From: Saprospira sp. CCB-QB6
GTDB lineage: Bacteria; Bacteroidota; Bacteroidia; Chitinophagales; Saprospiraceae
NCBI RefSeq assembly: GCF_028464065.1
Contig: NZ_CP116808.1
Location: forward strand, 1,007,886-1,071,885
Direction: 5' to 3'
Length of the DNA stretch: 64,000 nucleotides
Shown piece after piece: positions 1 to 64,000 of the stretch. The translations under genes were made by a program, and so were the position numbers. The notes below the pieces were generated by a model. The model ran no database searches. It was not told the origin of the DNA and saw nothing but the letters and a program-made list of their open reading frames with translations. The number at the start of each line of letters is the position of its first letter. The first letter of the stretch is position 1.

Positions 1-577
1 TATTGCATACCTTTATTCGACACCCGACCAGGAATAAAACTCATTTTCCCTGCTGGATCTACCTCAGCAACCGATACCAAAACCGTCTCATTGGTTAAAT
101 ATTCCAATAATTCACGCTTGTTCATGCTCTTGATGTACTTCACATCCACATTGCCCTCATTATCGGCTACCTCTACATTATCATAAAACTCAATGGGCTC
201 TACCGGAATAAATTCACTGTACTGCAAAGAGTTGGTCCCATTTGCCTTCTCTTTTTGTGCAAATAATCCGCCGCCTGCCAAAAGCAGCAATACGAAACAA
301 GTCAACGTTCTCATAGTGTTTTTTTTTGTATCGGCCTGGCTGAACCAATAGCCGCAAAATGAAATATAATTCTTCAATCTTGGGGAGTTAAGTAGTGCAC
401 TGGGGGACAAGGACAAGATAAAAAAAAATTGCTTGTCCCTTTACATTAGTAAATGTATTTGTATTTTTGGATTTCGCTCCAATATAGGCTTCTATTTCAC
501 TGTATTAATAATGCTTTTGTGACAGCCTTTATTGTAGCTAACACGCTTTGATTTTATTTAAATAAATGTAATATATA

Positions 578-1021
578 ATGAACCTAGAACGACTCGTGGC
601 GGTAAGCGGACGCCCAGGCATCTTTCGCATGGCTGCCAACCGCCCCAATGGCCTTATTCTAGAAGAGCTAGATAGCAAAAAGAGAATGTTCGCCTCAGGA
701 CGAGTACACCAGTTTACTCCCCTAGAATCTATCTCTATCTATACCGATGATGAGCAAGATACTGTAGACCTCAAGCAGGTTTTCCGCAATATGTTTAGCC
801 AGCTAGAAACACTAGCTCTTCCCACTAGCAAAGCGACGCCTCAAGATCTACGCAGCTATTTCCTCGAAATCCTGCCTAATCATGACACCGAACGCGTGCT
901 CATCTCTGATATCAAGAAAATTATCAAGTGGTTCAGCTTCCTCAACGATCGTGGCATTATCGACCTCGAACCCGATCCCGTTGTAGAAGAACCTACCGAA
1001 GAAGAAAATACAGAGGCTTAA
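578..1021 (+). CDS. hypothetical protein (147 aa), acidic C-terminus
   Basis: Long ORF with no competing ORF and a stem-loop plus T-run terminator at 1046-1076. No family recognised by eye. Confidence 0.5.
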   Translation: MNLERLVAVSGRPGIFRMAANRPNGLILEELDSKKRMFASGRVHQFTPLESISIYTDDEQDTVDLKQVFRNMFSQLETLALPTSKATPQDLRSYFLEILPNHDTERVLISDIKKIIKWFSFLNDRGIIDLEPDPVVEEPTEEENTEA

Positions 1022-1045
1022 GCCCTCTTTCTTCTCTAAATCTTT

Positions 1046-1076
1046 AGCCAACTCTTTTTTAGGGTTGGCTTTTTTG
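1046..1076 (+). terminator. rho-independent terminator (AGCCAAC...GTTGGCT + T6)
   Basis: Inverted repeat agccaactctttttt agggttggc followed by ttttttg, read directly from the sequence. Confidence 0.5.
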
Positions 1077-1077
1077 T

Positions 1078-1262
1078 GTTTTGGGGCCTCCGCAGCAAAG
1101 CTGCGGCGCTATGCTTCGGGGCTCGCAGGTCTGCTCGGCCCTGCAGGCAGGCTTTGCCTGCCTTTGGTCTGGCCCTTCGGGCCACCCGCTCCGCAGCGCT
1201 AGGCCAAACAAAAGGCAGCCTGTAGCTGCCCCAAAAGCCCTGCAAGCAGGGCAAAAGTTTTG
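1078..1262 (+). repeat. GC-rich repeat element R1
   Basis: ttttggggcctccgcagcaaagctgcggcgctatgcttcggggctcgcaggtctgctcggccctgcagg...ctgtagctgccccaaaag. Confidence 0.8.
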
Positions 1263-1388
1263 GGACCAAATTCTCCCCTTTCTTTAAACTGCTTACTATC
1301 TTTGGCGTTTCTTAAATTTAGAAAGTCCCTGACTAAGACTTTCTCGCAACTGAACTGATTTTTTACCGCCCTATAAATCTTCCAATTT

Positions 1389-1745
1389 ATGGCCATTATT
1401 ATCACTGACGAATGTATTAACTGCGGAGCCTGCGAACCCGAATGCCCCAATACCGCCATCTATGAAGGCGGCGTAGAATGGTCCTATGAAGAAGGCACCG
1501 AAGTAGAAGGCGACTTTCAACTCCATAACGGACAAACCGTAAACGCCAGCATCATGAATGAACCCGTTTCCGATGATTTTTATTTCATCGTAAGCGATAA
1601 ATGCACAGAATGTGTCGGCTTTCATGAAGAACCCCAATGCGCTGCCGTCTGCCCTGTAGATTGCTGTGTACCCGATCCCGATCATGTAGAAGAAGAAAGC
1701 ACCCTACTACAGAAAAAAGCCATTATGCACCCTAGTGAAGAATAA
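1389..1745 (+). CDS. 4Fe-4S dicluster ferredoxin
   Basis: Two cysteine clusters, [12 protein letters not shown] and [22 protein letters not shown]. These are the classic CxxCxxCxxxCP ferredoxin motifs. Confidence 0.8.
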
Positions 1746-1760
1746 AATTCCTAGAAAAAA

Positions 1761-1792
1761 TTTGGTCTTTTCATTTTAGCAGCTTATATTTG
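1761..1792 (+). promoter_or_regulatory. putative Bacteroidota-type promoter (-33 TTTG / -7 TATATTTG) for tRNA-His copy 1
   Basis: TTTG at 1761-1764 and TATATTTG at 1785-1792 are about 20 nt apart. This matches the TAnnTTTG consensus of Bacteroidota sigmaA promoters. The same motif recurs at about 1961-1970 before copy 2. Confidence 0.35.
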
Positions 1793-1806
1793 TGCCGCTT
1801 CAACAT

Positions 1807-1881
1807 GGAGGGTGTAGCTCAGTTGGTTAGAGCGCCAGATTGTGGTTCTGGAGGTCGTGGGTTCGAAACCCATCATCCTCC
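1807..1881 (+). tRNA. tRNA-His (anticodon GTG), copy 1
   Basis: The cloverleaf was folded by eye. An encoded G-1 pairs with discriminator C73, which is the tRNA-His hallmark. The D-arm reads TAGCTCAGTTGGTTAGAGC. The anticodon stem is CCAGA/TCTGG with loop TTGTGGT, giving anticodon GTG. The T-arm reads GTGGGTTCGAAACCCAT. No CCA is encoded. Confidence 0.85.
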
Positions 1882-1884
1882 CTA

Positions 1885-1928
1885 CATAAAAGCAAAAGCG
1901 AGATCGTTAAAACGATCTCGCTTTTTTT
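1885..1928 (+). terminator. rho-independent terminator after tRNA-His copy 1
   Basis: Perfect hairpin GCGAGATCGTT AAAA CGATCTCGC followed by T8. Confidence 0.7.
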
Positions 1929-1984
1929 ATACCTAAAACTTGGATTATCCAAAAAGCTGACTTATATTTGTACCGCTTCAACAT

Positions 1985-2059
1985 GGAGGGTGTAGCTCAG
2001 TTGGTTAGAGCGCCAGATTGTGGTTCTGGAGGTCGTGGGTTCGAAACCCATCATCCTCC
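1985..2059 (+). tRNA. tRNA-His (anticodon GTG), copy 2
   Basis: Exact 178-bp tandem duplicate of copy 1. The duplicate includes the upstream TATATTTG motif and the downstream terminator hairpin at 2063-2108. Confidence 0.85.
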
Positions 2060-2104
2060 CTACATAAAAGCAAAAGCGAGATCGTTAAAACGATCTCGCT
2101 TTTT

Positions 2105-2305
2105 TTTTGGCCCAAAGGGCTTAGTTTGGCTGGCGGCGGAGCCGCCATGGCCGTCAGGCCAAAGGCCCAGCGCTGCGGAGGGGGGCGGCGCAGCCGCCGA
2201 CCAAGGGCAGAACGAAGTGATGCCCACAGGGCCGAGCAGCCTTGCGAGCCCCGCAGCATAGCGGCGGCCGCCCCAAATTAAAGGGCGGCCGCGGGCCCCA
2301 AACCC
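2105..2305 (-). repeat. GC-rich repeat element R2
   Basis: ...gggccgagcagccttgcgagccccgcagcatagcggcggccgccccaaa... It lies between the tRNA-His terminator and the phhA stop. Confidence 0.75.
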
Positions 2306-2324
2306 TAAGAAAATTCAACCGTCA

Positions 2325-3062
2325 TTAAGCTAAGCTGAGCAGGCGTTGTTCCACCTCTTTGAGGAGTCCAAAAAGGGATTGAAAATTATCTAAGCAATAG
2401 TAAACCGATTGCATTTCGTGCTTATAAAAATGGTGTTGCAAAACGGTTTCTAGTTGGAAGGGGCGAAATTCACAATTGTTTCCCTGATGGACTTGAATAC
2501 TTTCGCCAAAAGAGGACAAAATGCCTGCGCCATAAATTTCTTGGCCTTGGGCATTTTGGCAAACGCCAAACTCAATGGTAAACCAATAGAGGCGTTCGAG
2601 AGCGGCCACTGCCTCTGGCAAATGGGCCAGTTGCAGGCCGATACGGCCAAACTCCTGCATAAAATCGGCATATTGGGCATTGAAAAGCAGGGGAATATGG
2701 CCAAAAGTATCGTGAAACATATCGGGTTCTTCTAGATAGTCTAGCTCCTCCATTTTTCGGAGCCAGGTAGAAGAGGGGAAGCGGCGCTGGGCCAAAAGGG
2801 CAAAAAACTCCTCTACGGGAATCAGGCCGGGGACCACCTCAATGCTAAAATTTTGTTCCTTTTGGAGCAGGGGGGATAGTTGGTTAAAGTTGGGAATTTC
2901 TTGGCCATTTAGGGCTGTTTTGGCGGCTTCTAAGGCGGGCCAAAGTTCGCCTACTGCTTTATCTTTTAGGTTATCCCACTGTCGTTGAAATAAAAGTTGC
3001 CAAACGGCTTGATCTTCGGCTTGATAGGCCGCATAATTTTGCTGCATCATAGTTTTGTACAT
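2325..3062 (-). CDS. phhA: phenylalanine 4-monooxygenase (aromatic amino acid hydroxylase)
   Basis: The motif PDMFHDTFGHIPLL contains the iron-binding His pair found in the ArAAH catalytic domain. The length of about 245 aa is typical of bacterial PhhA. Confidence 0.8.
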   Translation of the reverse strand: MYKTMMQQNYAAYQAEDQAVWQLLFQRQWDNLKDKAVGELWPALEAAKTALNGQEIPNFNQLSPLLQKEQNFSIEVVPGLIPVEEFFALLAQRRFPSSTWLRKMEELDYLEEPDMFHDTFGHIPLLFNAQYADFMQEFGRIGLQLAHLPEAVAALERLYWFTIEFGVCQNAQGQEIYGAGILSSFGESIQVHQGNNCEFRPFQLETVLQHHFYKHEMQSVYYCLDNFQSLFGLLKEVEQRLLSLA

Positions 3063-3318
3063 AAAAAAACCCGCTTTCTGCAGAGAGAAAGCGGGCCAAA
3101 TTAAAGGATAAATGTATCTTTAGACAGGCAATAAAACGCTTACTCTAGCCAGGGCAGAGCAGCATAATAATAGCGCTGTAGGGTCGTCAATTGCATGATT
3201 AGTTTTCTTAACCGCTCTAAATCAAGCGTTTTTAAGGAGATAAAGACAAAGAAAGCGGGCCTTTTGCGAAAATCCAAGTTTTTTCTTAGTTTTTTGTTGT
3301 TGAACTCAAATTATTCCT

Positions 3319-4323
3319 ATGCACACACATTATCACATTCGACTCTCTCAGGATGGGCAACTTTGGGCAGAATTTTCTTTGCCTCAAGAGGCGGAAGCTA
3401 GCCTAATGCTCAATGCTTTAGAGACTATTTTGGACCTTTATCAAGAGGAAGATATTTACTTTTTGTTCAATGAACAAAAGATTACGGTAGGGCCTGCACA
3501 AACAGAAGAAGAACAATCTATTTTGGAGCTGAGTTTAGCCGAGCTTTGGGCAGATTTGGAAGAAGCCTTCTTTGTTTTGAATGGCCAAATTTGGAAGCTT
3601 TACTTACTAGACCGGGCTATTGAAGGACCTGCTGAACCTCAGCTTTTGGAGCTAGGCTCCCCTTTGCAAGAGGTTTGGCAAGAGCCTGCTTCTTTGCTTG
3701 AGGAACTAACGAATATGTTAGAAATGGCGCCTTTACCTTTAGAGGAGGAAGAGGAAGAACAAAACTATACAGCTCAAGAATTAGCTCTTTTTCAGACCCA
3801 ACTAGAGTTTAAAAAGATTCAGTTTCGCCAATATAAAGCTTTGGGAGAAAAGGCCATGCAGCAACTGCCCGAAGCAGAGCTATTCCGACAATTTTCGCAA
3901 GATCAAAATAGCATTGCCATTATTGTGCAGCACCTTTGGGGCAATATGCGTTCTCGCTGGACCGATTTTCTGAATAGCGATGGCGAAAAAGAATGGCGCA
4001 ACCGAGACAATGAGTTTGAGCTTTACCTCAAAGATCGAAAAGCGGTAATGGATTATTGGGAAGAGGGCTGGCTTTTCCTTTTCAATGCGCTAGACCAATT
4101 GGAGGCTAAAGATTGGGACCGCAACATTTACATTCGGGGCGAAGAGCATTATGTTTGGCAGGCTATTGATCGGCAATTGGCGCATTATAGTTACCATATT
4201 GGCCAAATTGTACTTTTTGCTCGCATCTTTAAACAAGATCCCTGGGAAAGCCTTTCTATTCCCAGAGGAAAATCGGCTGAATACAACCAGATGATGCAGG
4301 AGGAAAACGAAGGAGAAGACTAA
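3319..4323 (+). CDS. hypothetical protein with DinB/YfiT-like (DUF1572-type) C-terminal domain
   Basis: The C-terminal roughly 120 aa carry a His pattern (WQAIDRQLAHYSYHIGQI) reminiscent of the DinB_2 four-helix-bundle family. The N-terminal part is acidic and unrecognised. Confidence 0.4.
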   Translation: MHTHYHIRLSQDGQLWAEFSLPQEAEASLMLNALETILDLYQEEDIYFLFNEQKITVGPAQTEEEQSILELSLAELWADLEEAFFVLNGQIWKLYLLDRAIEGPAEPQLLELGSPLQEVWQEPASLLEELTNMLEMAPLPLEEEEEEQNYTAQELALFQTQLEFKKIQFRQYKALGEKAMQQLPEAELFRQFSQDQNSIAIIVQHLWGNMRSRWTDFLNSDGEKEWRNRDNEFELYLKDRKAVMDYWEEGWLFLFNALDQLEAKDWDRNIYIRGEEHYVWQAIDRQLAHYSYHIGQIVLFARIFKQDPWESLSIPRGKSAEYNQMMQEENEGED

Positions 4324-4463
4324 CTATTTCTTCGAGGCTTCGCTAGCCGCCAGCAGCAAGAAAAGGGGCGCTTTGCTATGATTTTTTTTGAAAAAACTGG
4401 ATATTGAGCAGTTCTAAACAAATAGGCAAAGCAAAAATCAGAACCACCAAATATCAATGATAA

Positions 4464-5270
4464 ATGTCTACTAAAAAGAAACTACATATTCCCATCTTGG
4501 CCGATATGGCCGCTGCGGGCCAAGAGCCTGAAGTCCTTTTTTGGGTAGGTTGCGCAGGCAGCTTTGACGATAGAGCCAAAAAAGTAACCGTGGCCTTTAG
4601 CAAATTGCTTTCGGCTGCAGGCGTGGAGTTTGCCATCCTAGGCAAAGAAGAAAGTTGTACCGGAGATCCCGCTCGCCGAGCTGGAAACGAGTTCATCTTT
4701 CAGATGCAAGCTATGCAGAATATCGAAACACTCAAGATGTATAATGTGAAGAAGATCGTGACTACCTGTCCACACTGCTTCAATATTCTTAAAAATGAGT
4801 ACCCCGTTTTGGGCCTAGAAGGCGTAGAGGTTTTGCACCATACCCAACTGATCCAAAACCTATTGGCCGAAGGTAAATTAACCGTAGAAGGCGGTAGCTT
4901 TGCAGGCAAAACCCTAACTTACCACGACTCTTGCTACCTAGGCCGCGCCAATGATATCTATGAAGCACCTAGAGCTATCCTAGAGAAAATTGATGGCCAG
5001 TTGACCGAAATGCAGCGCTCTCGCTCTAAAGGCCTTTGCTGCGGAGCAGGCGGCGCCCAGATGTTTAAAGAAAATGAACCTGGCGACAAGCGGATCAATA
5101 TGGAACGAGCAGAAGAAGTCATTGCCACAGGAGCCGACTATGTCACCGCTAACTGCCCCTTCTGTATTACGATGCTTCAAGATGGTCTCAAAGCAGAAAA
5201 TGATAAGCGCCAAACGCCTATTATGGTCCTCGACCTTTCTGAAATGATTGTAGAAGCCAATAAACTGTAA
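4464..5270 (+). CDS. (Fe-S)-binding protein with two CCG cysteine-rich domains (LutA/GlpC/HdrD-C-like)
   Basis: Two CCG-type motifs are present: TTCPHCFNILKN...DSCY and CCGAGG...ANCPFCITML. Confidence 0.7.
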   Translation: MSTKKKLHIPILADMAAAGQEPEVLFWVGCAGSFDDRAKKVTVAFSKLLSAAGVEFAILGKEESCTGDPARRAGNEFIFQMQAMQNIETLKMYNVKKIVTTCPHCFNILKNEYPVLGLEGVEVLHHTQLIQNLLAEGKLTVEGGSFAGKTLTYHDSCYLGRANDIYEAPRAILEKIDGQLTEMQRSRSKGLCCGAGGAQMFKENEPGDKRINMERAEEVIATGADYVTANCPFCITMLQDGLKAENDKRQTPIMVLDLSEMIVEANKL

Positions 5271-5275
5271 CTATC

Positions 5276-5758
5276 ATGGCCAATTTTGATGCCTTCCCTC
5301 CCCATAGCCGAGTTTGGATTTACCAAGGCCAACGCCCCTTTACCCAAGAAGAACAAAGCGAATGGAACCCCAAATTACAAGCCTTTGCCAACTCTTGGTT
5401 GAGCCACCAAAGACAACTCAAAGCTTGGGGCGGTATCCTACACAATTACTTTGTGGTCCTAATGGTCGACGAAGATCAAGCAGATGCCAGCGGTTGCTCT
5501 ATCGATAAGTCCGTTGCCTTTATGAAGGAGATGGGCCAAGCTACTGGCCAAGACCTTTTTGAACGGATGTTCTTTCTCTACCGCAATGAAGCGGGCCAAA
5601 TTGAAGGGCTTCCCTCTACCGATTTTGCCCAGGCTTTTGCTGAAGGCAAAATCAAATCGGATAGCCCCGTTTTTAATAACTTGGTCCAAACCAAAGCCGA
5701 ATTGGAAAGCAAATGGGAACTCCCCCTAGAAGAGAGCTGGCACAAAAACTTTGTTTAG
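5276..5758 (+). CDS. hypothetical protein (160 aa)
   Basis: ORF immediately downstream of the CCG-domain gene with a 5-bp gap, so likely co-transcribed. No recognisable motif. Confidence 0.45.
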   Translation: MANFDAFPPHSRVWIYQGQRPFTQEEQSEWNPKLQAFANSWLSHQRQLKAWGGILHNYFVVLMVDEDQADASGCSIDKSVAFMKEMGQATGQDLFERMFFLYRNEAGQIEGLPSTDFAQAFAEGKIKSDSPVFNNLVQTKAELESKWELPLEESWHKNFV

Positions 5759-5865
5759 GATTTGTTTAATCCTTATCCCCTAAACAAATGCAGCCTCCTC
5801 CTCTTTTAAGAGAGAAGAACATTGAAAACCGAAGCGGAGCCCGCTCCCTTCACAAAAAAAGAATT

Positions 5866-6423
5866 ATGGCACTTACGCCCTCCAATATGCTGCCCCTAGG
5901 CACTTCGGCCCCAGCTTTCAACCTGCCCGATACCGTTTCAGGCCAAACGAAAAGCCTTGCCGAACTCCAATCTGATCAAGGAACCCTAGTTTTCTTTATC
6001 TGTAATCATTGCCCTTATGTGATCCATGTCTTGCCTGAGCTCAAACGCCTAGCCCAAGACTATCAAGCCAAAGGAATTAGCTTTATCGCAATTAGCTCCA
6101 ATGATGTAGAGAATTATCCAGATGACTCTCCCGAAAAGATGAAGGAACTGGCCCAAGAAGAAGGCTGGGACTTTCCCTACCTCTATGATGAGGACCAAAG
6201 CGTAGCCAAAGCCTATGATGCCGCTTGCACGCCCGATTTCTATCTTTTTGACGCCGCTGGAAAATTAGCCTACCGTGGCCGTCTAGATGACTCTCGCCCC
6301 AATAGCGGAACGCCCTTAACTGGCGCAGATTTAAGAGCCGCCCTAGATGCTGTACTCGCTAAACAAAGCGTTAGCGAAACACAATATCCTAGCGCCGGCT
6401 GTGGTATTAAATGGAAAAAATAA
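5866..6423 (+). CDS. thioredoxin-fold redoxin (TlpA/AhpC-TSA-like) protein
   Basis: A CxxC-like motif lies in the segment FFICNHCPYV on a thioredoxin-like fold. The six-frame ORF begins at 5788, but the internal Met at 5866 (MALTPSN...) is the more plausible start. Confidence 0.6.
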   Translation: MALTPSNMLPLGTSAPAFNLPDTVSGQTKSLAELQSDQGTLVFFICNHCPYVIHVLPELKRLAQDYQAKGISFIAISSNDVENYPDDSPEKMKELAQEEGWDFPYLYDEDQSVAKAYDAACTPDFYLFDAAGKLAYRGRLDDSRPNSGTPLTGADLRAALDAVLAKQSVSETQYPSAGCGIKWKK

Positions 6424-6427
6424 CCCT

Positions 6428-7228
6428 ATGCATCAAGCATTTTTATGGGAAATAAAGCAGGGAGGCCAAGCGCCTCCCTCTTTTGTGTTGGGCAGTATGC
6501 ACAGTACCGACCAACGAGTATTTGGCGGACTCGACCAATTGACCGCCCTACTCAATGAAGTAGACTATTTTGCCCTAGAGTTTGATAGCCAAACGCTAAA
6601 TGAAGAACAACAACTTCAACTGCATCTAGCCCAACAACTTCCCCAAGGACAACAACTCTCCGATTTGGTTTCGCCTAGCATCTGGCGCAAACTCCAAAAA
6701 CTGTTTGCTCAAGAATTGGGTATGCCCTTTTTACTGGACCAATTGACGCATAGCCGCCCTATGCTTATCCCTCAATTCTATAACCAATGGAAGGCCGCTA
6801 AGGATTATCCCATGGCTCTAGACCACTACCTTTTACAACTGGCCCAAGAAAAAGAACTGCAAATCGAAAACCTAGAGACTTTTGAAGAGATGCTCTCGGT
6901 CTTTGAACACTTACCCCTAGCCCCACAAATCTGGGCCCTCAAGAAGTTCGCCTGCCAAGGAGGCAAACAATGGAAGAAGTTCCAACAAAGCCTAAACGCT
7001 TATGCCGAAGGTAATCTACCCTACCTCCTAAAACAACAGCAAAAGGTCTCTGGCAAAAGCAGAAGGGTCATTCTTCTCCATCGCAACCAAGCCATTTTGC
7101 CCCGTATGCAAAAACTAATGGATAAAGGCCCTAGCCTAATGGTCCTTGGCCTTTATCACCTGATCGGCGCCCAAGGATTATTGCGCAGCCTCAAACAAAA
7201 AGGCTATTTAGTGCGCCCTCTGTTTTAA
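6428..7228 (+). CDS. TraB/GumN family protein
   Basis: The segments GSMHSTDQRVF and LGLYHLIGAQGLLRSLKQKGYLV match the TraB/GumN signature. The track ORF at 6347 overlaps the upstream gene, so the start was moved to the Met at 6428. Confidence 0.6.
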   Translation: MHQAFLWEIKQGGQAPPSFVLGSMHSTDQRVFGGLDQLTALLNEVDYFALEFDSQTLNEEQQLQLHLAQQLPQGQQLSDLVSPSIWRKLQKLFAQELGMPFLLDQLTHSRPMLIPQFYNQWKAAKDYPMALDHYLLQLAQEKELQIENLETFEEMLSVFEHLPLAPQIWALKKFACQGGKQWKKFQQSLNAYAEGNLPYLLKQQQKVSGKSRRVILLHRNQAILPRMQKLMDKGPSLMVLGLYHLIGAQGLLRSLKQKGYLVRPLF

Positions 7229-7236
7229 CTCCCCCC

Positions 7237-7262
7237 CAAGCGGCCTAGCGCCGCTTTTTTTA
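7237..7262. terminator. bidirectional terminator between convergent genes
   Basis: Hairpin AAGCGGC CTAGC GCCGCTT flanked by a C/G-run and T7. Confidence 0.5.
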
Positions 7263-7267
7263 CGCCC

Positions 7268-8401
7268 CTACTCCAACTTTTCTAAACCCCCAAATTCCGC
7301 CTGCCCCTTAACCAACATGGCTTTCCTAGCCGATAATTCTACCCGCTCCGATTTTTGCAAACAACTAAAGTCCGCCGCTAAGATCTCTGCCAATTCCGCC
7401 AAAACTTCTTCCCGACTCAACCAATACTGCTCACTCAAAAAGATGTCATCCAATAAGGCCTGCTTTAAAGGAGCTAAGGCCTCATCTAAATTCAAATCAC
7501 TGCGATAAAGCGCTTCTAAGCGCTCAAAAAGAGCCAAATGCTGCCCCCGACCCAATAAACTATATTGCCGCCCCTCTTCCAATAAGGCAATGCTCCAACT
7601 CCCCAATGAATAGCCCAAACTATCCAAGGGATAGGCCGCATAAAAAAGTTCTACCAATTGGTCGTCTAAACTATCCGGACTTTGCTGCGCCCGCGCCCCC
7701 CAATATTTATAATCCCGATACAATTTGTACTCGGTCTTTGGCGAAGGCAAATAGACCAAAAAACCCGGAAATACATGGTTGAGCCAAAAGAAATTAGCCA
7801 AACTATCCGCCGAACTCAAGGCCAAGGCCTCATTTACCCGCTCCTCTAAGGCCAACTCCAATTTTTCGCCCCTCCGATAAACCAACCGAAAAGCAGGCAA
7901 GCTCTCTATCGCCGCCGCCTCCCGCTGATACTGCTTGAGCTCTCCCGCCAACTCATCCCCAAAAAAGAAGTGCAAACGCCGATCTAACCAAAGCCGCTGC
8001 AAATCCTCCGACGGCAGGCTGTCAAAACTCAAACAACCCCCAAATAACCAGCCCTTATGCCCATCCGCCGCCTCTACTTCTAACCAAGGCTCCCGATAAT
8101 CTACCCCCTCCAACCGAATTAAACTCTCCGCCTTGCTCATCCGCCCCAAATACCGAAAACTACTGCCTTTGTGGTAGGTCCGCAAACTTTCTGCTGCCCA
8201 ATCTGGCGCCGCTTTTAACTCCCCCTCCCGACTACTCAAACTCAAAGATGCTCCCCGCCCATCTGTCGATAAATATAGGCTACTATCGGCCGTTTCTGCC
8301 AAGGGCTCCTCCGCAGAAATAGGCAATTCTTTAGCCTTTTCCTCACTGCAAGCCCCCAACAACAACAGGGCAAAAAAATATAGATATAACTGCTTGTTCA
8401 T
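7268..8401 (-). CDS. hypothetical lipoprotein (377 aa)
   Basis: Signal peptide with a lipobox (LLLLGACSEE). No known domain recognised. Confidence 0.55.
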   Translation of the reverse strand: MNKQLYLYFFALLLLGACSEEKAKELPISAEEPLAETADSSLYLSTDGRGASLSLSSREGELKAAPDWAAESLRTYHKGSSFRYLGRMSKAESLIRLEGVDYREPWLEVEAADGHKGWLFGGCLSFDSLPSEDLQRLWLDRRLHFFFGDELAGELKQYQREAAAIESLPAFRLVYRRGEKLELALEERVNEALALSSADSLANFFWLNHVFPGFLVYLPSPKTEYKLYRDYKYWGARAQQSPDSLDDQLVELFYAAYPLDSLGYSLGSWSIALLEEGRQYSLLGRGQHLALFERLEALYRSDLNLDEALAPLKQALLDDIFLSEQYWLSREEVLAELAEILAADFSCLQKSERVELSARKAMLVKGQAEFGGLEKLE

Positions 8402-8411
8402 CTTGTTTTAT

Positions 8412-8570
8412 TTTTGGGGCAGCCCCTCCCGTTGGTCGGGTCGCTACGTTTCGGGGCTCGCAAGCCTGCTCGGCCCTTCGGCGGCAATGCCGCCTCGGTC
8501 TGGCCCTACGGGCCACTGCTGCACATCGCTCAGCCAAAAAGACTGGGCTAAAGCCCAGCGAAAATAGAAG
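8412..8570 (+). repeat. GC-rich intergenic repeat element R3 (TTTTGGGGC... family)
   Basis: Starts ttttggggcagcccctccc 10 bp from the start codon of the 7268..8401 gene. It shares the modules gctcgcaagcctgctcggccc and ggtctggccctacgggccactgctgcacatcgct with the other copies. Confidence 0.75.
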
Positions 8571-8788
8571 CATCGCTGCGCGAAGGGCTATCCATGAGCA
8601 GGCAAAGCCGCCTGATATAAATAGCTGCTGCCTAAAACCAAATATCAAAAGCAAAATGCTATTAAACAGCGATTTAGTGAGGCTTGCCGCCCCACTCTAA
8701 TGGAAAATAAATAGAAAAGGACCAAAATACAAAAGAATAGGCAGACCCTCTAAACGTTTTGGACCAAGGGCCAAGCAGTAATCCCCTC

Positions 8789-9489
8789 TGGGAATTTCCC
8801 CAGCTCAATCGGAGGCGGCAAATTAGCCTGGGGAAAATCCCCAAGGTGTTTGGATTTTTCCGATTAGCTTGGGGAAAATCCCCAAGGCGTTTGGATTTTT
8901 CCGATTAGCGTGGGGAAAATCCCCAAGGCATTTGGATTTTTCCGATTAGCTTGGGGAAAATCCCCATGGTGTTTGGATTTTTCCGATTAGCTTGGGGAAA
9001 ATCCCCATGGTGTTTGGATTTTTCCGATTAGCGTGGGGAAAATCCCCATGGTGTTTGGATTTTTCCGATTAGCTTGGGGAAAATCCCCAAGGCATTTGGA
9101 TTTTTCCAATTAGCGTGGGGAAAATCCCCAAGGTGTTTGGATTTTTCCAATTAGCGTGGGGAAAATCCCCATGGTGTTTGGATTTTTCCGATTAGCTTGG
9201 GGAAAATCCCCAAGGCATTTGGATTTTTCCGATTAGCGTGGGGAAAATCCCCAAGGCATTTGGATTTTTCCGATTAGCTTGGGGAAAATCCCCAAGGCAT
9301 TTGGATTTTTCCGATTAGCGTGGGGAAAATCCCCAAGGCATTTGGATTTTTCCGATTAGCTTGGGGAAAATCCCCATGGTGTTTGGATTTTTCCGATTAG
9401 CGTGGGGAAAATCCCCATGGCATTTGGATTTTTCCGATTAGCGTGGGGAAAATCCCCAAGGCATTTGGATTTTTCCGATTAGCTTGGGA
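8789..9489 (+). repeat. tandem array of about 16 x 41/42-bp units (GGGGAAAATCCCCAAGGYRTTTGGATTTTTCCRATTAGCKT) with leader aatcggaggcggcaaattagc
   Basis: Read directly: the period is 41 bp, with occasional 42-bp units carrying an extra T. Each unit holds two small palindromes, GGGGAAAATCCCC and TTGGATTTTTCCRA. Variation is confined to four positions (a/t, yr, g/a, t/g). No unique spacers are present and no frame stays open. Confidence 0.9.
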
Positions 9490-9593
9490 TAGTTGTCTAA
9501 GGCCCTATCTTTTTTTTCTGGACCGACCCTACTAGGGTTTAGCTAGAGTTATTTAGGGGGCAAATAAAGGAGTTTGTTGCAACTCCAAAAAGT

Positions 9594-9626
9594 GGCCGAT
9601 CTATCCACAAATGGATAGATCGGCCT
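9594..9626 (-). terminator. terminator hairpin downstream of queE
   Basis: Perfect 13-bp palindrome GGCCGATCTATCC ACAAAT GGATAGATCGGCC followed on the minus strand by ACTTTTTGG. Confidence 0.5.
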
Positions 9627-9666
9627 TGTATTGGGCGGAAAACGTTTGTAGGGAGGGCATTGCATT

Positions 9667-10434
9667 TTAGACCCCAGTGAGTTGGTCCCAAATTTCGACA
9701 TGTAGGCGGCTACACATTCTAATTTGTTCTCGGATACAGATTTCGGCCACCATTTTATTGCGTTGGAGCAGGGCTTCTAGGCTATCGGCAGCGGGCATAA
9801 GGACCAATTGTTCTTTTTTGATGAGGCCGGGCGTTAAGAAATCCCGTTGAATTTCTTCAAAATCGCTAGCTTGGGCAATCACAAACTTAAAGATGGTTCC
9901 TTTTTCTTGGGCCAAGACTTGGAGGGCTTGGGGAACAAGGCGTTTTTGCTTGGGCATGCCAGAGTTTTGGAGTTTTGGGGAACAATTCCAGTAGCTGACC
10001 CTTTCTAATAAGGAAGAAGAGGGGACAAAACAGCCATTGGTTTCTACCTCAATGATAGGGCGGAGGCCCTGTCGTTCTTGTTCTAAGAAGCTTAGAAAGG
10101 CGGCAATGCGTTTATCTTGTAGGAGAGGTTCTCCCCCAGTAATAACTAAGTGCACGCCTTGGGCCAATCGTTGGCTAAAGGCTAATTCTTGGTCTAGGCG
10201 TTGGAGTAATTGAGGGAAGGGAAGGCTTTCGCCCTTCATCCAGACCTCCATAGTGTCGCAGATCCAGCTGGCGCCATCATGCAGTTGTCCGTCTTTTTCG
10301 GCACCTTTCCCGCCGCAGATCAGGTTGCAGCCAGAGAGGCGGAGGAAGATAGCGGGCACGCCCATAGTTTGGCCTTCTCCTTGAAGGCTGTAAAAGTATT
10401 CGCTAACAGCGAGTAGAGTAGGCATTTTTGGCAT
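9667..10434 (-). CDS. queE: 7-carboxy-7-deazaguanine synthase (radical SAM, queuosine pathway)
   Basis: The N-terminal signature E.F.S.QGEG..G.P..F.R.SGCNL is present. The unusual Cx14CxxC cluster CNLICGGKGAEKDGQLHDGASWICDT is known from the QueE subfamily. Confidence 0.75.
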   Translation of the reverse strand: MPKMPTLLAVSEYFYSLQGEGQTMGVPAIFLRLSGCNLICGGKGAEKDGQLHDGASWICDTMEVWMKGESLPFPQLLQRLDQELAFSQRLAQGVHLVITGGEPLLQDKRIAAFLSFLEQERQGLRPIIEVETNGCFVPSSSLLERVSYWNCSPKLQNSGMPKQKRLVPQALQVLAQEKGTIFKFVIAQASDFEEIQRDFLTPGLIKKEQLVLMPAADSLEALLQRNKMVAEICIREQIRMCSRLHVEIWDQLTGV

Positions 10435-10477
10435 GATGCGACAAAGTTTTAGCTAAGAAAAGGAAGGGCGGAGCTGG

Positions 10478-10612
10478 GGCAATTGGCCTAGCGATGTGCA
10501 GCAGTGCCGCGAAGCGGCAGACCGAGGCCGTTAGGCCGAAGGGCCGAGCAGGCTTGCGAGCTGCGAAACGTAGCGCCGCAAGGCGCAGGCCGCAGCGGAG
10601 GCCCCAAAAAAA
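10478..10612 (-). repeat. GC-rich intergenic repeat element R4
   Basis: Carries ggcctagcgatgtgcagcag...ggccgagcaggcttgcgagctgcgaaacgtagcgcc...ggaggccccaaaaaaa. It is the reverse complement of the family consensus. Confidence 0.75.
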
Positions 10613-10764
10613 CAAAAAAAATAATCGAAGCCGATAAAATGATTACAAATTAGTAATTTTGGGACGAGATAACAACCAAAAAGGAAGGCGGTGCATCCTA
10701 TTCGTACAGAAGGAGTTTAGCGCAACTTTAGTTTAGATTCACTTGGATAATAAAATGTAATAGC

Positions 10765-12201
10765 ATGAAAAAATCACCCTTATGGATAGCGAGTATTTTG
10801 CTTTTATTGCTTTTTCAGGCCTCTGGGGTTTGGGCGCAATCGGCCAAAAAGACCAGCTATAAAAATAATGAAGAAGTTCGGACCGTGCAAGGTTGCGAAT
10901 ATCAGGTCTTGAAGGGCTTGGCAGAAATTACGGCAGTAGAAAAGACCCGTTCTAAATCGGAAAGTGCTTTGGGTTATGATGAATATAGCGTAAAGTTCAA
11001 GTTCATTCCGATGGAAAAAGGGCAGCAATTGATGGCTGACTTTGGGGAAAACAGCTTTGACTTTTTCTTGCGTAGTGGGTATGATCGTTTGCCTGTTGGG
11101 CCCAAGTATCTTAAGCATTATTATGTGCATAAGGGGCAAAAGTTTGCGATGGAATTTTTGCAGACGGGCGACAAAACTTGTCGGGAGCAGTACACCTATA
11201 AATCATTGGGGATTCCCAACGATTTATTTGAGGCTCAGGATAGTATCAAGGCCTACAAGATTCAGGTAGCGGCAGAAAAGCTCTACAAAAAAGAGAAAGA
11301 GGTGAATGAGGCCAAGGGAATTGCGATGGCCGAAGAGGCGGCTACGCAAACGAGCGGTAACCGTCCGCCAGAAGTTGCGCCTGTAGAGGAGCCCAAAGAA
11401 GAGGATCCCAAGGAAGAGGAAGATCCCACTGAGGAAGATCCCAAGGAGGAGGAAGAGCCTGAGGTAGACTTGAATTTGCCTTCTGATGAAGAATTGCGTA
11501 AAAAAGTAGAGGCTGAAATGCGGGCTAAGGAAGGGATTAAAAAGAGTCCGGATGAGATTGATGTAGACTCTTTGCGTGCGGCAATTGAGAAAGAAGAGCG
11601 CGCCAAGGCTAAGGCTGAGGCGGCCAAGCAGGCGGAATTGGATCAGAAAAACGCCATTAAGCGCGAGAAGCAGGCGGCCAAAGAGCGCAAGAAACTAGAA
11701 GAGCAGCGTCGCAAGGAAATCAAGGCCAAAGAAGAAGCCCTTCGGGATGAGATGGCGGCTAAATTGGCGGAGGAAAAAGAGGCGATTGAGGCGCGTAAGG
11801 AAGCTATTCGCGAGCAGGTCACCAATGAAATCCGCAGAGAGAGCTGTGTATATGAGGAAAAAGTATCGGGAACCATCAAGGTGGTTTCCGTGGAGGAAGG
11901 TCCCACGGAAGTGGAGAGTTTGTTTGGCTATAAGGAGTATGTAGTTACCCTTAGATTTAAGCCCGACAACTATTCTGATTTATCTAAGAAAGAGCGTAAG
12001 CTTTGGGATAAGACCTTTACCTTCAAATTGGACCCTAAGGGCAAGAGTGCGAATCCTGGGGCGACTTATGTGCGGATTCACAAGCTCTTCAAGGGCAATA
12101 AGTACAATGGGTTTGCGCAGCGTTTATCTTCTGGAATCTGTAATGACATCATGGTTTATTCTCCTGATTTGCCCATTGATGCGAGTCAGGTGCGCAAATA
12201 A
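10765..12201 (+). CDS. secreted hypothetical protein with internal duplication and K/E-rich coiled-coil linker
   Basis: Signal peptide present. The N-terminal module (CEYQV...GYDEYSVKFKF) and C-terminal module (CVYEE...GYKEYVVTLRF) are related. The central roughly 200 aa are EEDPKEEE / KAKAEAAK low complexity. Confidence 0.55.
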   Translation: MKKSPLWIASILLLLLFQASGVWAQSAKKTSYKNNEEVRTVQGCEYQVLKGLAEITAVEKTRSKSESALGYDEYSVKFKFIPMEKGQQLMADFGENSFDFFLRSGYDRLPVGPKYLKHYYVHKGQKFAMEFLQTGDKTCREQYTYKSLGIPNDLFEAQDSIKAYKIQVAAEKLYKKEKEVNEAKGIAMAEEAATQTSGNRPPEVAPVEEPKEEDPKEEEDPTEEDPKEEEEPEVDLNLPSDEELRKKVEAEMRAKEGIKKSPDEIDVDSLRAAIEKEERAKAKAEAAKQAELDQKNAIKREKQAAKERKKLEEQRRKEIKAKEEALRDEMAAKLAEEKEAIEARKEAIREQVTNEIRRESCVYEEKVSGTIKVVSVEEGPTEVESLFGYKEYVVTLRFKPDNYSDLSKKERKLWDKTFTFKLDPKGKSANPGATYVRIHKLFKGNKYNGFAQRLSSGICNDIMVYSPDLPIDASQVRK

Positions 12202-12227
12202 TAGGAGCTACATTTAGCTTAAAAGCA

Positions 12228-12262
12228 AAGGGGGATGTCGGTATCGACATCCCCCTTTTTTT
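12228..12262. terminator. strong bidirectional terminator
   Basis: Hairpin GGGGGATGTCG GTAT CGACATCCCCC flanked by an A-run and T8, between convergent genes. Confidence 0.7.
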
Positions 12263-12268
12263 TGTTGC

Positions 12269-13192
12269 TTATAGTTTGCGTTCGAGGAGATCTTCCAAGG
12301 CGGCTTGGAGGTCTCTATATCGGTGTTGGAAGCCTTCTTCTTCTAGGCGTTTGGGCAGGGCGCGAGCGGAGTAGAGGACCACATTAGCCATTTCGCCCAT
12401 AGCCAGGCGGAGGGCAAATTCTGGGGCGGGAAGAATCAGTGATTTTTTATTAGTGGCTTTAGCTAAAATACGGGCCATTGTTTTATTTTGTACTGGATCT
12501 GGTCCAACCCCATTATAGACGCCCATTTTTCCTTTTTCTAGGAGAAACAAAAACATTCGACAAAGGTCTTCTATATGAACCCAAGGGTAATATTGCTCGC
12601 CAGAACCAAAATAGGCCCCTAGATGAAATTGGTAAGAAGGCAGCATTTTGGCAAGAGCACCACCTTGAGTAGAGAGGACAATACCAATGCGGAGATGAGT
12701 AATTCTTGCACTAAGCCCATGAAAAGCCTTAGCGGCCTCTTCCCAAGCAATACAACTTTGGATTAAAAAATCATTTTTGCGTTCTTCATGAATAGCCGAC
12801 GATTCGTCTAGAACTTCATTTCCACGATCTCCATAAATCCCCACCGCAGAAGCTGAAATAAAAGCTTTGAGTTCTTGTCCTGCTTCTCTAAAAGCTTGGG
12901 CCAATACGTCTAGGCTTTGGCTACGGCTCTTTACGATCAATCGCTTTCGCTTATCGGTCCATCTAGCATCAGCAATACCAGCTCCAGCTAAGTGGATGAG
13001 ATAATCAATGGGTTGATTAAAGAGCTGAGGATCTACCCAGCCTCTTTTGAGGTCCCATTCAAAAGCCGTCCAATCCTTAATTTTGCTAGGGTTTCGGCTA
13101 AGTAAGATGGGGTCAAAACCTTGGCGATGTAGGAGCTTACAAAGTTCTTGGCCAATTAGACCACTACCTCCTGTTATTAAAATTCTACTCAT
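12269..13192 (-). CDS. TIGR01777/YfcH family NAD-dependent epimerase-like (SDR) protein
   Basis: Rossmann motif ILITGGSGLIGQ at the N-terminus. Length and C-terminal pattern fit the DUF1731-containing epimerase family. Confidence 0.7.
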   Translation of the reverse strand: MSRILITGGSGLIGQELCKLLHRQGFDPILLSRNPSKIKDWTAFEWDLKRGWVDPQLFNQPIDYLIHLAGAGIADARWTDKRKRLIVKSRSQSLDVLAQAFREAGQELKAFISASAVGIYGDRGNEVLDESSAIHEERKNDFLIQSCIAWEEAAKAFHGLSARITHLRIGIVLSTQGGALAKMLPSYQFHLGAYFGSGEQYYPWVHIEDLCRMFLFLLEKGKMGVYNGVGPDPVQNKTMARILAKATNKKSLILPAPEFALRLAMGEMANVVLYSARALPKRLEEEGFQHRYRDLQAALEDLLERKL

Positions 13193-13262
13193 TATTTTTA
13201 TATCTTTAAGCGCTCTTCAGGTAAACAATTTTGATCAAACTACACTACTATAACCACCAATT

Positions 13263-15053
13263 ATGAATATCAGAAAAAAAACAATCTTGGGACTACTTGG
13301 CCTAAGTTTATGTTTTGGCAGTTGCCAACCTTCTACTCCTAAAGAAGGCGAGCCGGTTCAAGAAGTTGAGCCTACCCAAGCCAGTAAAAAGATGAAGGAC
13401 CCTTCGGTCACTGTTTGGGAACTAGACGATCCCGATGGATTAAATCCGATTACTTCTCAGGGGGCAGCGGCTACTTATATTCAGAACAACATATTTTCTC
13501 GCTTGTTGGAGTTTCATCCAGAAGATCTCAAGTTAGTCCCTCAATTAGCCTTAACAATGCCTGATGTACGAGAGCTAGAAGAAGGTCCGTATGCAGGAGG
13601 GATGTCTCTGCAGTTTACCATTCGCCCTGAAGCCAAATGGGATAACGGACAAGCAGTTACAGCCTATGATTATCTATTTACCGTTAAGGCAATTAAAAAC
13701 CCCTTAGTAGAATCTGGCAACAGACGTCCTTACTATGAATTTATAGACTCTATTTATATCTCTCCTGAAAATGAGCAAGAGTTTACTATTTTTTCTAAAC
13801 AACGCTACTTTATTGCAGAAGAATCGGCTGGAGATATGCTCATTATGCCCGAGTATATCTACAACCCCGAAGGCCTAATGAAAAAACTGAGCCTTGCTGA
13901 ACTCAATAAAATGGACGCTGATGCGGCGGAAAAAGATGCAGAGCTCAAACGATTTGCAGAACTCTTTAATAGCCCCAAGTATAATAATGAAACAGTGGTT
14001 GGCTCTGGCCCCTATCGCTTTGTAGAATGGAGCAACGGCCAACATATTATCCTAGAACGCAAAAAAGATTGGTGGGGAAATCAAACCAAAAACCCCATGC
14101 TAGTCGCTTATCCCGACAAAATTATTCACAAAGTGGTCAATGACCCTAGTACAGCTATTACCGTCGCTCGCAATGAGGAAATTGACGTTTTGCACAATAT
14201 CAAACCCGTAAAATTTAAAGCACTAAAGGAAGATAAGGAGTTTCAAGAGCTTTTTGAGCTCTCCTCTCCCCACGTTTTTGGCTACTATTATATCGCAATG
14301 AATTTGCGCAACCCCAAATTACAAGATAAAAAACTGCGCCAAGCACTCTCACATATCATCAACCGCCAAGAGATTATTGATGTTCTATTTGAAGGTTTAG
14401 CAACGGAAACCGTTGGACCAATTAACCCCCAAAAAGACCACTACAATGATCAACTAAAACCCTTTAGCTATGACCTCGACCGAGCTAAAGAATTATTAAC
14501 AGAAGCCGGCTGGACCGATTCTAATAATGATGGCTTCCTAGATAAACGCATTAACGGCAAATTAGAAAAATTGAGCTTGGAGTTCCTATATAATCAAGGC
14601 AACGAAATTCGTAAAAATATTGGCCTCTTACTCCAAGGCGAAGCCCGTACCCTCGGAATCGAAATTAAAATTAAAAGCGCCAAATCCTCTGTTGCTAAAA
14701 TGAAAGCAAAAAATGGAGAATTTGAACTCATCTGCTCTGCTTGGGCTCAAGGCCCCCAACTCGATGAACTCAAACAAGGATGGCACTCTAGCTCCTACGA
14801 AACCAACGGAAGTAATTATATAGGCTTCCGCAATGAAGAATGCGACCGCATTATTGATAGTATCCGCGTAACGCTAGAACCCCAAAAACGTAAAGCACTC
14901 TATTTTCGCGCCCAAGCTATTATCCACGAAGAACAACCTTATCTCTTTCTCTGTGTGCCAAGTAGCTGCTTTGCTATCCACAAGCGCTTTTCAAATATCG
15001 AAACTTCCCCCTTGCGCCCAGGCTATCGGGTGACCGACTTCCAACTGAAATAA
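13263..15053 (+). CDS. ABC transporter substrate-binding lipoprotein (family 5, peptide/oligopeptide type)
   Basis: Signal peptide with a lipobox Cys. A 596-aa SBP_bac_5-like architecture. Confidence 0.7.
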   Translation: MNIRKKTILGLLGLSLCFGSCQPSTPKEGEPVQEVEPTQASKKMKDPSVTVWELDDPDGLNPITSQGAAATYIQNNIFSRLLEFHPEDLKLVPQLALTMPDVRELEEGPYAGGMSLQFTIRPEAKWDNGQAVTAYDYLFTVKAIKNPLVESGNRRPYYEFIDSIYISPENEQEFTIFSKQRYFIAEESAGDMLIMPEYIYNPEGLMKKLSLAELNKMDADAAEKDAELKRFAELFNSPKYNNETVVGSGPYRFVEWSNGQHIILERKKDWWGNQTKNPMLVAYPDKIIHKVVNDPSTAITVARNEEIDVLHNIKPVKFKALKEDKEFQELFELSSPHVFGYYYIAMNLRNPKLQDKKLRQALSHIINRQEIIDVLFEGLATETVGPINPQKDHYNDQLKPFSYDLDRAKELLTEAGWTDSNNDGFLDKRINGKLEKLSLEFLYNQGNEIRKNIGLLLQGEARTLGIEIKIKSAKSSVAKMKAKNGEFELICSAWAQGPQLDELKQGWHSSSYETNGSNYIGFRNEECDRIIDSIRVTLEPQKRKALYFRAQAIIHEEQPYLFLCVPSSCFAIHKRFSNIETSPLRPGYRVTDFQLK

Positions 15054-15069
15054 CAATTTTACACCATAC

Positions 15070-15104
15070 CAAAGCCTCTGCTTCCTAAGTAAGAGGCTTT
15101 TTTG
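15070..15104 (+). terminator. rho-independent terminator
   Basis: Hairpin AAGCCTCT...AGAGGCTT followed by T6. Confidence 0.6.
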
Positions 15105-15106
15105 TT

Positions 15107-15325
15107 TTTGGGGCCTGCGGTGGGCGGTTACTCCCTTCGGTCGTCGAACTGCGAACTAAAGTTCTTGTTGTCGTTGCGCAGCTCGCTGCTGTTTTGGGGC
15201 CTCCGCCTCGCTGCGCTCGTCGGCGCTACGTTGCGCAGCTCGCTACTCGCTCGGCCCTGCGGCCTGACGGCCTTGGTCTGCGGCTGCGCCGCACTGCTGC
15301 ACATCGCTAGGCCAAAGGCTGGCCC
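15107..15325 (+). repeat. GC-rich repeat elements R5a+R5b (two adjacent units)
   Basis: The first unit (15107-15195) contains ggtcgtcgaactgcgaactaaagttcttgttgtcg, which is the reverse complement of the same module at about 21300-21345. The second unit (15196-15325) is near-identical to R22. Confidence 0.75.
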
Positions 15326-15555
15326 CTAAGCAGTAAAGCTTGCTCTATAAACACAAAAAAAGCATCAAACTCCCCCAAGCCTGATGCTTTAGCTCTTATT
15401 ATAGAGCTTAAACCCTAAAAACTATCACTATGAAAACCAAATTTACTTTGGTCACAGTTCAAATTTAAGATAGCTCCTTTGGTTTTCAAAGCGAATAAAA
15501 CCTAATGTTTAGCTATAGGTATTTTACTTAGCACTCTTGTAACAACAATAAATAA

Positions 15556-17214
15556 CTACTCATATAAATTTTCATAGGCTTTAATAGAAAGAGGAAAGGG
15601 TTTAAAATGATAACTAAAGCGTTCTTCTTCTCTATTTTCTCCATAAAAAGGTAAATGATAACTCAATCTACGGCGTTCAATGAAGCCCTGCCCCAAAACG
15701 GGGCCTAATAATTCTATTTGACCATAGGCATAACTCTCTAATAAAGGGAGTATTTGTTGCTCAAAACATTGCTGCAATTCCTCCAGTTGTCGAATACCCA
15801 AAAAGTAGCCATGCCCCAATTCCTGCGCGGCCGAAAAATGCAAGCGTATCCGTTGGTTAAGCGAAGTCAACAATTGATTTAAATCTATTCCTTGGCATTG
15901 GCCCAATAGCTGCGGCTGTGGCCGCAAGGAAATCGCATGAAAACGCCTTCTCAAAGCCCAATCTAAACTGTGCAAACTGCGATCCCCCTCATTCATCGTC
16001 GCTATAATGTAGAGGTTGTTGGGCAAAGCAAAAGTCTCTTTAGAGTAGGGCAATTGAATATGTAAAGGTTCTGTTCCTCCCAAACGGTTTTCTGGACTCA
16101 ACAAAGAGAGTAACTCCCCAAATACTTGCCCCACTGCCGCTCGATTCAATTCATCAATAAAGAGAACAAAACGCTTGAGCGGTTGGGCCAAAGCTGCCTT
16201 TGCTATCCGCTTAAAAAGCCCTTCTTCCAACACATAAGTCAATTGATTAGCCTGCATTTTCGGCTTAATTCCCTCCATAAAGTCCTCATAACTCATACTC
16301 GGATGAAAAGCCAATATAGCCAAATGACCTGCCTCTCGCTGCTCTTCCAAACGATCTTCTATATCTTTGGCCGAAAGCTGCTGTATTTGGGCCAAAGGCA
16401 AGCCCTCACAAATGCTCAAGGCCTCTAAACGCGCTGCCCGAGTTTTGCCACAAGCAGAAGGACCATAATAAAGCTGATTGAGCGGCCGCTCTTTCTCCTG
16501 ATGGTAAATCAATTGGCTTTCTTCCCAATCCTCTGTCTTGTCCGCTCTAATTTGATAATATTGCTTATCCCAGAGTTCTCGGATTGTAGGCAAAAAGAGC
16601 AATTGGGCCAAAAGTAAAGGGTAGTTCTGAGGCGACTGAGCAGAAAGCCCTAATTCTCCAAATAACTGCAGAAGTTCAGTCTGTTTAGCCTCTGAACCAA
16701 TAAAGGTGTCTAAAATATCTGCTAAAGCTTTTTGTCGAAAAATGGGCAAGCGTTGCAGCGGCTGCTCCAAATAGGTAATTAGTAACTGCCCAGAAGCCGA
16801 TAAGGCCTTAGCATTCCCATCTCGCTTATAGAGAAGAAGCTGCTCGGCCCAAAAAGAAAGCTGCATAGGCCAAAGCGATAAGCCTTGCCCACTCCCCTGC
16901 AATTGAAGCTTTTGCGCAAATTGAGGCTGCACCTGAGCCAATAAAAGCCCTAAATGTAAATGTGCTGCCTGCAAATGAGGCGCTAAGTCCTCAAATTCAT
17001 CACTCCAGTCCTTGCTTTTTTTCCATTGCTGAAGCAAAAGCTGCATTTCCTCCTCTTCCAATAAAGGCAAGGCTCTGAAATCGGCCCAATGGGCCAATAA
17101 CTTAGCAAAAATAGGCATTTCTGCCGCAGCTATGGCAGCAAGCTCAGTCTGTAATTGAGGGAGTAAATTGCGGAGTAAGTCCGCATAAGGACTAAAAATG
17201 GGCATCTTCGACAA
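15556..17214 (-). CDS. McrB-like AAA+ (AAA_5) ATPase with unrecognised N-terminal domain
   Basis: Walker A is GPSACGKT. Walker B and sensor-like segments are FIDELNRAAVGQVFGELLSLL and NLYIIATMNEGDRS...LDWALRRRF, which match McrB/AAA_5 signatures. No McrC-like partner is adjacent. Confidence 0.6.
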   Translation of the reverse strand: MSKMPIFSPYADLLRNLLPQLQTELAAIAAAEMPIFAKLLAHWADFRALPLLEEEEMQLLLQQWKKSKDWSDEFEDLAPHLQAAHLHLGLLLAQVQPQFAQKLQLQGSGQGLSLWPMQLSFWAEQLLLYKRDGNAKALSASGQLLITYLEQPLQRLPIFRQKALADILDTFIGSEAKQTELLQLFGELGLSAQSPQNYPLLLAQLLFLPTIRELWDKQYYQIRADKTEDWEESQLIYHQEKERPLNQLYYGPSACGKTRAARLEALSICEGLPLAQIQQLSAKDIEDRLEEQREAGHLAILAFHPSMSYEDFMEGIKPKMQANQLTYVLEEGLFKRIAKAALAQPLKRFVLFIDELNRAAVGQVFGELLSLLSPENRLGGTEPLHIQLPYSKETFALPNNLYIIATMNEGDRSLHSLDWALRRRFHAISLRPQPQLLGQCQGIDLNQLLTSLNQRIRLHFSAAQELGHGYFLGIRQLEELQQCFEQQILPLLESYAYGQIELLGPVLGQGFIERRRLSYHLPFYGENREEERFSYHFKPFPLSIKAYENLYE

Positions 17215-17266
17215 ACTTCTGGTTAAGGCCCCAAAACTAGAAGATTAAAGCCAAAAGTCAACGCTT

Positions 17267-18523
17267 TTAGCCGAGTTTAAAGCCTAGCTGGGCCAAATCG
17301 GTCCAAAAAGCAGGATAAGATTTAGCGACCACCTCTGGCTGCTCAAACTTTAAGGGACCAAGCAAAAGGGCCAAAGGCGCTAAGGCCATCGCCATCCGAT
17401 GATCTTTGTAAGTGCGAATGAGGGGCTTTTTAGGCTGCAGCTTTAGGCCCGACTTAATATTCATCCAATCTGGACCAATTTCTACCTCCGCCCCCAACTT
17501 TTCTAACTCGGCCTTCATAGCCGCCAAACGATCCGTTTCTTTGATGCGCAAACTTTGAAGTCCAAAAATCTGACAGGGAATGTTTAATCCCGCAGCTATG
17601 GCCATTAGGGTTTGGGCCAAATCTGGATAATGTCGACAATCATATTTCAAAGAGGAAGGTAGGGGGTTTTCTATTTTCTTGAGTCGTACTTCTCCCTTAG
17701 CTAAAAATTCTGTACTTACGCCCAATTCTTCTAAAAGCTCAGCAACAATAGCATCTCCTTGTAAAGAGTTTTTTTGCAGTTGGCCCAATCGCAATTCAAA
17801 ACCAAGGGGGGCCAAAGCCACTAAAGCATAATAATAGGCCGCAGCGGACCAGTCGCCTTCTATCACAAATTCTTCTGCTGGAGCTTGGTAGTCTTGGGGC
17901 TCAATCAAAAAGCTTTTGCCCGCCTGTAGGTAGTCAATGCCAAAGCGCTCCATCAGGCCCAAAGTCATTTGTATATAGGGCATAGAAATGATTTCGCCTG
18001 TAAGTTGTAGCCTTAGCCCTTGGGGGAGAGCTGGCGCAATTAGCAAGAGGGCCGAAATATATTGGCTGCTGATACCGCCATCTATACTCAAGCTGGGCAT
18101 TTCACTGCTTTCCGTCCATTGAGCGCGCCCAATTTGTAAGGGCGGATAGCCCTCTTGGCCCAAATAATCAATTTGAGCGCCTAGGCTGCGTAGAGCATCT
18201 ACCAAGGGACCAATTGGGCGCTCAAGCATGCGGGCGGAGCCTGTCAGAACCTGCTTTTTATCGTTCAAGCAAAGATAAGCCGTAAGGAAGCGGAAGCTGG
18301 TCCCCGCATCTCCAGCATCCAAAATTTCTTGATCTTCTTGTTGGAGGAGGCGGAGCAAGGTTTGACTATCCTTAGCCTTAGACAAGCTTTTGTTGGGGGC
18401 CAATTGGTCCATAATCGCCTGAATAATCAAGAGGCGGTTACTAATGCTTTTGGAGCTATTGAGCTGTATATATTGAGCAGCGGCCAAGGTTTTGGGCGCC
18501 TGTAAGAGTCGATCTTTGGGCAT
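17267..18523 (-). CDS. aroA: 3-phosphoshikimate 1-carboxyvinyltransferase (EPSP synthase)
   Basis: Carries the motifs LNSSKSISNRLLII and GDAGTSFRFL. Length is 418 aa. Confidence 0.85.
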   Translation of the reverse strand: MPKDRLLQAPKTLAAAQYIQLNSSKSISNRLLIIQAIMDQLAPNKSLSKAKDSQTLLRLLQQEDQEILDAGDAGTSFRFLTAYLCLNDKKQVLTGSARMLERPIGPLVDALRSLGAQIDYLGQEGYPPLQIGRAQWTESSEMPSLSIDGGISSQYISALLLIAPALPQGLRLQLTGEIISMPYIQMTLGLMERFGIDYLQAGKSFLIEPQDYQAPAEEFVIEGDWSAAAYYYALVALAPLGFELRLGQLQKNSLQGDAIVAELLEELGVSTEFLAKGEVRLKKIENPLPSSLKYDCRHYPDLAQTLMAIAAGLNIPCQIFGLQSLRIKETDRLAAMKAELEKLGAEVEIGPDWMNIKSGLKLQPKKPLIRTYKDHRMAMALAPLALLLGPLKFEQPEVVAKSYPAFWTDLAQLGFKLG

Positions 18524-18559
18524 AATATAATTTTGAGCAAATTGATTTAGGAGGGGCTA

Positions 18560-18702
18560 GGCCCTACGCTTTGGCCTAGCGATCTGCAGCAGTGGCCGTT
18601 AGGCCAGACCCAGGCGCTGCAAGCGCCGCAGGGCCGAGCAGACCTGCGAGCTGCGAAAGGTAGCGCCGACGAGCGTAGCGAGGCGGAGGCCCCAAAAATA
18701 AA
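18560..18702 (-). repeat. GC-rich repeat element R6
   Basis: Family modules ggcctagcgatctgcagcagtggcc...gggccgagcagacctgcgagctgcgaaaggtagcgcc...ggaggccccaaaaa. Confidence 0.75.
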
Positions 18703-18793
18703 GGATCATTAGAACAAGCTAAAAATAGAATAGTTTAGGCAAAAAAAAGCCCCCTTGTGGAGCAAGGAGGCGATAATTCTGCTGTCTAATGGA

Positions 18794-19795
18794 CTAGAAG
18801 CGGGCTGATTTACAGCCCTGGCGCTTGCGGCGACGCTTGCGAGAGCCCACCAAGCCATTATCAATAAAGTTGTAAGAAATAGTTACGCCAGTGATGAGAT
18901 ACCAATCTTGGGCCTTATCTCCACGCGTAGTTTGTCCGCCCCTTTCGGCTACAGCGGCATCATAAGCATCTTGAGTGGGGAAATCGGCGCCAAAGGTGCC
19001 CCCACTTTGATTGACCAAATACTCATAGGTGCGATCCGACATTAGTTGTTGCTCAGAGAGGTTGCCAAATTGCCCTGCATCATAAGGAGTTTGATCGTAG
19101 AGAGAAGTAGCTGGATTGGTTGTAACATCATAGGGATAGCTCAAAGAGACATCATCTAGATAATCTGTAAAGGTTTTGCGGAAGCCAATCTCGAAGCCAA
19201 TATTGAGGTGGCTATGAATGGCGAACTTTACGCCCAAGCCCATCGGAATAGAAAGCTGCGTAAGTTCATAAGCAGTTCGGTTAGGGAGATTGGGGTTGCC
19301 TTGTCCTTCTGTAGCCAAAGGTTGAAGTTCTACCCATTCGTCATCTCGGTTGGGGTCAAAATGCTTGGCTTTGGGGTTGTAGTTAAACACGCCCAAACCG
19401 ATAAAAGCATAGGGAGAAAACAATTTCTTGTGGCCCATAGTATGGTAGCCCATAAAGTTGATTTCGGCCATCAATGCGCCCTCAAAGATATGAGAGCGGA
19501 AGTGTAGGTTGCGAATTTGGTTGCGCAACTCTTTAGAGTCTTGATCATTGCCCGAAATATTGCCGTAGCTAGCTTGCAACCTAAAATTAAGGTATTGGTT
19601 GAGGTTGTAGCGGGCAAAAATCCCCCCAGCCAAATGGAGGTGCTTGGTATCGAGCATAGAATTGACTAGCTCGCCCGAATAGCTAGAGGTCCCTAGTTGG
19701 GCCCCCACCTCAAAGTAGGGCCGGGCCCAGCTGTGTTGGGCTTGAACAAAAAAGGGAAAAGAAAGCGCTAAAAAGAAGAGTGATAGTTTTTTCAT
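18794..19795 (-). CDS. outer-membrane beta-barrel protein, DUF6089-like; paralog of 42464..43420
   Basis: Signal peptide present. Conserved blocks are shared with the 42464 gene, for example PYAFIGLGVFNYNP, LQPLATEGQG and FTDYLDDVS. Confidence 0.55.
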   Translation of the reverse strand: MKKLSLFFLALSFPFFVQAQHSWARPYFEVGAQLGTSSYSGELVNSMLDTKHLHLAGGIFARYNLNQYLNFRLQASYGNISGNDQDSKELRNQIRNLHFRSHIFEGALMAEINFMGYHTMGHKKLFSPYAFIGLGVFNYNPKAKHFDPNRDDEWVELQPLATEGQGNPNLPNRTAYELTQLSIPMGLGVKFAIHSHLNIGFEIGFRKTFTDYLDDVSLSYPYDVTTNPATSLYDQTPYDAGQFGNLSEQQLMSDRTYEYLVNQSGGTFGADFPTQDAYDAAVAERGGQTTRGDKAQDWYLITGVTISYNFIDNGLVGSRKRRRKRQGCKSARF

Positions 19796-19883
19796 AAAAG
19801 CAGTTTTGAATTGGCGGGGTTGGGGGATCGGCGATGAAGGTATTTAAAAATACAATTTTAAAATGGCTTAGCCAAATTCCAAC

Positions 19884-20855
19884 TTATTGAGGAATAATCA
19901 ACTCATAATCCTCATAATTTAGTCCTCCCCAAACGCCTAAGCCCCCCTGAATATTGGATTCTATACGGACATAATTGCCAAAAGGACCCTGACTGCCCGA
20001 ACTATACTCAAAGGTTTGCCAAAACCTAAAGTGCGGATAATCAATATTCCCTAGCCGAACTACAGCGGTATCTCCCCGCCAATAATAGCCCGCCGTCTCA
20101 AAGTCAAACTCAGAAATAAAAGACTGCCCCCGTTGTATAGGCACCTCAAAACCCGAACGCCCATCAAAAATCTTATCGTCTGTAACTGATTGCCCCAAAA
20201 GGGGATAAAAAGGCTCATCATTTCGCTTAGTAAAAATGCGATAGTAGTTTTCCTGCCCCCCAGGGTCTGTAACCGAGGCCCGCAACTCGACCAAAGAGTC
20301 ATTGTCTGGATAATCGGGATGGTTGACATAATACAGACTATCAAAACTCACCAAAGGCACTAAGGTCGTCACCGCCGAAACGCTATCATCTCCTGCTCGA
20401 ACGACTAGGCTATAGCTCCGCCCAGGAGCAATCTCTAAAGGAGATAAATTTAGAAAGCCAAAAATATCTATGTAAATACAGTACTCCAATTCGGTAACAG
20501 AAATGCCCCCCAAACCCAAAAACTCAGCAACGCTTTGCGCTATGGCTGTATCTAAGGCCGCCAAATCGCCCAAACAAAACTCGGTCAATTGCACCTCATT
20601 CTCGCCATCCGATACGCGAACATCTGCATCATGTACAAAGAGTTCAGCTAGGCGTTCTGGACTCAAATCGCCCATATAAGCCGAACTTTGAGTCAAAATA
20701 ACGTAGGGAGGCAAAGCCCCCGGCCCATACTCTACATAACCTTCCACCACCAACTGAGGCCCATCAAAAACATCCTCTGGAGTGTACTCTTCCTCACAGG
20801 CCATCAGGCCCAATAAAAGTAGCAAGCAAGCCAAAAAAGGGAGATAATTTCGCAT
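19884..20855 (-). CDS. hypothetical lipoprotein (323 aa)
   Basis: Signal peptide with a lipobox (LLGLMACEEEY). No recognised domain. Confidence 0.5.
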   Translation of the reverse strand: MRNYLPFLACLLLLLGLMACEEEYTPEDVFDGPQLVVEGYVEYGPGALPPYVILTQSSAYMGDLSPERLAELFVHDADVRVSDGENEVQLTEFCLGDLAALDTAIAQSVAEFLGLGGISVTELEYCIYIDIFGFLNLSPLEIAPGRSYSLVVRAGDDSVSAVTTLVPLVSFDSLYYVNHPDYPDNDSLVELRASVTDPGGQENYYRIFTKRNDEPFYPLLGQSVTDDKIFDGRSGFEVPIQRGQSFISEFDFETAGYYWRGDTAVVRLGNIDYPHFRFWQTFEYSSGSQGPFGNYVRIESNIQGGLGVWGGLNYEDYELIIPQ

Positions 20856-21177
20856 GTTTTTCTTTTACCGCTTTAACGATGAGCAAGGCCCAAAGGTTGA
20901 TGCCTTCACTGCTTTATTCTGTTTTTTTGGGGACTATTTAAAATTTTGTGTCTGCCCTTTCCTGCGCCTAGGGACAAGCCCCTAGGCTAGCTTTTCAGAC
21001 AGCCCTCTAAAGAGGGCCTTTGGATAAGGGCCTTCTCTGTAATAACTACTTAGAAAGGCCGTGTATATACACCTTTGAGGCCCTTTAGGGCTGACTCCAT
21101 TTGATTAGTCTAGGGCTTGTCCCTAGGCGATAATTGGCTGAATCCTGCTTTTGAAAGTCAAGCTAAAAGCTCAAATT

Positions 21178-21358
21178 TTATGAGGGTTTTAACCTACAGG
21201 CCCGAAGGGCCGCAGGCCTAGCGATGCGGCGGGGTGGCCCGAAGGGCCAGACCAAGGCGCTGCAAGCGCCGCAGGGCCGAGCAGCCTTGCGAGCCCCAAA
21301 GCGACAACAAGAACTTTAGTTCGCAGTTCGACGACCAAAGGGAGTAACGCCCCCAAAA
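21178..21358 (-). repeat. GC-rich repeat element R7
   Basis: Includes a tgagggttttaacctacagg module and the cgacaacaagaactttagttcgcagttcgacgacc module, ending gcccccaaaaat. Confidence 0.7.
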
Positions 21359-21525
21359 ATCATTTTTATCTAGATCGTTGTCTTCCTGAAAAACACATAA
21401 TTCCACAGATAAAAATGCAGCTTAGGCAGCAAAGGCCCTATCTTCAACGTATTAAGAACAAATGGGAAAACTTGCCCCATATCGAGAGAATGCACCCCAT
21501 TTCCCTCCACTGATAATTATCTGCT

Positions 21526-22107
21526 ATGGATTTTGCCTTAAATATATCTTCCAAAAAAGAGCGCGACCAGACGGCCAAAGAGCAAGAGGCGCAGCTCATC
21601 CAAGCCTGCTTAGAGGAAAAGCGTTGGGCCCAAAAAGAACTTTACGAACGGTTCTATGGGCGCATGCTGGGGGTTTGTCTCCGCTATTCCAATAATAGCG
21701 AAGATGCCCGCGACATTCTAAATGAAGGCTATATTAAAGTGTTCCGCTACCTGCATCGCTATAAAATAGGGACCTCCCTAGATGCTTGGATTAGACGGAT
21801 TATGATTAACACCTCTATTGATTTTTACCGCAAGGCCATTCGCCACCGTAGCGAAGATATAGAAACGGCCCAGCACAAAATCTCTGAGGATGCCGATGCG
21901 GTAAGCCGCTATTCCGCCAAAGAAATTATGGCCGTGATCCAAAAACTGCCCCCCTCCTATCGGGCCGTTTTTAACCTCTATGCCATAGAAGGTTTTTCCC
22001 ATAGAGAAGTGGCCGAAAAACTTGATATAACGGAAAGTACTTCCCGATCCAACTTAGTGAAGGCCAGAGCCAAACTAAGAGAATACATTAAACAATTATA
22101 TCACTAA
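21526..22107 (+). CDS. RNA polymerase sigma-70 factor, ECF subfamily
   Basis: A region-2 pattern (DARDILNEGYIKVFRY) and a region-4 helix-turn-helix (ESTSRSNLVKARAKLREYI). Length is 193 aa. Confidence 0.8.
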   Translation: MDFALNISSKKERDQTAKEQEAQLIQACLEEKRWAQKELYERFYGRMLGVCLRYSNNSEDARDILNEGYIKVFRYLHRYKIGTSLDAWIRRIMINTSIDFYRKAIRHRSEDIETAQHKISEDADAVSRYSAKEIMAVIQKLPPSYRAVFNLYAIEGFSHREVAEKLDITESTSRSNLVKARAKLREYIKQLYH

Positions 22108-22127
22108 GCGCTAGAGAGACTTCGCTT

Positions 22128-23789
22128 ATGAAAGAAGATTTTGACAAATTCGATGAGTGGAACCGAAAACTCTTTGATGAGTTTGAGGCAGACACCCATA
22201 ATATGGCTGAGGATTGGAGTAAATTTGAAACCGCCTGGGAACAAACTTCTGAGGAAGAAGAAGAATTTGACCAATTGGCCCTAACTGCTTTGGGCCAGTT
22301 TGAAGCCAGCAAGGAATTTATGGCTAAAGATTGGGACCGATTACAACATGATTTGAACCTCAATACCGAAGAAGCCGAAGAACTAGATGCCCTCGCTCGC
22401 CAAGCCCTTGCCGCCTATTCCGCAACAGAATATAATATGTCCGAGGATTGGAGCCGCCTAGAAGCCGCTCTGGATGAAGAAGATCGTCCCGCTGTTTTTT
22501 GGTTCAAAACCATGGAAGCTGGCCTGCTATTACTCTCGCTCTTTACTCTCATCAATCTCTACTATCTGCAACCCATGCAATCAGAGGAGGGCGATGGCCA
22601 TAAAACAAAAACCCAAGGCCTGAATGCTGAACAACCATTGGCCCAAAACAGCCCCCTATCTAAAACTCTGGGAACCAAAGAGAAAGCCCCCGCTTTATCT
22701 GCTGGAGAAAATACAGCCCTAATACAGGCATTGCGCCTTAGCAAAAAGCCATTACAAATTGCTTCAGGCCAGGCGCTGCGGGGACAAGCTCCCACAGGGG
22801 CTTTTACCCAAAGTTTTGGGGCTGGCGCTCAATTGCCACCCTTTGTTCAAGGCCAAAATTTTGCTAAGGCTGCAGCTGGCGCTCGCGCCAATGCCCTTGC
22901 CGCCCAAAAAGAGGAGCAAACTTCTGAACAAACAGAGAACAATAGCACTTTTCCCAAAAAAGAAACAGCTCAACAAGCTGCGGCCAAAGAAGAACCCAAA
23001 AACCAGGCTGCTCCTTTTGCCAATATTGACCTAAGCGAGCAAGGCTTGCCCTTGGCCACTTATTTGGCCAAAAAGGACAGCAACGATTTGGAGCAATTGA
23101 AGGAGGACCTCAGTTTCCAACTCAAATGCCCCTATAGCTTACCCAAAATCTACAACCGCCACCGCCATTTGGGCCTTTACACGGGCTTTAATTTGGGGCT
23201 GGGCGAAACCAATCAACTCGGTAGTGGACAAGCAGGCATACAGTTTGGCCTCCAACTAGAACAAGAGCTCAATAAAAACTGGGGCTTGTCGGTTGGCCTT
23301 TTTTGGCAGCGTCAAAATTACGCCCTCTTTCAACAGTCTAGCTTACTTTTACCCGATGGCCAAAACTATAATCGCCAAATCAACAAGGAAGAAGGACTGC
23401 AGCTGCTGCAATTGCCGCTACAACTTCGCTATACCTTATACAGCGATAACAAATGGGAGTTGCAAGCCTTGGCAGGAGGGCTCTATCAGTTGTCTTTGTA
23501 TCGTCAACAAGCTGGACAAGAAGAACTGGAGGGACAACAAGCTGCTGGGCACATCCTAGAACGAACTTACCTCCCCCATCAACCCGAAAATGCTGCAATT
23601 TTACAAGATGGTGCTTGGGCCAATAATCAACAGTTTGCCTTGCAATTTGGCTTGGGACTCGATCGCCAACTGGGCGACCATTATCGCCTCTCGCTACAAG
23701 CGCATTACCTCCGCCAACTAGCCCAAAATGACCAAATGGCCAAAAATCATGTCCAGTTGTTAGTCGGCCTAAAATATCGCTTACCTTAA
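22128..23789 (+). CDS. putative anti-sigma factor / membrane protein with C-terminal OMP-like beta-barrel domain
   Basis: Located 21 bp after the ECF sigma gene. The N-terminus has three repeats of about 38 aa (EDWS.FE/L). There is a single TM helix and an A/Q-rich linker. The C-terminal roughly 230 aa show an alternating beta-strand pattern. Confidence 0.45.
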   Translation: MKEDFDKFDEWNRKLFDEFEADTHNMAEDWSKFETAWEQTSEEEEEFDQLALTALGQFEASKEFMAKDWDRLQHDLNLNTEEAEELDALARQALAAYSATEYNMSEDWSRLEAALDEEDRPAVFWFKTMEAGLLLLSLFTLINLYYLQPMQSEEGDGHKTKTQGLNAEQPLAQNSPLSKTLGTKEKAPALSAGENTALIQALRLSKKPLQIASGQALRGQAPTGAFTQSFGAGAQLPPFVQGQNFAKAAAGARANALAAQKEEQTSEQTENNSTFPKKETAQQAAAKEEPKNQAAPFANIDLSEQGLPLATYLAKKDSNDLEQLKEDLSFQLKCPYSLPKIYNRHRHLGLYTGFNLGLGETNQLGSGQAGIQFGLQLEQELNKNWGLSVGLFWQRQNYALFQQSSLLLPDGQNYNRQINKEEGLQLLQLPLQLRYTLYSDNKWELQALAGGLYQLSLYRQQAGQEELEGQQAAGHILERTYLPHQPENAAILQDGAWANNQQFALQFGLGLDRQLGDHYRLSLQAHYLRQLAQNDQMAKNHVQLLVGLKYRLP

Positions 23790-23802
23790 TTTTTTACTCA
23801 TT

Positions 23803-23955
23803 TTTTGGGGCCCGCGGCCGGCTAGCCCTTGGCGAGGCGGCCGCCGCTATGCTGCGGGGCTCGCAAGGCTGCTCGGCCCTGCGGGCATCACTGCGTTTCG
23901 CCCTCGGTCTGCGGCTATGCCGCCCCCCTTCGCAGCGCTGGGCCGCTCACCCTTC
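23803..23955 (+). repeat. GC-rich repeat element R8
   Basis: ttttttggggcccgcggccggc...gctatgctgcggggctcgcaaggctgctcggccctgcggg... Confidence 0.75.
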
Positions 23956-23984
23956 TTTTTAGACCAAACTATTTTCTGCGGCCG

Positions 23985-25196
23985 CTAAAGCTTATAACTT
24001 TTCCATTGCCCATTTTTATCTTTGATGCGAAATTGGCGGCTGGGGCCCGCTTGACGCTTTTGGATTTCCTCATAAACCAGCTTCAAATCGCTTTCTTTTT
24101 CCCGATAATAGGCAAAGCGCATTTTGGTGGGCAGGCAATCTAAATTGGCTTGCTCTTCAGAGCGGAGAATGAAGGCTTGACAACCATAACCACAAACTTT
24201 TTGTGCTGGACAACTTTCGCAATCGTACCAGTTTTCTGGTTTGCGCATGAAAGTCGGCAATTTTTTGGGCCAGTTGTTTTTTCTCTTTTCGGCTGGCTTG
24301 CTGATGTTCAGAAACATGGCCCAAATAATAAGCAGGCTCATTCCATGCAAAGCGCCCACAAGGCAACAAATGCCCCTCTGGTGTAATCCCCAAAGCCGAA
24401 CGGCCCGCCCCACAGGTTTTTTCATGACAAAGGGTGGGCTTGGCTTGCTCTGGCTCAAAATAACGGCCCAACTCCAAGGCAATATTGCTTTCTATTAGCG
24501 CTTGTCCTTGAGTAGCTATCATATAATCAATAATGGCTTTTTGGGCCATAAAAATTTGCTCGGCCTGCAGTGGGGGCTGCCCATGGGCAGCCCCACTGGC
24601 GTGACCACATTAGCCTTAAAAGAACGCTGTTGGGCTTCGCTCCAAAGCCATTCGCAAAGGGTGTAAAAGTTGGGGTAATTGCTGCTGTTAATAGTGGCCA
24701 AAACGCCTGCTTTGACCTTGGCAGCTTGTAGACGCCTAAAGTTTTTAAAGACCTTGGTTTCGCCCCCTCTTTGGCTATCATCCAATAGAAAAACGGGCTG
24801 GTCCAAACTCACGCCCAACTGAATTTTATAGCGCTGAAATAGCTGAATATACTCCTCTTTGAGGCGAACCAAATTGCTTTGCATGGCAAAACTGACCCTT
24901 TTGCCTAGGCTTTTGGATAGGGCTAAGGCATAATCTAGGGCCTCCTCATACCAAGCAATGGGCAAAAGAGTGGGTTCTCCACCATGAAAGAGAAAAGTAA
25001 GTTGATCGGAAGACGTTTGGCCCAAACTCAGTTCTACTAGTTCCTTAAACTGCTCAATGGACATATCTTGGCCCGTTTTGCTTACTTTTTCGTAGCAATA
25101 CAAACAATCTAAATTGCAGCGGTAAGTTACTTTGACAATTAGGGTACTGACCGTAGAAAAGGCCGAGGGCGGAGCAGAAAACAAGCGAGAAATCAT
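23985..25196 (-). pseudogene. radical SAM/SPASM-domain maturase (anSME/peptide-modifying type), disrupted by at least 2 frameshifts
   Basis: Three overlapping minus-strand ORFs in different frames. ORF 24519..25196 carries the CNLDCLYC radical-SAM cluster. ORF 24157..24549 carries SPASM cysteines (CHEKTCGAGR...LPCGRF). ORF 23985..24482 carries CESCPAQKVCGYGCQ. Together they would encode one protein of about 400 aa. The frame break nearest the N-terminal part coincides with a palindrome at 24568-24598. Confidence 0.55.
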
Positions 25197-25239
25197 GGGC
25201 TAAAGATTGGGGAGTGAAGCCAAAACTGAAAAAGTGCTT

Positions 25240-25385
25240 ATTGGCCTAGGGATGTGGAGGGGTGGCCGCAGGCCAGACCGAGCCAGCTTGCTGGCGAAGG
25301 GCCGAGCGAATAGCGAGCCCCGCAGCAGCCCGGCGGGCCCTTGCCGCAGCGCAGCAAGGCAAAAGGGGCCCGCAGGCCCCTAAAA
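25240..25385 (-). repeat. GC-rich repeat element R9
   Basis: Contains gggccgagcgaatagcgagccccgcagc, the reverse complement of gctcgctattcgctcggccc. Confidence 0.7.
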
Positions 25386-25388
25386 AAC

Positions 25389-26018
25389 TTAATCTTCTGC
25401 TTCTTGCAGATAATTATTGATAAATCCTTTGAAGACCTTCAGGCCTGCATCAAATTTATGGTTGTTGTTGATCAGCAAATCGGCTTGCTCCTTAATGGGC
25501 GCAATATATTGTCGATAAGTGGGCATAACGTGATGCTCATAGCGATAAAGTACATCTTCTAGCGGGTAGTTGCGCTCAATGCGATCGCGTTTGATGCGGC
25601 GAGAAAGGGCCGTAGATTCGCTAGTGTAGAGAAAAACTTTAAGGTCGATCAGATCGGCTACCTGTGGGTAGTGAAAGACAAAAATGCCTTCGAGAATCAG
25701 GATGGGCGCCGCCTTAAATTTAAGCATTTGGGGCTCGACCAAAGGATTGTTGAAGGTATATTCTTGGCGCTCTATATCTTGGCCTGCAATCAGCTGGCGG
25801 ACATCTCGCTCTAGTTCTTCGGCATTGATAGAAGAGGGCAGATCAAAGTTGAGGATACCCTGATCATCGGCCTCTTGTTCTTCTCTGGGGCGGTAGTAGT
25901 GGTCCGCAGAGAGGATGCAGATTTGATCTTTGCCAAATTCTTGCTCTAAAGCAGATAAAAAAGTGGTTTTGCCCGAGCCACTTCCCCCGGTAATCCCTAT
26001 AACATAAGGTTTTTTCAT
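25389..26018 (-). CDS. udk: uridine kinase
   Basis: P-loop VIGITGGSGSGKTT with a PRK/uridine-kinase fold pattern. The start was chosen at the Met before KKPYVIG, because the track ORF is extended upstream. Confidence 0.75.
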   Translation of the reverse strand: MKKPYVIGITGGSGSGKTTFLSALEQEFGKDQICILSADHYYRPREEQEADDQGILNFDLPSSINAEELERDVRQLIAGQDIERQEYTFNNPLVEPQMLKFKAAPILILEGIFVFHYPQVADLIDLKVFLYTSESTALSRRIKRDRIERNYPLEDVLYRYEHHVMPTYRQYIAPIKEQADLLINNNHKFDAGLKVFKGFINNYLQEAED

Positions 26019-26225
26019 AACTGAATGCGCAGTTCTCGATTTTTTGATCAAAATTATCGCTGCCAAAGATAGGGCCTTTTTGCGGAAGCCACAAATTTAG
26101 GCTAGGGCCTTGATAGTGAGTATAGGCTGTTAAAAAAAACTAATATCCTGATTCAAATTCAACCTTATTTTGTATTTATAGTTAGTTTGCAAACAATTAC
26201 CGTCTACAAAAAAGAATAACCCTAT

Positions 26226-27599
26226 ATGCTAAACATTTCTTCTGGAGGATCGCTACCTGCTGAGCGGATCAAGAAATACTCTGCCTTTGAGAAGGTGGGG
26301 ACGCCCAAGAGTAGGCGTTGGTTGCTCTACACCCTTATTGTCCTTTTTCTGTTATTATTTTCTATGATCTTTTTGCCTTGGACGCAGAACATTAGTGCTA
26401 AGGGGAAAGTAACTTCTTTGCGGCCAGAAGATCGTCCGCAATCTGTTTATCCGATTATTCCGGGACGAATTGAGCAATGGTATGTGCAAGAGGGCGATAC
26501 GGTTCAGGCGGGAGATACCCTGGTCCGTTTATCGGAAATCAAGGTGGATTATATGGATCCAGAGCTGGTGCAGCGGACGCAAGAGCAGCTAGAGGCCAAA
26601 TCTTCTTCCGTTGTTTCTTACCAACAAAAAGCGGAAGCCTTGGAGCAGCGCATTCGATTGTTGCAAGAGGCGCAGGCGCTCAAGTTGGAGCAAGCACAGA
26701 ATAAGCTCAAGCAAACGCAGCTTAAAATTGCATCAGATAGTGCAAAATTAGAGGCGGCTAAAATGGCCCAAAATATTGCACAAAAGCAATTCTTGCGTAC
26801 CGATACCCTCTATCAAAAAGGGTTGAAATCTTTGACAGAATGGGAAGGCAAGCGCAATAAGATGCAAGAAACGGCGGCCAAGCTCAATGCTGCAGAGAAT
26901 AAATTAGAGTTATCTAAGAATGAATACCTTAATGCTAAAATTGCCTTGAATAGCATTCGGGCCGATTATGGGGATAAATTGGCTAAGGCCGAATCGGATC
27001 GCCTTTCGGCTTTAACGGCAGGTTTTGATAGCCAAGAGAAGGTAGCCAAGCTCAAAAATACCAAAGCCAATTATCAGAATCGCCAGCAGTTCTATTATAT
27101 CTTGGCTCCTCAAGATGGTTTTATTTCTAAAATTTACAAAAAAGGGATTGGCGAGACGCTCAAAGAAACGGAACAGCTACTTGCGGTGGCGCCGCTTTCT
27201 CCACCTCCTGCCGTAGAAATCTATGTGCGGCCGATGGATTATCCCTTGCTCCAAAAGGGAGAAACCGTCATCTTTACCTTTGATGGCTGGCCAGCGTTTG
27301 TATTTGCGGGTTGGCCCAATCAATCGGTAGGAACCTTTAGGGGGAAAGTTTATGCGGTAGATAATGCAGTGAGTGACAACTCTATGTTTAGAGCCTTAGT
27401 TGTTCCTGATCCTTATGCGGCCAAACCTTGGCCCAATGGCCTTCGGGTAGGGGCTGCAGCAGAAGCTCGCATTTTGCTCAAAGATGTATATTTGGGTTAT
27501 GAAATTTGGCGGCAGCTCAATGGTTTCCCACCAGATTACTACAATATCAATTATGAAAAAGTCAAGATGAAAGCTCCTGTCAATCAGCTCAAAAAATAA
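26226..27599 (+). CDS. HlyD-family periplasmic adaptor (membrane fusion protein)
   Basis: N-terminal cytoplasmic segment followed by a TM helix, a long coiled-coil and a beta-barrel C-terminal domain. This resembles the adaptors of bacteriocin/type I exporters. Confidence 0.75.
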   Translation: MLNISSGGSLPAERIKKYSAFEKVGTPKSRRWLLYTLIVLFLLLFSMIFLPWTQNISAKGKVTSLRPEDRPQSVYPIIPGRIEQWYVQEGDTVQAGDTLVRLSEIKVDYMDPELVQRTQEQLEAKSSSVVSYQQKAEALEQRIRLLQEAQALKLEQAQNKLKQTQLKIASDSAKLEAAKMAQNIAQKQFLRTDTLYQKGLKSLTEWEGKRNKMQETAAKLNAAENKLELSKNEYLNAKIALNSIRADYGDKLAKAESDRLSALTAGFDSQEKVAKLKNTKANYQNRQQFYYILAPQDGFISKIYKKGIGETLKETEQLLAVAPLSPPPAVEIYVRPMDYPLLQKGETVIFTFDGWPAFVFAGWPNQSVGTFRGKVYAVDNAVSDNSMFRALVVPDPYAAKPWPNGLRVGAAAEARILLKDVYLGYEIWRQLNGFPPDYYNINYEKVKMKAPVNQLKK

Positions 27600-27601
27600 G
27601 C

Positions 27602-28987
27602 ATGTCTTTTAATCCCTTTCTTTTTGTTGGAGCCTTTTTGCTCCTGCTGCCTAATCTTCCGGCCCAAGATAGCCTGAGCTATCAAAGCCTTATTGAGAAT
27701 GCACGGATTTATCATCCTTTGAGCCGACAAATTCAGCTTTTGGAGCAGACTGCAGAAGCCGAATTGCGCAAGGCTAGAGGAGGCTTAGATCCTAAACTCA
27801 TGGCCCAATGGGACCAAAAGCAATTTAAGAGCAAAGAATATTACGATATCTTTGAAAGCTATTTACAATTGCCTACCATTTGGGGAATTAACGTTCAGGC
27901 AGGTTACCGTTTGGCCGAGGGCTATTACCTCAACCCTGCCGACCAATTGCCTGCTGCGGGCCAAGCCTTTTTGGGGGTAGAAGTCCCGATCCTCAATGGT
28001 TTGATTCAAAATGAACGCCGCAACGCTATTCGGCAGGCGAAGTTACTACAATCGCAAAATCAGGCTGATCAATTGGCTCAAATTAACCAATTGCTCTATG
28101 ATATTTCGGCAGATTATTGGGGCTGGTCCTATAAACAGGCTTGTCTAGCCGTTTATGAGGAAAACCGAGAAATTCAAGCGACACAGTTGTCGCAATTGCG
28201 AGATCGCTTTTTACAAGGCGATATTGCTGCTATTGATACCCTTAAAGGCTTTATCCAATGGCAGGATGCTGGCCTCAAGCAATTGGAGGCCCGCCTAGCG
28301 AGTGAACAAGCTGCGCTAAAGGTAGAGCGACATCTTTGGGGCGAAGAATTAGAAGAAAAGAGCTTACCCCTAGGGAGCTTGGCCCAATCTATTTTGGCCC
28401 TTCCGCTGACGCCCTTGGATAGTGCGGATCTAGAGACATTATTGGACCGCTTGGAGCAACAGCCCGAATTACAAAGCTATGCTTTTCAGCAGCAGGGCTT
28501 GGAGCTAGAAGAACGGCTAAAAGCCAATAAATTACTGCCCAAAATTAAGTTGAAGTATAACTTCCTCGCTGGCGAAAGCTTGCAATTTGGCCAAGGAAGT
28601 CCCCTAGAATACTATAAACTAGGCGTACAACTAGAGCATCCTATTTTGATGCGTAGCGCCCGAGGCGATTTGGCCCTCAATCGGCTCAAGCAACAGAAGC
28701 TGGATTTTAAATTTCGCTTTAAGCAAAGAGATTTACAGACCAAACTCAAAAGCTATTTTATGGCCCTTCAGCAGGCCGTAGTGCAAGCCCAATTGGCCGA
28801 TGAATTAGTTGATAATTATCGGAAATTGGTGGTGGCCGAAAGAGAAAAGTTTGTACTGGGCGAGTCCGATATCTTTATGGTCAATACCCGCCAACAACAA
28901 TATGTAGAAGCTCAACTCAAAGCATTGAAGCTGCGCTATAATTATATCAAAAGCCGTATCGCTTGGCAATGGGCCACCAACTGGTAA
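27602..28987 (+). CDS. TolC-like outer membrane efflux protein
   Basis: Begins 3 bp after the HlyD gene. Signal peptide present. Two OEP-like repeats, each with a coiled-coil pattern. Confidence 0.7.
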   Translation: MSFNPFLFVGAFLLLLPNLPAQDSLSYQSLIENARIYHPLSRQIQLLEQTAEAELRKARGGLDPKLMAQWDQKQFKSKEYYDIFESYLQLPTIWGINVQAGYRLAEGYYLNPADQLPAAGQAFLGVEVPILNGLIQNERRNAIRQAKLLQSQNQADQLAQINQLLYDISADYWGWSYKQACLAVYEENREIQATQLSQLRDRFLQGDIAAIDTLKGFIQWQDAGLKQLEARLASEQAALKVERHLWGEELEEKSLPLGSLAQSILALPLTPLDSADLETLLDRLEQQPELQSYAFQQQGLELEERLKANKLLPKIKLKYNFLAGESLQFGQGSPLEYYKLGVQLEHPILMRSARGDLALNRLKQQKLDFKFRFKQRDLQTKLKSYFMALQQAVVQAQLADELVDNYRKLVVAEREKFVLGESDIFMVNTRQQQYVEAQLKALKLRYNYIKSRIAWQWATNW

Positions 28988-29054
28988 GCCGCCAAGATTA
29001 ATTATACAAAAGGGCGATCTAGATAACTCTAGATCGCCCTTTCTTTGTTTTTTG

Positions 29055-29200
29055 CAGTTAGGGGGCGCGAAGCGCCCGGCTGAGCGGCGGGAGCAGGGCC
29101 GCCGCAGGCGGCAGACCAAAGCCCGCAGGGCTGCAGGGCCGAGCGACCTGCGAGCTGCGGACTGGCGCGACCCGACCGCAGGGAGGGGCAGCCCCAAATA
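29055..29200 (-). repeat. GC-rich repeat element R10
   Basis: gcgacccgaccgcagggaggggcagccccaaa is the reverse complement of tttggggctgcccctccctgcggtcgggtcgc. Confidence 0.75.
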
Positions 29201-29241
29201 AAAACAGCTACGGAGACTCGCCCAGTAGCTGTTGCATTTTG

Positions 29242-29958
29242 CTAATACTCAAAAGCGTATTGAACCAAATTGGCCCCCATTTGCAAAGAGAGTATGCGTT
29301 TATCCTCAGGGTCGTTGTGGACCTCCTGATCCTCCCAACCATCTCCCAAATCCGTTTCGTAACTGTAGAAGCAAACCACTCGGCCCTCCCAAAGCAAGGC
29401 AAAACCCTGTGCGGGCTTGTCGTCATGCTTATGGATCTTAGGAATTCCCCCCTTAAATTTATAATTCATGTTATAAATGGGGTGGTCGTAGGGCAGCTCC
29501 ACAAAATCTAATTCTGGGAACACCTTTTTCATAGCCGGGCGGATAAAAGGATCCATCCCATAGTTGTCGTCAATATGTAAGAAGCCGCCAGAGATCAGAT
29601 AGGTCCTGAGGTTTTCGGCTTCAGCATCGGAGAAAACGACATTCCCGTGGCCCGTCATGTGCAAAAAGGCATAATCAAAGATTTCGGCGCTACCTACATC
29701 TACGGTGGCATAATCTAGCTCAAAATTGCTATAGAGTTTCTGCTTGCAGAAGCTAGCTAGATTAGGCAGGGCGGTGGGGTTGGCATACCAGTCTCCACCG
29801 CCTTTGTATTTGAGTAGCCCCATTTGTAGTGTTGTCTGACTATTTTGCGGTTTGGCTTGCATAGTTTGCGCCTGCCTAGAGATATTGATTGTAGGCATTT
29901 GGGCCATTAGTGAGCCCGTTAGGAAGAAAAAAAAGCAAGCAATTCTAAGTACAAACAT
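29242..29958 (-). CDS. secreted hypothetical protein (238 aa; possibly DUF4159-like)
   Basis: Signal peptide present. The conserved-looking core YKGGGDWYANPTALPNL...LHMTGHGNVVFS is assigned only tentatively to a family. Confidence 0.45.
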   Translation of the reverse strand: MFVLRIACFFFFLTGSLMAQMPTINISRQAQTMQAKPQNSQTTLQMGLLKYKGGGDWYANPTALPNLASFCKQKLYSNFELDYATVDVGSAEIFDYAFLHMTGHGNVVFSDAEAENLRTYLISGGFLHIDDNYGMDPFIRPAMKKVFPELDFVELPYDHPIYNMNYKFKGGIPKIHKHDDKPAQGFALLWEGRVVCFYSYETDLGDGWEDQEVHNDPEDKRILSLQMGANLVQYAFEY

Positions 29959-29975
29959 TGGGGAGCATTTTTTGG

Positions 29976-30563
29976 TTAGCGGCGGGCAAAAACCATCTTG
30001 TAGCGGCGTGGAATATCGCCCGTCTGAATTTTATCGAGCCGCTTTTTGAGCATTCTCTTTTTGAGTGGCGTGAGGTAATCGGTAAACAAAACGCCCTCAA
30101 TATGGTCATATTCGTGTTGAATAACGCGGGCATTGAGCCCATCAAATACCTTCTCCTTGAGCTCAAAGTTCTGATCGTAGTATTCGATGCGAACCTGGGC
30201 TTTGCGTTTTACTTTTCCATGAATATCAGGGATGCTGAGGCAGCCCTCTTCATAGGTCCAAGGCTTACCCGCTTCTTCAATAATAATCGGGTTAATAAAT
30301 ACCTCTTTAAGGCCTTTTTCCCCATTCTTTTCTTCATCGAGTTGAAGGGTGTCGACCAAAAAAAGGCGGAGACTTTGGCCCACCTGAGGGGCTGCAATGC
30401 CCATGCCACCTGCATGATACATGGTCTCCCACATATTTTCGATCAGCTCTTCTAAGCCCTTAGAGTTATTTTCTATTTCCTCGCACTCTTTGCGCAAGAC
30501 AGGATGCCCGTAGGCATAAATTGCTAGTTTCATACTATTTTGTACATCAATCAATTGGGGCAA
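29976..30563 (-). CDS. def: peptide deformylase
   Basis: All three PDF motifs are present: GIAAPQVG, EGCLSIP and HEYDHIEG. Confidence 0.9.
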   Translation of the reverse strand: MPQLIDVQNSMKLAIYAYGHPVLRKECEEIENNSKGLEELIENMWETMYHAGGMGIAAPQVGQSLRLFLVDTLQLDEEKNGEKGLKEVFINPIIIEEAGKPWTYEEGCLSIPDIHGKVKRKAQVRIEYYDQNFELKEKVFDGLNARVIQHEYDHIEGVLFTDYLTPLKKRMLKKRLDKIQTGDIPRRYKMVFARR

Positions 30564-30572
30564 TAAGGCCCC

Positions 30573-30983
30573 TTAAAGAAATCCCATATATTCTTGTAAA
30601 ATAATGGCAGCACTCACTTGGTCTACTAGGCCTTTTTCTTGGCGTTTTTTCTTCTTCTTGACCGAAAAGCGAATGACCTCTTTGGCCATCTGAGAGGTGA
30701 AATGTTCATCTTGGCGATGCACCTTTAAATTGGGAAAACGCTTTTGCAGCTTCGCAATAAACTCCAAAATCTGAGCTTCCTGCGGTACAGGCTGCCCATC
30801 TTTTTGCAGCACTTGCCCAACTACCAAAGCATCTACCTCTTCCTCTTGCAAATAGTTGCAGAGATAGTCATACAACTCCTCTGTTGCTACCGTGCAAAGG
30901 GGAGAAGCAATCAACTGCAGGGGGTCGGTTGTCGCCAAGCCCGAGCGTCTTTTTCCGTAATCTAATGCCATTATTCTTGCCAT
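30573..30983 (-). CDS. ruvX: Holliday junction resolvase-like RuvX/YqgF
   Basis: N-terminal signature MALDYGKRRSGLATTD. The start was moved to the internal Met (MARIMALDYG), because the track ORF carries a 35-aa spurious extension. Confidence 0.8.
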   Translation of the reverse strand: MARIMALDYGKRRSGLATTDPLQLIASPLCTVATEELYDYLCNYLQEEEVDALVVGQVLQKDGQPVPQEAQILEFIAKLQKRFPNLKVHRQDEHFTSQMAKEVIRFSVKKKKKRQEKGLVDQVSAAIILQEYMGFL

Positions 30984-31139
30984 GCCGCCAAGATAAGTAT
31001 TTTTCCTAAAACAATTTTCTAGGGCTTTGGTTGGCTGGCAGATTCTTCTGCTCCATAAACAAGAAACGAAAAAGTTGGACTGGACCAAAAATTAGTTCTA
31101 TTTTTGAGCCTGATTTAAACCACCTAAGTCCTCATTCTC

Positions 31140-32048
31140 ATGAAATCTTTCTTTAAATTTCTATACTACTTCCTTAGTTCTAAGGTATTTCTCAAGAATA
31201 TTGGGATGATGATCGGCATCGCCTTGCTGAGCTTTGTCCTCCTCTTTTGGGTTATTTTGCCCTCTTATACTCGACACAATGAGTCCATCGAGGTACCCGA
31301 TATCAAAGGCCTTTCGGTCAAAAATGCCGAGCGCCAACTCAAAAGCCGAAAGCTTCGCCTAGTGGTGACCGACACAATTTATGATGCCAAGAGAAACCCC
31401 GGCATTATCCTCAAACAATCGCCCGAAGCCAATAGCCGCGTTAAACCCAACCGCAGCATTTACCTAACGGTCAACTCCAATAGTGCGCCCCCCGTCAATA
31501 TCTATTATAATGAGATCATTGGCCGCCCCCTCAATTTTGTCGAGAAGAAATTTAGAGCCCTCGGCCTCAAAATTGGCCAACTCAAGTATGTCGATGGAGG
31601 TGGAGAAAATACCGTGGCCGCCGCCTACACCAAAGATAAAATTCTCATCTTTAAGGAGGCCGATCCTAGTAAGGGCGAACGCCGCCCCAAACAACCTTAT
31701 CAACTCAAACAAGGCGATAAGATTGATCTCGAACTCTATAAAGGAAAGGATAGTGGCAAAAAAACGATTCCCGACCTCAGTTGCATGATTTTCTCCGAGG
31801 CCGAATTCTCAATCAAAGCCAATGCTTTTTATATTGGCACCGTGAGCTATGGCCCCAATATCATTGATACCATGAATGCCTATGTGGTCCGCCAATCGCC
31901 CTCTGCTGCCTCTAAAGCAAGCATGGGCGCAGGAATCGACATCTGGCTCTCTGCCGAAAAACCCGAAGTTTGCAACGAAATGAACCAAGAAGATGCTCCC
32001 AATAGCGGAGATACTTTTGATGATGATTTTGGCGGAATCGGCGGCTAA
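31140..32048 (+). CDS. PASTA domain-containing membrane protein
   Basis: An N-terminal TM helix followed by segments with the PASTA-like pattern (VPDIKGLSVKNAERQL..LRLVV). Confidence 0.55.
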   Translation: MKSFFKFLYYFLSSKVFLKNIGMMIGIALLSFVLLFWVILPSYTRHNESIEVPDIKGLSVKNAERQLKSRKLRLVVTDTIYDAKRNPGIILKQSPEANSRVKPNRSIYLTVNSNSAPPVNIYYNEIIGRPLNFVEKKFRALGLKIGQLKYVDGGGENTVAAAYTKDKILIFKEADPSKGERRPKQPYQLKQGDKIDLELYKGKDSGKKTIPDLSCMIFSEAEFSIKANAFYIGTVSYGPNIIDTMNAYVVRQSPSAASKASMGAGIDIWLSAEKPEVCNEMNQEDAPNSGDTFDDDFGGIGG

Positions 32049-32103
32049 AACAATCCTCCTCTCCCGCTAATCTTCTTTTCTGATTAGCTACATATAGCAG
32101 CAA

Positions 32104-32138
32104 AATAGCCTTCTAGTTTTTAGACTAGAAGGCTGTTT
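32104..32138 (+). terminator. rho-independent terminator
   Basis: Hairpin AGCCTTCTAGT TTTT AGACTAGAAGGCT followed by T7. Confidence 0.65.
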
Positions 32139-32292
32139 TTTTGGGGCTGCCCCTCCCTGCGGTCGGGTCGGGCTGTTTCGCAGCTCGCTATTCGCTCGGC
32201 CCTTCGGCGCAAAGCGCCTCGGTCTGGCCCTGCGGGCCACTGCTGTCCATCCCTCAGCCGATGCTCTGGGCTTCGCCCAGACTGGAAGCGGG
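32139..32292 (+). repeat. GC-rich repeat element R11
   Basis: ttttggggctgcccctccctgcggtcgggtcgggctgtttcgcagctcgctattcgctcggccc... This is near-identical to R20 at 54877. Confidence 0.8.
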
Positions 32293-32384
32293 ATTGCTGC
32301 TCTATCCCCTCCAATAATGACTAAAGGCAAAAGAGCATTGCCCTTTTTCTGTTGATTTGGACCAAAGTTTAGCTGCTCATCCCC

Positions 32385-32799
32385 CTTGGGGATTCCCCCA
32401 AGCCAATCGGAGGCGGCAAATTAGCATGGGGAAATTCCCCATGGCGATCGGAGGCGGCAAATTAGCATGGGGAAATTCCCCATGGCGATCGGAGGCGGCA
32501 AATTAGCGTGGGGAAATTCCCCATGGCGTTTGGATTTTTCCGATTAGCCTGGGGAAAATCCCCAAGGCGTTTGGATTTTTCCGATTAGTGTGGGGAAATT
32601 CCCCATGGCGTTTGGATTTTTCCGATTAGCGTGGGGAAATTCCCCATGGCGTTTGGATTTTTCCGATTAACGTGGGGAAATTCCCCATGGCGTTTGGATT
32701 TTTCCGATTAGCGTGGGGAAATTCCCCATGGCGTTTGGATTTTTCCGATTAGCCTGGGGAAATTCCCCATGGCGTTTGGATTTTTCCGATTAACGTGGG
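32385..32799 (+). repeat. tandem array 2: about 9-10 x 41-bp units (GGGGAAATTCCCCATGGCG...), homologous to array 1
   Basis: The leader ccaatcggaggcggcaaattagc is followed by three hybrid units (ggggaaattccccatggcgatcggaggcggcaaattagcat). These are followed by units of the array-1 type. The tail gggatagctgtctaaggccctatcttttttttctggaccg matches the array-1 tail at 9486-9535. Confidence 0.9.
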
Positions 32800-33159
32800 A
32801 TAGCTGTCTAAGGCCCTATCTTTTTTTTCTGGACCGCCCCTACTACAGATCAGCTAGGCTCGCTTAAAAACAAAATATTGAAAACCCTTGTATTCTTGGG
32901 CCAAGAATCCTGCAGCCTAAAGGCCGCAGGGCCATAGCTGTAGGTTGAAACCTACAGCCAATTAACGAATGCATTTTAATATAGTATGCAGGGTTAAAAC
33001 CCTCCATAAACAAACATCTTCTAGGCTGCCTAAATCATAAATGCAGCAATTCAGAGGGCTGTTAAAAGCTGTGGAGGGTTTCAACCCTCCACGCTATGGA
33101 TCTAGGCTGTTTTTTGTTGTCTGGCTGTAGGTTTCAACCTACAGACCTCATTGGAGATG

Positions 33160-33300
33160 GCCGAAGGCCAAATGGCCTAGCGATGTGCAGCAGTGGCCGT
33201 CAGGCCAGACCAAGCGGGCCTAAGCCCGCGCAGGGCCGAGCGAATAGCGAGCTGCGGAACGTAGCGCCGCAAGGCCGTAGGCCGCAGCGGAGGCCCCAAA
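33160..33300 (-). repeat. GC-rich repeat element R12
   Basis: ggcctagcgatgtgcagcagtggcc...gggccgagcgaatagcgagctgcggaacgtagcgcc...ggaggccccaaaac. Confidence 0.75.
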
Positions 33301-33305
33301 ACAGA

Positions 33306-36014
33306 TTAATTCTCTTTATTGGAATGCTGCAATTGCTTTTGAGCTTCTCGTTCTTGGCCAAAGGTCAGAATATGGCGAATAAAATCGAAGGGTTGATAGC
33401 CATTGATTGCCGTTTGGTGGAAGATGCAGGTAGCGGGCGTCATGCCGGGCAAAGAATTGACCTCGATGACGAGGGTTTCGGCACGGCCATCGGCATAAAT
33501 GCGGACAAAAGCATCGATTCGGGCATAGCCCGTAACGCCCAAAATGCGTGCGGCCTGCTCCAAATCTGCTTTGATTTGGGCCGCCAGGGGCGCGTATTCG
33601 AGTTCGCCAACAGCTAGGCGGGCGGGGGTAATATTTTGACCTTCTCCAGCCAAAAATTTCTCTTCCAGCGATAAAATCTCGCCAGAGGCTAGGGTTTCGG
33701 AAGGTTCAAAGACCTCATAGCGGATGCTTCCATCAGCCTCGTGATGGCAAAGTAGGCCCACCGTCACTTCTAGAAAGTGCAGGGCATCTTTTTGCTCAAC
33801 CAGCTGCTCTAAGAGGGCATATTCCTTTTGGGGAAACTCCTCTTTGGGTAGAATAGCTAGGCGATCTTGGGCAATTTGGGGCAGGGCTTCTTCCTCGCGG
33901 AAAAGGGCGGCCAGAAAGGCCTCCAGTTCTGCCTCATTTTTGATCTTTTTCACGGCAGAGCTACAGCCATCATCTACGGGCTTGGCGATCAGGGGCCAGC
34001 CCAGCTTTTCGCCAGCTTCTTTGAGGCAGGCTTGAGTTTGGGCCAGATAATCGCTTTTGCTCAAGAGGATTTGTTCGGTAACGGGTAGGCCTGCGGCTTT
34101 CAGCTTTTGTAGACTTTGATATTTATCGATCGTCAAGGCGGCAGAATCGGCCTCGGAGCCATTAAAAGCGATCCCTCTTTGGGCCAATTCTCTTTGGAGG
34201 GCGCCATCCTCACCGGGGCGGCCATGCAAAGCGATAAAGGCCAGGCGGGTCTCTTCCGCTAGGGCATCAAAAGAGAGTGGGCGGGGATCAAGGCGGCTAC
34301 TGCGGCCAGAAAACTGCTGAGCAATATGGGCCGTTTCTTGGCGAATCTGTTGGATAATGGGATGCACCTTATAATTCAGCAACTTATCGCGAATATCATC
34401 TGCATTATCCTTGAGCAAAAGGTTGATGGGCAGCTCATAGAGCTGTTGGTCATCGGCCTTGCCCGTAAGGAAAACGGGAAAGGGCAGGTAATTGGCCGAG
34501 CTGGCCAACTTTTCATAAATATTGCGGCCACTTTCTACCGAAATATGGCGCTCGGAAGAATATCCGCCAAGGATGACGGCCACCTTTTGGAGTTCGGAAA
34601 CCTCTCCTTCTAGGCGTTGCATCTCGCTTTCCAATTGGGCCAATAATTGGCCGTAGTTATTGGGGCGCAGGCATTTTCGGCTGCGGGCCAAGAGCGATCG
34701 GTGGATAATAAAGCTGAGAAAATGCGAGGGATTGAGGCCAATTTCGGCGGCTTGATGGAAAAAGAAAGAAGAAGGCAGCATACCCGAAGTGGTATTCGGG
34801 TCATTGAGAATAATGCGGCCATCGGCTTGGATAAAACCATCAATTCGGGCATAGACATCAAACTCTAGGAAGCGGAAAAGGCGTTCGCACTCTTGTCGGA
34901 TCGCTTGAATTTGTTCCTCGGGCAAATCGATAGGCGTCAACTTGCGAGAGAGTCCGGCCAGATACTTAGAACGGTAGTCAAAGAGCTCTTTGCCTTTGAT
35001 AATCTCGGTGGGGGGCAGAGCGATCGGTTGGCCGTCTTCATCTTGGATCACGACACAGGAAAACTCTCGGCCTTCGATAAAGCCTTCAAGTAAAACGCTT
35101 TCTTCTCGGTATTGGCTTTGTAGGTGGAGTTTGGGGCTATGTCCCTGCCCTAATTCCTTATCGAGTAGGGCCAGTAATTGCTCGGGATGGTAGAGCAATT
35201 GTTTATCTTTTTTGGGGCCTTGTACTTCTAGCGGGAACCCTAAGCCAGATCGGATATCAAGTAATTTGCGCATCCATTGGATCTGTTCCTCTCTATTCAT
35301 TTGCTGCCAATCTTGGGCGCTAATTTCGAGACCAAAGAAGGCATCTTCTAGGGCGGCGATAAGGTCTTCGGGTTGATCGACAATACTCACACCGATAGAA
35401 GAGCCTTGATTAGAGGGGCGAACGACTAGGGGGAAGCCCATTTCCTTTTTGAGCTGCTCCATATTGGGCAGTTGGCCGCTCCAGTCTTTGGCCCAGATTT
35501 GTTGGATGGGGGGGCTTTCGAAACCGCCAGCCTGCATCATCTTCTTTTGGAAACTTTTGTCCATGCCCAGACTACTTGCTCGAATGCCAGAGCCACTATA
35601 GGGGATGCCTAGGGCCTCTAACATGCCTTGGAGTTGGCCATCTTCGCCCCATTCGCCATGTAGGCTAAGGAAGGCAAAATCAATTAGTTCGGGTAATTCG
35701 CTAAAGCTAATTGGGCGACCAATTTGGCCGAGTAATTCCTTAGAAGCTTGTTTAGAGAGACCGAGACTTTCCACATAAATTTGAAAATGATGTGGGCTAG
35801 GTGGTAGGGCCTGCACGGGGGGATAAAAGTCGCGGATACTGCCTTTATAGAGATACTCCCAATCGAGTAGGCAAAGTTGGCCAAAGCTATCGACAAAAAT
35901 AGGGATAGGCCGAAAGAGTTGTTTATTTAGATTATCGTAGACGGTTCGGCCGCCTGCAAAGGCGATTTCGCGTTCGCGGGAAGGGCCGGCCAGAAAGATT
36001 CCAATAGTTAACAT
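33306..36014 (-). CDS. tandem D-alanine--D-alanine ligase-like protein (two complete Ddl/ATP-grasp modules fused, 902 aa)
   Basis: Two Ddl N-domain motifs are present (GIFLAGPSREREIAFAGGRTVYDNL and VAVILGGYSSERHISVESGRNIYEKL). There are two central LHG..GEDG..Q motifs and two ATP-grasp cores (GFPLVVRPSNQGSSIGVSIV and GWPLIAKPVDDGCSSAVKKI). The C-terminus has EVNSLPGMT. Confidence 0.7.
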   Translation of the reverse strand: MLTIGIFLAGPSREREIAFAGGRTVYDNLNKQLFRPIPIFVDSFGQLCLLDWEYLYKGSIRDFYPPVQALPPSPHHFQIYVESLGLSKQASKELLGQIGRPISFSELPELIDFAFLSLHGEWGEDGQLQGMLEALGIPYSGSGIRASSLGMDKSFQKKMMQAGGFESPPIQQIWAKDWSGQLPNMEQLKKEMGFPLVVRPSNQGSSIGVSIVDQPEDLIAALEDAFFGLEISAQDWQQMNREEQIQWMRKLLDIRSGLGFPLEVQGPKKDKQLLYHPEQLLALLDKELGQGHSPKLHLQSQYREESVLLEGFIEGREFSCVVIQDEDGQPIALPPTEIIKGKELFDYRSKYLAGLSRKLTPIDLPEEQIQAIRQECERLFRFLEFDVYARIDGFIQADGRIILNDPNTTSGMLPSSFFFHQAAEIGLNPSHFLSFIIHRSLLARSRKCLRPNNYGQLLAQLESEMQRLEGEVSELQKVAVILGGYSSERHISVESGRNIYEKLASSANYLPFPVFLTGKADDQQLYELPINLLLKDNADDIRDKLLNYKVHPIIQQIRQETAHIAQQFSGRSSRLDPRPLSFDALAEETRLAFIALHGRPGEDGALQRELAQRGIAFNGSEADSAALTIDKYQSLQKLKAAGLPVTEQILLSKSDYLAQTQACLKEAGEKLGWPLIAKPVDDGCSSAVKKIKNEAELEAFLAALFREEEALPQIAQDRLAILPKEEFPQKEYALLEQLVEQKDALHFLEVTVGLLCHHEADGSIRYEVFEPSETLASGEILSLEEKFLAGEGQNITPARLAVGELEYAPLAAQIKADLEQAARILGVTGYARIDAFVRIYADGRAETLVIEVNSLPGMTPATCIFHQTAINGYQPFDFIRHILTFGQEREAQKQLQHSNKEN

Positions 36015-36111
36015 AGGCGCAAGGCGGATTTATAATGATGCGCGCAAAGGTAGCAGATTTTTTAGAGAGTTTGGAGAGTAGAAGGAGGAGAGTATTAGAG
36101 GGGGAATAGCA

Positions 36112-36142
36112 AAAGGCCTCGACAAAATTGTCGAGGCCTAGA
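36112..36142 (-). terminator. terminator for the Big_2 lipoprotein gene
   Basis: Hairpin GGCCTCGACAA AATT GTCGAGGCC followed by a T-run on the minus strand. Confidence 0.55.
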
Positions 36143-36165
36143 ACAAACTTTGATATTAAGTTATA

Positions 36166-37650
36166 TTACTGTACCGTTACGGTAACGGTTTGGCTAAAGT
36201 TGCCATGGCAAACCGTGATATTAGCGGTTCCTCCAGTGAAAGAAGTTCCAGAAATTTCTCCGCTAGCATCTACATCGGCCACTTGAATATTGTCTGAACA
36301 ATATGTAATTGTAGCATTAGAAAGAGGGGCTCCAGCAGCATCTACCACCTCGGCAGAGATTTGCGCTGTTTGTCCAAATCCAACAGTAACATTAGAAGAG
36401 CTAGTGAGATTAAGCCCAGCAGCGTTTGCATCAGCTGTACCGCAGTTACAAGAAGAAGCAATAGCAACAGAGAGCATACTTACGCCAGGAAACACCTCTG
36501 AGTCATTAGCATCTGTAGCCAAAACGAAGGTAGACATTCCGGGATTTGCAGAAGATTTTACAGTGGCCAAACCATTATTATCAATGGTAGCTACATCAAA
36601 AATGGGAAAACCGAAAGTGGGGATTTCCCAATTTACATTAGATGTTGCTTGAGGGTTGGTGAGGACCAATTCGCCATTGCTACGGACTACGTCATATTTA
36701 GTAGCGCTATACTGCTGGGTATTACCTGCTGCAACAGAAGCAGTTAAGGGGTCCAAAGTAATTACTTTATTTGGGCTAATTTCTAATTGAGCTTCCCCTA
36801 CAACACCTTGAGCCATAGCATAAACCTTAGTACTTCCAATAGTCAAAGGAGTAATGTTTCCGCTAGCATCAATACTTGCGATAGAAGGATCGGCCACAGT
36901 CCAATTGAATGTCACTGTTTTTTCATTGCCATCCATATCGTAGGCCTTAGCTGTATATTGAGCAGTTTCTGTTTTGAGGATTACTTGGCTAGCTGGGCTA
37001 ACTACCACACGTTGTACGGGCAATTCAATTACAGGAGGAGCCAATACTGTTACAGGAACCTCTACTACGGGATTACCATCGATGCCTGAAGCCGTTACTG
37101 TGATGATACAGCTTCCTGCACCAATAAAATTCAATTCGCCAGAAGCACTTACTGTAGCTACAGTATTATCGCTAGACTGGTAGCTATAACTTGGAGAAGA
37201 GGTTCCAAAATAAACAGTTTCCATCTGAATATTTGGAAAATCAGTATCTACTAAAACAGCTGCAGGAGCCACAGCAAAAAGCGCTGGCGTTTGAACAGCT
37301 AGAGGTGCAGAACTAGTTAGGGTACTTCCTCCAATAGTTACAGAAGCCTGAATTGTTGTTACACCTGCAGCAGCCACAGTTACGCTACCATTACTAGCAA
37401 TAGTTGCTACATCTGTATTCGTACTCGACCAGCTAACATTGCTAGCTGCTGTACGATTACCTTCTGTATCTAGCAAAATAGCCGTATAAGTCAAACTGCC
37501 ATCCATCAACATGGTTTGAGCACCATTTTCAATGACTAGCATTTGGTTAGTTGCATCTTGGTTGTCATTATTGTTATCCTCATCTTTTTTACAAGAAGTC
37601 AAGGCAAGAAAAAGCAGACTAAAAAGTCCTAAATAATTTAAAAATTTCAT
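36166..37650 (-). CDS. Ig-like (Big_2-type) repeat lipoprotein
   Basis: Signal peptide with a lipobox (LTSCKKDED). The protein is T/S/V-rich with repeated beta-sandwich-like segments. Confidence 0.55.
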   Translation of the reverse strand: MKFLNYLGLFSLLFLALTSCKKDEDNNNDNQDATNQMLVIENGAQTMLMDGSLTYTAILLDTEGNRTAASNVSWSSTNTDVATIASNGSVTVAAAGVTTIQASVTIGGSTLTSSAPLAVQTPALFAVAPAAVLVDTDFPNIQMETVYFGTSSPSYSYQSSDNTVATVSASGELNFIGAGSCIITVTASGIDGNPVVEVPVTVLAPPVIELPVQRVVVSPASQVILKTETAQYTAKAYDMDGNEKTVTFNWTVADPSIASIDASGNITPLTIGSTKVYAMAQGVVGEAQLEISPNKVITLDPLTASVAAGNTQQYSATKYDVVRSNGELVLTNPQATSNVNWEIPTFGFPIFDVATIDNNGLATVKSSANPGMSTFVLATDANDSEVFPGVSMLSVAIASSCNCGTADANAAGLNLTSSSNVTVGFGQTAQISAEVVDAAGAPLSNATITYCSDNIQVADVDASGEISGTSFTGGTANITVCHGNFSQTVTVTVQ

Positions 37651-37894
37651 TTTGAAATGTTGAATGTTAATTAAGTAGTTTGTTCTGGCAGCCGCCTAAG
37701 CCTAAAAATATGCCAAGACCTAATTAAACAAACATTCAAGAAAGAAACCACGGCACACAATCAACTGATTTACAATCAGTAAACTACCATCAAAAATTAG
37801 TTCCTTTTTTTAAAAAAAATCTGCACTTTTCTCTAGCAGCAACTATTCAAGCTAAATAGTTTACATTTATTTATCAATTCGTGACGGGTTAGTA

Positions 37895-40354
37895 CTACTT
37901 TAGTCCCAACTGCCAGCCCAAGCTCAACTGAATGGAGCGCCCTTCTGCGGGCAAGATACCTGGACCTGGATAGGCAGATGCTCTTCGGCTGAAATAAGCT
38001 TTGTTCAATAGGTTATTTACATTCAATCCTAAGCGCAGGGCTTTATATTGATAACTAAAGCTGGCATCCCAAACGCCATAGGCGGGAATGCGGCCCAAAA
38101 CCGCATTGGCCACTAGTTCGGCATTACTAGCATCGCTAAAATGGCTGCCTGTATAAGCATATTGTAGACTGGCTTTATAGTTTCCTAGATAAGCCTGTAG
38201 GCCGAGACGCCAGCTAATGGGCGGAACCAGTTCCAACAATTTGCCTTGCGCAAAAGTATTGGCCGTTTGTGTATAGCGCCCATCCAAAATGGAAAAGTTA
38301 TTAAAGAATAAAAGCCCCTTATCTTCTTTGATACTTTTGAATAAGCGCAGAATATCCCACTCTATCAGGCTTTCTAGGCCCAAAACGCGAGCATTTCCAA
38401 TATTGGAGCGATAAGAAATGAGCTGTATAAGATCTGGATTTTCAGGATCGGGCCGACTGGTAGAAATATTCCCAATTCGATCTTGATAGGCCAAATAAAA
38501 CAAAGAAAAATCAAAGCGGAGATGCCGTTTCCAACGTCCCCGAAAACCTAAATCGGCATTAAAACCACTTTCATCCTGCAAATCGGGATCAATCACTTGA
38601 TTGGGGTTGACCAAACGCAAATCATTAAAGTTAATGGCCCGATAGTTCTGTGAAATATTGCTGTAAATCTCTAATTGGTCCTTGGGCCGATAACTCAACC
38701 CAATCCCCATCAAAAAAACAGAGCGATTGCGTCCTCGCTGCTCATAAATCGCTTCATTGCGCAAGGTGTCTGCTCCTTCTGCACTAGGCTGCACCAAAAG
38801 ATCTTGATAATAACCATCGGCCTGAGTTTGAATGTATTCGTAACGCAAACCGGGCGTAATACTCCAGCCCTTGCCCAAACTAAAGAAGTTCTCCGCAAAG
38901 GCGGCAAAGTTAAAACTGGGAAAATTATAGTCCGAATTGAGGATGCCTTTAGCGGGCTCCAAAAAGGTAAAATCGGCTCGACTGCCCGTACTATCTGCAT
39001 TGGCTAGGCCTTGGGCTTGGGTGGTAAAGCCTTTGTAGAGGCGAACACCTCCTAAAAGAACGCCCATTTTTTTGGCCCCAATCTTATAGCGGTGCATGAT
39101 CCGACTTTCTTGTCCAAAGTTTTGATATTGGCCTTTAATCAGCTGTCTTGGACCACCATAATCTACCCGATTGATGGCTTCCAAATTGCCCAAAGATTGA
39201 CGGCCCGCAAAAAGCGCAAACTGTCGAAAATTAAGCTTGGTATTTTTGGCCAATCGATAATTGATGTCTAAAGCCGTAATGGCCCAATTTACCCGAAACC
39301 AATTGCGGGGACGCTTAGCTTGTCGGGGATTTTGCCGAAACTCTAAATCGGTCAAGCCTCCAGGCTGCTGTGCCACATAAGACATATAGGTTTGCTCCAA
39401 AGACAAACTCAACTTTTCGTTCCACTGATAATGCAAGCCCAAATAGGCCGTATGTTGCTCAAAAGCAGAGCTTGGCCGCCAGCCATCGCCTCGTTTATAT
39501 TGATGAAAGGCATAATAACGCAGCTTCCCTTTTCGGCCCTCCAAGCTATTAAAGCTAGAATAAAAGCCAAAAGAACCGCCCGTTTGTTGGCTATTCCAAA
39601 GTAATTTATAATCCTTATTTCCCCGCTTCATTCTAAAGTTGAGCAAACCGCCAAACTGCGTCCCATACTGCAATGAAGCGGCTCCCCGAATCAATTCAAT
39701 CCCTTCTAAAGCCAAAACGGGAGGCGTATAATAAGACTCTGGATAACCCAAAGCATCTGCACTAATATCATAGCCATTTTGGCGGGTGTTGAAGTTAGAA
39801 CTGCGGTTGGGACTCAGCCCACGGCCACCAATATTCAGCTGAATGCCTGAATTATCATTCTCCCAAATGTTCAATCCCGCAATTTTTGCATAAACTTGAC
39901 GGCTATTGTTGGCGGCCAAATTGCCCTGCAACTTGCTCGCCTTGATAATGGACGACTTTTTAGCGGCCCCAATCAGCATTTTGTCCCAATCTACCGCCCG
40001 AAATTGCTGCAAACCATAATTTCCCTCTTCCGCCTGCACATAAACCGTGGGGCCCTCACGCTCAAAAGGCTGCAAAACAACTTGCAAAAGCGTATCTATA
40101 GGCAGTTGCAGCACTAAAGATCGGCCCTGAAAGCCCTCCGCATAAACATCCAATTGATAGGGGCCAGCCGCCAAACTATCGAAACGGAAAAAGCCCTGGG
40201 CATCACTTTTGGTCAAGGCCATTTTTTGGACCAAAAACAGCTCGGCTCCAGCAATTGCTTGGCCCAAACTATCTGTCAATTGGCCCTGAAGAGCCGGTTG
40301 CGCTCCCGCTAAAAAAGGAAGCAAGAAGAAAAAGAGATAGCCATAAAGTCGCAT
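37895..40354 (-). CDS. TonB-dependent receptor with N-terminal CarboxypepD_reg-like domain
   Basis: Signal peptide present. An N-terminal transthyretin-like domain is followed by a plug and a beta-barrel of about 600 aa, and a C-terminal segment with the aromatic/alternating pattern typical of TonB-dependent receptors. Confidence 0.8.
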   Translation of the reverse strand: MRLYGYLFFFLLPFLAGAQPALQGQLTDSLGQAIAGAELFLVQKMALTKSDAQGFFRFDSLAAGPYQLDVYAEGFQGRSLVLQLPIDTLLQVVLQPFEREGPTVYVQAEEGNYGLQQFRAVDWDKMLIGAAKKSSIIKASKLQGNLAANNSRQVYAKIAGLNIWENDNSGIQLNIGGRGLSPNRSSNFNTRQNGYDISADALGYPESYYTPPVLALEGIELIRGAASLQYGTQFGGLLNFRMKRGNKDYKLLWNSQQTGGSFGFYSSFNSLEGRKGKLRYYAFHQYKRGDGWRPSSAFEQHTAYLGLHYQWNEKLSLSLEQTYMSYVAQQPGGLTDLEFRQNPRQAKRPRNWFRVNWAITALDINYRLAKNTKLNFRQFALFAGRQSLGNLEAINRVDYGGPRQLIKGQYQNFGQESRIMHRYKIGAKKMGVLLGGVRLYKGFTTQAQGLANADSTGSRADFTFLEPAKGILNSDYNFPSFNFAAFAENFFSLGKGWSITPGLRYEYIQTQADGYYQDLLVQPSAEGADTLRNEAIYEQRGRNRSVFLMGIGLSYRPKDQLEIYSNISQNYRAINFNDLRLVNPNQVIDPDLQDESGFNADLGFRGRWKRHLRFDFSLFYLAYQDRIGNISTSRPDPENPDLIQLISYRSNIGNARVLGLESLIEWDILRLFKSIKEDKGLLFFNNFSILDGRYTQTANTFAQGKLLELVPPISWRLGLQAYLGNYKASLQYAYTGSHFSDASNAELVANAVLGRIPAYGVWDASFSYQYKALRLGLNVNNLLNKAYFSRRASAYPGPGILPAEGRSIQLSLGWQLGLK

Positions 40355-40412
40355 AAACTCCTTTTGTTTTAAATGAACTTAATATAAAAGCGCTTGCTGT
40401 TTATTATTTCGT

Positions 40413-40592
40413 TTTTTGGGGGCTGCCCCGCCAGTAGGCGGGTCGGGCTGTGTCGCAGCTCGCTGATCGCTCGGCCCTGCGCTTTTTCGCTGCGCTCAAA
40501 AGCTGGGTCTGGCCTGCGGCCACTGCTGTCCATCCCTCAGCCTGCGGGCCTTCGGCCCTTTTTGGCTGCAGGTTAAAACCTACAGCCAGAAT
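40413..40592 (+). repeat. GC-rich repeat element R13 (with ctgcaggttaaaacctacagcc hairpin module)
   Basis: ttttgggggctgccccgccagtaggcgggtcgggctgtgtcgcagctcgctgatcgctcggccc... This is near-identical to the core of R18. Confidence 0.8.
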
Positions 40593-40684
40593 GGTATTGC
40601 TTCGCAATGCTAGATGAATGAGGGCCAAAGCCCTCATAAAATTAACGGCCGAAGCAAATGGCCAAAAGTAAAATAAAACGAGGA

Positions 40685-40818
40685 GCGGCTTAGCGCTGCG
40701 GAGCGGGTGGCCCGAAGGGCCAGACCAAAGGCAGGCAAAGCCTGACTGCAGGGCCGAGCAGAATTGCGAGCCCCGCAGCATAGCGCCCCGCCGCCTTCGG
40801 CGGCGGGGAAGCCCCAAA
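40685..40818 (-). repeat. GC-rich repeat element R14 (same subfamily as R1, inverted)
   Basis: Its reverse complement matches R1 over about 120 bp (gggctcgca..tctgctcggccctgca..caggctttgcctgcctttggtctggcccttcgggccacccgctccgcagcgcta). Confidence 0.8.
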
Positions 40819-42150
40819 TCAATCCCCTTGAAAAGCTAAAATCCAATTGGGTTTGGCCCAAAGGTAGGCTTTTTCTTGGGCCAGATCGACCTTGGGATCA
40901 ACTAAGCGTTGGCTCAGGCGACCATTGAGACTCACTTGAGCATCTAGGTAAACCTGCGGGGCTTGATAGCCTTGTTCCTGTTGGTAATAATTGGCCAAAT
41001 AATGCGCAAACTGCAAGAGCATATCGGGTTGATAGGCCATCATAATTTCTTGTTTTTCATTGAGATGGTCCAAATTATTGACCCAACTCATTTGTCCCGT
41101 TTGTCCATCTACGACCTTAAATTGGGCGTAGCCTCTTTTTTCAACCAGCATGACCATCCAAGCAAAGCGAAAGCCCTGTTCGTGCCAAAGCACATTGCCC
41201 GAATAGAGATGATGCCGCAGCGGAAAAAGCGCCTGAAAAAGCAGAAAAAACAAGAGAAAATAGCGCTGAAAAGCAGGAAGAACGAACTCTAGTTTTAATT
41301 TAGACAAAGTCAAATTAAATACAGCCGCAAAGGTAGTAATTATTTTTTCATGAAATTGGCTAGAAAAGAAAATTGTGGTGCAGGCCATCATAAGGTAGGG
41401 AAAAATGCCAATATGGAAAAGTGTGGCGGTGGCGAGATGGAAGGCGATAACGAAGCAATAGGCCCATTTTCGGCTTTTGGACCAAAGGAGGAAAAAGCCC
41501 ACACTCAGGTCGAAAGCGGCGCCAAAGTAGGCAAAAAAGGGTGGCAGCCAGCTACTAGCGAGGATTGGCCCAAAAAGGGGGAAATCGGATTGTTGACCCA
41601 GCCAAATGCGCAAAGGTTGAGCTAAAAAAAGCCAATCGCTTTGGAGTTTGGCTAGGCCCGCAAAAAAATAGACCAGCACAAAAAGCAGGCGGGGCGTCCA
41701 AATGTACAAAGCGGGAACTTTGACCAATTCAGGAGAGATGGGATGATCGAGAGAAAAGGCGCGATGAGCGGGCAATATCCAAATCAGTAGGGCCAAGAGA
41801 GAGATGAGGTAATAGTGATTGAGATAATGGGTAAGGTCTAAAAGCTCGACATAGGTAAAGCAACTAAAAAAAATCCCAGCCGAAAGTTTATATTTATAGC
41901 CCAAAGCGATGCCTAGGCCAGCGAGAATCATGAGGACAAAACAGCTGTAGAGTCCTGCTGCGGGGAGTTCGGGCAAGTTTTGGCAGCCCCAAAGTCGGAA
42001 AGCAAACTGGGGTTGGATATAGAATTTGTCGACCCAGCCGAGCAGCAGCATTCTCGCGGAGAGTATAGCGGCCAAAAGGCCGAAAATGATTCGGAAACTA
42101 AGGAGAGGCGCAATACTTTTAGGCTGAGCGAGTAAGTTCATAAGGACCAA
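40819..42150 (-). CDS. HTTM (vitamin K-dependent gamma-carboxylase-like) domain membrane protein
   Basis: Polytopic membrane protein. An N-terminal block LLSFRIIFGLLAAILSARMLLLGW is followed by HYYLISLLALLIWILPA, which fits the HTTM domain. Confidence 0.5.
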   Translation of the reverse strand: MVLMNLLAQPKSIAPLLSFRIIFGLLAAILSARMLLLGWVDKFYIQPQFAFRLWGCQNLPELPAAGLYSCFVLMILAGLGIALGYKYKLSAGIFFSCFTYVELLDLTHYLNHYYLISLLALLIWILPAHRAFSLDHPISPELVKVPALYIWTPRLLFVLVYFFAGLAKLQSDWLFLAQPLRIWLGQQSDFPLFGPILASSWLPPFFAYFGAAFDLSVGFFLLWSKSRKWAYCFVIAFHLATATLFHIGIFPYLMMACTTIFFSSQFHEKIITTFAAVFNLTLSKLKLEFVLPAFQRYFLLFFLLFQALFPLRHHLYSGNVLWHEQGFRFAWMVMLVEKRGYAQFKVVDGQTGQMSWVNNLDHLNEKQEIMMAYQPDMLLQFAHYLANYYQQEQGYQAPQVYLDAQVSLNGRLSQRLVDPKVDLAQEKAYLWAKPNWILAFQGD

Positions 42151-42463
42151 TTTTTTGGGCGCAAAGGTAGGCTAATACGGGCTAAAATTATGGAGTCGTC
42201 AGAAAAAGAGGGGAAAGTCCTATCTTCCCGCTAAAAATAGAGAAAGCTGAATATTTCGCAATCCTTGAAATACTAGGAGCGCTTTTATTGGCGTTTTCCA
42301 TAAAATCAAAACCTAATTCCTCTTATTTTTAAGGATAAATTAACATATTTGGTTTTTCTCTACAAAGTCAGGAGAGCCCAACAAAAGTTGGTATCTTGGC
42401 GGGCACAGACAAATATCAAGACATAACATTACCATTTCTTCACCTCTACATACTGTTAGTAGC

Positions 42464-43420
42464 ATGCGCATAGGACTACTTAGCTTTTGTTTGATGTTTA
42501 GCTTTGGGCTATTAAAAGCTCAAGCCGGTTATCAGCCGCCTTTCCCTTATGAAATTGGTCTTCAGATTGGGACCTCTCAATTTTTAGGTGACCTTGGGGG
42601 GCAAAGTGAAATTGGTCGCCCATTCATTCGGGATACAGACCTCAAGGCCATCCGCCCTTTAATTGGTGTTTTTGGCCGTTGGAATATTGGCCCTTATTTT
42701 TCTGCTCGTGCGGATATCAACTACTTGCAGTTGGCTGGAGATGATGCGCTTGCGGGGAGTGGCTTTAGTGGAGAGACTCGAGATGCCGACCAAGCTTGGT
42801 ATCGGTATTACCGCAACCTCAGTTTCCGTTCGCATGTATTTGAGGCCTCTATTGCTGGGGAAATCATTCCCTACAACTTTGAGCTAGGAGGTGGATACCA
42901 GAGTTATAGCGTAATTTCTCCTTATGGATTTATTGGCGTGGGTATTTTCAACTTTAATCCACAGGCGCAATACAATGGACAATGGGTAGACCTACAGCCG
43001 CTATCTACAGAGGGCCAAGGTTTGGTAGATGGTCGTACGCCTTATGCCTTAACTCAGTTCAATGTGCCATTGGGTTTTGGGGTAAAATGGAATTATAACG
43101 ATCAGTGGGCGCTTTCTTTTGAGGTGAACCACCGTCTAACTTTCACAGATTATATTGATGATGTTTCTGTGGACTATGTAGATCCCCAAGTTTTTTATGC
43201 GAATTTTGCGCCTGAGCAAGCGGCTTTGGCTGCGGCTTTGGCTCGTCGCTCTGTAGAGATTGACCCTGGATTGGTCAATGGCTATGTCTCTGCTCCAGGT
43301 GAGCAAAGAGGAGACCCCAAGGATAATGACTCTTATTATACAATCGCGCTTCGTTTTAGCTACTTCTTTGATGGTGGCTCGTTGGGTGGTGGTCGCCGTT
43401 ATGGTTGCCCCGTTTGGTAG
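42464..43420 (+). CDS. outer-membrane beta-barrel protein, DUF6089-like; paralog of 18794..19795
   Basis: Signal peptide present. Conserved blocks are shared with the 18794 gene, for example PYGFIGVGIFNFNP, LQPLSTEGQG and FTDYIDDVS. Confidence 0.55.
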   Translation: MRIGLLSFCLMFSFGLLKAQAGYQPPFPYEIGLQIGTSQFLGDLGGQSEIGRPFIRDTDLKAIRPLIGVFGRWNIGPYFSARADINYLQLAGDDALAGSGFSGETRDADQAWYRYYRNLSFRSHVFEASIAGEIIPYNFELGGGYQSYSVISPYGFIGVGIFNFNPQAQYNGQWVDLQPLSTEGQGLVDGRTPYALTQFNVPLGFGVKWNYNDQWALSFEVNHRLTFTDYIDDVSVDYVDPQVFYANFAPEQAALAAALARRSVEIDPGLVNGYVSAPGEQRGDPKDNDSYYTIALRFSYFFDGGSLGGGRRYGCPVW

Positions 43421-43614
43421 GCTAAGTAAGCGATTTGTTTGAAATAGAAAAGCTGAGTAGGTGAAGGCCTGCTCGGCTTTTTTCATTCCCCATCTCGGTA
43501 TAACTTGGGTATAACATTCCCTAAAAACAAGGCGAATTTGGGCCTTTTTTCCATGCAGCAGTAATGCGCAAGAATGGTAGATAAGTCCTTGATATATAGG
43601 TTAAAACAAAAAAA

Positions 43615-43639
43615 AGCAGCTAGTAAAAACTAGCTGCTT
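43615..43639 (-). terminator. terminator downstream of tRNA-Arg
   Basis: Hairpin AGCAGCTAGT...ACTAGCTGCT followed by a T-run on the minus strand. Confidence 0.55.
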
Positions 43640-43716
43640 TGGTGACCCCAACAGGACTCGAACCTGTAACCGTCTGCTTAGAAGGCAGATGCTCTATCCA
43701 GTTGAGCTATGGAGCC
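43640..43716 (-). tRNA. tRNA-Arg (anticodon TCT)
   Basis: The reverse complement folds as follows. Acceptor GGCTCCA. D-arm TAGCTCAACTGGATAGAGC. Anticodon stem TCTGC/GCAGA with loop CTTCTAA, giving anticodon TCT. T-arm ACAGGTTCGAGTCCTGT. CCA is encoded. Confidence 0.8.
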
Positions 43717-43794
43717 AACTGCAGCGCAAATATGCCAACTTTTAATCAAACGGCCAAATATTTTAATCATTTTTTTGAGTTGGGAACTTGGCCA

Positions 43795-43932
43795 GGCCCT
43801 ATTGGCCCAGCGCTGCGTAGCGGTGGCCGAAGGCCAGACCAGTGGCGCTATGCGCCGCAGGGCCGAGCAGACCTGCGAGCCGCGAAGCATAGCGGCGGCC
43901 AGCTTGCTGGCCGCGGGCCCCAAAAAAAACAG
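43795..43932 (-). repeat. GC-rich repeat element R15
   Basis: gggccgagcagacctgcgagccgcgaagcatagcggcggcc...gggccccaaaaaaaa. It overlaps the 3' end of the 43799..44467 ORF. Confidence 0.75.
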
Positions 43933-44467
43933 AAGAGCGAAAAACCTGCTGACTGTACTCCCACAAAAATTTGAAGGCCAAAAAGAAGAGCAGAAAAGAA
44001 AGACCAATTTGCCAAAGTTCTTGAAAAGGAAGCACCATTTTGTGCATCAAGAGGAGTAAGAGCCCCAAAGCGGAGGCCGCCACCAAAAGCAGCTCGTATA
44101 ACTCGCCAAACCAAGGCAGCCATTTCATTTTTAGTCCCTTTTTTCTTAAAATAGTGACGACTGCAATTGCCGAAATCAGCGGCAAATAATAGATACTGAA
44201 ACTCAACTCTAAGAGGTTTTTTTGGTTCAACATAATGCTATAGGCCCAAAATATAATTGAAACCAAAGCGGGAATGGCTGTTCCGTAAACCACTAAAGAA
44301 TACAGATAGCCGTAGGAGCTGGCTTCTGGCGATGGGCCCGAGACAATATTGAGCAATAAAGCCACAAAAGGCAGCAGCAAAAAATAAAAGAAAAGGGCGA
44401 TGGGATCCTGATTGAGCAAGGCTATGAGTTCTTCTATCTGCATAATTTTGGGAATGGATTTTGGCAA
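43799..44467 (-). CDS. hypothetical polytopic membrane protein; last roughly 45 codons derived from repeat element R15
   Basis: About 5 predicted TM helices. The C-terminus ...FFGARGQQAGRRYASRLAGLLGPAA... is the translation of the GC-rich repeat. The same peptide recurs in the spurious N-terminal extension of ORF 46105. Confidence 0.45.
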   Translation of the reverse strand: MPKSIPKIMQIEELIALLNQDPIALFFYFLLLPFVALLLNIVSGPSPEASSYGYLYSLVVYGTAIPALVSIIFWAYSIMLNQKNLLELSFSIYYLPLISAIAVVTILRKKGLKMKWLPWFGELYELLLVAASALGLLLLLMHKMVLPFQELWQIGLSFLLFFLAFKFLWEYSQQVFRSSVFFGARGQQAGRRYASRLAGLLGPAAHSATGLAFGHRYAALGQ

Positions 44468-44546
44468 AGCAATACTGGATTTTAAATCTAGGAATAAATC
44501 ATTACTTTTGTAAACTTCCGCAGACGGAACTTAAAACTACTATAAA

Positions 44547-45002
44547 ATGAAATCCTTAGCACTGATATTCAGCTTTCTATTTGCCAGCTTAGGTTCTGGA
44601 CTTTTGGCCCAAAACCCCTCTGATGGCTTGCATTTCTGGAAGGTCTTGAGCAAAGTGAAATATAAGTCAAAAATTGACATCGAGAGCGGGACGGTAATTT
44701 ACACCCCCGTATTCAATAAAAGTATCAAAAAATTAGACGGAAAAGAGATCGTTCTCAAAGGGTATGTGATTCCCGCCGACCTGAGTGGTGGCCGCATGAC
44801 CCTCTCGGCCTTTCCCTATAGCTCTTGCTTTTTTTGTGGCGGAGCTGGGCCCGAATCTGTGATCGAAATCGACGCCAAAACGCCCATTATCTATCGCATA
44901 GATAAACCCATCACGCTCAAAGGAAAACTCAAACTCAATAGCGAAGACCCCCTCCGCCTCATGTATATCCTCACAGAAGCTGATTACTACGAAGGCAGTT
45001 AA
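44547..45002 (+). CDS. secreted hypothetical protein (151 aa)
   Basis: Signal peptide present. No recognised domain. Confidence 0.45.
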   Translation: MKSLALIFSFLFASLGSGLLAQNPSDGLHFWKVLSKVKYKSKIDIESGTVIYTPVFNKSIKKLDGKEIVLKGYVIPADLSGGRMTLSAFPYSSCFFCGGAGPESVIEIDAKTPIIYRIDKPITLKGKLKLNSEDPLRLMYILTEADYYEGS

Positions 45003-45023
45003 TGCCCGAAAAATATTAACGTT

Positions 45024-46025
45024 ATGACTCAAATTTCGCGCATTCTGGGCGAACGCAGCGGCTCTGAAAAAGGGCCGCTGTTGCTTATTCTCACCCAGGT
45101 TCATGGCAACGAACCCGCTGGCTATTATGCCGTTCAAGAACTCTTTCAACGCATTGATCAAGAGTACCAAAATAAAGCAGATTTCGACTATCGCGGCCGT
45201 ATCGTCGCCCTAAGAGGCAACCTAGCCGCTATCGCCTCTGGCCAACGATTTATTGATGAGGACTTTAACCGAATCTGGACCAATGAACGGGTCGAACGAA
45301 TCAAAAATAGCTCCTTTGATGAACTCCAATCTCAAGAGGAAAAAGAACTCAAAGGGCTGCTCGAAACCATCCAAGAACTGATGGACCAACATCAGGACGA
45401 ACAGGTTGTTTTGCTCGATTTGCACACCACTACCGCCAAGGGCGGGATGTTCCTCATCCCCTCTACCGATGAAAATTCTAGAGCGCTGGGCCTCAATATT
45501 CACGCTCCGCTCCTACACGGATTTCTCGACGGACTAGAAGGTACGATCCTTCACTATTTTCGCCAAGAAAATTTTCCCCAACATCAACTGACTTGCATCT
45601 GCTTTGAAGCCGGCCAACACGATAGCCTCTCCTCTGTCGGCCATGCCGTTTCGGCGATCATCCAATGCTTTACCGCTATGGGCGGCTTCTATGCCGAAGA
45701 TATCGAAATGAAACACGAACTCCGCCTTAGCGAAGAAAACCAAGGCCTGCCCAAAGAAGGCCGACTCGCCTACTGCCACCGCATCCACCAAGGCGATAAC
45801 TTTAAGATGCGTAGCGATAAAATTTATCGCAATTTTGACCCCATCTACAAAGGAGAATTGCTGGCCGAAGACAAAAATGGCCCCATCTATTCCCCCCTCG
45901 ATGGCCTCATCCTCATGCCGCTTTACCAAAAACAAGGCAACGACGGCTTTTTTATCATTGAAGATATGGACCAGTCTGCCCCTAAATTGGGCCGAAAAAT
46001 CCCCAAAACAATCCTCAATGCCTAG
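45024..46025 (+). CDS. succinylglutamate desuccinylase/aspartoacylase (AstE/AspA) family protein
   Basis: The motifs HGNEPAG and LDLHTTT are the zinc-binding/structural signatures of this family. Confidence 0.65.
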   Translation: MTQISRILGERSGSEKGPLLLILTQVHGNEPAGYYAVQELFQRIDQEYQNKADFDYRGRIVALRGNLAAIASGQRFIDEDFNRIWTNERVERIKNSSFDELQSQEEKELKGLLETIQELMDQHQDEQVVLLDLHTTTAKGGMFLIPSTDENSRALGLNIHAPLLHGFLDGLEGTILHYFRQENFPQHQLTCICFEAGQHDSLSSVGHAVSAIIQCFTAMGGFYAEDIEMKHELRLSEENQGLPKEGRLAYCHRIHQGDNFKMRSDKIYRNFDPIYKGELLAEDKNGPIYSPLDGLILMPLYQKQGNDGFFIIEDMDQSAPKLGRKIPKTILNA

Positions 46026-46123
46026 AATCTGCAAGTTTGTCCAAAGAAAACAACTATTTTGATTTAGTCTTGTTAACTTTGCGGCCCAAGACGGAAACGG
46101 CCAATTGTTTTATTCATGGCTAT

Positions 46124-46290
46124 TTTTTGGGGCCCGCGGCCAGCAAGCTGGCAGGCGCTACGTTTCGCAGCTCGCAGGTTTGCTCGGCCCTGCAGCGCTA
46201 AAGCGCTTTGGTCTGGCCTTCGGCCACTGCTACACATCGCTAGGCCAATTGCCTAAAGGCCGAGGCGGCTCCGCCGCCCATCCCAACCGC
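46124..46290 (+). repeat. GC-rich repeat element R16
   Basis: ttttttggggcccgcggccagcaagctggcaggcgctacgtttcgcagctcgcaggtttgctcggccctgcagcgc... It creates a spurious in-frame N-terminal extension of the ferredoxin ORF. Confidence 0.75.
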
Positions 46291-46332
46291 TTGGCATTTC
46301 ATGCAACTAAAAAATATCTGATCCGATACAAT

Positions 46333-46671
46333 ATGGCTATTGTAAAATTCATTTTTGAAGACCCCAATATTCCACCTAAGGAACTAGAAGCCAGCCTAGG
46401 CGATAATATCTCCGAATTGGCTGATGATAACGACATTCATATTAACCATAACTGTGGCCGCGTCTGCGCCTGTAGTACCTGCCACGTTTATATTGAAGAA
46501 GGCGAAGATAGCCTACCCGAAATCTCAGACCGAGAAGAGGACTTTATTGATAGAGCTCTCGACCCACGTATTGAGTCTAGACTCGCCTGCCAATGCATCA
46601 TCCAAGAAGAAGATGCCGTTATTGAGGTCTTGGTCCCTGACCAATCTCGCATTATTGGACACGAACACTAA
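46333..46671 (+). CDS. fdx: 2Fe-2S ferredoxin (adrenodoxin/Fdx type)
   Basis: Carries CGRVCACSTCHV...C..C. True start taken at MAIVKF, because the track ORF from 46105 is extended through the repeat. Confidence 0.7.
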   Translation: MAIVKFIFEDPNIPPKELEASLGDNISELADDNDIHINHNCGRVCACSTCHVYIEEGEDSLPEISDREEDFIDRALDPRIESRLACQCIIQEEDAVIEVLVPDQSRIIGHEH

Positions 46672-46683
46672 ATATAAGATCTC

Positions 46684-46923
46684 ATGAGTTTTGAACTAGA
46701 CCTTCCTATCCATTGGACCGATTATGAGGATATCGCCATGGGCCTTTATGATAAGTTTGGCGACGATTTTACCGAATCCAAAATTTATCGCATCCGCTTT
46801 ACCGACCTGATCGAATGGGTGCTAGACCTACCCAATTTTGTGGGCAAACGCGAAGATTGTAACGAGGGCCACCTCGAGCAAATCCAAGCCAAATGGGTCT
46901 ATGAATGGAGAGACAACCAATAA
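46684..46923 (+). CDS. iscX: IscX-like (YfhJ) Fe-S assembly accessory protein
   Basis: WTDYEDIAMGLYDKFGDDF...IRFTDLIEWVLDLPNF resembles the IscX signature W.D..EIG.AL....P......RFTDL..W. It follows fdx, as in isc operons. Confidence 0.55.
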   Translation: MSFELDLPIHWTDYEDIAMGLYDKFGDDFTESKIYRIRFTDLIEWVLDLPNFVGKREDCNEGHLEQIQAKWVYEWRDNQ

Positions 46924-46929
46924 AACAAA

Positions 46930-46962
46930 AAGGCCACAGCAAATTGCTGTGGCCTTTTTTGC
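46930..46962 (+). terminator. rho-independent terminator
   Basis: Hairpin AGGCCACAGCA AATT GCTGTGGCCT followed by T6. Confidence 0.7.
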
Positions 46963-47000
46963 CATGTATAAACTCCTCTGATTGACAAAAAGATACTATT

Positions 47001-47999
47001 ATGGATAAACGCATTCCTGTTACCATCATTACTGGCTTTTTGGGCAGCGGAAAAACGACCCTGCTCAACGAACTCATCCAACGCTACCCCAATAAGAAGT
47101 TGGCCATTATTGAAAATGAATTTGGCGAATTAGGCATTGACCAAGATTTGGTGGTCCGTGGAGAAGACCAAATCTTCGAACTCTCTAATGGCTGTATTTG
47201 CTGCAGCCTAAATGATGAATTGGTCGATACCCTGGCCAAACTCCTCAACGGAAATTACGAATTTGACCAGCTCGTTATTGAAACCACAGGCATAGCCGAA
47301 CCCGATGCCATCGCCGCCGCCTTTGTGGCCGATGCCTCGGTCCAAGCCTATTTTCAACTAGATGCCGTCATCTGCCTAGCCGATGCGCAATATACCCTAG
47401 ACAGCCTAGCCGAAAGAGAAGAAGCCAAACGCCAACTCGCCTTTGCCGACCTCATTTTGCTCAATAAAAAGTCTAGCGTTTCCGCAGAACAATTGGCCGA
47501 AACCAAAGCGGGCCTTAAAAAGCTCAATCCCTTAGCCGAAATCATTGAGGCCGATTATGGCAAAACAGAACGCAATCTTCTGGACCTACAAGCTTATGCT
47601 TTTGCTACCGTAGAAGAAAAGCTCAGAGCCCAACATCAACCCAAAACTTGCAGCCATGGCAGTCACCACCACCATCATCATGAGCAAGGCGAATTGGTTA
47701 CGCATAGCTTTGTTTTTGATCAGCCCTTTGATCTGCTCAAGCTTCGGCATTGGTTACAAGTGCTGCTCATGCTACAAGGAGAAGGCATTTATCGAGTGAA
47801 GGGCGTGCTTTGGGTGCAATGGCAAGATAAAAAGATGGTCCTGCAATCAGTCCGAAAATCTTTTGCCCTCCAATTGGGCGATGATTGGCCCGAAGGCAAA
47901 CCCCGCCAAAGCCGAATTGTCTTTATTGGCAAAAATCTGCGCAAGGATATCCTAGAAAAAAGCCTGAAACAATTGCTGGCCCTAGAGACTAGCTTTTAA
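47001..47999 (+). CDS. COG0523 (CobW/ZigA/YeiR-type) metal-chaperone GTPase
   Basis: GFLGSGKTT P-loop and GCICCS motif. A His-rich stretch CSHGSHHHHHHEQGE sits between the GTPase and CobW_C domains. Confidence 0.8.
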   Translation: MDKRIPVTIITGFLGSGKTTLLNELIQRYPNKKLAIIENEFGELGIDQDLVVRGEDQIFELSNGCICCSLNDELVDTLAKLLNGNYEFDQLVIETTGIAEPDAIAAAFVADASVQAYFQLDAVICLADAQYTLDSLAEREEAKRQLAFADLILLNKKSSVSAEQLAETKAGLKKLNPLAEIIEADYGKTERNLLDLQAYAFATVEEKLRAQHQPKTCSHGSHHHHHHEQGELVTHSFVFDQPFDLLKLRHWLQVLLMLQGEGIYRVKGVLWVQWQDKKMVLQSVRKSFALQLGDDWPEGKPRQSRIVFIGKNLRKDILEKSLKQLLALETSF

Positions 48000-48010
48000 A
48001 TAGATAAGGC

Positions 48011-48048
48011 CCAGAACTCGATGTTCGGGGCCTTTCTTTTGCGTGGAG
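48011..48048 (+). terminator. rho-independent terminator
   Basis: Hairpin GGCCCAGAAC...GTTCGGGGCC followed by TTTCTTTT. Confidence 0.5.
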
Positions 48049-48272
48049 CAGGGCGCGAAGCGCCCGCAGGCTGAGCTGCCGAAGCAGGGCCGCCGAAGGC
48101 GGCAGACCAAAGCGCTGAAAGCGCTGCAGGGCCGAGCAAACCTGCGAGCTGCGAAGTGGAGCGACCCGACCGATAATTCATGAGGGTTTTAACCCTCATT
48201 TTGTATCGCTTCGCAAAGCGATACCGCTTTGCGCTGGGTTTTAACCCGGCGGAAGGGGCAGCCCCAAAAAAA
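48040..48272 (-). repeat. GC-rich composite repeat element R17 (core + atgagggttttaaccctcat + gcaaagcgataccgctttgc modules)
   Basis: Its reverse complement is near-identical to 49683-49800 of R18. It ends ggcagccccaaaa 4 bp from the stop of the 48276..49664 gene. Confidence 0.8.
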
Positions 48273-48275
48273 GTA

Positions 48276-49664
48276 CTAGGCCTCCTTCATCGTACGGAAA
48301 TGCTCATAGAAATAAGGCAAGGTTTCAATTCCTTTAAAGTAATTGAATACCCCAAAATGCTCATTGGGCGAGTGGATCGCGTCGGTGTCTAGACCAAAGC
48401 CCATCATGACCGTTTTAGCGCCTAAAATCTCCTCAAAAAGGGCCACAATTGGAATACTTCCGCCCGCTCTGAGGGGAATGGGGCGCTTACCAAAGGTTTG
48501 CTCATAAGCCTTGGCCGCTGCCTGAAACTCAATGCCATCGGTGGGCGTCAAAACAGGCTCTCCACCATGATGAGGAGTCACCACCACCTTGACCGATGCA
48601 GGTGCAAGGGCCTCAAAATGCTTTTTAAATAGGGCCGTAATTTGCTCAGAACTTTGATTGGGCACCAAGCGCATAGAAATTTTGGCATAAGCTTTTGAAG
48701 GCAAAACCGTTTTGGCCCCTTCTCCAGTATAACCGCCCCAAATGCCGTTCACATCGAGGGTTGGGCGAATAGAAGCCCGCTCCATAGTTGAAAAACCAGC
48801 CTCTCCAGCCACATCATCAATGCCCAATTTGGCCTTATAATCAGCCAAATCGAAAGGCGCCTTGGCCATAGCTTCCCGCTCTTCGGCAGAAACCTCCAAA
48901 ACATCATCATAAAAGCCCTCTACGGTAATTCGGCCCTCCTCATCTTGCAAAGAACCGATCATTTTGGCCAATACATTGATGGGATTGGCCACAGCGCCAC
49001 CATAAGTGCCCGAATGCAAATCGCGATTTGGGCCCGTAACCTCCACTTCCACATAGCTCAATCCACGCAAACCCGAAGTCATAGAAGGACTTTCATTGCC
49101 CAGCATAGAAGTATCCGAAATGAGGATGACATCACAAGCCAAACGCTCCTGATTTTCACGCATAAAAAGGCCCAAATTCGGCGAGCCAACTTCCTCTTCG
49201 CCCTCTAGCATAAACTTGACATTGCAATACATTTTTTGCTCCCGCATCATATACTCAAAAGCCTTGACATGCATATACATCTGCCCCTTATCATCACAGG
49301 CACCGCGGGCAAAAATAGCCCCCTCAGGATGACGATCGGTGGTTTTGATAATGGGCTCAAAAGGTCCAGATTCCCAAAGCTCAATCGGATCGGGCGGCTG
49401 CACATCATAATGGCCATAGACCAAAACAGTAGGCCAGCTAGGGTCCATAATTTTCTCGGCATAAACGATGGGATGTCCTGCTGTGGGACAAATTTCCACA
49501 CTGTCTACTCCCGCCTCTAGCAACTTGATTTTCAAAAACTCCGCTGCCGAAAGCATATCTTTTTTATAGTTTGAATCGGCACTAATTGAAGGAATCCGCA
49601 AAAGAGCCATCAACTCCTCTAACAAACGGTCCTTATCACTTTCAATAAATTGTTTTACAGACAT
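48276..49664 (-). CDS. M20-family dipeptidase (PepV/CNDP-like)
   Basis: Carries VYGHYDVQPPDP, a catalytic Asp/Glu pattern and an M20 dimerisation-domain architecture. Length is 462 aa. Confidence 0.75.
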   Translation of the reverse strand: MSVKQFIESDKDRLLEELMALLRIPSISADSNYKKDMLSAAEFLKIKLLEAGVDSVEICPTAGHPIVYAEKIMDPSWPTVLVYGHYDVQPPDPIELWESGPFEPIIKTTDRHPEGAIFARGACDDKGQMYMHVKAFEYMMREQKMYCNVKFMLEGEEEVGSPNLGLFMRENQERLACDVILISDTSMLGNESPSMTSGLRGLSYVEVEVTGPNRDLHSGTYGGAVANPINVLAKMIGSLQDEEGRITVEGFYDDVLEVSAEEREAMAKAPFDLADYKAKLGIDDVAGEAGFSTMERASIRPTLDVNGIWGGYTGEGAKTVLPSKAYAKISMRLVPNQSSEQITALFKKHFEALAPASVKVVVTPHHGGEPVLTPTDGIEFQAAAKAYEQTFGKRPIPLRAGGSIPIVALFEEILGAKTVMMGFGLDTDAIHSPNEHFGVFNYFKGIETLPYFYEHFRTMKEA

Positions 49665-49682
49665 AAGTTGTTGTTGTTTTTC

Positions 49683-49925
49683 TATTTTTTTGGGGCTGCC
49701 CCTTCCGCCGGGTTAAAACCCAGCGCAAAGCGGTATCGCTTTGCGAAGCGATACAAAATGAGGGTTAAAACCCTCATGAATTATCGGTCGGGTCGGGCTG
49801 TGTCGCAGCTCGCTGATCGCTCGGCCCTGCGCAAAATTTCGCTGCGCTCATTTTGCTTGGTCTGGCCTTCGGCCACTGCTATCCATCCCTCAGCCTGCGG
49901 GCGCTTCGCGCCCTGTCCCCTGCAA
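49683..49925 (+). repeat. GC-rich composite repeat element R18 (inverted copy of R17 modules plus R13-like core)
   Basis: ttttggggctgccccttccgccgggttaaaacccagcgcaaagcggtatcgctttgcgaagcgatacaaaatgagggttaaaaccctcatgaattatcggtcgggtcgggctgtgtcgcagctcgctgatcgctcggccc... Confidence 0.8.
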
Positions 49926-49960
49926 TTGGACCAAAATCCTAATTGAAGCCCTTCCCTTGC

Positions 49961-50356
49961 TTATTTTTCTTGCGGATAAGCCGCAAAAGCAGAAACCTCT
50001 ACACGCACATCTTTAGGCAAGCAGCTAACTTGAACGGCCTCTCTAGCGGGAGGCGCAATGCCTTCAAAATAGCGAGCATAAACCTCATTGATCGCCGCAT
50101 AATCATTCATATCCTTCATGAAAATGCTACATTTAACCAGATGTTCTGGGCCAAGGCCCGCTTCAGCCAAAACGGCTAAAAGGTTGTTCATGACCTGCTC
50201 TGTTTCCTCTTCAATGCTGCCATTCACTTTGAGTTCTTGGCTGCTGGGATCAATAGCAATTTGTCCAGAGAGGAACAAAAAACCATTGGCGGCAACAGCT
50301 TGGCTATAGGGGCCTACTGCGGCAGGCGCTTGATCTGTATGGATAATTTTTTTCAT
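49961..50356 (-). CDS. ridA: RidA/YjgF-family reactive-intermediate deaminase
   Basis: AAVGPYSQAV...NGFLFLSGQI...VKCSIFMKDMNDYAAINEVY is a RidA signature. Start set at MKKIIHT, because the track ORF has a repeat-derived upstream extension. Confidence 0.8.
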   Translation of the reverse strand: MKKIIHTDQAPAAVGPYSQAVAANGFLFLSGQIAIDPSSQELKVNGSIEEETEQVMNNLLAVLAEAGLGPEHLVKCSIFMKDMNDYAAINEVYARYFEGIAPPAREAVQVSCLPKDVRVEVSAFAAYPQEK

Positions 50357-50437
50357 TTTGTTGTTTGTCGTTATGTGGATGCGAAAGATAAGGAAGTTGG
50401 GGCAGCCTGCAAAAGTTTTTGGAAGCTCTAGGAGGCA

Positions 50438-50607
50438 AGTTTTGGGGTCCAAGAGGCGGCTTCGCCGCCTGCGAGCGAAGACTTGGCCCAATAGGCTTTT
50501 AAAACCCAGCGCAACAAAGGTATCGCTTTGCGATGATTTATAAATGAGGGTTGAACCCCTCATGAATTTAGCGGCCACCCTAATTAAAGGGTGGCCGCGG
50601 GCCCCAA
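50438..50607 (+). repeat. GC-rich repeat element R19 (variant: ttttggggtcc...atgagggttgaacccctcat...gggccccaaagc)
   Basis: Shares the aaacccagcgcaa..ggtatcgctttgcga and atgaggg..ccctcat modules with R17/R18. Confidence 0.65.
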
Positions 50608-50641
50608 AGCATAAAAAAAGAGGACCGAAGTCCTCCCTTTT
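50608..50641. terminator. bidirectional terminator
   Basis: Hairpin GAGGACCGAAGTCCTC flanked by A7 and T-rich sequence, immediately downstream of the M61 peptidase gene. Confidence 0.6.
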
Positions 50642-52510
50642 CTATCTAATTTGTGGTTCGAGCCAACGCTTAAAGCGTTTTTCTTCTTCTGCTGTTTTCG
50701 TCTTTTTGATTTTGAAGACGTGTTTTTTCTTCATGTTGATCTCGGTAATTTCAGTTTCCAAGCTCATTTCTTTGTAGTTGCCTTCATCATCGGGGCGCAA
50801 AATGCGAATTTCGAGGGGATCGCCCACTTTTAGGCCCTGCATATAGGTAAAGAGGATAGCCGAAGCTGTTTTTGGGGTAAAGCTTTTGTCATTCCAAGAG
50901 AGGATGACATCGCCATTTTTGAGGCCCATATATTTGCTTCCAAACTCATCGAGTTTTTCGGCCTTAGCCATATAGAAACGGCCAAGAGTATCCGTGCGAA
51001 GTGCGCCATTTTCGAGCCCACCAAGAGGAGACATTTCTAGTACATCGGCCTCTTTAAAATACTCAACGCCATAGGGTTTTAAGAACTTGTTATAGTCCAG
51101 CATTTCGATACCTTCCACATACTTATCAAAGAATTTTTGCAGTTGGGGAAAGCCTGTAATTTCGATAATCTTATCGTAGAGTTCTACATCTTGGAAGGGA
51201 TTATCTTGGCCATAATAAGCGGAAAGATCACGCAAAAGCATAGTCAAATCATATTGTCCTTCCGAGAGGCGGATCAACTCTAAATCTAGACACATAGCGG
51301 TCAGTGCGCCTTTGTAGTAAATATTGTTGTATTGGCTATTAAACTCCTTATCCAAACATTTTTTACTCATTTCGGCTAGAGGAATACCAGCTTTGTAGCG
51401 GGTAGAGGTTTGCACTTTCTCGCAGAGCTTATCCATAAACTCCTCCTGCGTTTTTAAGCCATATCGACATTGCATATGGTGGGCCATATATTCGACCACC
51501 CCTTCATAAAGCCAAAGGTGCTTAGACATTTTGGGGTCGATATAATTAAAATTGTAAATCTCCTCTGATTGGATGTAGAGTGGCGTTACGATATGGAAAA
51601 ACTCGTGAGAAGCGATATTTACCACCAGCTCGCCAATGCGGTCTACTTTTTCCTCGGCAAGGCAGAACATAGAAGAACGAGGATGTTCTAGAGCGCCAAT
51701 AGAACCTGAGGGATAGCCATTGGGCGAAAGGTAAATGAGAAAATGGTAGCGATCAACGGGAAGCATATTGCCCAAGTATTTATTTTGAGCTTCTAGCATT
51801 GGGCGGATTTTCTCGGCAATGTCTTTAGCCGTAGCTTTTTTGTTGGGCGAGTAGACTGAAATTTGGATATCTCCATAGCCCAATTTAAAATTAACCGTAT
51901 CGGGATTGCTATAGAGAATGGGCGCATCGACGAGGTCGCCATAATCTGAGGCACGGAAAATATCCGTATCGAAATCGCCACCAGTTCTGCGCAAAGAAGT
52001 ACTTGCGTAAAAGTCGTTGGGGCGGTTAAACGTCAATTCAAACTTGAGCTTTTCCTTGTTCTCAAAAAAGCCAAAGAGTCCATTATTATTGATGAAAAAC
52101 ACCTTGCCTGCCTCAAAGTTAGTACAAGCGGGCTCAAAAAGAGGTTCTTTCAGTTTAGCATCCCAAATATCCTCAACCAAATAGGTAATTTTTTCTAGGC
52201 GACGCGCCTTTTTGATTCTCCAGGTATTTTTATCAATACGATTGACCTTCAACTTTTTACCCTTACTATCAAAGGCCTCTAAGTTATTGATAAACTGGCC
52301 ATAATCGTGAATTTCGTAAGTTCCAGGAATAATTCGGGGAAAGTAGAAAGTCACCTCATCTTCGGGAACCGAGCTAGGCACCTGTAGGCTTACCTTTACT
52401 TGATCCGCAATCACTTCATTGAGGTCTACTTCATACTTATAAATATCATCATCTTGTGCCATTAGGCCCAAGCTCCAAAAGAGCAAAAGGGCAGTAAAGA
52501 GCTTGTTCAT
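50642..52510 (-). CDS. M61-family (glycyl aminopeptidase-like) metallopeptidase with C-terminal PDZ domain
   Basis: Signal peptide present. HEFFH zinc motif in the IASHEFFHIV context. C-terminal GLKNGDVILSWND PDZ-like segment. Confidence 0.65.
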   Translation of the reverse strand: MNKLFTALLLFWSLGLMAQDDDIYKYEVDLNEVIADQVKVSLQVPSSVPEDEVTFYFPRIIPGTYEIHDYGQFINNLEAFDSKGKKLKVNRIDKNTWRIKKARRLEKITYLVEDIWDAKLKEPLFEPACTNFEAGKVFFINNNGLFGFFENKEKLKFELTFNRPNDFYASTSLRRTGGDFDTDIFRASDYGDLVDAPILYSNPDTVNFKLGYGDIQISVYSPNKKATAKDIAEKIRPMLEAQNKYLGNMLPVDRYHFLIYLSPNGYPSGSIGALEHPRSSMFCLAEEKVDRIGELVVNIASHEFFHIVTPLYIQSEEIYNFNYIDPKMSKHLWLYEGVVEYMAHHMQCRYGLKTQEEFMDKLCEKVQTSTRYKAGIPLAEMSKKCLDKEFNSQYNNIYYKGALTAMCLDLELIRLSEGQYDLTMLLRDLSAYYGQDNPFQDVELYDKIIEITGFPQLQKFFDKYVEGIEMLDYNKFLKPYGVEYFKEADVLEMSPLGGLENGALRTDTLGRFYMAKAEKLDEFGSKYMGLKNGDVILSWNDKSFTPKTASAILFTYMQGLKVGDPLEIRILRPDDEGNYKEMSLETEITEINMKKKHVFKIKKTKTAEEEKRFKRWLEPQIR

Positions 52511-52715
52511 AAAGATTTGTTTTTAGTGGATGAATGATCCATCCATACAAAATTAGATATGTTAGTGGTCTGTTAATCGAGGGGATGAAAAGCCAAATAA
52601 AATACTAAAATTGGGCTATATCCCTTCTGTTTTTCGCCTAAAGCTTTAGTTTTTTAGACTGAGTTCTATTTCAATTAGCTAGCCTAGGCAATTAATAAAC
52701 CAAAGTTAACTTCTT

Positions 52716-53519
52716 TTACTGCAGAACAGCCATGCGTTTAAATAGAAAGTAGGTATTGAGGTTGAGTTCTAACTGAAAGTCAAAGACTTGCCCATCTATG
52801 TATAGAACTTGTTTTTTTAGTTCTAGTTTCCGCTGCAAACTAAATTGAACACGGCGTCCTTGGCTCATCGACTGCCGCCAATACAAGCCTTTGTGCGTTA
52901 AAATAAATCCTCTTCGCCCCAATTGTCGCATTGAGGGATCTAGAAAAAAGAGCAGTTCTTCTTGAGCGGCTGCCGAGAAAAATTTACGGCTGGCTGTCTT
53001 TATTTTTTTGGGCCAATCTAACGCCTGCCAGCTATGGGCATAAGGCAATTTATCGGTTTGCAAATAATTGGCTATTAATGTCCGCAAATTACAGCTTTCG
53101 CCTCTTTGCATCTGCTGATAACTCAGCAGACTTTGTGGCAAGGCCCTCGGTAAAAATGCTCGCCCCTCTTGTAAGAAATAAGCCTCGGCCCAAGTTCTAA
53201 ACTGCCAATCTATTTCTTCACTGATGGCCCTAAGCTGCTGCTGTTGAGCTGGATCCTGCTGCTCTATCCAATAGGCCAATTGCAGCAAATGCTCTTCTAA
53301 ATAACGCAAGCGGAAGCTATCTTCTTGTCCCCAAGCAGCCACTGCTAAACCCAAAGCTTGCCCTTCTTGCTGCATATATAAGAAAAAGGCCCCTTTGAGC
53401 TGCTGCGGCAGCCGGGCCAAATCTTCAAAATCTATGGGCCACTGTAGCCCCCCGCAGATCGGACAAAACCGACTGCGGGCAGGCAATTGGGCCGGACAAT
53501 GTATACAGCTTTGCGCCAT
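52716..53519 (-). CDS. hypothetical protein with N-terminal zinc-ribbon (CxxC...CxxC)
   Basis: CIHCPAQLPARSRFCPICG lies at the N-terminus. The remainder is unrecognised. Confidence 0.45.
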   Translation of the reverse strand: MAQSCIHCPAQLPARSRFCPICGGLQWPIDFEDLARLPQQLKGAFFLYMQQEGQALGLAVAAWGQEDSFRLRYLEEHLLQLAYWIEQQDPAQQQQLRAISEEIDWQFRTWAEAYFLQEGRAFLPRALPQSLLSYQQMQRGESCNLRTLIANYLQTDKLPYAHSWQALDWPKKIKTASRKFFSAAAQEELLFFLDPSMRQLGRRGFILTHKGLYWRQSMSQGRRVQFSLQRKLELKKQVLYIDGQVFDFQLELNLNTYFLFKRMAVLQ

Positions 53520-53527
53520 AATTTTTC

Positions 53528-54091
53528 TTAGGACATTTTAGCGATCGCCAACTGCAAATCCTCATAACCTTTCTTGAGGTGCAGGTCTTCAGTTAAATGT
53601 TCTGCTAATAATTGGGCATATTTTTCAGCCTTGGCCTTATCTGCTCGATAATAAGCAATATGGGCCAAATTGAGATAAGACATGGCCTTTTCAGCCTTTC
53701 TACGCATGCCCAAATCTATGGCCTGCAACAATTGCTGCTCGCCTTTTTCCAAAAGTGCAAGGCGCTTTTCTGGTTCTATCTCCTTTTCTTGGCTCTTGTA
53801 AATAGCTATCAAACCCTGACAAAAAAAGTAATAGGCCCGATGAGAAGCCAATAACCAATCTACCTTATGAGTGGCCGCCAAATACTTTTCTGCCTGCTCA
53901 ATTTTACCCGCCTTGAGCGCAAAAAGAGCTCCATTGATATGCCCAAATAAAAAATAGCCCAAAAGCAACAAAATGGCAAATCCCCAAGTCAAAATACTAA
54001 TCGTTGGCCCCAAATTTAATAACATGGCCACGATCCCCGCCGCAATAAGCGAGAAGATGAGGATAAAACGCAATCTTGGATTAAAAAACAT
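53528..54091 (-). CDS. hypothetical membrane protein (2 TM + helical/TPR-like soluble domain)
   Basis: Two N-terminal hydrophobic helices followed by an alpha-helical repeat region. Architecture is similar to 54103..54852. Confidence 0.45.
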   Translation of the reverse strand: MFFNPRLRFILIFSLIAAGIVAMLLNLGPTISILTWGFAILLLLGYFLFGHINGALFALKAGKIEQAEKYLAATHKVDWLLASHRAYYFFCQGLIAIYKSQEKEIEPEKRLALLEKGEQQLLQAIDLGMRRKAEKAMSYLNLAHIAYYRADKAKAEKYAQLLAEHLTEDLHLKKGYEDLQLAIAKMS

Positions 54092-54102
54092 AAGTTCTCT
54101 TT

Positions 54103-54852
54103 TTAACGGCGTTTTCCCCCTCTTTTCATATAACTCTGCATCTGCCCTTTCATGCCGCCACGGCCACCTTTCATGGCCTGACGCTGCATCTGATGCTGCC
54201 CTTTCAACATTAAATCAATTTCCTGTATGTTTTCTTTAACCTGAGGATTATTAATGTTCAATTTTTTGGCCGTCTCCAAATAGTCTTTCATTTTCATCAC
54301 ATAAGGACGACGCTGCGTTTCTGTGGTCATTTTTTGCGCATACATTCCCTGCACATTAATGAGCTGCAAATAAAGCATCCCCCGAATATCATCCGGCAAA
54401 TCTAAACCTAATGCCTGATTGGCCAATTTTTCACATTTTTTGGTCTCTCCTTTTTGCAAGGCCAAACCCGAACGGATGAAGTAGTACATCCCATGATAAC
54501 CAAATTGCAACCATTCTGGCTTAAACGTATAGGCCAACACTTTTTCCGCTCCCTCCGTATCGCCAATCTGCATTTTCATGGCCGCCGCATTCACCGTACC
54601 AATCAAAAAATGCTTGACCAACAAGATAATAACCACCAATAAAGGCATCCAAGCCCAAGCAAAACCCACTGTGGGCCAAAGTCCTATGGTCAAGGCCAAA
54701 CAAGCAAAAAACAAAATCAGCTGTCGCTGAAAAGTGAAAAATTGAATGAAGGATAACATATTTTTCGATTTATTATTTTCGTTAAGTGCCGCAAAGATAC
54801 GAAAGCTTGGGCGCAGGACTGCTTTTTTTTTATTTTTTTGTCTGTCCCCCAT
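54103..54852 (-). CDS. hypothetical membrane protein, paralogous in architecture to 53528..54091, with G/K/M-rich tail
   Basis: Same 2-TM plus helical domain layout. The C-terminus reads KGGRGGMKGQMQSYMKRGGKRR. The start may instead be the internal Met at MLSFIQFF. Confidence 0.45.
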   Translation of the reverse strand: MGDRQKNKKKAVLRPSFRIFAALNENNKSKNMLSFIQFFTFQRQLILFFACLALTIGLWPTVGFAWAWMPLLVVIILLVKHFLIGTVNAAAMKMQIGDTEGAEKVLAYTFKPEWLQFGYHGMYYFIRSGLALQKGETKKCEKLANQALGLDLPDDIRGMLYLQLINVQGMYAQKMTTETQRRPYVMKMKDYLETAKKLNINNPQVKENIQEIDLMLKGQHQMQRQAMKGGRGGMKGQMQSYMKRGGKRR

Positions 54853-54876
54853 TTTATAACTTTATTTTGATCTAGT

Positions 54877-54996
54877 TTTGGGGCTGCCCCTCCCTATGGT
54901 CGGGTCGGGCTGTTTCGCAGCTCGCTATTCGCTCGGCCCTTCGGCGCAAAGCGCCTCGGTCTGGCCCTACGGGCCACTGCTGTCCATCCCTCAGCC
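54877..54996 (+). repeat. GC-rich repeat element R20 (near-identical to R11)
   Basis: ttttggggctgcccctccctatggtcgggtcgggctgtttcgcagctcgctattcgctcggccc...ccactgctgtccatccctcagcc. Confidence 0.8.
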
Positions 54997-55216
54997 AGAT
55001 TTAATCGCGCTGCTTTGGCCATAGTTTGCTATGAATTTTTGGCTAGGCCAGCTATTTTTTAAGGACATAGCCTTCGCTATGACCGAGAAAAATAGGGCCG
55101 ACTAGCGGGAAATTGCTGCAAACTATAAAAGTGAGTGCGCTTAAATTTGGCTATTACCTGCGGCGCTGCGCGCCTGCTAAACGCAAATTATCTCCTTTTG
55201 GACCAAATTACCACTT

Positions 55217-55933
55217 ATGCTCAAACAAATTGAAGGCCTAGTGCTACGCACCGTAGATTATAGCGAAAGCAGCGTCATCTGCGATCTATTTAGCCGCGAA
55301 CTTGGCCGCCGCTCTTATATGGTCCATGGCGTGCGCAAGCCCAAAGCCAAAATTACCAAGGCACTTTTACGCCCTATGTCTTGGGTAGAGCTAGTGGTTT
55401 ATCACAATGAAGAACGAGACCTAAATAAGGTCAAGGAAATTCGGCCCAGCTATATCTACCAAATCATTCCCTTTGATATTGCCCGCTCTAATATGGCCCT
55501 TTTTATGGTAGAAGTTGCCCAAAAAGGCCTACAAGAAGAGGGACCGCAAGAAGAGCTTTACAATTTTTTGTGGGTTTACTTCAATCAATTGGACCAAAAA
55601 AACAGCCCTGCTTGGGCCAATTTACACCTGCATTTTATGGTGCATTTTGCGGCAGAATTGGGCTTTTGTCCCAGCCCTAGCTCCGCCCCCATTTTCGATT
55701 ATAAAGAGGGAGAATTTGTGCATGAACAGCCGCTGCACGCCTACCATTTTGATGAGGAAAGCAGCCAGATTTTGGACCAACTCCTTCGTTTAGATCGGCA
55801 TCAATTAGCAGAAATAAAGCTCAACCGCCTCAAGCGGCAACATTTTATTGAGCAAATGATTTTATTTTATCGCTATCATTTGCCCAATTTTCAGCTCAAA
55901 AGTTGGGAGGTCCTCAAACAGATTATGGGCTAA
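55217..55933 (+). CDS. recO: DNA repair protein RecO
   Basis: N-terminal OB-fold signature (EGLVLRTVDYSESSVI...GRRSYMVHGVRK). Length 238 aa. A terminator hairpin lies at 55948-55975. Confidence 0.75.
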   Translation: MLKQIEGLVLRTVDYSESSVICDLFSRELGRRSYMVHGVRKPKAKITKALLRPMSWVELVVYHNEERDLNKVKEIRPSYIYQIIPFDIARSNMALFMVEVAQKGLQEEGPQEELYNFLWVYFNQLDQKNSPAWANLHLHFMVHFAAELGFCPSPSSAPIFDYKEGEFVHEQPLHAYHFDEESSQILDQLLRLDRHQLAEIKLNRLKRQHFIEQMILFYRYHLPNFQLKSWEVLKQIMG

Positions 55934-55967
55934 ATTGCGCTTTTACTCAAGGCCCAAAGGGCCTCTT

Positions 55968-56092
55968 TTTTGGCCTAGCGATGTGCAGCAGTGGCCCAAA
56001 GGGCCAGACCAAAGCCCGAAGGGCTGAAGGGCCGAGCGAATAGCGAGCTGCGCAACGTAGCGCCGACGACCAAAGGGAGGCGGAGGCCCCAA
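55968..56092 (-). repeat. GC-rich repeat element R21
   Basis: ggcctagcgatgtgcagcagtggcc...gggccgagcgaatagcgagctgcgcaacgtagcgcc...ggaggccccaaaac. Confidence 0.75.
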
Positions 56093-56097
56093 AACCA

Positions 56098-56853
56098 CTA
56101 ATGTCCCCTTTTTTCGAGTAGGATAACATAGCGCATGAAAACGCCCCAGGCCAGTAATTTGCAGACGATAAAGCCCACTTTGCCATCGCGGAAGCCCTGT
56201 TGGATGATGTAGTGTTTGAAGAAGCGGAAAGCGGGTTTGAGGTAGAGGTGGAAAAAGCCCACTTTGGGGGTTTTGCTGGCGTAATCGCCAGCGGACCAAT
56301 GGGCGTAGCGCTCCATTTTGGCCATAAAATGGCGCATACTTTTAAATGTATAGTGCAGTAGGCGGCCTTTTAGCCAAGCGACTTTTCCCTTGGTAATAAT
56401 TTCGGCATGCACCTCTTTTTCCTCATAGCTGCAAAGATCGCGTTTAAAAAAGCGGATCACGGCATCATTTTGCCAGCCTGAAAAGCGGACCGCCTGTCCC
56501 ATAAAATGGTTATCGCGGCCCATCCAGTAGGCAATAGGTCCTTGGGGATCTTCAGCTTGGCTCATGATGGCCTTGATTTCGGCCGTTAGATTTTCGCTAG
56601 GGCGTTCATCGGCATCCAGCAGAAAAATCCATTCATTTTTGGCTTGGGGAATGGCCCAATTTTTTTGGCTAGCCGAGTTACCGTATTCTCTTTGAATAAT
56701 TCGGGCGCCGGCTTTTTCGGCCACGGCTAAAGTATCATCCGTACTAAAAGAATCGACGACCAGCACCTCATCGGCCCAGCTGACCAAAGGCAATAACTCT
56801 CGGAGGTTATCGGCTTCGTTGAAGGTGGGAATCAGTACAGTAAGCGGGCGCAT
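56098..56853 (-). CDS. family 2 glycosyltransferase
   Basis: VLIPTFNEADNL...VVDSFSTDDT...LLDADE is the GT2 (GT-A) signature. Confidence 0.75.
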   Translation of the reverse strand: MRPLTVLIPTFNEADNLRELLPLVSWADEVLVVDSFSTDDTLAVAEKAGARIIQREYGNSASQKNWAIPQAKNEWIFLLDADERPSENLTAEIKAIMSQAEDPQGPIAYWMGRDNHFMGQAVRFSGWQNDAVIRFFKRDLCSYEEKEVHAEIITKGKVAWLKGRLLHYTFKSMRHFMAKMERYAHWSAGDYASKTPKVGFFHLYLKPAFRFFKHYIIQQGFRDGKVGFIVCKLLAWGVFMRYVILLEKRGH

Positions 56854-56855
56854 AA

Positions 56856-57722
56856 TTAGATGATTTTATAATTTTGGTACTCACCCACTCTTTTTCCCGT
56901 CATATTTTCGATCGTTCTAGAGAGGCGTTCTTTGAGAGAGAGTTTTGGGGGATTGGGTGAAAACTCCCAGTTTAGGCGTTTGAGGCGTTCCTCCATCACT
57001 TTTGGGGCGCTTCCTTCAAAGCGTTTTACCGAATCGATTTCGGAATAATCGTATTCTCCTTCCTTTTGCATATTCTTCTCAATCCATTCATCGGAATGCC
57101 AGAAGCGGTTAGAAGAAAGGCGTTTTTGGACCTGTTTTTCGGGGGGGCGCACCCAACCGTAGTGATAAATATCGGCGGGGATGAGCTTGACCTTTAGTTT
57201 TTCGTCCTCTTTGGTTCTGAAGCCTTGGGCATCTTTATAGGAGCGAATATTTTTATCATTTCGGACCACTCGGATTTCTCTGCGGTACCATTTTCGGGAG
57301 TCGGCCACATAATCGTAGGAGCCCCAAAAATGTTGATAATTAAAGAGTAGGCCTTCCACCTCTTTATCATTAAGATATTTTTCCATGGCTTGGCGAACCG
57401 TAGGGATAAACTTCTCGTGTAGTACTTCATCGCCTTGGAGGTAAAATACCCAATCGCTATCGGGGCTAACGGCATCTAAGGCTTTATTTGTTTCTACGGC
57501 CAAGACTTTGCCGCCTTCGCGCAGGCTATCATCCCAGACAGAGGGAATAATTTTGAGTTTGGGGTCTTTAATTTGGGCCAACAATTCCTCTGTTCCATCT
57601 TCTGAATTGCCAAAAAGAAGGATAAACTCATCGCAGAGCGGGAGGATTGATCGGATGGCTTCGAGGATGGGGTAATCAAACTTAACAGCATTTCTGACGA
57701 AGCTAATGCCAGTTACTTTCAT
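56856..57722 (-). CDS. glycosyltransferase (GT2-like)
   Basis: Shows a GT-A-like pattern including a DxD-like QGDEV. Separated from the downstream GT2 gene by a 3-bp gap, so the two are likely co-transcribed. Confidence 0.5.
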   Translation of the reverse strand: MKVTGISFVRNAVKFDYPILEAIRSILPLCDEFILLFGNSEDGTEELLAQIKDPKLKIIPSVWDDSLREGGKVLAVETNKALDAVSPDSDWVFYLQGDEVLHEKFIPTVRQAMEKYLNDKEVEGLLFNYQHFWGSYDYVADSRKWYRREIRVVRNDKNIRSYKDAQGFRTKEDEKLKVKLIPADIYHYGWVRPPEKQVQKRLSSNRFWHSDEWIEKNMQKEGEYDYSEIDSVKRFEGSAPKVMEERLKRLNWEFSPNPPKLSLKERLSRTIENMTGKRVGEYQNYKII

Positions 57723-57762
57723 AAACTTTAGGATTAAATTGGTCCTTTAATGGGGCAAAGGT

Positions 57763-57800
57763 ACAAAAAAAAGACCTCTAATAGCAGTTGCTAGAAGAGG
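57763..57800. terminator. bidirectional terminator downstream of infB operon
   Basis: Hairpin AAGACCTCT...AGAGGTCTT flanked by A8 and T-rich sequence. Confidence 0.6.
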
Positions 57801-57826
57801 TCTTTTCTATTATTGAGTCAAGCGGC

Positions 57827-60800
57827 TTAGAGCGTTTGCTTCACTTCTTTAATTTCGTAAACTTCGATTTCATCGCCTTCTTGGATACCATCAAAATTGC
57901 GGATGGTTAGACCACATTCGAAGCCATTTTTAACTTCAGCGACACTATCCTTAAAGCGTTTGAGTGAGCTAAGTTCGCCATGTTGTCCTTCTTTTTTAGG
58001 GAAGATCACGATACCGTCGCGAATCACGCGGATATAGCTATTGCGGGTCACTTTACCAGATTGTACCATACAACCGGCTACTTTACCTACCTTAGAAATG
58101 CTAAATACAGTTTGGATAGCTACAGAACCGATTGTTTCTTCTACTTGCTTAGGTTCTAGCATACCTTCTAGGGCAGACTTCACCTCTTCGATTGCATCGT
58201 AGATGATAGAATAGGTCTTAATTTCTACTCCTTCTTGTTCAGATAGGCGGCGAGCAGATGGGTTAGGACGCACTTGGAAACCGATAATAATGGCATCCGA
58301 AGCGGCGGCTAGGTTTACATCAGACTCAGTAATTTGACCTACGGCTTTATAGATAATATTAGTTTGAATTTGCTCGGTAGAAAGTTTGAGCAAAGAGTCA
58401 GAAAGTGCCTCTACAGAACCGTCCATATCTCCTTTCACGATCAAGTTCAACTCTTGGAAGTTTCCAACTTTTAGTCGACGCGTGATATCATCTAGGGTAA
58501 TACGGCGGGTAGCGCGAATCTGTTGCTGGCGGATAATTTGGCCACGTTTGTTGGCCAATTCTTTCACCTTACGCTCAGACTCCAATACTTGAAGCTTCTC
58601 CCCTGCTTGAGGGGCACCATCGAGACCAAGAACGAGAACGGGAGTAGAAGGGCCAGCCTTTTTCACTCGTTTACCTCTTTCGTCAAACATCGCTTTCACA
58701 CGGCCATGGTATTGACCAGCAATGATAGGATCACCAATAGCAAGTGTACCTGTTTGCACCAATACTTTGGCTACATATCCACGGCCTTTTTCTAGAGAGG
58801 CTTCAAGGATAGCACCAACAGCTCGGCGGTCAGGGTTTGCTTTAAGTTCTAGCATTTCAGACTCCAACAAGATTTTCTCTAGGAGTAAATCCACATTAAG
58901 GCCTTTCTTAGCTGAGATATCTTGGCTTTGGTAAGTACCGCCCCATTCTTCAACGAGTAGGTTCATAGAAGCCAATTCTTGCTTAATTTTCTCGGGTTGT
59001 GCGCCTTCCTTATCAATCTTGTTAATAGCAAAAATGATAGGTACTTCGGCGGCTTGGGCGTGACTAATCGCCTCTTTAGTCTGTGGCATGATGTTATCAT
59101 CTGCAGCGATGATAATTACAGCAACATCGGTTACTTTTGCACCACGGGCACGCATAGCGGTAAAGGCTTCGTGACCAGGAGTATCAAGGAAGGTAATGCT
59201 TCCCATATCTTTCACCTTCACTTCATAGGCACCGATATGCTGAGTAATTCCTCCAGCTTCTCCTTCAGCAACATTAGCTTTACGGATACGGTCCAAAAGT
59301 GATGTTTTACCGTGGTCTACGTGCCCCATTACAGTAACAATGGGTGAACGAGGTTTAAGATCTGCGGGATCGTCTTCTTCCTCCTCCTCTTCAATATCGA
59401 TTTGATCTTCAGCAGAGATAAATTCTACTTCATAATCATATTCTGTAGCAATTAGCTCGATGATTTCTGCATCTAGACGTTGGTTAATCGAAACGAACTG
59501 TCCAATTTGCATACACATCATGATGATATCGGCAGGAGTAACATTGAGCAGGCCAGCAAGTTCAGATACAGAGATAAACTCTGTCACCTGTAGTACTTGT
59601 GGTTCCTCCATCTCTTCTTCCATACGTTGGCGCATGGCTTCCTTCTTCTCATCACGAGAGGCACGGGTAGAACGTCGTCCTCCTTTTTTGCCTCCACCAT
59701 GCAAGCGCTGCATGGTTTGTTTTAGTTTGTCATCGACCTCCTTATCAGAGATCTCGCGACGTTTTCCTTTCTTCTTGCGTTTCTTATTGCTATTAGAAGA
59801 CTGGCGATCATTATTAGTAGAGTTGCCTCCACGATTATCGTTATTTCTATTATTGCGATTATCGTTTTCAGCTTGATTTGTAGAGATCTTAGTGCGCTTA
59901 CGTTTTTTATTGTCGTTGTTGCTATTTTGATTCTCGTCTTTCTTCTCTTCGCCTTTTTTAGCCTCTTGTTTCTCCTGAGGCTTCTTCTCATCTGTACCGC
60001 CAATTTTCTTGCGGTTACGTTTCTTCTTCCGTTTGCGGCGAGGATCTTCGATGTTAATCTTACCTAAGATCTTCAAGCCTTTAAGTTGAGGAGCCTCCAT
60101 CTTGATATCGACTCCATCTTTTTTCTCTGTAGTTGCTTCTGGCTGCTCAGTAGTTTTTTGTTCAACTTCTGGCGCTACAACTTGTTTTTCTTCTACCACT
60201 TTTGGTGATTTGGTTTCTTCCTTTTTAGGCGTCTCCTGCTTAGGCTCTTCCTTTGCTTTAGGGGCTTCTTCCTTCTTGGGAGTTTCTTTTACTTCCTTAG
60301 GTTGTTCCTCTAGCTTAGGAGTAGGCTCTTCTTTTTTGGGCGCCTCTTCTTTCTTAGCAGTAGTTTTCTTGCCTCCTTTTCGGCGGCCAGAGCGAGACTG
60401 CTCATCTAAGTTGATTTTGCCCAAAATTTTTGGCCCTTTAGGCATATTAGAAACCACTTCGTCATCCTTGGTTTCTTCCTTTTTCTCAGAAAGCTCGCTT
60501 TGCTTTACAACGGGAGTCTCTTCTTTGGGTGTAGTAATTTCAACTTTCTTAACCGGCTTAACTTCTTGCTTAGCCTTGGCCAACTGGCGCTCTTTTTCTT
60601 TCTTTCTTTTCTCCTCCTCCTTCTTCTCCTTCTCTAAGCGGCTGCCAATAGTAATCTTGTCCGCCTCTTCCTTAATGGCGGCAGATTTGTTGAAACGGGC
60701 CAACAACTTATCGTACATCTCGTCTGAAACCTTGGCTGTGGGGCGGTTAACCACCTCATACCCATTATCGTTCAGATACTCAACGATAGTATTTGTTCCA

Positions 60801-60841
60801 ATATTTAGCTCGGCAGCTACTTTTACTAACCTTTTTGACAT
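57827..60841 (-). CDS. infB: translation initiation factor IF-2
   Basis: G-domain motifs are present ([24 protein letters not shown]). A long K/E/N-rich N-terminal region precedes them. Length is 1004 aa. Confidence 0.95.
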
Positions 60842-61138
60842 TCCGTGTATTTAGCTAATTGCGTAAAAATCGTGATTTTAAAAAATCGGTACAAATATAG
60901 TCAATATATTTGAGAGCATTCCCATAACATTAGGAAAAATGCCTTTTGGCCCCTTCTTTATTCTCCGAAAAGCCTAGGGCCCTTGCTTTTCTAGTCTCGA
61001 ATCAAGAGTCGTGATACTAGCGTTTTTTTGGGTTTTCACTACCTACTAAACACTAGAATCACTGGAGTCCAGCTAAAAAAAGGCCTAAGTACAAGAAGTA
61101 CTAACTGAGCTTATACTTAGGCCCGTCAAAGGCAGCAG

Positions 61139-62449
61139 TTATTCTGCGCTATCCTCCTCAGAAGATTCCTCTTCCTCAATAGCTTCATCGGGCAAATCTT
61201 TGCCACTATCATCAAACTCTGCTTTAAGGACGACAATGATTTCCTTAATGGTCTCCTCTTCCAAATCTGTGCGACGCAAGAGCTCGTCCAAACTTAGATT
61301 GAGTACATTTCTGGCTGTATCACAACCAATATTCTTCAATTCATCAATGACCCAATCTTCAATCTCATCTCTAAACTCATCGAGTTCTACATCAAAGTCG
61401 GCATCTGTATCAAAGGCGCCTTCTCTAAAGACGTCAATGTTGTAATCTACTAAACGGCTAGCCAATTTGATATTGACCCCCTTCTTTCCAATCGCCTTAG
61501 AAATTTCAGCCGCTTCCAAAAAGACAGAAGCTTTGCGATTGTCCAAGTCCAATTCTACCGAACTGATCCGCGCTGGCGTCAACGCCCGCTGAATCAATAA
61601 GGCTTCATTGCTAGTATAATTGATAATGTCTATGTTTTCGTTCCGCAACTCCCGAACAATTCCGTGAATTCTAGAACCTTTCATCCCTACACAAGCCCCT
61701 ACAGGGTCAATTCGCTCGTCATAAGACTCTACCGCTACCTTGGCTCTATCACCAGGCGCACGAACAATCTTACGCACCGTAATCAATCCATCCTCAATCT
61801 CTGGCACCTCCTGCTCTAACAAACGCTCCAAAAAGCTGCTCGCCGTACGCGAAAGGATAACCATCGGGTTGTTGTTTTTGTTCTCTACCCGATCCACTAC
61901 CGCACGAACCATATCTCCCTTACGGAAATAATCGCCGCGAATAGTTTCCGACTTAGGCAACATCAACTCCGCTCCCGTAGCCTCATCCACAATAACAAAT
62001 TCCCGCTTCAAGGTCTGTGCTACCTCCCCAAAAATAAGGTCCCCGATCCGATCGGCATACATCTGATATACCTTGTCCTTCTCTAGTTCCAAAATTCTTG
62101 AAATTAAGGTCTGACGAGCCGCCATGATCGCACGACGACCAAAATCAGCTACCCCCACTTTTTCATAACACTCCTCACCTACCTCATAATCCTCCTCAAT
62201 CTTTACCGCATCGCTAATCGCAATATGATAACGATCATCCTCTACCTCGCCATCGGGAACGATCTCGCGCTTGCGCCAAATCTCTAAATCCCCCTCAATG
62301 GTGCTCACAATGATATCAAAGTTATCATCGGCCCCATATTTTTTGCGAATAAGGGTTCTGAATACATCCTCGAGCACCCGCACCATCGTTGGGCGATCAA
62401 TGCTCTTCATATTTTTAAACTCCGAAAAGGAATCAATCAAATTGATCAT
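61139..62449 (-). CDS. nusA: transcription termination/antitermination factor NusA
   Basis: N-terminal domain, S1 and KH domains are recognisable (GDRAKVAVESYDERIDPVGACVGMKGSRI). It lies directly upstream of infB. Confidence 0.95.
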   Translation of the reverse strand: MINLIDSFSEFKNMKSIDRPTMVRVLEDVFRTLIRKKYGADDNFDIIVSTIEGDLEIWRKREIVPDGEVEDDRYHIAISDAVKIEEDYEVGEECYEKVGVADFGRRAIMAARQTLISRILELEKDKVYQMYADRIGDLIFGEVAQTLKREFVIVDEATGAELMLPKSETIRGDYFRKGDMVRAVVDRVENKNNNPMVILSRTASSFLERLLEQEVPEIEDGLITVRKIVRAPGDRAKVAVESYDERIDPVGACVGMKGSRIHGIVRELRNENIDIINYTSNEALLIQRALTPARISSVELDLDNRKASVFLEAAEISKAIGKKGVNIKLASRLVDYNIDVFREGAFDTDADFDVELDEFRDEIEDWVIDELKNIGCDTARNVLNLSLDELLRRTDLEEETIKEIIVVLKAEFDDSGKDLPDEAIEEEESSEEDSAE

Positions 62450-62465
62450 ACCTTATGTATAATTT

Positions 62466-62954
62466 TTAAAATGTAATCTTAACTAACGCCTTCTTAATAC
62501 GCTCAAAGGGAATCTCCTGACGCATCTCGACCAACTCTTTCTTCTTCCGCCCCTCCAATTTCACTTTCTCACTATAAGTCAATACAATATGCTCCTCCGT
62601 CACTTCTTCTAACTTCCCCTTTGCATGCTTGTGCTCTCCCTCAATCTCTACCGATAACTCCCGCCCTATGTTCTTCACATACTGACGATGTAGCTTTAAC
62701 GGACGATCTAGGCCCGGAGAAGACACATCCAAGGTGTATTTCTCTCCCAACCAACCATTCTCCTCTATCTGAGCTTCCAAATGACGACTCAATCGCGCAC
62801 AATCTCCAAAATTGACCCCATTGTCACTGTCAATAAAAACCTGCACTTTGTTCTCGCCCTTATACTCAATCTCTACCAGAAATAAAGCCTCTCGACCCTC
62901 TTCTGCAAAATAAGCCGCTATCAAATCGGCTAGCTTTTCCGTAATTGTTGGCAT
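62466..62954 (-). CDS. rimP: ribosome maturation factor RimP
   Basis: Position upstream of nusA and its length of 162 aa are both conserved. The motif ...LEVSSPGLDRPL is present. Confidence 0.85.
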   Translation of the reverse strand: MPTITEKLADLIAAYFAEEGREALFLVEIEYKGENKVQVFIDSDNGVNFGDCARLSRHLEAQIEENGWLGEKYTLDVSSPGLDRPLKLHRQYVKNIGRELSVEIEGEHKHAKGKLEEVTEEHIVLTYSEKVKLEGRKKKELVEMRQEIPFERIKKALVKITF

Positions 62955-62967
62955 CTGACTTCTTTAT

Positions 62968-63030
62968 AATAAAAAGAGGGAACGTTTTCACGGTTCCCTC
63001 GCTCAATGCGTTTTGCTGCCACAAATATAA
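62968..63030 (-). promoter_or_regulatory. rimP-nusA-infB leader: putative promoter (-7 TATATTTG) followed by hairpin+U-run attenuator
   Basis: On the minus strand, gcttatatttgtggc (plus 63019-63033) is followed by gagggaaccgtgaaaacgttccctc ttttt (plus 62970-62999), directly before the rimP start. Confidence 0.35.
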
Positions 63031-63194
63031 GCATTTATCTTTAGCTTTTCGGACTTTCTCCAGATTTGTTAGCCCAGCCCCCAATTTTTCCACCTCCTCT
63101 CCCCTCTTTTATACTCCCTCAATTTCTACTGTTTTGGGGCCTATCAGCAAAGATGATTTAAAGGTTTTCTTCTCTTTATGTTGCTTACTGTTTT

Positions 63195-63345
63195 TTTGGG
63201 GCCTCCGCCTCGCTTCGCTCGTCGGCGCTACGTTCCGCAGCTCGCTGTTCGCTCGGCCCTTCGCCAGCTTCGCTGGCTCGGTCTGGCCTACGGCCACTGC
63301 TGCACATCGCTAGGCCTGCGGCCCTTCGGGCCTGTAGGACGAGAA
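63195..63345 (+). repeat. GC-rich repeat element R22 (near-identical to R5b)
   Basis: tttttggggcctccgcctcgcttcgctcgtcggcgctacgttccgcagctcgctgttcgctcggccc...ccactgctgcacatcgctaggcc. Confidence 0.8.
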
Positions 63346-63385
63346 ACAACTCATATTAAAAATATTTTATCCCATAACTGACATC

Positions 63386-64000
63386 CTACAATAAATTCAC
63401 ATACTCTATCAACTTATATTTAGTTGAACTTTTTGTAGAAATAATTTTTTGCTCTGTAATTTCCTCACACTTAAAAATATATTTAGTTGAATCAATTTCA
63501 GCACCTTTTAAAATACTAGAGTCAGCAAATCCATTAAATTCTTTATTACTTTCTGTATCAGATAAACGCCAAGTACCTTTATCTACATCTACTTGTTTAA
63601 AAACGCCCTTAAACTCAACCTCTATTCTACTTAGTTCTTCCTTTTCGTCTAAAATTGCTTTAACACGCTCAGCATAAGACCTTTTTATTTCCCTGCTATA
63701 GATTTTTCTTTCAGTTAACGAATACCACTCATATTTAATTCTAATACTTTCCTCTAGCATCTTTTCAATCAGCTTTTTGTAGGCCCCGATGGAACGTCCT
63801 CTGTATTGAGTAAATAATTTGATAATTTCCTCATTTGATTGAATATCTTCTGTTATTTCATCTAGCTTAACCAATGAACGTTCGAGCTCATTATTACCAA
63901 ATAAATTTTTATCTTTTTCCCCATCCCCCTTCATATGCACTTTAAAAGAACCTTTAGAAGTATCAAAAATTCTTAGTACATAGTTCTTATCTACATCTTT
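63386..64000 (-). CDS. hypothetical protein, 5'-partial at window edge, in a markedly AT-rich segment
   Basis: The ORF stays open to position 64000 with no in-frame stop between 63941 and 64000. Lys/Glu/Ile-rich composition. The local GC content is far below that of the rest of the window. Confidence 0.4.
   Translation of the reverse strand, partial: KDVDKNYVLRIFDTSKGSFKVHMKGDGEKDKNLFGNNELERSLVKLDEITEDIQSNEEIIKLFTQYRGRSIGAYKKLIEKMLEESIRIKYEWYSLTERKIYSREIKRSYAERVKAILDEKEELSRIEVEFKGVFKQVDVDKGTWRLSDTESNKEFNGFADSSILKGAEIDSTKYIFKCEEITEQKIISTKSSTKYKLIEYVNLL

Follow-up and report, generated by a model that had tools for sequence, protein, structure and literature searches.

A probable new family of REP/BIME-like mosaic repeats, built as nested DNA palindromes and sessile in Saprospira

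The REP/BIME sequences of Enterobacteria and Pseudomonas, which are associated with RAYT enzymes (TnpA-REP), are GC-rich extragenic palindromes whose copies run from hundreds to thousands. Such palindromes occupy the spaces between genes of operons and between convergent genes, in either orientation, with neighbours arranged as inverted pairs, modules combined into mosaics and positions common to strains; their mobilisation is in trans and produces no target duplication. In these respects the repeat of Saprospira described here resembles them. It also resembles the neisserial and rhizobial NIMEs and RIMEs, which are intergenic mosaics of repeat modules shuffled by recombination, the NIMEs being composed of dRS3 and RS units, on which a phage integrase acts. 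To our knowledge, these mosaics are dissimilar to the Saprospira repeat in sequence and architecture. Bacterial MITEs, including Correia/NEMIS (Neisseria), ERIC/IRU (127 nt, enterics), BOX and RUP (pneumococcus), share with it a length of 100-250 nt, a non-coding, intergenic and foldable character and, in the case of BOX, modularity. A search of the literature found no description of this Saprospira repeat. A survey of RAYTs mentions "atypical secondary structures" near Bacteroidetes RAYT subclass 2.6, though what it lists as examples are short hairpins, and it makes no mention of Saprospira (Quentin et al., 2018; PMC6006769).

The DNA analyzed is a 64,000-nt chromosomal stretch of the marine Saprospira sp. 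CCB-QB6 (hereafter the window), in which complete copies measure 120-210 nt at 66-70% GC, against about 46% for the genome, and GC islands (116-206 nt, 64-69% GC) coincide with the repeat positions. The core pattern GCTCGCN{5,6}GCTCGGCCCT has 21 matches in the window and none in 100 shuffles, so that the GC-rich intergenic family reported in the preliminary description is real, lies where it was placed and stands far above chance; TTTTGGGGC likewise occurs 25 times against 2.3 expected. A covariance model trained on 18 copies retrieves exactly 21 full-length window copies, 10 on the plus and 11 on the minus strand, and has no match in 1.39 Mb of control DNA with the same 16-nt pattern. The earlier count of at least 22 copies, 11 per orientation, is therefore corrected to these 21 plus two fragments (15106-15191 and about 50570-50640), with both orientations upheld. 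The repeats make up 5.6% of the window, but they do not generate most of its spurious ORFs as had been proposed, since only 29 of the 142 non-gene ORFs of at least 60 aa overlap one. All the modules previously named were found, namely the palindromes atgagggtt..aaccctcat, ctgtaggtt..acctacag and gcaaagcgataccgctttgc and the ggtcgtcgaactgcgaactaaagttcttgttgtcg block, whereas the two end types described, TTTTGGGGC and GCCCCAAAA, are one 5' end read in either orientation, the true 3' end being ..C(A/G)(T/G)C(G/C)CT-NR-GCC. The near-identical pairs reach 95%, 85%, 92% and 95% over 101-129 nt, but at full length the best window pair is only 96% identical; all of 135 copies compared are distinct, with a median pairwise identity of 68%. 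Distribution across taxa is patchy. Chromosome and plasmid alike carry about one copy per 3 kb, a density that the family reached before the divergence of the sampled Saprospira strains; the family is now sessile.

Each element opens with a T-run and the 5-bp closing stem (P1), followed by hairpin P2 and then the long-range stem P3. Next come the invariant core GCTCGC-N5-6-GCTCGGCCCT and two further hairpins, P4 and P5, after which the 3' strands, first of P3 and then of P1, complete the copy; hairpins P2, P4 and P5 are variable. When pairs are counted from an alignment fitted to the covariance model, 97.1% of paired cells in the 21 window copies are complementary (80.9% after shuffling, 34-51% with partners slid), as are 95.3% in 77 additional copies (78% shuffled); the copies share descent, and these counts are accordingly non-independent events. 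Of 135 copies, 112 retain all five Watson-Crick pairs of P1, among them seven different versions of the stem. Covariation is strong and nearly all Watson-Crick: the 89 distinct P4/P5 hairpins hold 436 stem pairs with no G.T and a single A.C, and the long-range stems go from GC to AU or CG with no wobble step between. An apparent excess of G.T pairs was rejected as an alignment-register error. The loops are strand-asymmetric: when read along the T-run strand, TTC, TGC and TAC outnumber their complements 34:1. Junction sequence is kept across genera although the stems vary. Conserved junctions are more typical of functional RNA or of a protein-binding site than of junk DNA, and the element may have a host function.

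Comparison with relatives at 80-98% identity covered 19 of the 21 sites, 63191..63318 (plus strand, 113.1 bits) having no orthologous region for comparison. All 19 have an orthologue in at least one relative; none is empty, and one is truncated in a relative. Between orthologous copies the interiors diverge in units of entire hairpins or entire copies, a pattern that indicates ectopic gene conversion, as had been suspected earlier. Such conversion is shown directly at the site of 8411..8537 (plus, 115.1 bits; antisense, T-run 9 nt from the start codon of minus-strand gene 7268-8401), where the 95-98% identical relative L207 carries a copy (L207 4167-4287) whose interior has been exchanged for sequence of the 32141 type: it is 99.2% identical to that window paralogue, which lies at a different site, and 83% to its own orthologue, with flanks unchanged. 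The paralogue, 32136..32261 (plus, 109.1 bits), stands 3' of gene 31140-32048 after a terminator-like hairpin and shares the 31140-33306 spacer with 33172..33301 (minus, 108 bits; 4 nt past the stop of gene 33306-36014; orthologue L206 411-535), the two converging about 910 nt apart. Blocks have also been swapped between identical flanks in L207, comprising both strands of P3 together with P4 at 10483..10612 (minus, 119.9 bits; divergent spacer) and the linker allele at 18571..18698 (minus, 125.1 bits; sense, 3' of gene 18794-19795). At 21213..21359 (minus, 81.6 bits), a variant with a GGTCGTCGAACTGCGAACTAAAGTTCTTGTTGTCG block in place of P2, L207 keeps only the 5' half and the 3' half is replaced. 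The copy at 15192..15315 (plus, 120.8 bits; 3' of gene 13263-15053) is 97.5% identical to its L207 orthologue; fused to its T-run is the partial copy 15106..15191 (plus), a 5' part ending in GCTCGCTGCTG that is missing in L207.

Exchange of the same kind separates CCB-QB6 from strains Lewin and DSM 2844. The DSM 2844 site orthologous to 1079..1207 (plus, 106.4 bits; sense, 57 nt past the stop of gene 578-1021) is occupied, with P4 and P5 swapped. Relative to both strains, P2 and both P3 strands are swapped at 46123..46248 (plus, 112.7 bits; 3' of gene 45024-46025), and P3, P4, P5 and the linker at 54876..54998 (plus, 114 bits; T-run 23 nt from the start of minus-strand gene 54103-54852). P2 is different in each of three strains at 55970..56094 (minus, 125.9 bits; 3 nt past the stop of gene 56098-56853), as are P2 and P4 at 43802..43929 (minus, 107.1 bits), into which an upstream ORF runs for 42 codons in CCB-QB6. 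The dipeptidase gene is flanked by 48067..48272 (minus, 79.8 bits; 3 nt past its stop) and 49685..49897 (plus, 79.4 bits; T-run 20 nt from its start codon), which carry the same 76-nt insert, a run of small palindromes set in the loop of P2. The 5' 129 nt of the latter are 95% complementary to 48144-48272. Lewin and DSM 2844 are without the insert at both sites, the remainder of 48067..48272 being about 97% conserved. At the site of the remnant 50570..50640 (minus), a 5' end followed by small palindromes, Lewin has a full copy and DSM 2844 another set of modules.

At the other sites, 2162..2302 (minus, 91.8 bits; sense, 22 nt past the stop of gene 2325-3062) has orthologues at L206 7571-7694 and L208 7586-7709, and its part 2164-2272 forms a 92% inverted pair with 23801..23946 (plus, 89.7 bits; 11 nt past the stop of gene 22128-23789); in Lewin a single copy (that of L206) corresponds to both. 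Orthologues are likewise present in L206 and L208 for 25241..25385 (minus, 85.3 bits; 3 nt past the stop of gene 25389-26066) and 29076..29198 (minus, 69.2 bits; 3' of gene 29242-29958; L206 12845-12966, L208 12844-12965), and in L121 and L123 for the convergent copies 40412..40544 (plus, 86.2 bits; T-run 57 nt from the start of minus-strand gene 37895-40354) and 40685..40818 (minus, 95.6 bits; directly adjoining, at 0 nt, the stop codon of gene 40819-42141; L121 19835-19960, L123 19794-19926). The preliminary description had held that identical copies at identical positions in relatives would mark ancient, fixed REP-like sequences. The positions are indeed fixed; the copies there are not identical, because their interiors have been exchanged. 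The family is ancient and sessile in Saprospira, and its copies now change in two ways: dispersed copies frequently convert one another over short tracts (ectopic gene conversion), and the hairpins turn over while staying perfectly Watson-Crick.

The T-run end always points toward a gene end, and all 13 pairs of neighbouring copies are convergent. Fourteen of the 21 window copies are sense and lie just 3' of a stop codon (0 to about 170 nt over all sense copies; those in plasmid operons begin 0-6 nt past it), antisense copies have their T-run 9-236 nt from a start codon, and convergent spacers are occupied more often than divergent ones (7 of 10 against 3 of 9 in the window). Such a bias, together with a multi-branched fold, strong covariation and junction nucleotides conserved across genera, would suit a structured RNA acting in cis in transcripts, for example by stabilising a 3' UTR, serving as a processing site or terminating transcription unconventionally, with the fold selected as RNA; stems of Watson-Crick pairs alone would also fold in both orientations, as REP hairpins do. 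We nonetheless consider this unlikely. The stems lack the G.U pairs and wobble intermediates of an RNA fold, orientation is 5:5 in the plasmid pur and paa operons and 6:4 in the tandem spacers of the window, and antisense copies are preserved as well as sense ones, with equal covariance model scores. Rfam yields no match to the element even at E up to 5, single-sequence folding energies are no better than those of shuffles, and no hairpin followed by a U-tract was found within the element. Watson-Crick-only covariation and an orientation independent of transcription in operons argue for a nested palindrome, about 125 nt long and folding at the DNA level, that is neither a gene nor a typical RNA.

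The main reading of the preliminary description, an active MITE moved in trans in Saprospira by a DDE transposase encoded elsewhere, would find support in Phaeodactylibacter luteus, where the same core sits within a classical MITE bounded by 20-bp terminal inverted repeats and flanked by 8-bp target duplications (one perfect, TGATGAAC; others matching at 7 of 8 positions). The dense occupation of the Saprospira plasmid, the pairs at 95-96% identity and the strain-specific fragments and inserts point the same way. For Saprospira itself we regard this as quite improbable: recent mobility is contradicted by the 19 occupied sites, by the distinctness of all 135 copies and by the lack of target-site duplication under any boundary definition tried. 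No inverted repeat extends beyond the 5-bp P1, the flanks are not conserved, neither an orphan core nor a split copy enclosing a gene occurs in 321 kb, and gene conversion between unchanged flanks accounts for the near-identical pairs. Of the labels offered earlier, REP/BIME-like fits the intergenic, palindromic, modular copies of Saprospira, in both orientations, and MITE fits the P. luteus form. The copies also recall recombination sites that a tyrosine recombinase reads in folded single-stranded form, of the integron attC or Vibrio cholerae repeat type, which would mark gene cassettes: they are about 120 nt long, conserve fold over sequence while stems vary, sit directly 3' of ORFs and have strand-specific loop features. 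RYYYAAC and GTTRRRY boxes are absent, though, and no integrase is nearby; orientations are mixed and not those of co-oriented arrays, and the neighbouring genes are housekeeping ones (IF-2, NusA, RecO, pur operon), syntenic among strains. Gene content and orientation largely refute this reading, to which we give almost no credence.

On balance, then, the repeats probably represent a new, lineage-specific family of REP/BIME-like mosaics, nested palindromes at the DNA level that are sessile in Saprospira, any mobilising enzyme acting in trans. A domain search met no transposase domain in the window. An enzyme in trans may originally have inserted the element with its T-run foremost at a gene end, leaving no target duplication. 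The leading candidate, put forward with low confidence, is an enzyme of the HUH/RAYT or IS200/IS605 type that recognises structure in single-strand DNA. The Saprospira DNA searched (about 7% of one genome's worth) yielded no mobilising enzyme; a RAYT with copies on its flanks was not encountered either, and the sole RAYT-like gene met, in L105, carries its own GTAG palindromes. Neither the window (10:11) nor the plasmid (11:10) shows an orientation bias, which speaks against the IS200/IS605 type, because known IS200/IS605 elements have a replication-strand bias. Turnover may be driven by hairpin-templated (template-switch) mutation and break repair at palindromes, and in P. luteus the core would be carried inside a DDE-type MITE. 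The GC-rich stems, transcribed either way, probably form REP-like stable hairpins that punctuate operon mRNAs.

Set against known systems, the Saprospira repeat lacks the R-box motifs, cassette arrays and integrase of attC sites and Vibrio cholerae repeats, and its flanking genes are core genes. The P. luteus form is like a DDE-type MITE in its terminal inverted repeats and 8-bp duplications; the Saprospira copies differ from bacterial MITEs in having neither, in showing no presence polymorphism, in not forming one long hairpin and in their strict rule of T-run to gene end. REPs consist of one 20-40-nt hairpin each, tagged at the 5' side with GTAG or CGTC, and their stem is conserved within a genome, whereas the Saprospira repeat, which has no GTAG tag, is a branched structure of about 125 nt with two long-range stems, in which the junctions are conserved and the hairpins hypervariable.

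The intergenic repeat family claimed in the preliminary description is real. The window belongs to the chromosome of Saprospira sp. CCB-QB6, and eleven of its proteins are exact matches to records of that genome. Its 16-base core pattern, GCTCGCN{5,6}GCTCGGCCCT, occurs 21 times in the window against 0 in shuffled sequence, and a covariance model that we trained on 18 copies of the element recovers exactly 21 full copies there, 10 on the + strand and 11 on the - strand. Two fragments, at 15106-15191 and ~50570-50640, come in addition. The sequence TTTTGGGGC is likewise in excess (25 occurrences versus 2.3 expected), and the copies form GC islands of 116-206 nt and 64-69% GC in a background of ~46% GC. 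On negative controls the model was silent, with 0 matches both in 745 kb of viral loci and in 641 kb of mostly high-GC genomes, every locus of which has the 16-base pattern. Across 217 kb of unbiased sequence the density is ~1 copy per 2.9 kb. If this holds genome-wide, the 4.2-4.4 Mb genome would carry ~1,400-1,500 copies, amounting to 4-5% of its length, and the element would rank among the densest interspersed repeats of any bacterium, in a phylum with few studies of such elements. No two of the 135 collected copies are alike, and median identity within the window is 68%. Repeats of this kind are not described for Saprospira or the Saprospiraceae in the literature that we searched; atypical structures have been reported around the Bacteroidetes RAYT subclass 2.6, in a study whose listed examples are short hairpins and which does not cover Saprospira (Quentin et al., 2018; PMC6006769).

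The unit measures 120-145 nt (up to 210) and is built from five helices, two of them long-range. Read in the orientation that starts with TTTTGGGGC, it comprises a T-run of 2-8 bases, the 5-bp closing stem P1, the variable hairpin P2, the 5' strand of the long-range stem P3 (GCGCTAYGYT.CG.RGC), the invariant core CTCGC-N5-6-GCTCGGCCCT, the variable hairpin P4, the sequence T.GGTCTG, the P5 hairpin and the 3' strands of P3 and P1 (..CAKCSCT-NR-GCC). Some copies carry optional extras: the GGTCGTCGAACTGCG... module, which is a 27-nt block within P2, a 76-nt cluster of 20-22-bp palindromes, or small hairpins beyond the 3' end. The preliminary description had distinguished two ends, TTTTGGGGC and GCCCCAAAA, which prove to be a single end viewed on opposite strands. 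Pairing is strongly conserved: 97.1% of cells are paired in the 21 window copies, compared with 80.9% after shuffling and 34-51% with partners slid, and double-sided changes number 93 where 30 are expected. The 77 further copies behave similarly (95.3% paired versus 78%; 351 double-sided changes versus 117). After its register was corrected by hand, P1 shows Watson-Crick pairs throughout in 112 of 135 copies and exists in seven versions (GGCCT/AGGCC, GGCTG/CAGCC, GGCCC/GGGCC, GGCTT/AAGCC, GCGCC/GGCGC, GCATC/GATGC and GCGTA/TACGC).

Two smaller sequence features accompany this architecture. The motif CTCGCT(N1-6)CGCTCG is found in the invariant core and again in P2 of copies of the GGGGCCTCC class, and long P4 variants have it in their loops. 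Examples lie in window copies at 15204-15225, 40483-40500 and 49833-49852, and the motif looks like a putative repeated binding site. A separate family of smaller repeats is made up of 20-22-bp palindromes of the NNNAGGGTT(N1-4)AACCCTNNN or CTGTAGGTT..AACCTACAG type, nine of them within the window (32937-33145, 40565, 48179-48252 and 49706-49778). In CCB-QB6 alone, two copies have the 76-nt cluster of these palindromes as an insertion in their P2 loop.

Among the attributes of a structured RNA, the element displays covariation; G.U tolerance, an orientation consistent with transcription and a match to a curated family were not found. The 89 distinct P4 and P5 hairpins hold 436 Watson-Crick pairs, 0 G.T and 1 A.C, and the long-range stems change GC to AT or CG with wobble intermediates absent. 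An RNA-type strand asymmetry in the first count (154 G.T versus 10 A.C) was traced to a register error in P1 and the base of P2, and since only one conserved G.T (GGCC/GGTC) was left after correction, choosing a strand from G.T pairs was abandoned. Folding energies of single copies are no better than those of shuffles (z-scores of -0.2 to -2.6, mostly not significant), and the complementary strand folds 1.6 kcal/mol better on average, which provides no usable strand preference. With respect to orientation, the S. grandis Lewin plasmid has pur and paa operons whose genes all share one direction, and these operons contain five sense and five antisense copies; the tandem spacers of the window are split 6 to 4, and the model scores sense and antisense copies alike. 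A known RNA family was rejected with Rfam 15, in which the gathering score gave tRNAs only, while hits up to E = 5 comprised tRNAs and noise, with nothing on the repeats. Given pairs without G.T, no wobble intermediates, mixed orientation, equal scores and no Rfam match, we interpret the fold as a nested inverted repeat that is kept in DNA. The element thus combines strong covariation with a lack of RNA-like character, and covariation alone can mislead RNA motif discovery. Hairpin loops on the T-run strand are TTC, TGC, TAC or TNNC, 34 to 1 over their complements. GNA-type loops are very stable in DNA hairpins, and those of the element would be GNA-type on the strand opposite the T-run. Two transcriptional roles were also considered and rejected: a terminator scan put no canonical hairpin and T-tract inside the core, and sigma-70 promoter-like matches in the element stay at shuffle level.

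To follow the history of the copies, we compared the window with its orthologous regions in S. grandis Lewin and DSM 2844 (80-94% DNA identity) and in two metagenomic Saprospira contigs, one of which, L207, shares 95-98% identity with the window. At 19 of 19 comparable sites (of 21) the relatives have the element, in the same place and orientation, and none is empty. The presence/absence polymorphism that would accompany the recent mobility considered in the preliminary description was not borne out; strains differ in fragments and inserts only, and at site 21213 L207 retains just the 5' half. Each strain often has its own hairpins at P2 and P4, unrelated to those of the other strains, the P3 strands change jointly (GCAGC/GCTGC to or from GGGGC/GCCCC) and linker alleles alternate between 5 and 6 nt, all with flanking DNA that is 90-100% identical. 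At site 8411, L207 has a copy that matches the window paralogue at 32141 with 99.2% identity and its own orthologue with 83%, between unchanged flanks. This exchange is ectopic gene conversion, in tracts of ~125 nt or less. Such conversion also explains the near-identical pairs of the preliminary description, as well as the 76-nt insert common to both copies flanking the dipeptidase gene and the site after the M61 peptidase gene, where three strains have three module sets. With positions fixed and interiors exchanged between strains a few per cent apart, the family provides a natural system in which to measure ectopic gene conversion and palindrome turnover.

Copies also lie at or near the breakpoints of rearrangements between strains. 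Two inverted copies, at 2164-2272 and 23836-23944, are 92% alike, lie 21.6 kb apart and match a single copy in Lewin (locus L206, 7571-7694), which suggests that large rearrangements may use element copies as substrates. A 41-bp tandem repeat, with the palindrome GGGGAAATTCCCC in the unit, forms arrays at 8822-9488 (16.3 units) and 32420-32799 (9.3 units); both lie at the breakpoints of a rearrangement relative to Lewin, an element copy adjoins each, and such an array is also found in L207 (4531-5132). An identical tRNA-His(GTG) pair (1808-1882 and 1986-2060) derives from a 178-bp tandem duplication at 1783-2106, which stops where the accessory hairpins of the copy at 2162-2302 start. The radical-SAM gene at 23985-25196 (-) is split here into a 225-aa ORF and a 146-165-aa ORF, compared with a single 404-aa ORF in Lewin (L206, 7736-8950), and may therefore be a pseudogene in CCB-QB6. 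Three Logan short-read contigs with the dipeptidase gene (L122, L124 and L125) are only ~1.5 kb long and stop ~51 nt beyond each end of the gene, so that element repeats interrupt short-read assemblies.

In the Saprospira copies, target-site duplication gave a signal equal to the shuffled control under every boundary definition tried (two tests), terminal inverted repeats of at least 10 bp were not found, the 5-bp P1 of variable sequence being all that was present, and flanks were not conserved. There was no orphan core or split copy enclosing a gene in the 321 kb searched and no candidate for an autonomous insertion sequence with element ends among the loci searched, and we agree with the preliminary description in finding no transposase in the window. 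The element family has spread. The Lewin plasmid holds 21 copies in 50 kb, two relatives with a 76-78% identical dipeptidase have 0 copies in 39 kb, and in these two the spacer between the L-PSP and dipeptidase genes spans 9-25 nt versus ~296 nt in the window. A phage origin was dismissed, as all 80 viral loci with the 16-nt pattern failed the covariance model, and so was a plasmid origin, as only two Saprospira plasmids match among 72,556 plasmids. Four Lewinellaceae MAG loci contain the pattern, yet they are not family members by the model.

The core with a covarying P1 also occurs in Phaeodactylibacter luteus, two Saprospiraceae MAGs, one Bacteroidota MAG and one Flavobacteriales MAG. The P. 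luteus core is without P4 and P5 and forms part of a 190-230-bp element bounded by 20-bp terminal inverted repeats (GGGCGCAAACCAGATTGTCG / CGACATTTTGGTTTACGCCC); at the ends of this element, direct repeats of 6-8 bp are seen in ~8 of 14 copies, including one perfect 8-mer (TGATGAAC); by these sequence features the P. luteus element is a classical MITE. Its 'orphan' terminal repeats, a candidate autonomous element, were spurious approximate matches. In the Bacteroidota MAG (L074, 7415-7640), the element lies between 35-nt direct repeats with 3 mismatches, which repeat the 3' end of the upstream gene including its stop codon, a length far exceeding that of usual target duplications.

Placement relative to genes is orderly. 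Copies occupy 7 of 10 convergent, 3 of 9 divergent and 9 of ~32 tandem spacers in the window, and orientation is unbiased (10:11 in the window, 11:10 on the plasmid). The T-run end is directed toward a gene end in every case: beside a co-oriented gene it falls past the stop codon, by 0-6 nt for copies in the plasmid operons and by 0-22 nt for roughly half the sense copies of the window, and beside an oppositely oriented gene it falls 9-236 nt from the start codon. One practical effect is that copies extend or create ORFs. The membrane-protein ORF at 43799-44467 (-) runs 42 extra codons into the element at 43802-43929; in S. grandis Lewin the ORF ends at a stop codon (..SSVR*) that CCB-QB6 has lost through a 7-nt deletion. 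A REP-hairpin-like effect on mRNA is plausible.

A putative trans-acting protein is suggested both by the strictness of the orientation rule and by the conservation of the junction. On our best reading the family is ancient and sessile in Saprospira and evolves via gene conversion and palindrome turnover, and our leading guess is that a structure-recognising single-strand DNA enzyme would have spread it first. This guess draws on insertion without target duplication, strict polarity and the conserved junction; replication-strand bias was not seen, nor was a gene of this kind in the DNA examined, and both observations weaken it. Specifically, a motif scan of the Saprospiraceae loci, apart from those fetched later and the plasmid, detected no HUH/Y1 ORF in Saprospira sequences. 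The sole match of the motif scan was a RAYT-like HUH/Y1 gene (DHLH...WQ...YVKNNP, 178 aa) in the Flavobacteriales MAG (L105, 5910-6553), which starts 23 nt past an element copy and has a GTAG palindrome, GTAGAGACGGAATATATTCCGTCTCTAC, within the gene and at its stop codon. We do not adopt a RAYT link on this basis, as the gene has GTAG palindromes of its own and its adjacency to the copy is probably coincidence. A bolder proposal, which we regard as unlikely, is that an undescribed enzyme system acts on the element as its substrate: it would read branched, folded single-stranded DNA via the conserved junction (CTCGC-N-GCTCGGCCC plus CGCT-NR-GCC), place the element T-run-first against stop or start codons without target duplication and actively renew the variable hairpins. 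If true, this would amount to DNA transposition by a new mode or to a templated diversification of hairpins, common to several Saprospiraceae genera and going beyond decaying REP-like DNA.

Known systems offer only partial counterparts. Integron attC sites need R''/R' boxes (RYYYAAC ... GTTRRRY) and co-oriented cassette arrays beside intI, whereas the element has TTGGGGC ... GCC ends, mixed orientations and core genes as flanking genes. For MITEs, which depend on a DDE transposase, the Saprospira copies lack the terminal inverted repeats, the target duplication and the presence/absence variation, while the P. luteus element has the first two. A REP/REPIN unit consists of one imperfect palindrome, 20-40 nt long, with 5' GTAG or CGTC at the hairpin foot; the element differs in its greater length and its set of five helices, and has no such tag beside P2, P4 or P5, its conserved part being the junctions. 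REP/REPIN genomes also have a RAYT gene with copies on its flanks (a REPtron), for which the sole candidate in the loci scanned was the L105 gene with its GTAG palindromes. Classical REP sequences are closer to the small 20-22-bp palindromes than to the large element. The inverted doublets of REP/REPIN systems are matched, as 13 of 13 neighbouring pairs are convergent with T-runs outward, though 74% of copies are singletons. The best reading of the element is a new family of REP/BIME-like mosaic repeats.

Follow-up and report, generated by a model that had tools for sequence, protein, structure and literature searches.

What is a locus made of sixteen near-identical units, set head to tail between two genes? 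In the 64,000-nt stretch of chromosome analysed here (the window), such an array is found in Saprospira sp. CCB-QB6, a marine bacterium, and a gene for a repeat RNA, a set of protein-binding sites in the DNA and a selfish minisatellite all have to be considered. Judged by their sequence features, the arrays look like small repeat-RNA genes that match no described family.

Anatomy of array 1

Tandem Repeats Finder places array 1 at 8822-9488 (period 41, 16.3 copies, 94% matches, 0% indels, score 1110), and when the region 8830-9485 is cut every 41 bases it falls into 16 head-to-tail units in perfect register. The initial annotation had described about 16 tandem units of 41 or 42 bp; the number and the period of 41 stood, but there is no 42-bp unit, all 16 being exactly 41 bp long. 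The sites at which the units vary had been listed correctly and are unit positions 15 (A/T), 18-19 (TG/CG/CA), 33 (G/A) and 40 (T/G). Traces of a two-unit higher-order periodicity are present in array 1. A degenerate unit pattern has 23 matches in the 64-kb window, all on the + strand and all inside array 1 and a second array (array 2), compared to an expectation of 0.00 from shuffled sequence. With the covariance model R1, which was built from 28 distinct units of the B type that makes up array 1, each unit of this array scores 67-71 bits. The proto-unit, leader, tail hairpin and T8 run of the initial annotation are all present where it had placed them, and the parts of the locus are as follows.

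8758-8767, + strand: conserved box TTTGGACCAA, located some 30 nt before hairpin 1 of array 1, identical in 6/6 aligned loci
8790-8829, + strand: leader, a degenerate first unit (A0) consisting of a hairpin and an A-type core
8790-8801, + strand: A0 hairpin or proto-unit GGGAATTTCCCC in the leader
8807-8827, + strand: A-type core AATCGGAGGCGGCAAATTAGC in the leader, repeated as full A units in array 2 and in the orthologous arrays L132 and L139
8830-9485, + strand: B-type block of 16 units of 41 bp, GGGGAAAATCCCC-AWGGYR-TTTGGATTTTTCCRA-TTAGCKT, with predicted hairpins at unit positions 1-13 and 17-39
9486-9509, + strand: tail, a degenerate unit forming the hairpin GGGATAGTTGTCTAAGGCCCTATC, a candidate intrinsic terminator together with the T8 run
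9510-9517, + strand: T8 run, directly after the tail hairpin
9518-9548, + strand: conserved post-tail segment CTGGACCGACCCTACTAGGGTTTAGCTAGAG, where the similarity between the paralogues stops

The sequence of the B unit is TTTGGMTTTTTCCRATTAGC, that of the A core is TCGGAGGYGGCAAATTAGC and that of the tail is GTCTAAGGCCCTATCTTTTTT. The leader, present as annotated, turned out not to be unique: it represents an initial copy of an A-type unit, which other arrays repeat in tandem. The tail had been called terminator-like, and its hairpin and T8 run are indeed there, but the stem is weak (predicted stability -5.5 kcal/mol, with stronger terminators of 11-14-bp stems at the neighbouring genes) and was not picked up by a simple terminator scanner. 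The core of the tail hairpin and the T-run (T7 or T8) are kept in 6/6 aligned loci. At the other end, the TTTGGACCAA box may be a promoter or a transcription-start element. The 8-mer TTTGGACC has 12 further occurrences elsewhere in the window, mostly within genes. A promoter scan found no sigma-70-type promoter at either array, and a Bacteroidota-type -33/-7 promoter could not be fitted by eye beyond the TTTG in TTTGGACCAA.

The array is non-coding, as had been proposed: since 41 is not a multiple of 3, the reading frame rotates with every unit, and stop codons (TAG on the + strand, TAA on the - strand) keep ORFs in the array to about 40 codons at most. In the protein collection, no spurious ORFs called inside such arrays were found. 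Nor is the array a CRISPR, again in agreement with the initial annotation, because there are no unique spacers; the units abut, and the stretch of 28 nt that separates one GGGGA..TCCCC hairpin from the next is itself constant. An assembly artefact does not account for the array, because the complete 4.19-Mb chromosome matches the window and independent metagenome assemblies carry the same loci.

A second locus and variation between strains

A second 41-bp array lies in the same window at 32420-32799 (Tandem Repeats Finder), within a paralogous locus that as a whole occupies 32388-32858. Its parts are as follows.

32356-32365, + strand: TTTGGACCAA box of array 2
32388-32509, + strand: 5' block, made of the leader A0 and two full A-type units
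32388-32399 (hairpin) and 32405-32425 (core), + strand: leader A0, with the same layout as the leader of array 1
32428-32468 and 32469-32509, + strand: two A-type units (n = 2), scoring 35-37 bits with R1
32510-32796, + strand: 3' block of seven B-type units of 41 bp, found with the unit pattern and R1
32797-32858, + strand: tail, with the hairpin GGGATAGCTGTCTAAGGCCCTATC (32797-32820), T8 (32821-32828) and the conserved post-tail segment

Two unit types of 41 bp can thus be distinguished, the A type, GGGGAAATTCCCC-ANNNCA-ATCGGAGGCGGCAAA-TTAGCNT, and the B type, GGGGAAAWTCCCC-AWGGYR-TTTGGMTTTTTCCRA-TTAGCNT. The two loci are alike solely from the TTTGGACCAA box, about 30 nt before hairpin 1, to about 30-45 nt past the T8 run, as one would expect for a small gene that carries its own signals. 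The TGGACC motifs common to the left and right flanks are direct and not inverted repeats. With the covariance model run with its filters off, no further unit, solitary or diverged, was found in the 64-kb window, and there is no solitary hairpin 1 motif in the window outside the two arrays.

Orthologous arrays were taken from contigs encoding near-identical neighbour proteins and from one JGI metagenome scan, and they represent two related metagenomic strains. The composition of the arrays is as follows.

Window array 1, locus 1: A0, then 16 B units
Window array 2, locus 2: A0, then 2 A units and 7 B units
L132, locus 1 orthologue: A0, then 6 A units and 6 B units
L134/L137, locus 1 orthologue: 10 B units, no A unit
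L139, locus 2 orthologue: A0, then 9 A units and 3 B units
L138, locus 2 orthologue: A0, then 1 B unit

The order leader, A units, B units, tail is the same in 6/6 arrays, on the same strand throughout; A and B types are never interleaved in the six arrays, and the unit length is exactly 41 bp in 59/59 units examined across them. What changes is the number of units, with n = 0-9 for the A type and m = 1-16 for the B type, and the copy number is different in every strain: locus 1 has 16 vs 12 vs 10 units and locus 2 has 9 vs 12 vs 1, where the counts from three of the contigs, which are short-read assemblies, are provisional and the architecture is reproducible. Between the strains compared, divergence amounts to 11% in unique intergenic DNA and reaches 17-19% at third codon positions. 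Over 41 copies in six arrays, 29/41 columns of the B unit are invariant, and the polymorphic positions are the same few in both paralogues and in all strains. Compared with neutral flanks, the leader and tail are better conserved in the array 1 orthologues and not in the array 2 orthologues; purifying selection on these parts is thus suggested at locus 1 and not at locus 2, and we do not claim it.

The initial annotation missed the second unit type, the fixed order of A before B, the strong variation in copy number between strains and the position at inversion junctions described below. Taken together, these results show that the locus is a lineage-restricted composite minisatellite of fixed polarity, present in two paralogous copies in CCB-QB6 and close relatives, and that its unit numbers change fast between strains.

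Genomic setting and distribution

Array 1 sits in a 1.26-kb gap between two - strand genes, and array 2 lies between a + strand and a - strand gene. The neighbouring genes and the one nearby + strand ORF are as follows.

7268-8401, - strand: gene for a 377-aa hypothetical protein, diverging from array 1
9667-10434, - strand: gene for a QueE-like radical-SAM protein, converging on array 1, with its own terminator (14-bp stem)
31140-32048, + strand: gene for a PASTA-domain protein, followed by a strong terminator and then array 2
33306-36014, - strand: Ddl-like gene (902 aa), on which array 2 converges
33096-33617, + strand: ORF of 173 aa, starting about 270 nt past the T8 run of array 2 and overlapping the conserved Ddl gene

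No + strand ORF directly follows the tail at either array, and searches of Pfam, PADLOC and NCBIfam gave no match for the ORF at 33096-33617. Given the orientation of the neighbouring genes and the placement of the terminators, neither array is a UTR of a + strand gene. The flanking genes examined encode no ParA, ParB, Rep or other recognisable DNA-binding protein. A preQ1 riboswitch, which the QueE-like neighbour might suggest, was considered and rejected: the array is convergent with the gene, no preQ1 model matches, and in S. grandis the gene occurs with no array beside it.

The distribution of the element was compared across three S. grandis genomes (CP002831, JH719942 and CP110854) and S. 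grandis-type contigs (about 224 kb together), which share about 85% nucleotide identity with the window. At the homologous positions of S. grandis Lewin, DSM 2844 and CP110854, there is no unit, leader or tail, and the same holds for several S. grandis-type metagenomic contigs. The gene order also differs. In S. grandis the 377-aa gene abuts the Ddl gene and the QueE gene abuts the PASTA gene; nothing in S. grandis corresponds to the intergenic regions that carry the arrays in CCB-QB6 (8536-9664 and 32043-33172), and both arrays coincide exactly with the two junctions expected if a single inversion separates CCB-QB6 from S. grandis. Upstream of both loci there is a copy of a GC-rich repeat (about 130 bp) from a different, dispersed family, of which the window contains seven copies, and GC-rich repeats are present at all these junctions in both species. 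These repeats are a simpler candidate for the recombination substrate of the inversion than the arrays.

In the JGI metagenome scan, the unit was found in two contigs only, from one sample, the orthologues of loci 1 and 2, which would argue for two loci per genome and against a high-copy element. Viral contigs scanned with three patterns contained no unit, and plasmids and phages gave no blastn match to it. A loose pattern, GGGGANNNTCCCC-N24-32-GGGGANNNTCCCC, was run against the genome collection; among the matches listed, none of at least 120 loci contained the unit, the matches being unrelated paired terminators.

Folding, known families and competing explanations

A single B unit is predicted to fold as (((((...)))))...(((.(((((....))))).).)).. 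at -14.2 kcal/mol (z = -2.2 vs shuffles), and folding of the whole locus gave z = -13.9 on the + strand vs -9.4 on the - strand, also against shuffles. The difference between the strands is pronounced in the second hairpin of the B unit, for which the mean MFE is -6.7 kcal/mol on the + strand vs -2.7 kcal/mol on the - strand, because its stem relies on G-U pairs; this + strand bias agrees with the orientation of the T8 run. Among the 28 distinct B units, the pairs are formed in 97.5% of structure cells. Four pairs of the second helix vary, each on one side only and between G-C or A-U and G-U, changes that on the opposite strand amount to A-C mismatches. Compensatory covariation was not seen, as no pair had changed on both sides in the 28 distinct B units, and permutation tests of the closing stem of hairpin 2 found no covariation in B units (p = 0.23) or A units (p = 0.13). 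An extended hairpin 1, in which position 40 would pair with position 15 of the next unit, was rejected since there was no excess pairing (p = 0.38-0.60). The A units lack the inner stem of the second hairpin and have a predicted open loop, CGGAGGCGGCAA, in its place; in B units GGA is part of the second stem (5' arm), and in A units GGAGG lies in the predicted open loop.

The reading that we favour, with a probability of about 0.4, is a + strand gene that encodes a modular repeat RNA of many hairpins and whose array changes in length through slippage. Each locus would be a small self-contained + strand transcription unit, and its product would be a non-coding RNA of repeated 41-nt modules. In the B module two hairpins would form, GGGGA-AAW-UCCCC and UUGGA-UUUU-UCCGA; the stem of the latter contains G-U and is closed by GC(R)/U.GC. 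The A module would offer the open loop instead of the second hairpin. Such an RNA would most plausibly serve as a multivalent decoy or scaffold for some RNA-binding factor, and how many binding modules it has would then depend on slippage during replication or on unequal recombination among the exact 41-bp units. The strand asymmetry, the wobble-only variation, the conserved T8 run and the placement between the terminators of the neighbours lean towards a + strand RNA. Against the RNA-gene reading stand the absence of covariation (permutation p = 0.13-0.6), the failure to recognise a promoter, the weakness of the tail stem, the uneven conservation of leader and tail at the two loci and the finding of the element in one narrow lineage only. 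The B units moreover range from 1 to 16 and the A units from 0 to 9, so any function must tolerate large changes in dosage, and both palindromes could equally be DNA sites.

The view that the array belongs to no described family has held up, as Rfam, plasmids and phages all gave no match. Searches of Rfam 15 at the gathering score returned three tRNAs only in the window, leaving the array unmatched; the best sub-threshold match was tsr1 (RF02576), at 37.5 bits vs a gathering score of 235, and the remaining sub-threshold matches (E up to 10) were eukaryotic miRNA models matching the palindromes. In the literature on Saprospira repeats and on tsr1, nothing relevant was found. The CsrB/RsmZ-type sponge RNAs are stand-alone non-coding genes with many repeated short hairpins and a terminator end, and the functional model proposed for the arrays, a stand-alone repeated-hairpin RNA that sponges a protein, is of this kind. 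The Csr/Rsm RNAs carry GGA-loop hairpins that are irregularly spaced; the arrays differ in having exact tandem units, a B-unit GGA in the stem instead of the loop, and no Rfam Csr/Rsm match. REP/BIME-type palindromes were also rejected, because no solitary unit or hairpin 1 motif occurs outside the arrays in the window and the GC-rich repeat is a different family.

Among composite intergenic repeats, BOX is a high-copy element with more than 100 copies per genome. In Streptococcus pneumoniae it has the form boxA-boxB(n)-boxC, a dispersed, MITE-like element with terminal inverted repeats, which is predicted to form stem-loops if transcribed, is transcribed in some copies and is useful for strain typing (PMC3049150). 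The arrays resemble BOX as modular composites in which a middle module is amplified variably between fixed end modules (PMC3049150), with conserved leader and tail around A(n) and B(m) in six arrays. The differences are that two loci were seen, that the ends are not inverted (no inverted 7-mer is consistent between the loci, and array 2 has none at all), that two module types are amplified, that the host phylum is unrelated and that there is no sequence similarity. A second precedent, BrickBuilt of Porphyromonas gingivalis, has units of 23 nt and ends that are small inverted repeats, occurs 19 times per genome and is reported to be transcriptionally active (PMC4596501). Like BrickBuilt, the arrays are strictly intergenic, spacer-less tandem arrays with leader and tail subunits in a Bacteroidota host, species-restricted and variable in copy number (PMC4596501); unlike it, they have a 41-nt unit, two ordered unit types, a T8-ended tail, no terminal inverted repeats and only two loci seen.

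Sixteen units are far more than described type III antitoxin arrays are known to contain. The antitoxin ToxI consists of 36-nt tandem direct repeats followed by a terminator, with an upstream promoter and structured RNA units (PMC3401426, PMC5086642), and the arrays share with it tandem repeats of a few tens of nucleotides and a terminator-like tail (PMC3401426, PMC5086642), here with 16 and 9 units of 41 nt and a weak stem. In contrast to ToxI, there is no adjoining downstream toxin gene, which defines type III systems: at both arrays a same-strand toxin gene is absent downstream, the downstream genes being on the - strand and the neighbours having no Pfam or PADLOC toxin match. The F-plasmid site sopC consists of a 43-bp sequence repeated directly 12 times, and SopB binds a 16-bp inverted repeat in every copy (PMC3177203). 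Both arrays likewise consist of tandem direct repeats that each hold an inverted repeat, of similar length (about 41-43 bp) and number (12 in sopC vs 16 in array 1; PMC3177203). Unlike the arrays, which are chromosomal and have no adjacent partition genes, sopC adjoins sopAB on a plasmid and acts as DNA, whereas the T8 run and the G-U-only pairing of the arrays are strand-specific features.

The RNA-gene reading stands just ahead of a DNA minisatellite like BOX or BrickBuilt, functionless or selfish, which is almost as likely. Here, an ancestral intergenic palindrome, for example a small hairpin or terminator cassette, would have been amplified in tandem by slippage and unequal crossing-over and duplicated once; any transcription would be incidental, and the effects of the locus would be confined to genome plasticity and use in strain typing. 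The extreme variation in copy number between close strains fits this well, as do the traces of two-unit periodicity in array 1, which are typical of unequal exchange, the absence of covariation, a locus 2 leader no better conserved than its flanks, the lack of the element at the syntenic junctions of S. grandis and the abundance of other intergenic repeats in the genome. BOX (PMC3049150) and BrickBuilt (PMC4596501) provide precedents for the leader, tandem and tail layout. What a neutral minisatellite does not readily explain is that 29/41 B columns remain invariant in 41 copies despite 11-19% neutral divergence between the strains, with the same few positions polymorphic in both paralogues and all strains; neutral DNA needs neither a strict A-before-B order nor a conserved T8 polarity, and the wobble-only variation is strand-specific.

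It is improbable that the arrays bind protein at the level of DNA, as iterons or a centromere-like site (sopC) do; in that case a dimeric protein would bind the palindromes GGGGA-N3-TCCCC and/or TTGGA-N4-TCCRA at intervals of 41 bp, or about 4 helical turns, so that the proteins would be aligned on one face of an intrinsically curved DNA in a nucleoprotein complex. Such an array would account for the two inverted repeats per unit and their rigid 41-bp spacing, has a precedent in the geometry of sopC (PMC3177203), and would suit the A4 and T5 tracts of the B unit, which are spaced by about 20-21 bp, close to helical phase, and may impart curvature. However, the dominant second palindrome is imperfect as DNA (TTGGA/TCCGA) and pairs as RNA via G-U, the A-type units have no second palindrome, and a conserved T8 run and fixed polarity are useless to a symmetric binding site; the single B unit of L138 would give no cooperativity, and no ParA/ParB or recognisable DNA-binding protein is encoded by the flanking genes examined. 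An orphan type III antitoxin-like or decoy repeat RNA, of which processed 41-nt units would inhibit an endoribonuclease encoded elsewhere or by a phage, is very improbable, even though the repeat length is typical of type III antitoxins, the tail is terminator-like (PMC3401426, PMC5086642) and the units carry predicted structure. No + strand ORF follows the tail, the downstream genes converge on the arrays, the sole nearby + strand ORF (33096-33617) overlaps the Ddl gene and matches nothing in Pfam, PADLOC or NCBIfam, and the unit was found in no phage or viral contig searched. Returning to the RNA-gene reading, a more specific form of it is rather unlikely. In this form, the loci would encode a kind of modular repeat RNA not described before, laid out as leader, A modules, B modules and terminator, in which every exact 41-nt module with its two hairpins would bind one RNA-binding protein or nuclease; the RNA would work by CsrB-like titration or by toxin-unlinked ToxI-like inhibition, with a capacity tuned by slippage in each strain.

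If the arrays are transcribed and functional, they would represent an unusual bacterial regulatory RNA whose valency is set by a hypervariable exact tandem array, in a phylum, the Bacteroidota, about whose global RNA-binding regulators, and the sponges of these, little is known. If they are a minisatellite only, they would still serve well as a VNTR marker in this lineage of Saprospira. The arrays also call for caution with short-read assemblies of the region. Since they lie at the two inversion junctions, each array with its adjoining GC-rich repeat is a candidate recombination substrate in Saprospira chromosomes.

Gene order at the array-bearing junctions

The two array-bearing intergenic regions of the window, 8536-9664 and 32043-33172, have no counterpart in the S. 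grandis sequences L121 and L126, in which the 377-aa gene adjoins the Ddl-like gene and the QueE gene adjoins the PASTA gene. A single inversion between these two regions accounts for both junctions. A breakpoint of a second rearrangement lies close to window 2164/23803. The metagenomic loci differ as well in the gene that follows their array 2 orthologue: it is a 494-aa ORF in L138 and another ORF, TsaD-like as read by eye, in L139.

In the metagenomic relatives, three additional small genes (153, 131 and 188 aa) lie between the 377-aa gene and a TraB-family gene (L132 11173-12604; L134 3644-5075). The window has none of the three; its positions 7228 and 7268 are adjacent.

A dispersed GC-rich repeat

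A GC-rich repeat about 130 bp long, whose core is GGTCTGGCCCTNCGGGCCAC, is dispersed through the intergenic DNA of the window, which has at least 7 copies in its 64 kb. It is also found in S. grandis, frequently as inverted pairs, and is placed there at the same junctions where the species differ in gene order. The repeat is likely a recombination substrate, and it is a family separate from the 41-bp arrays.

Repeats outside the 41-bp arrays
Window 1166, 8497, 32221, 54958: GC-rich repeat
Window 21234, 40707, 55991 (-): GC-rich repeat
L121 12760-13060; L123 12720-13080; L126 7640-7870: GC-rich repeat, further occurrences
Window 32900-33090; L139 11880-12150; L123 about 12840-12870: REP-like hairpins
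Window 1808-1882 and 1986-2060: tRNA-His(GTG) segment duplication, two copies, 99% identical

Neighboring ORFs and other repeats

The 902-aa ORF at 33306-36014 (-) contains several D-Ala-D-Ala-ligase-like/ATP-grasp modules and is conserved over its whole length in several genomes of Saprospira. Its 3′ end is overlapped by a 173-aa ORF (33096-33617, +), which has no family match and is probably spurious. A 478-aa hypothetical ORF (10765-12201), for which nothing matched in Pfam, NCBIfam or PADLOC, includes short 15/18-bp tandem repeats at 11385-11456.

In Saprospira, the intergenic DNA downstream of array 2 repeatedly contains small REP-like hairpins, among them CTGTAGGTTGAAACCTACAG and GGAGGGTTTCAACCCTCC, that have a GGTTGAAACC-type centre in common. 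The tRNA-His(GTG) gene lies inside a 178-bp segment that is duplicated in tandem at 1783-2106.

Follow-up and report, generated by a model that had tools for sequence, protein, structure and literature searches.

Two arrays of 41-nucleotide hairpin units in Saprospira sp. CCB-QB6 are copies of one non-coding modular repeat element

We found that the chromosome of Saprospira sp. CCB-QB6 carries, within the 64-kb window analyzed here (the whole stretch of 64,000 nucleotides), two arrays of 41-nt units arranged head to tail between homologous 5′ and 3′ flanks, and that array 2 is a genuine second copy of a non-coding modular repeat element. Both loci probably represent a lineage-restricted, BOX/MIRU-like modular interspersed repeat, with an internal module that would expand by slippage and unequal recombination and with no apparent dedicated function.

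Tandem Repeats Finder (TRF) assigned the same 41-bp period to both arrays: 16.3 copies at 8822-9488 (94% matches, score 1110) for array 1, and 9.3 copies at 32420-32799 (93% matches, score 571) for array 2, with a gap of 22.9 kb between them. The leader motif AATCGGAGGCGGCAAATTAGC has two exact matches, at 8807 and 32405, and two further matches, at 32446 and 32487, that each carry one mismatch, and a 29-nt tail motif is identical at 9497 and 32808; the number expected from shuffled sequences is 0 in each case. The B-unit half (unit types are described below) occurs 23 times in the window, and never outside the two arrays. When the two loci were aligned end to end, their flanks proved homologous, with a plus-strand GC-rich element followed by a CTGGGC/GCCCAG hairpin upstream of each array, as the first-pass annotation had described. 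Thus TRF, the motif counts and the alignment bear out its central proposal, that array 2 is a second locus of the array 1 type. In exact register, array 2 consists of 10 units (32386-32795) with the tail beginning at 32796 (Table 1), and the units abut at a period of exactly 41 nt, in agreement with the earlier description of an array without spacers. The arrays are non-coding, given that 41 cannot be divided by 3 and that all frames contain stops, and neither array has an open reading frame of 50 aa or more.

Table 1. Features of the two composite loci (window coordinates).
Feature	Coordinates	Strand	Basis or remark
Array 1 composite: GC-rich element	8412..8535	+	Sequence alignment
Array 1 composite: small hairpin CTGGGC-TAAA-GCCCAG	8543..8558	+	Read in sequence
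Array 1 composite: leader	8559..8787	+	Anchor TTGGACCAA at 8759
Array 1 composite: 17 units, one degenerate type A, then 16 type B	8788..9484	+	TRF, 41-nt register
Array 1 composite: tail	9485..9546	+	Motif search, alignment, nhmmer profile
Array 2 composite: GC-rich interspersed element of ~125 nt, CTCAGCC subfamily	32139..32262	+	5′ end of the composite
Array 2 composite: small hairpin CTGGGC-TTC-GCCCAG	32266..32280	+	Read in sequence
Array 2 composite: leader	32281..32385	+	Anchor TTGGACCAA at 32357-32365
Array 2 composite: unit 1, degenerate type A (TTGGGGATTCCCCCAAGCCAATCGGAGGCGGCAAATTAGCA)	32386..32426	+	41-nt register; called leader in the first-pass annotation
Array 2 composite: units 2-3, recombinant, B 5′ half (TGGGGAAATTCCCCATGGCG) and A 3′ half (ATCGGAGGCGGCAAATTAGC)	32427..32508	+	Motif search, register
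Array 2 composite: units 4-10, seven type B	32509..32795	+	TRF, motif search, register
Array 2 composite: tail, common to all loci	32796..32857	+	Degenerate unit start TGGGATAG, weak hairpin, eight T, then CTGGACCG..CTAC..AGCTAG
Array 2 composite: 3′ extension (..CTTAAAAACAAAATATTGAAAAC.CTTGTATT)	32858..32894	+	Conserved among type-2 loci only

The units are of two types: type A ends in ATCGGAGGCGGCAAATTAGC, and type B, which ends in TTTGGATTTTTCCGATTAGC, carries hairpin 1 (TGGGGA-AAT/ATT-TCCCCA) and hairpin 2 (TTGGA-TTTT-TCCGA). The tail itself begins as a degenerate last unit. In this register, several details of the first description change. The homologous leader, given as ~90 bp, is confirmed as a homologous flank, but its last 41 nt are the degenerate first unit; the near-identical tail, given as ~50 bp, is indeed homologous, but ~62 nt are common to arrays 1 and 2. 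Three hybrid units had been counted in array 2, but there are only two (32427-32467 and 32468-32508) when the leader's own copy is counted apart. The core GGGGAAATTCCCC, read as a perfect 12-bp palindrome containing GAATTC, is in fact 13 nt long and has the reverse complement GGGGAATTTCCCC: two 6-nt inverted arms surround a central A, and the core holds GAAATTC instead. The GC-rich element, placed 100-230 bp upstream of both arrays, does lie ~124 bp from the first unit of array 2, but it is ~250 bp from that of array 1. The array 1 leader is longer than that of array 2 and is clearly alignable to it over the last ~42 nt only; in S. grandis Lewin, the GC-rich element of array 1 is in the same place, adjoining the start of a 377-aa gene. 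TGGACC direct repeats flank the array at every locus, and are therefore part of the element rather than a target-site duplication.

The composite is not limited to the window. Homology among array 2, its ortholog L012 and the loci L011 and L013 is continuous from the GC-rich element through the small hairpin, leader, units and tail to ~100 nt beyond. Over the 166 bp at 32255-32420, which cover the small hairpin, the leader and the greater part of the first unit, identity to array 2 is 94% for L012, 84% for L013 and 85% for L011. At the type-2 loci (array 2, L012 and L011) the homology starts at the GC-rich element and the sequence upstream differs, while in L013 the contig end cuts inside this element. 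In both L011 and L013 the small hairpin reads CTGGGG..CCCCAG at the same position, a compensatory change from C-G to G-C. The metagenome Ga0193958 contains four loci, probably from one organism, and two of them (L011 and L013) have flanking genes unrelated to the window, which supports the earlier suggestion of a composite, multi-copy locus type. The genes around the element vary from locus to locus; in the window, where the proteins WCL82237-WCL82259 are encoded, the arrays are flanked by a 377-aa gene, QueE, a PASTA gene and a ligase-like gene. From the sequences analyzed, the composite appears to be present, as BOX elements are, in several copies at unrelated intergenic sites (2 loci in the window, 4 in Ga0193958).

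These copies bear directly on the scenario that the first-pass annotation had named as fatal to its proposal, in which a junk minisatellite private to the CCB-QB6 genome had simply undergone segmental duplication. Only two loci lie in the 64-kb window, and the unit is absent from 185,579 species-representative genomes (a collection that excludes CCB-QB6), both of which would fit a private duplication. However, L011 and L013 occur with unrelated flanks in a related metagenome, and both window loci persist as orthologous loci in relatives ~88-96% identical, with leader and tail kept. Moreover, a large indel separates the two leaders, which align only in part; arrays 1 and 2 are therefore not recent duplicates of one another. 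The conservation of leader and tail outside the CCB-QB6 genome excludes a private event, and we regard a simple segmental duplication as very improbable.

Scans of the representative genomes with the unit hairpin pattern and the exact B half gave 0 matches and 1 chance match in Desulfatibacillum. When profiles of leader, unit and tail were run with nhmmer, ~110 kb of S. grandis-like sequence and the remainder of the window proved free of diverged copies. Neither two scans of viral contigs nor blastn against plasmids and phages produced a match to the array element; nothing therefore points to an origin from a phage or a mobile element. The literature on Saprospira repeats and on CCB-QB6 yielded nothing relevant. 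In the sequences covered, the element is restricted to a small group of Saprospira bacteria.

The GC-rich element has a distribution of its own and occurs at least 17 times in the window. The copy at 54876 is 97.5% identical to the one upstream of array 2 and has no array after it, indicating that the GC-rich element alone does not specify an array. Its two ends co-vary in the manner of inverted termini. The composite as a whole is not enclosed by an inverted repeat, and we identified no mobilisation mechanism, terminal inverted repeats or target-site duplication for it. A candidate array-less relic (TTGGACCAAAATC) after the GC-rich element at 49926 gave a local alignment no better than shuffles and was dropped. 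As a separate observation, structured GC-rich elements sit at most of the synteny breakpoints seen between Saprospira species.

Units were counted from the anchor TTGGACCAA to the tail. The first unit starts 29 nt after the start of the anchor in 8/8 loci parsed, and from this offset to the tail every locus contains a whole number of 41-nt units (17, 10, 13, 9, 2, 2, 2 and 13). Orthologous loci differ by whole units: array 2 totals 10 units in the window (3A+7B), 13 in L020 (10A+3B; 96% identical over 9 kb) and 2 in L012 (1A+1B; a relative ~88% identical), and array 1 totals 17 units in the window (1A+16B), 13 in L003 (7A+6B) and 9 in L005 (0A+9B), with the numbers for L003, L005, L012 and L020 coming from short-read metagenome assemblies, in which 41-bp arrays can be mis-assembled. 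The public contigs L006-L008 end inside the array. The arrays are thus minisatellites (VNTRs), with tandem units in the 10-100 bp range whose number differs between close relatives. In L005 the first unit is of type B and the array has no type A unit, which explains why the AATCGGAGGCGGCAAATTAGC motif is missing there; L012 looks decayed, with a disrupted tail hairpin and mutated unit motifs. In each of the three related genomes sampled, the expanded arrays share a dominant type. Type B predominates in CCB-QB6, type A in the ERZ27275609 organism, and type B again in the Ga0193958 organism, where the array 2 copy has only 1A+1B.

The first-pass annotation had pictured a fixed leader with new units added at its end, that is, a leader-array-tail locus growing polarly in the manner of CRISPR adaptation, although without spacers. 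In keeping with this idea, type A (leader-like) units always lie 5′ of type B units in the loci parsed, and the A block is expanded in L003 and L020. However, the leader motif is itself the first unit, with a B-type unit in its place in L005, and the B blocks are as variable as the A blocks (16, 6 and 9 units at array 1; 7, 3 and 1 at array 2). Divergence within array 1 follows no positional gradient: its internal variants form a mosaic with no trend from either end, and no lag stood out when a higher-order (multi-unit) period was sought. The variants among units are mostly CpG transitions, which methylation of CpG would explain. Spacers are lacking, and a Pfam scan of the 10 immediate flanking proteins (PASTA, RuvX, DUF4159, D-Ala-D-Ala ligase, Big_2, TraB/PrgY/GumN, epimerase and unannotated) revealed no cas-like, adaptation or integrase genes. 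Finally, ordinary unequal exchange explains the hybrids, whose crossover points differ by locus: between CCCCATGGCG and ATCGG in the window, between CCCCA and GCTCAATCGG in L003, and between CCCCA(T/C)GGCA and ATCGG in L020. The comparison among relatives, in which A and B blocks both change, does not favor leader-end growth, and we give this model almost no credence.

The observed variation is more readily described by the modular-repeat reading. From 5′ to 3′, the composite consists of a REP-like GC-rich element and a small hairpin, then a leader, two or more hairpin units of 41 nt (A, B), a tail and a 3′ extension, and the basal form would have two units (A+B or B+B) between leader and tail, the tail itself being a decayed unit. 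The internal module behaves as a minisatellite in which whole 41-nt units are gained, lost and recombined, probably through replication slippage together with unequal homologous exchange between units; these routes would produce rapid copy-number change, within-array homogenisation and A/B hybrid units. Homogenisation within arrays is visible in an AAAAT loop that is present in 16/16 B units of array 1 vs 1/7 B units of array 2, and in 0/3 A units of array 2, and the most diverged units are those at the array edges; both are signs of slippage and unequal exchange. A single unequal exchange involving the first unit of each type, with a duplication thereafter, would produce the array 2 hybrids, and the A-then-B order would then reflect template position only, not polar addition. 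The composite, having no gene of its own, would have been copied to several intergenic sites. Its transcription, if any, would most likely be read-through that yields a hairpin-rich untranslated RNA, and if the composite affected nearby genes, or served as a dispersed homology patch in genome rearrangement, this would be a by-product.

The folding of the units raises another possibility: an independent non-coding RNA gene on the plus strand, extending from the leader to the T-run of the tail, in which the hairpins and GGA motifs would form a sponge for an RNA-binding protein and unit number would tune its capacity. A single B unit is predicted to fold into two stable hairpins (−19.8 kcal/mol, z = −3.4), and a B-unit dimer folds better on the plus strand than on its complement (−45.4 vs −29.8 kcal/mol). 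The few stem changes preserve structure, and they do this for the plus strand: in place of G24-C33, L011 has A-U and L012 has G-U, U23-G34 becomes U-A in 7 distinct B units, the first-unit stem occurs as C-G, U-A and U-G, and the small hairpin has changed from C-G to G-C. Only the plus strand is compatible with the wobble intermediates and with the majority U-G pair. GGA and ATTAGC are retained in both unit types, a run of eight T follows the tail hairpin on the plus strand, and in minimal elements leader and tail can pair, by prediction, into a helix that closes the structure. Furthermore, units of both types are very strongly conserved in three lineages, except in the 5-nt linker (positions 16-20), at one loop position and at position 41.

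Several results argue against such a gene. Scans for sigma-70 and Bacteroidetes TAnnTTTG promoters found none inside the element, and the tail hairpin, with its 12-nt loop, folds at −5.8 to −7.3 kcal/mol with z > 0 (no more stable than shuffled sequence), too weak to be called an intrinsic terminator. Among 30 distinct B units, covariation analysis gave one compensatory pair, which is not significant (51/500 shuffles reach it). The two leader types would need different pairing registers, with no cross-locus support, and for this reason the leader-tail helix is not counted as evidence. Whole-array folding is good on both strands (z = −9.7 and −8.6), dominated by pairing between self-complementary units, and thus says little about transcription. 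The GGA of B units lies in the stem of hairpin 2, not in a loop, the L012 copy is decayed, and orthologous loci range from 2 to 17 units. No Rfam family matches: with Rfam 15 at the gathering threshold only tRNAs are detected in the window, and at E ≤ 1 over 32050-33000 all hits are far below threshold (the best, tsr1, has 22 bits vs a threshold of 235). We consider it unlikely that the arrays are an independent RNA gene.

Several points nevertheless weigh against a modular repeat that lacks a dedicated function, among them the short-read origin of the relatives' copy numbers and the failure to find a mobilisation mechanism. The strong conservation of the units could mean purifying selection rather than recent common descent; in addition, there are structure-preserving stem changes on the plus strand, and orthologous loci persist across relatives at this level of divergence (~88-96% identical). 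A more ambitious proposal, and one that we hold with considerable doubt, is that the composite is a transcribed structured RNA/DNA element under selection, with unit number and A:B ratio tuned by lineage, which would serve as a multivalent platform for a TGGGGA/TCCCCA-hairpin protein and whose paired copies may act as homology patches that drive the local rearrangements by which Saprospira species differ.

Conservation of the core is also what would be expected if the arrays acted at the DNA level, as clustered sites for a dimeric protein on the TGGGGA/TCCCCA arms, e.g. a factor for nucleoid organisation, regulation or segregation. Nearly all of the 68 units in the 8 loci have an unchanged inverted-arm core, ATTAGC is conserved in both unit types, and tandem site arrays are typical of iterons and centromere-like sites. 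But the spacing of the arms varies (5+3+5 in GGGGAAAATCCCC vs 6+1+6 in GGGGAAATTCCCC), wobble-type changes are not neutral for recognition of double-stranded DNA, and among the neighbouring genes we found none that was conserved and could encode a binding protein. The arrays are also chromosomal, lie between housekeeping genes and exist as 2-unit copies. Protein-binding arrays of this kind are therefore, in our judgment, quite improbable.

If the modular-repeat reading is true, the element is an ordinary but previously undescribed bacterial minisatellite housed in a modular interspersed repeat. It would provide a ready-made VNTR marker for typing Saprospira strains, and it would be a trap for short-read assembly, with an array that can be mistaken by eye for a CRISPR-like one. 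The wider context may outweigh the array: Saprospira genomes are densely seeded with structured GC-rich elements, which in the window number about one per 3.5 kb.

Comparison with known systems places these features in perspective. With CRISPR, the Saprospira arrays share a leader-like flank, direct repeats of roughly similar length with a small palindrome, and a degenerate terminal repeat; unlike CRISPR, they have no spacers, their "leader" motif is itself a unit, and both ends and both unit types vary. Polar addition is not what the orthologs display, since both blocks change between them, although the short-read metagenome assemblies compared may be imperfect. With the CsrB/RsmZ sponge RNAs, the arrays have in common a single non-coding stretch rich in short repeated hairpins and GGA motifs, but no promoter, strong terminator or Rfam match was found for them, and the B-unit GGA is in a stem. 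The GC-rich 125-nt element looks like the REP/BIME/MITE-type repeats, which are short, structured, intergenic and near gene ends (PMC3049150). Unlike these, the leader-array-tail has no detectable terminal inverted repeats or target-site duplication, and its hairpin units are in direct, not alternating, orientation. MIRU are M. tuberculosis minisatellites with copy-number variation (PMC3635867). Like the Saprospira arrays, they have a unit of ~40-100 bp in tandem at several intergenic loci and change by whole units between close relatives, while their sequences are unrelated to the Saprospira unit. MIRU arrays are not known to be set between conserved leader and tail modules or beside a REP-like element.

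Such modules are found in the pneumococcal BOX elements, which have an A-B(n)-C modular layout with a variable internal module (PMC3049150). Both BOX (boxA-boxB(n)-boxC of S. pneumoniae and S. suis; PMC3049150) and the Saprospira element are small, non-coding, intergenic, multi-copy and strain-variable, and neither has its own transposase. In both, fixed 5′ and 3′ modules surround an internal module of ~40-45 nt and variable number (in Saprospira, the 29-nt offset and the 62-nt tail enclose 2 to 17 units), and both have predicted stem-loops, terminal modules that can pair and an internal module that folds alone. The likeness described here is one of layout; the Saprospira element belongs to Bacteroidota, not Firmicutes, and membership in the streptococcal BOX family itself is very unlikely because of this difference in phylum and the absence of the unit from all GTDB representative genomes. 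The Saprospira element also differs in having an internal module of two unit types, always A before B, arrays of up to 17 units, a position fused downstream of a separate and far more abundant GC-rich repeat, and a copy number that looks low (2 in 64 kb, at least 4 in the related metagenome). The modular-repeat reading, if correct, would thus supply a Bacteroidota example of the BOX/MIRU class, whose known members come mainly from Firmicutes and Actinobacteria.

End-to-end alignment of the two loci confirmed that array 2 is homologous to array 1: the leader ends and the tails align, and plus-strand GC elements and CTGGGC/GCCCAG hairpins are present at both. The tail homology proposed in the first-pass annotation holds, with the common stretch measuring ∼62 nt instead of ∼50 bp, and a 29-nt tail motif has the same sequence in both loci. 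No occurrence of the leader motif (the end of the leader as first delimited) was expected from shuffles, and all 23 occurrences of the type B half-unit in the window lie inside the arrays. Profile searches found no further copy of leader, unit or tail elsewhere in the window. The core GGGGAAATTCCCC, first described as a perfect 12-bp palindrome containing GAATTC, is 13 nt long and differs from its reverse complement: a central A separates its two 6-nt arms, and GAATTC is absent.

Features of the two array loci and of other repeats in the window
Feature	Position	Strand	Remarks
Array 1 repeat	8822-9488		41-bp period, 16.3 copies, score 1110 (Tandem Repeats Finder)
Array 2 repeat	32420-32799		41-bp period, 9.3 copies, score 571 (Tandem Repeats Finder)
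Leader motif	8807, 32405		exact
Leader motif	32446, 32487		1 mismatch
377-aa hypothetical gene	7268-8401	minus	flanks array 1
QueE gene	9667-10434	minus	flanks array 1, other side
PASTA-domain gene	31140-32048	plus	flanks array 2
Double D-Ala-D-Ala-ligase-like gene, 902 aa	33306-36014	minus	flanks array 2, other side
GC elements	1077-1205, 2164-2271, 8412-8535, 10482-10609, 15192-15313, 18573-18697, 21215-21347, 23837-23945, 25240-25332, 29077-29199, 32139-32262, 33174-33304, 40415-40545, 43800-43925, 46125-46249, 48083-48172, 49785-49895, 54876-54999, 55972-56094, 63194-63316		
Synteny breakpoints	2164, 8535, 9665, 23803, 32042, 33173		versus S. grandis Lewin-like genomes; contigs compared: L001, L004, L014, L018, L020
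Stem-GTT(G/A/T)AAAC-stem hairpins	32930-33140, about 40565-40588, 49700-49790		downstream of array 2 and beside other GC elements
Match to leader anchor, TTGGACCAAAATC	49926-49938		
tRNA-His(GTG), two copies	1808-1882, 1986-2060		within 178-bp tandem duplication (1783-2106), 99% identical

Measured from the conserved leader anchor TTGGACCAA, the tail start TGGGATAG lies 29 nt plus an integer number of 41-nt units downstream in 8 of 8 loci. This fixed register indicates that the last 41 nt of the supposed leader are in fact unit 1 of the array, whose hairpin is degenerate; a unit-like stretch also opens the tail. Type A units read TGGGGAAATTCCCCA, a 5-nt linker, ATCGGAGGCGGCAAATTAGC and 1 nt, and type B units read TGGGGAAA(A/T)TCCCCA, a 5-nt linker, TTTGG(A/C)TTTTTCC(G/A)ATTAGC and 1 nt. 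Type A always lies 5' of type B, giving 1A+16B in array 1 and 3A+7B in array 2. Three hybrid units had been counted in array 2; with the leader's own copy excluded there are two (units 2 and 3), each joining a B-type 5' half to an A-type 3' half. Exactly this pattern would arise if the first A unit and the first B unit underwent a single unequal exchange and a duplication then followed. The AAAAT loop is homogenised in array 1 (16/16 B units) and occurs in 1 of the 10 units of array 2, among its seven B units.

Unit composition differs among relatives. The orthologs of array 1 carry 7A+6B in L003, an ENA metagenome contig from a closer relative (∼92% identity), and 0A+9B in L005 (= L010), from a more distant one (∼91%); those of array 2 carry 10A+3B in L020, from the same sample as L003 (closer relative, 96% identity over 9 kb), and 1A+1B with decayed motifs in L012 (= L022; more distant, ∼88%); all are short-read assemblies, so that these counts may be wrong, while the types and junctions of the units should be genuine. 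Several public short-read contigs (L006, L007 and L008 from Logan, L021, L023), drawn from different samples, stop inside or just before an array or GC element; these repeats therefore break assemblies, and metagenome unit counts call for caution. The A/B junctions are not the same from locus to locus, which points to independent recombination events. L005, whose first unit is type B, therefore lacks the leader motif. The variants of array 1 form a mosaic with neither a gradient nor a higher-order period. CRISPR-like growth from the leader end, as suggested in the first-pass annotation, is thus unsupported: the leader end is itself a unit, B-type in L005, and array 1 has no gradient.

A metagenome scan found four loci within one metagenome, Ga0193958, two orthologous to arrays 1 and 2 and two (L011 and L013) whose flanking genes have no counterpart in the window and which are therefore further loci. 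Homology among L011, L013, array 2 and L012 is unbroken from where the GC element starts (not visible in L013, where the contig end cuts inside it) to ∼100 nt past the tail, spanning the small hairpin, a 166-bp leader (84-94% identity), at least two units and the tail. The small hairpin of L011 and L013 carries a compensatory C-G to G-C change. The leader of array 1 is longer, and its clear alignment is confined to the final 42 nt. The sites of L011 and L013 and the extent of this homology support a composite, multi-copy locus type, as suggested in the first-pass annotation, and the further loci and the relatives' orthologs exclude a private segmental duplication. The basal form of the composite appears to have two units.

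GC-rich interspersed elements (∼125 nt) are very abundant in the window, at about one every 3.5 kb on either strand, and usually begin directly after a T-run. They fall into two subfamilies, GGGGCTGCCCC...CTCAGCC and GGGGCCTCCGC...CTAGGCC, with co-varying 5' and 3' ends and with compensatory differences between their internal hairpins; no Rfam family matches the element, which is also found in S. grandis Lewin. Five of the six synteny breakpoints fall at GC elements, and both arrays lie at such junctions. In S. grandis-like genomes the 377-aa gene adjoins the ligase gene and PASTA adjoins QueE; in CCB-QB6 the partners are reciprocally exchanged, with array 1 between the 377-aa gene and QueE and array 2 between PASTA and ligase. 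Downstream of array 2, past the minus-strand GC element, L020 shows a different partner again. The arrangement fits at least one inversion, which would have run through GC elements or composite copies and been followed by further rearrangements. Lewin, too, has the GC element that adjoins the 377-aa gene; thus either leader, array and tail joined a pre-existing GC element or S. grandis lost them.

The window proteins on the CCB-QB6 chromosome are WCL82237 to WCL82259 (exact protein look-ups), and no Cas, transposase or integrase protein was found among the neighbouring proteins scanned at the arrays. The 902-aa protein, kept across Saprospira, contains two tandem sets of D-Ala-D-Ala ligase N- and C-domains, making it a doubled Ddl-like ATP-grasp enzyme. 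The short stem-GTT(G/A/T)AAAC-stem hairpins make up a second repeat family, with CTGTAGGTTGAAACCTACAG, GGAGGGTTTCAACCCTCC and GAGGGTTAAAACCCTC as examples.

Computed folding of a B unit gives two hairpins (-19.8 kcal/mol, z = -3.4), and a dimer of the unit folds better on the plus strand than on the complement (-45.4 vs -29.8 kcal/mol). The few stem changes leave plus-strand pairing intact: a G-C pair is replaced by A-U in L011 and by G-U in L012, and in 7 distinct B units U-A stands in place of U-G. Such plus-strand-compatible changes, together with strong unit conservation, are what an RNA gene or protein-binding site might show, but nothing decisive supports either function. Formal covariation is weak (one compensatory pair, reached in 51 of 500 shuffles), a motif scan found no promoter within the element, and the tail hairpin ahead of an eight-T run does not exceed shuffled sequence in stability. 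Inter-unit pairing dominates whole-array folds on either strand. Unit variants are mostly CpG transitions or fall in the 5-nt linker, one loop position or position 41. The CpG-to-TpG/CpA transitions (type B: C19T, G20A, C33T, G34A and C40T; type A: C23T and C29T) come from both arrays, L003, L005, L011-L013 and L020, and may reflect methylated cytosines being deaminated at CpG, which would be unusual in a bacterium. Two explanations suit the variant pattern: neutral mutation with a bias towards CpG, or constraint acting on all the remaining positions.

None of 185,579 species-representative genomes contains the unit (two scans, with zero matches and one chance match), and it is also absent from IMG/VR viral contigs, plasmids, phages and Rfam. 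In S. grandis-like sequence totalling ∼110 kb, to which strain Lewin contributes (83-85% identity to the window), profile searches gave no match to leader, unit or tail, and at the equivalent junctions Lewin and two further S. grandis-like contigs have GC elements only. One candidate array-less relic, TTGGACCAAAATC, matches the L013 leader anchor and lies ∼30 nt past a plus-strand GC element and its hairpin, at a site that lacks an array; similarity to leader or tail beyond it is no better than in shuffles, and the match is probably chance.

With moderate confidence, we interpret the arrays as a lineage-restricted, non-coding modular interspersed repeat with a minisatellite-like internal module, the 41-nt hairpin, which would expand, contract and recombine by slippage or unequal exchange. 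Among described elements, those most like this repeat in their workings are BOX elements, boxA-boxB(n)-boxC (PMC3049150), and MIRU-type VNTR loci (PMC3635867), although by sequence the arrays very probably belong to neither family.
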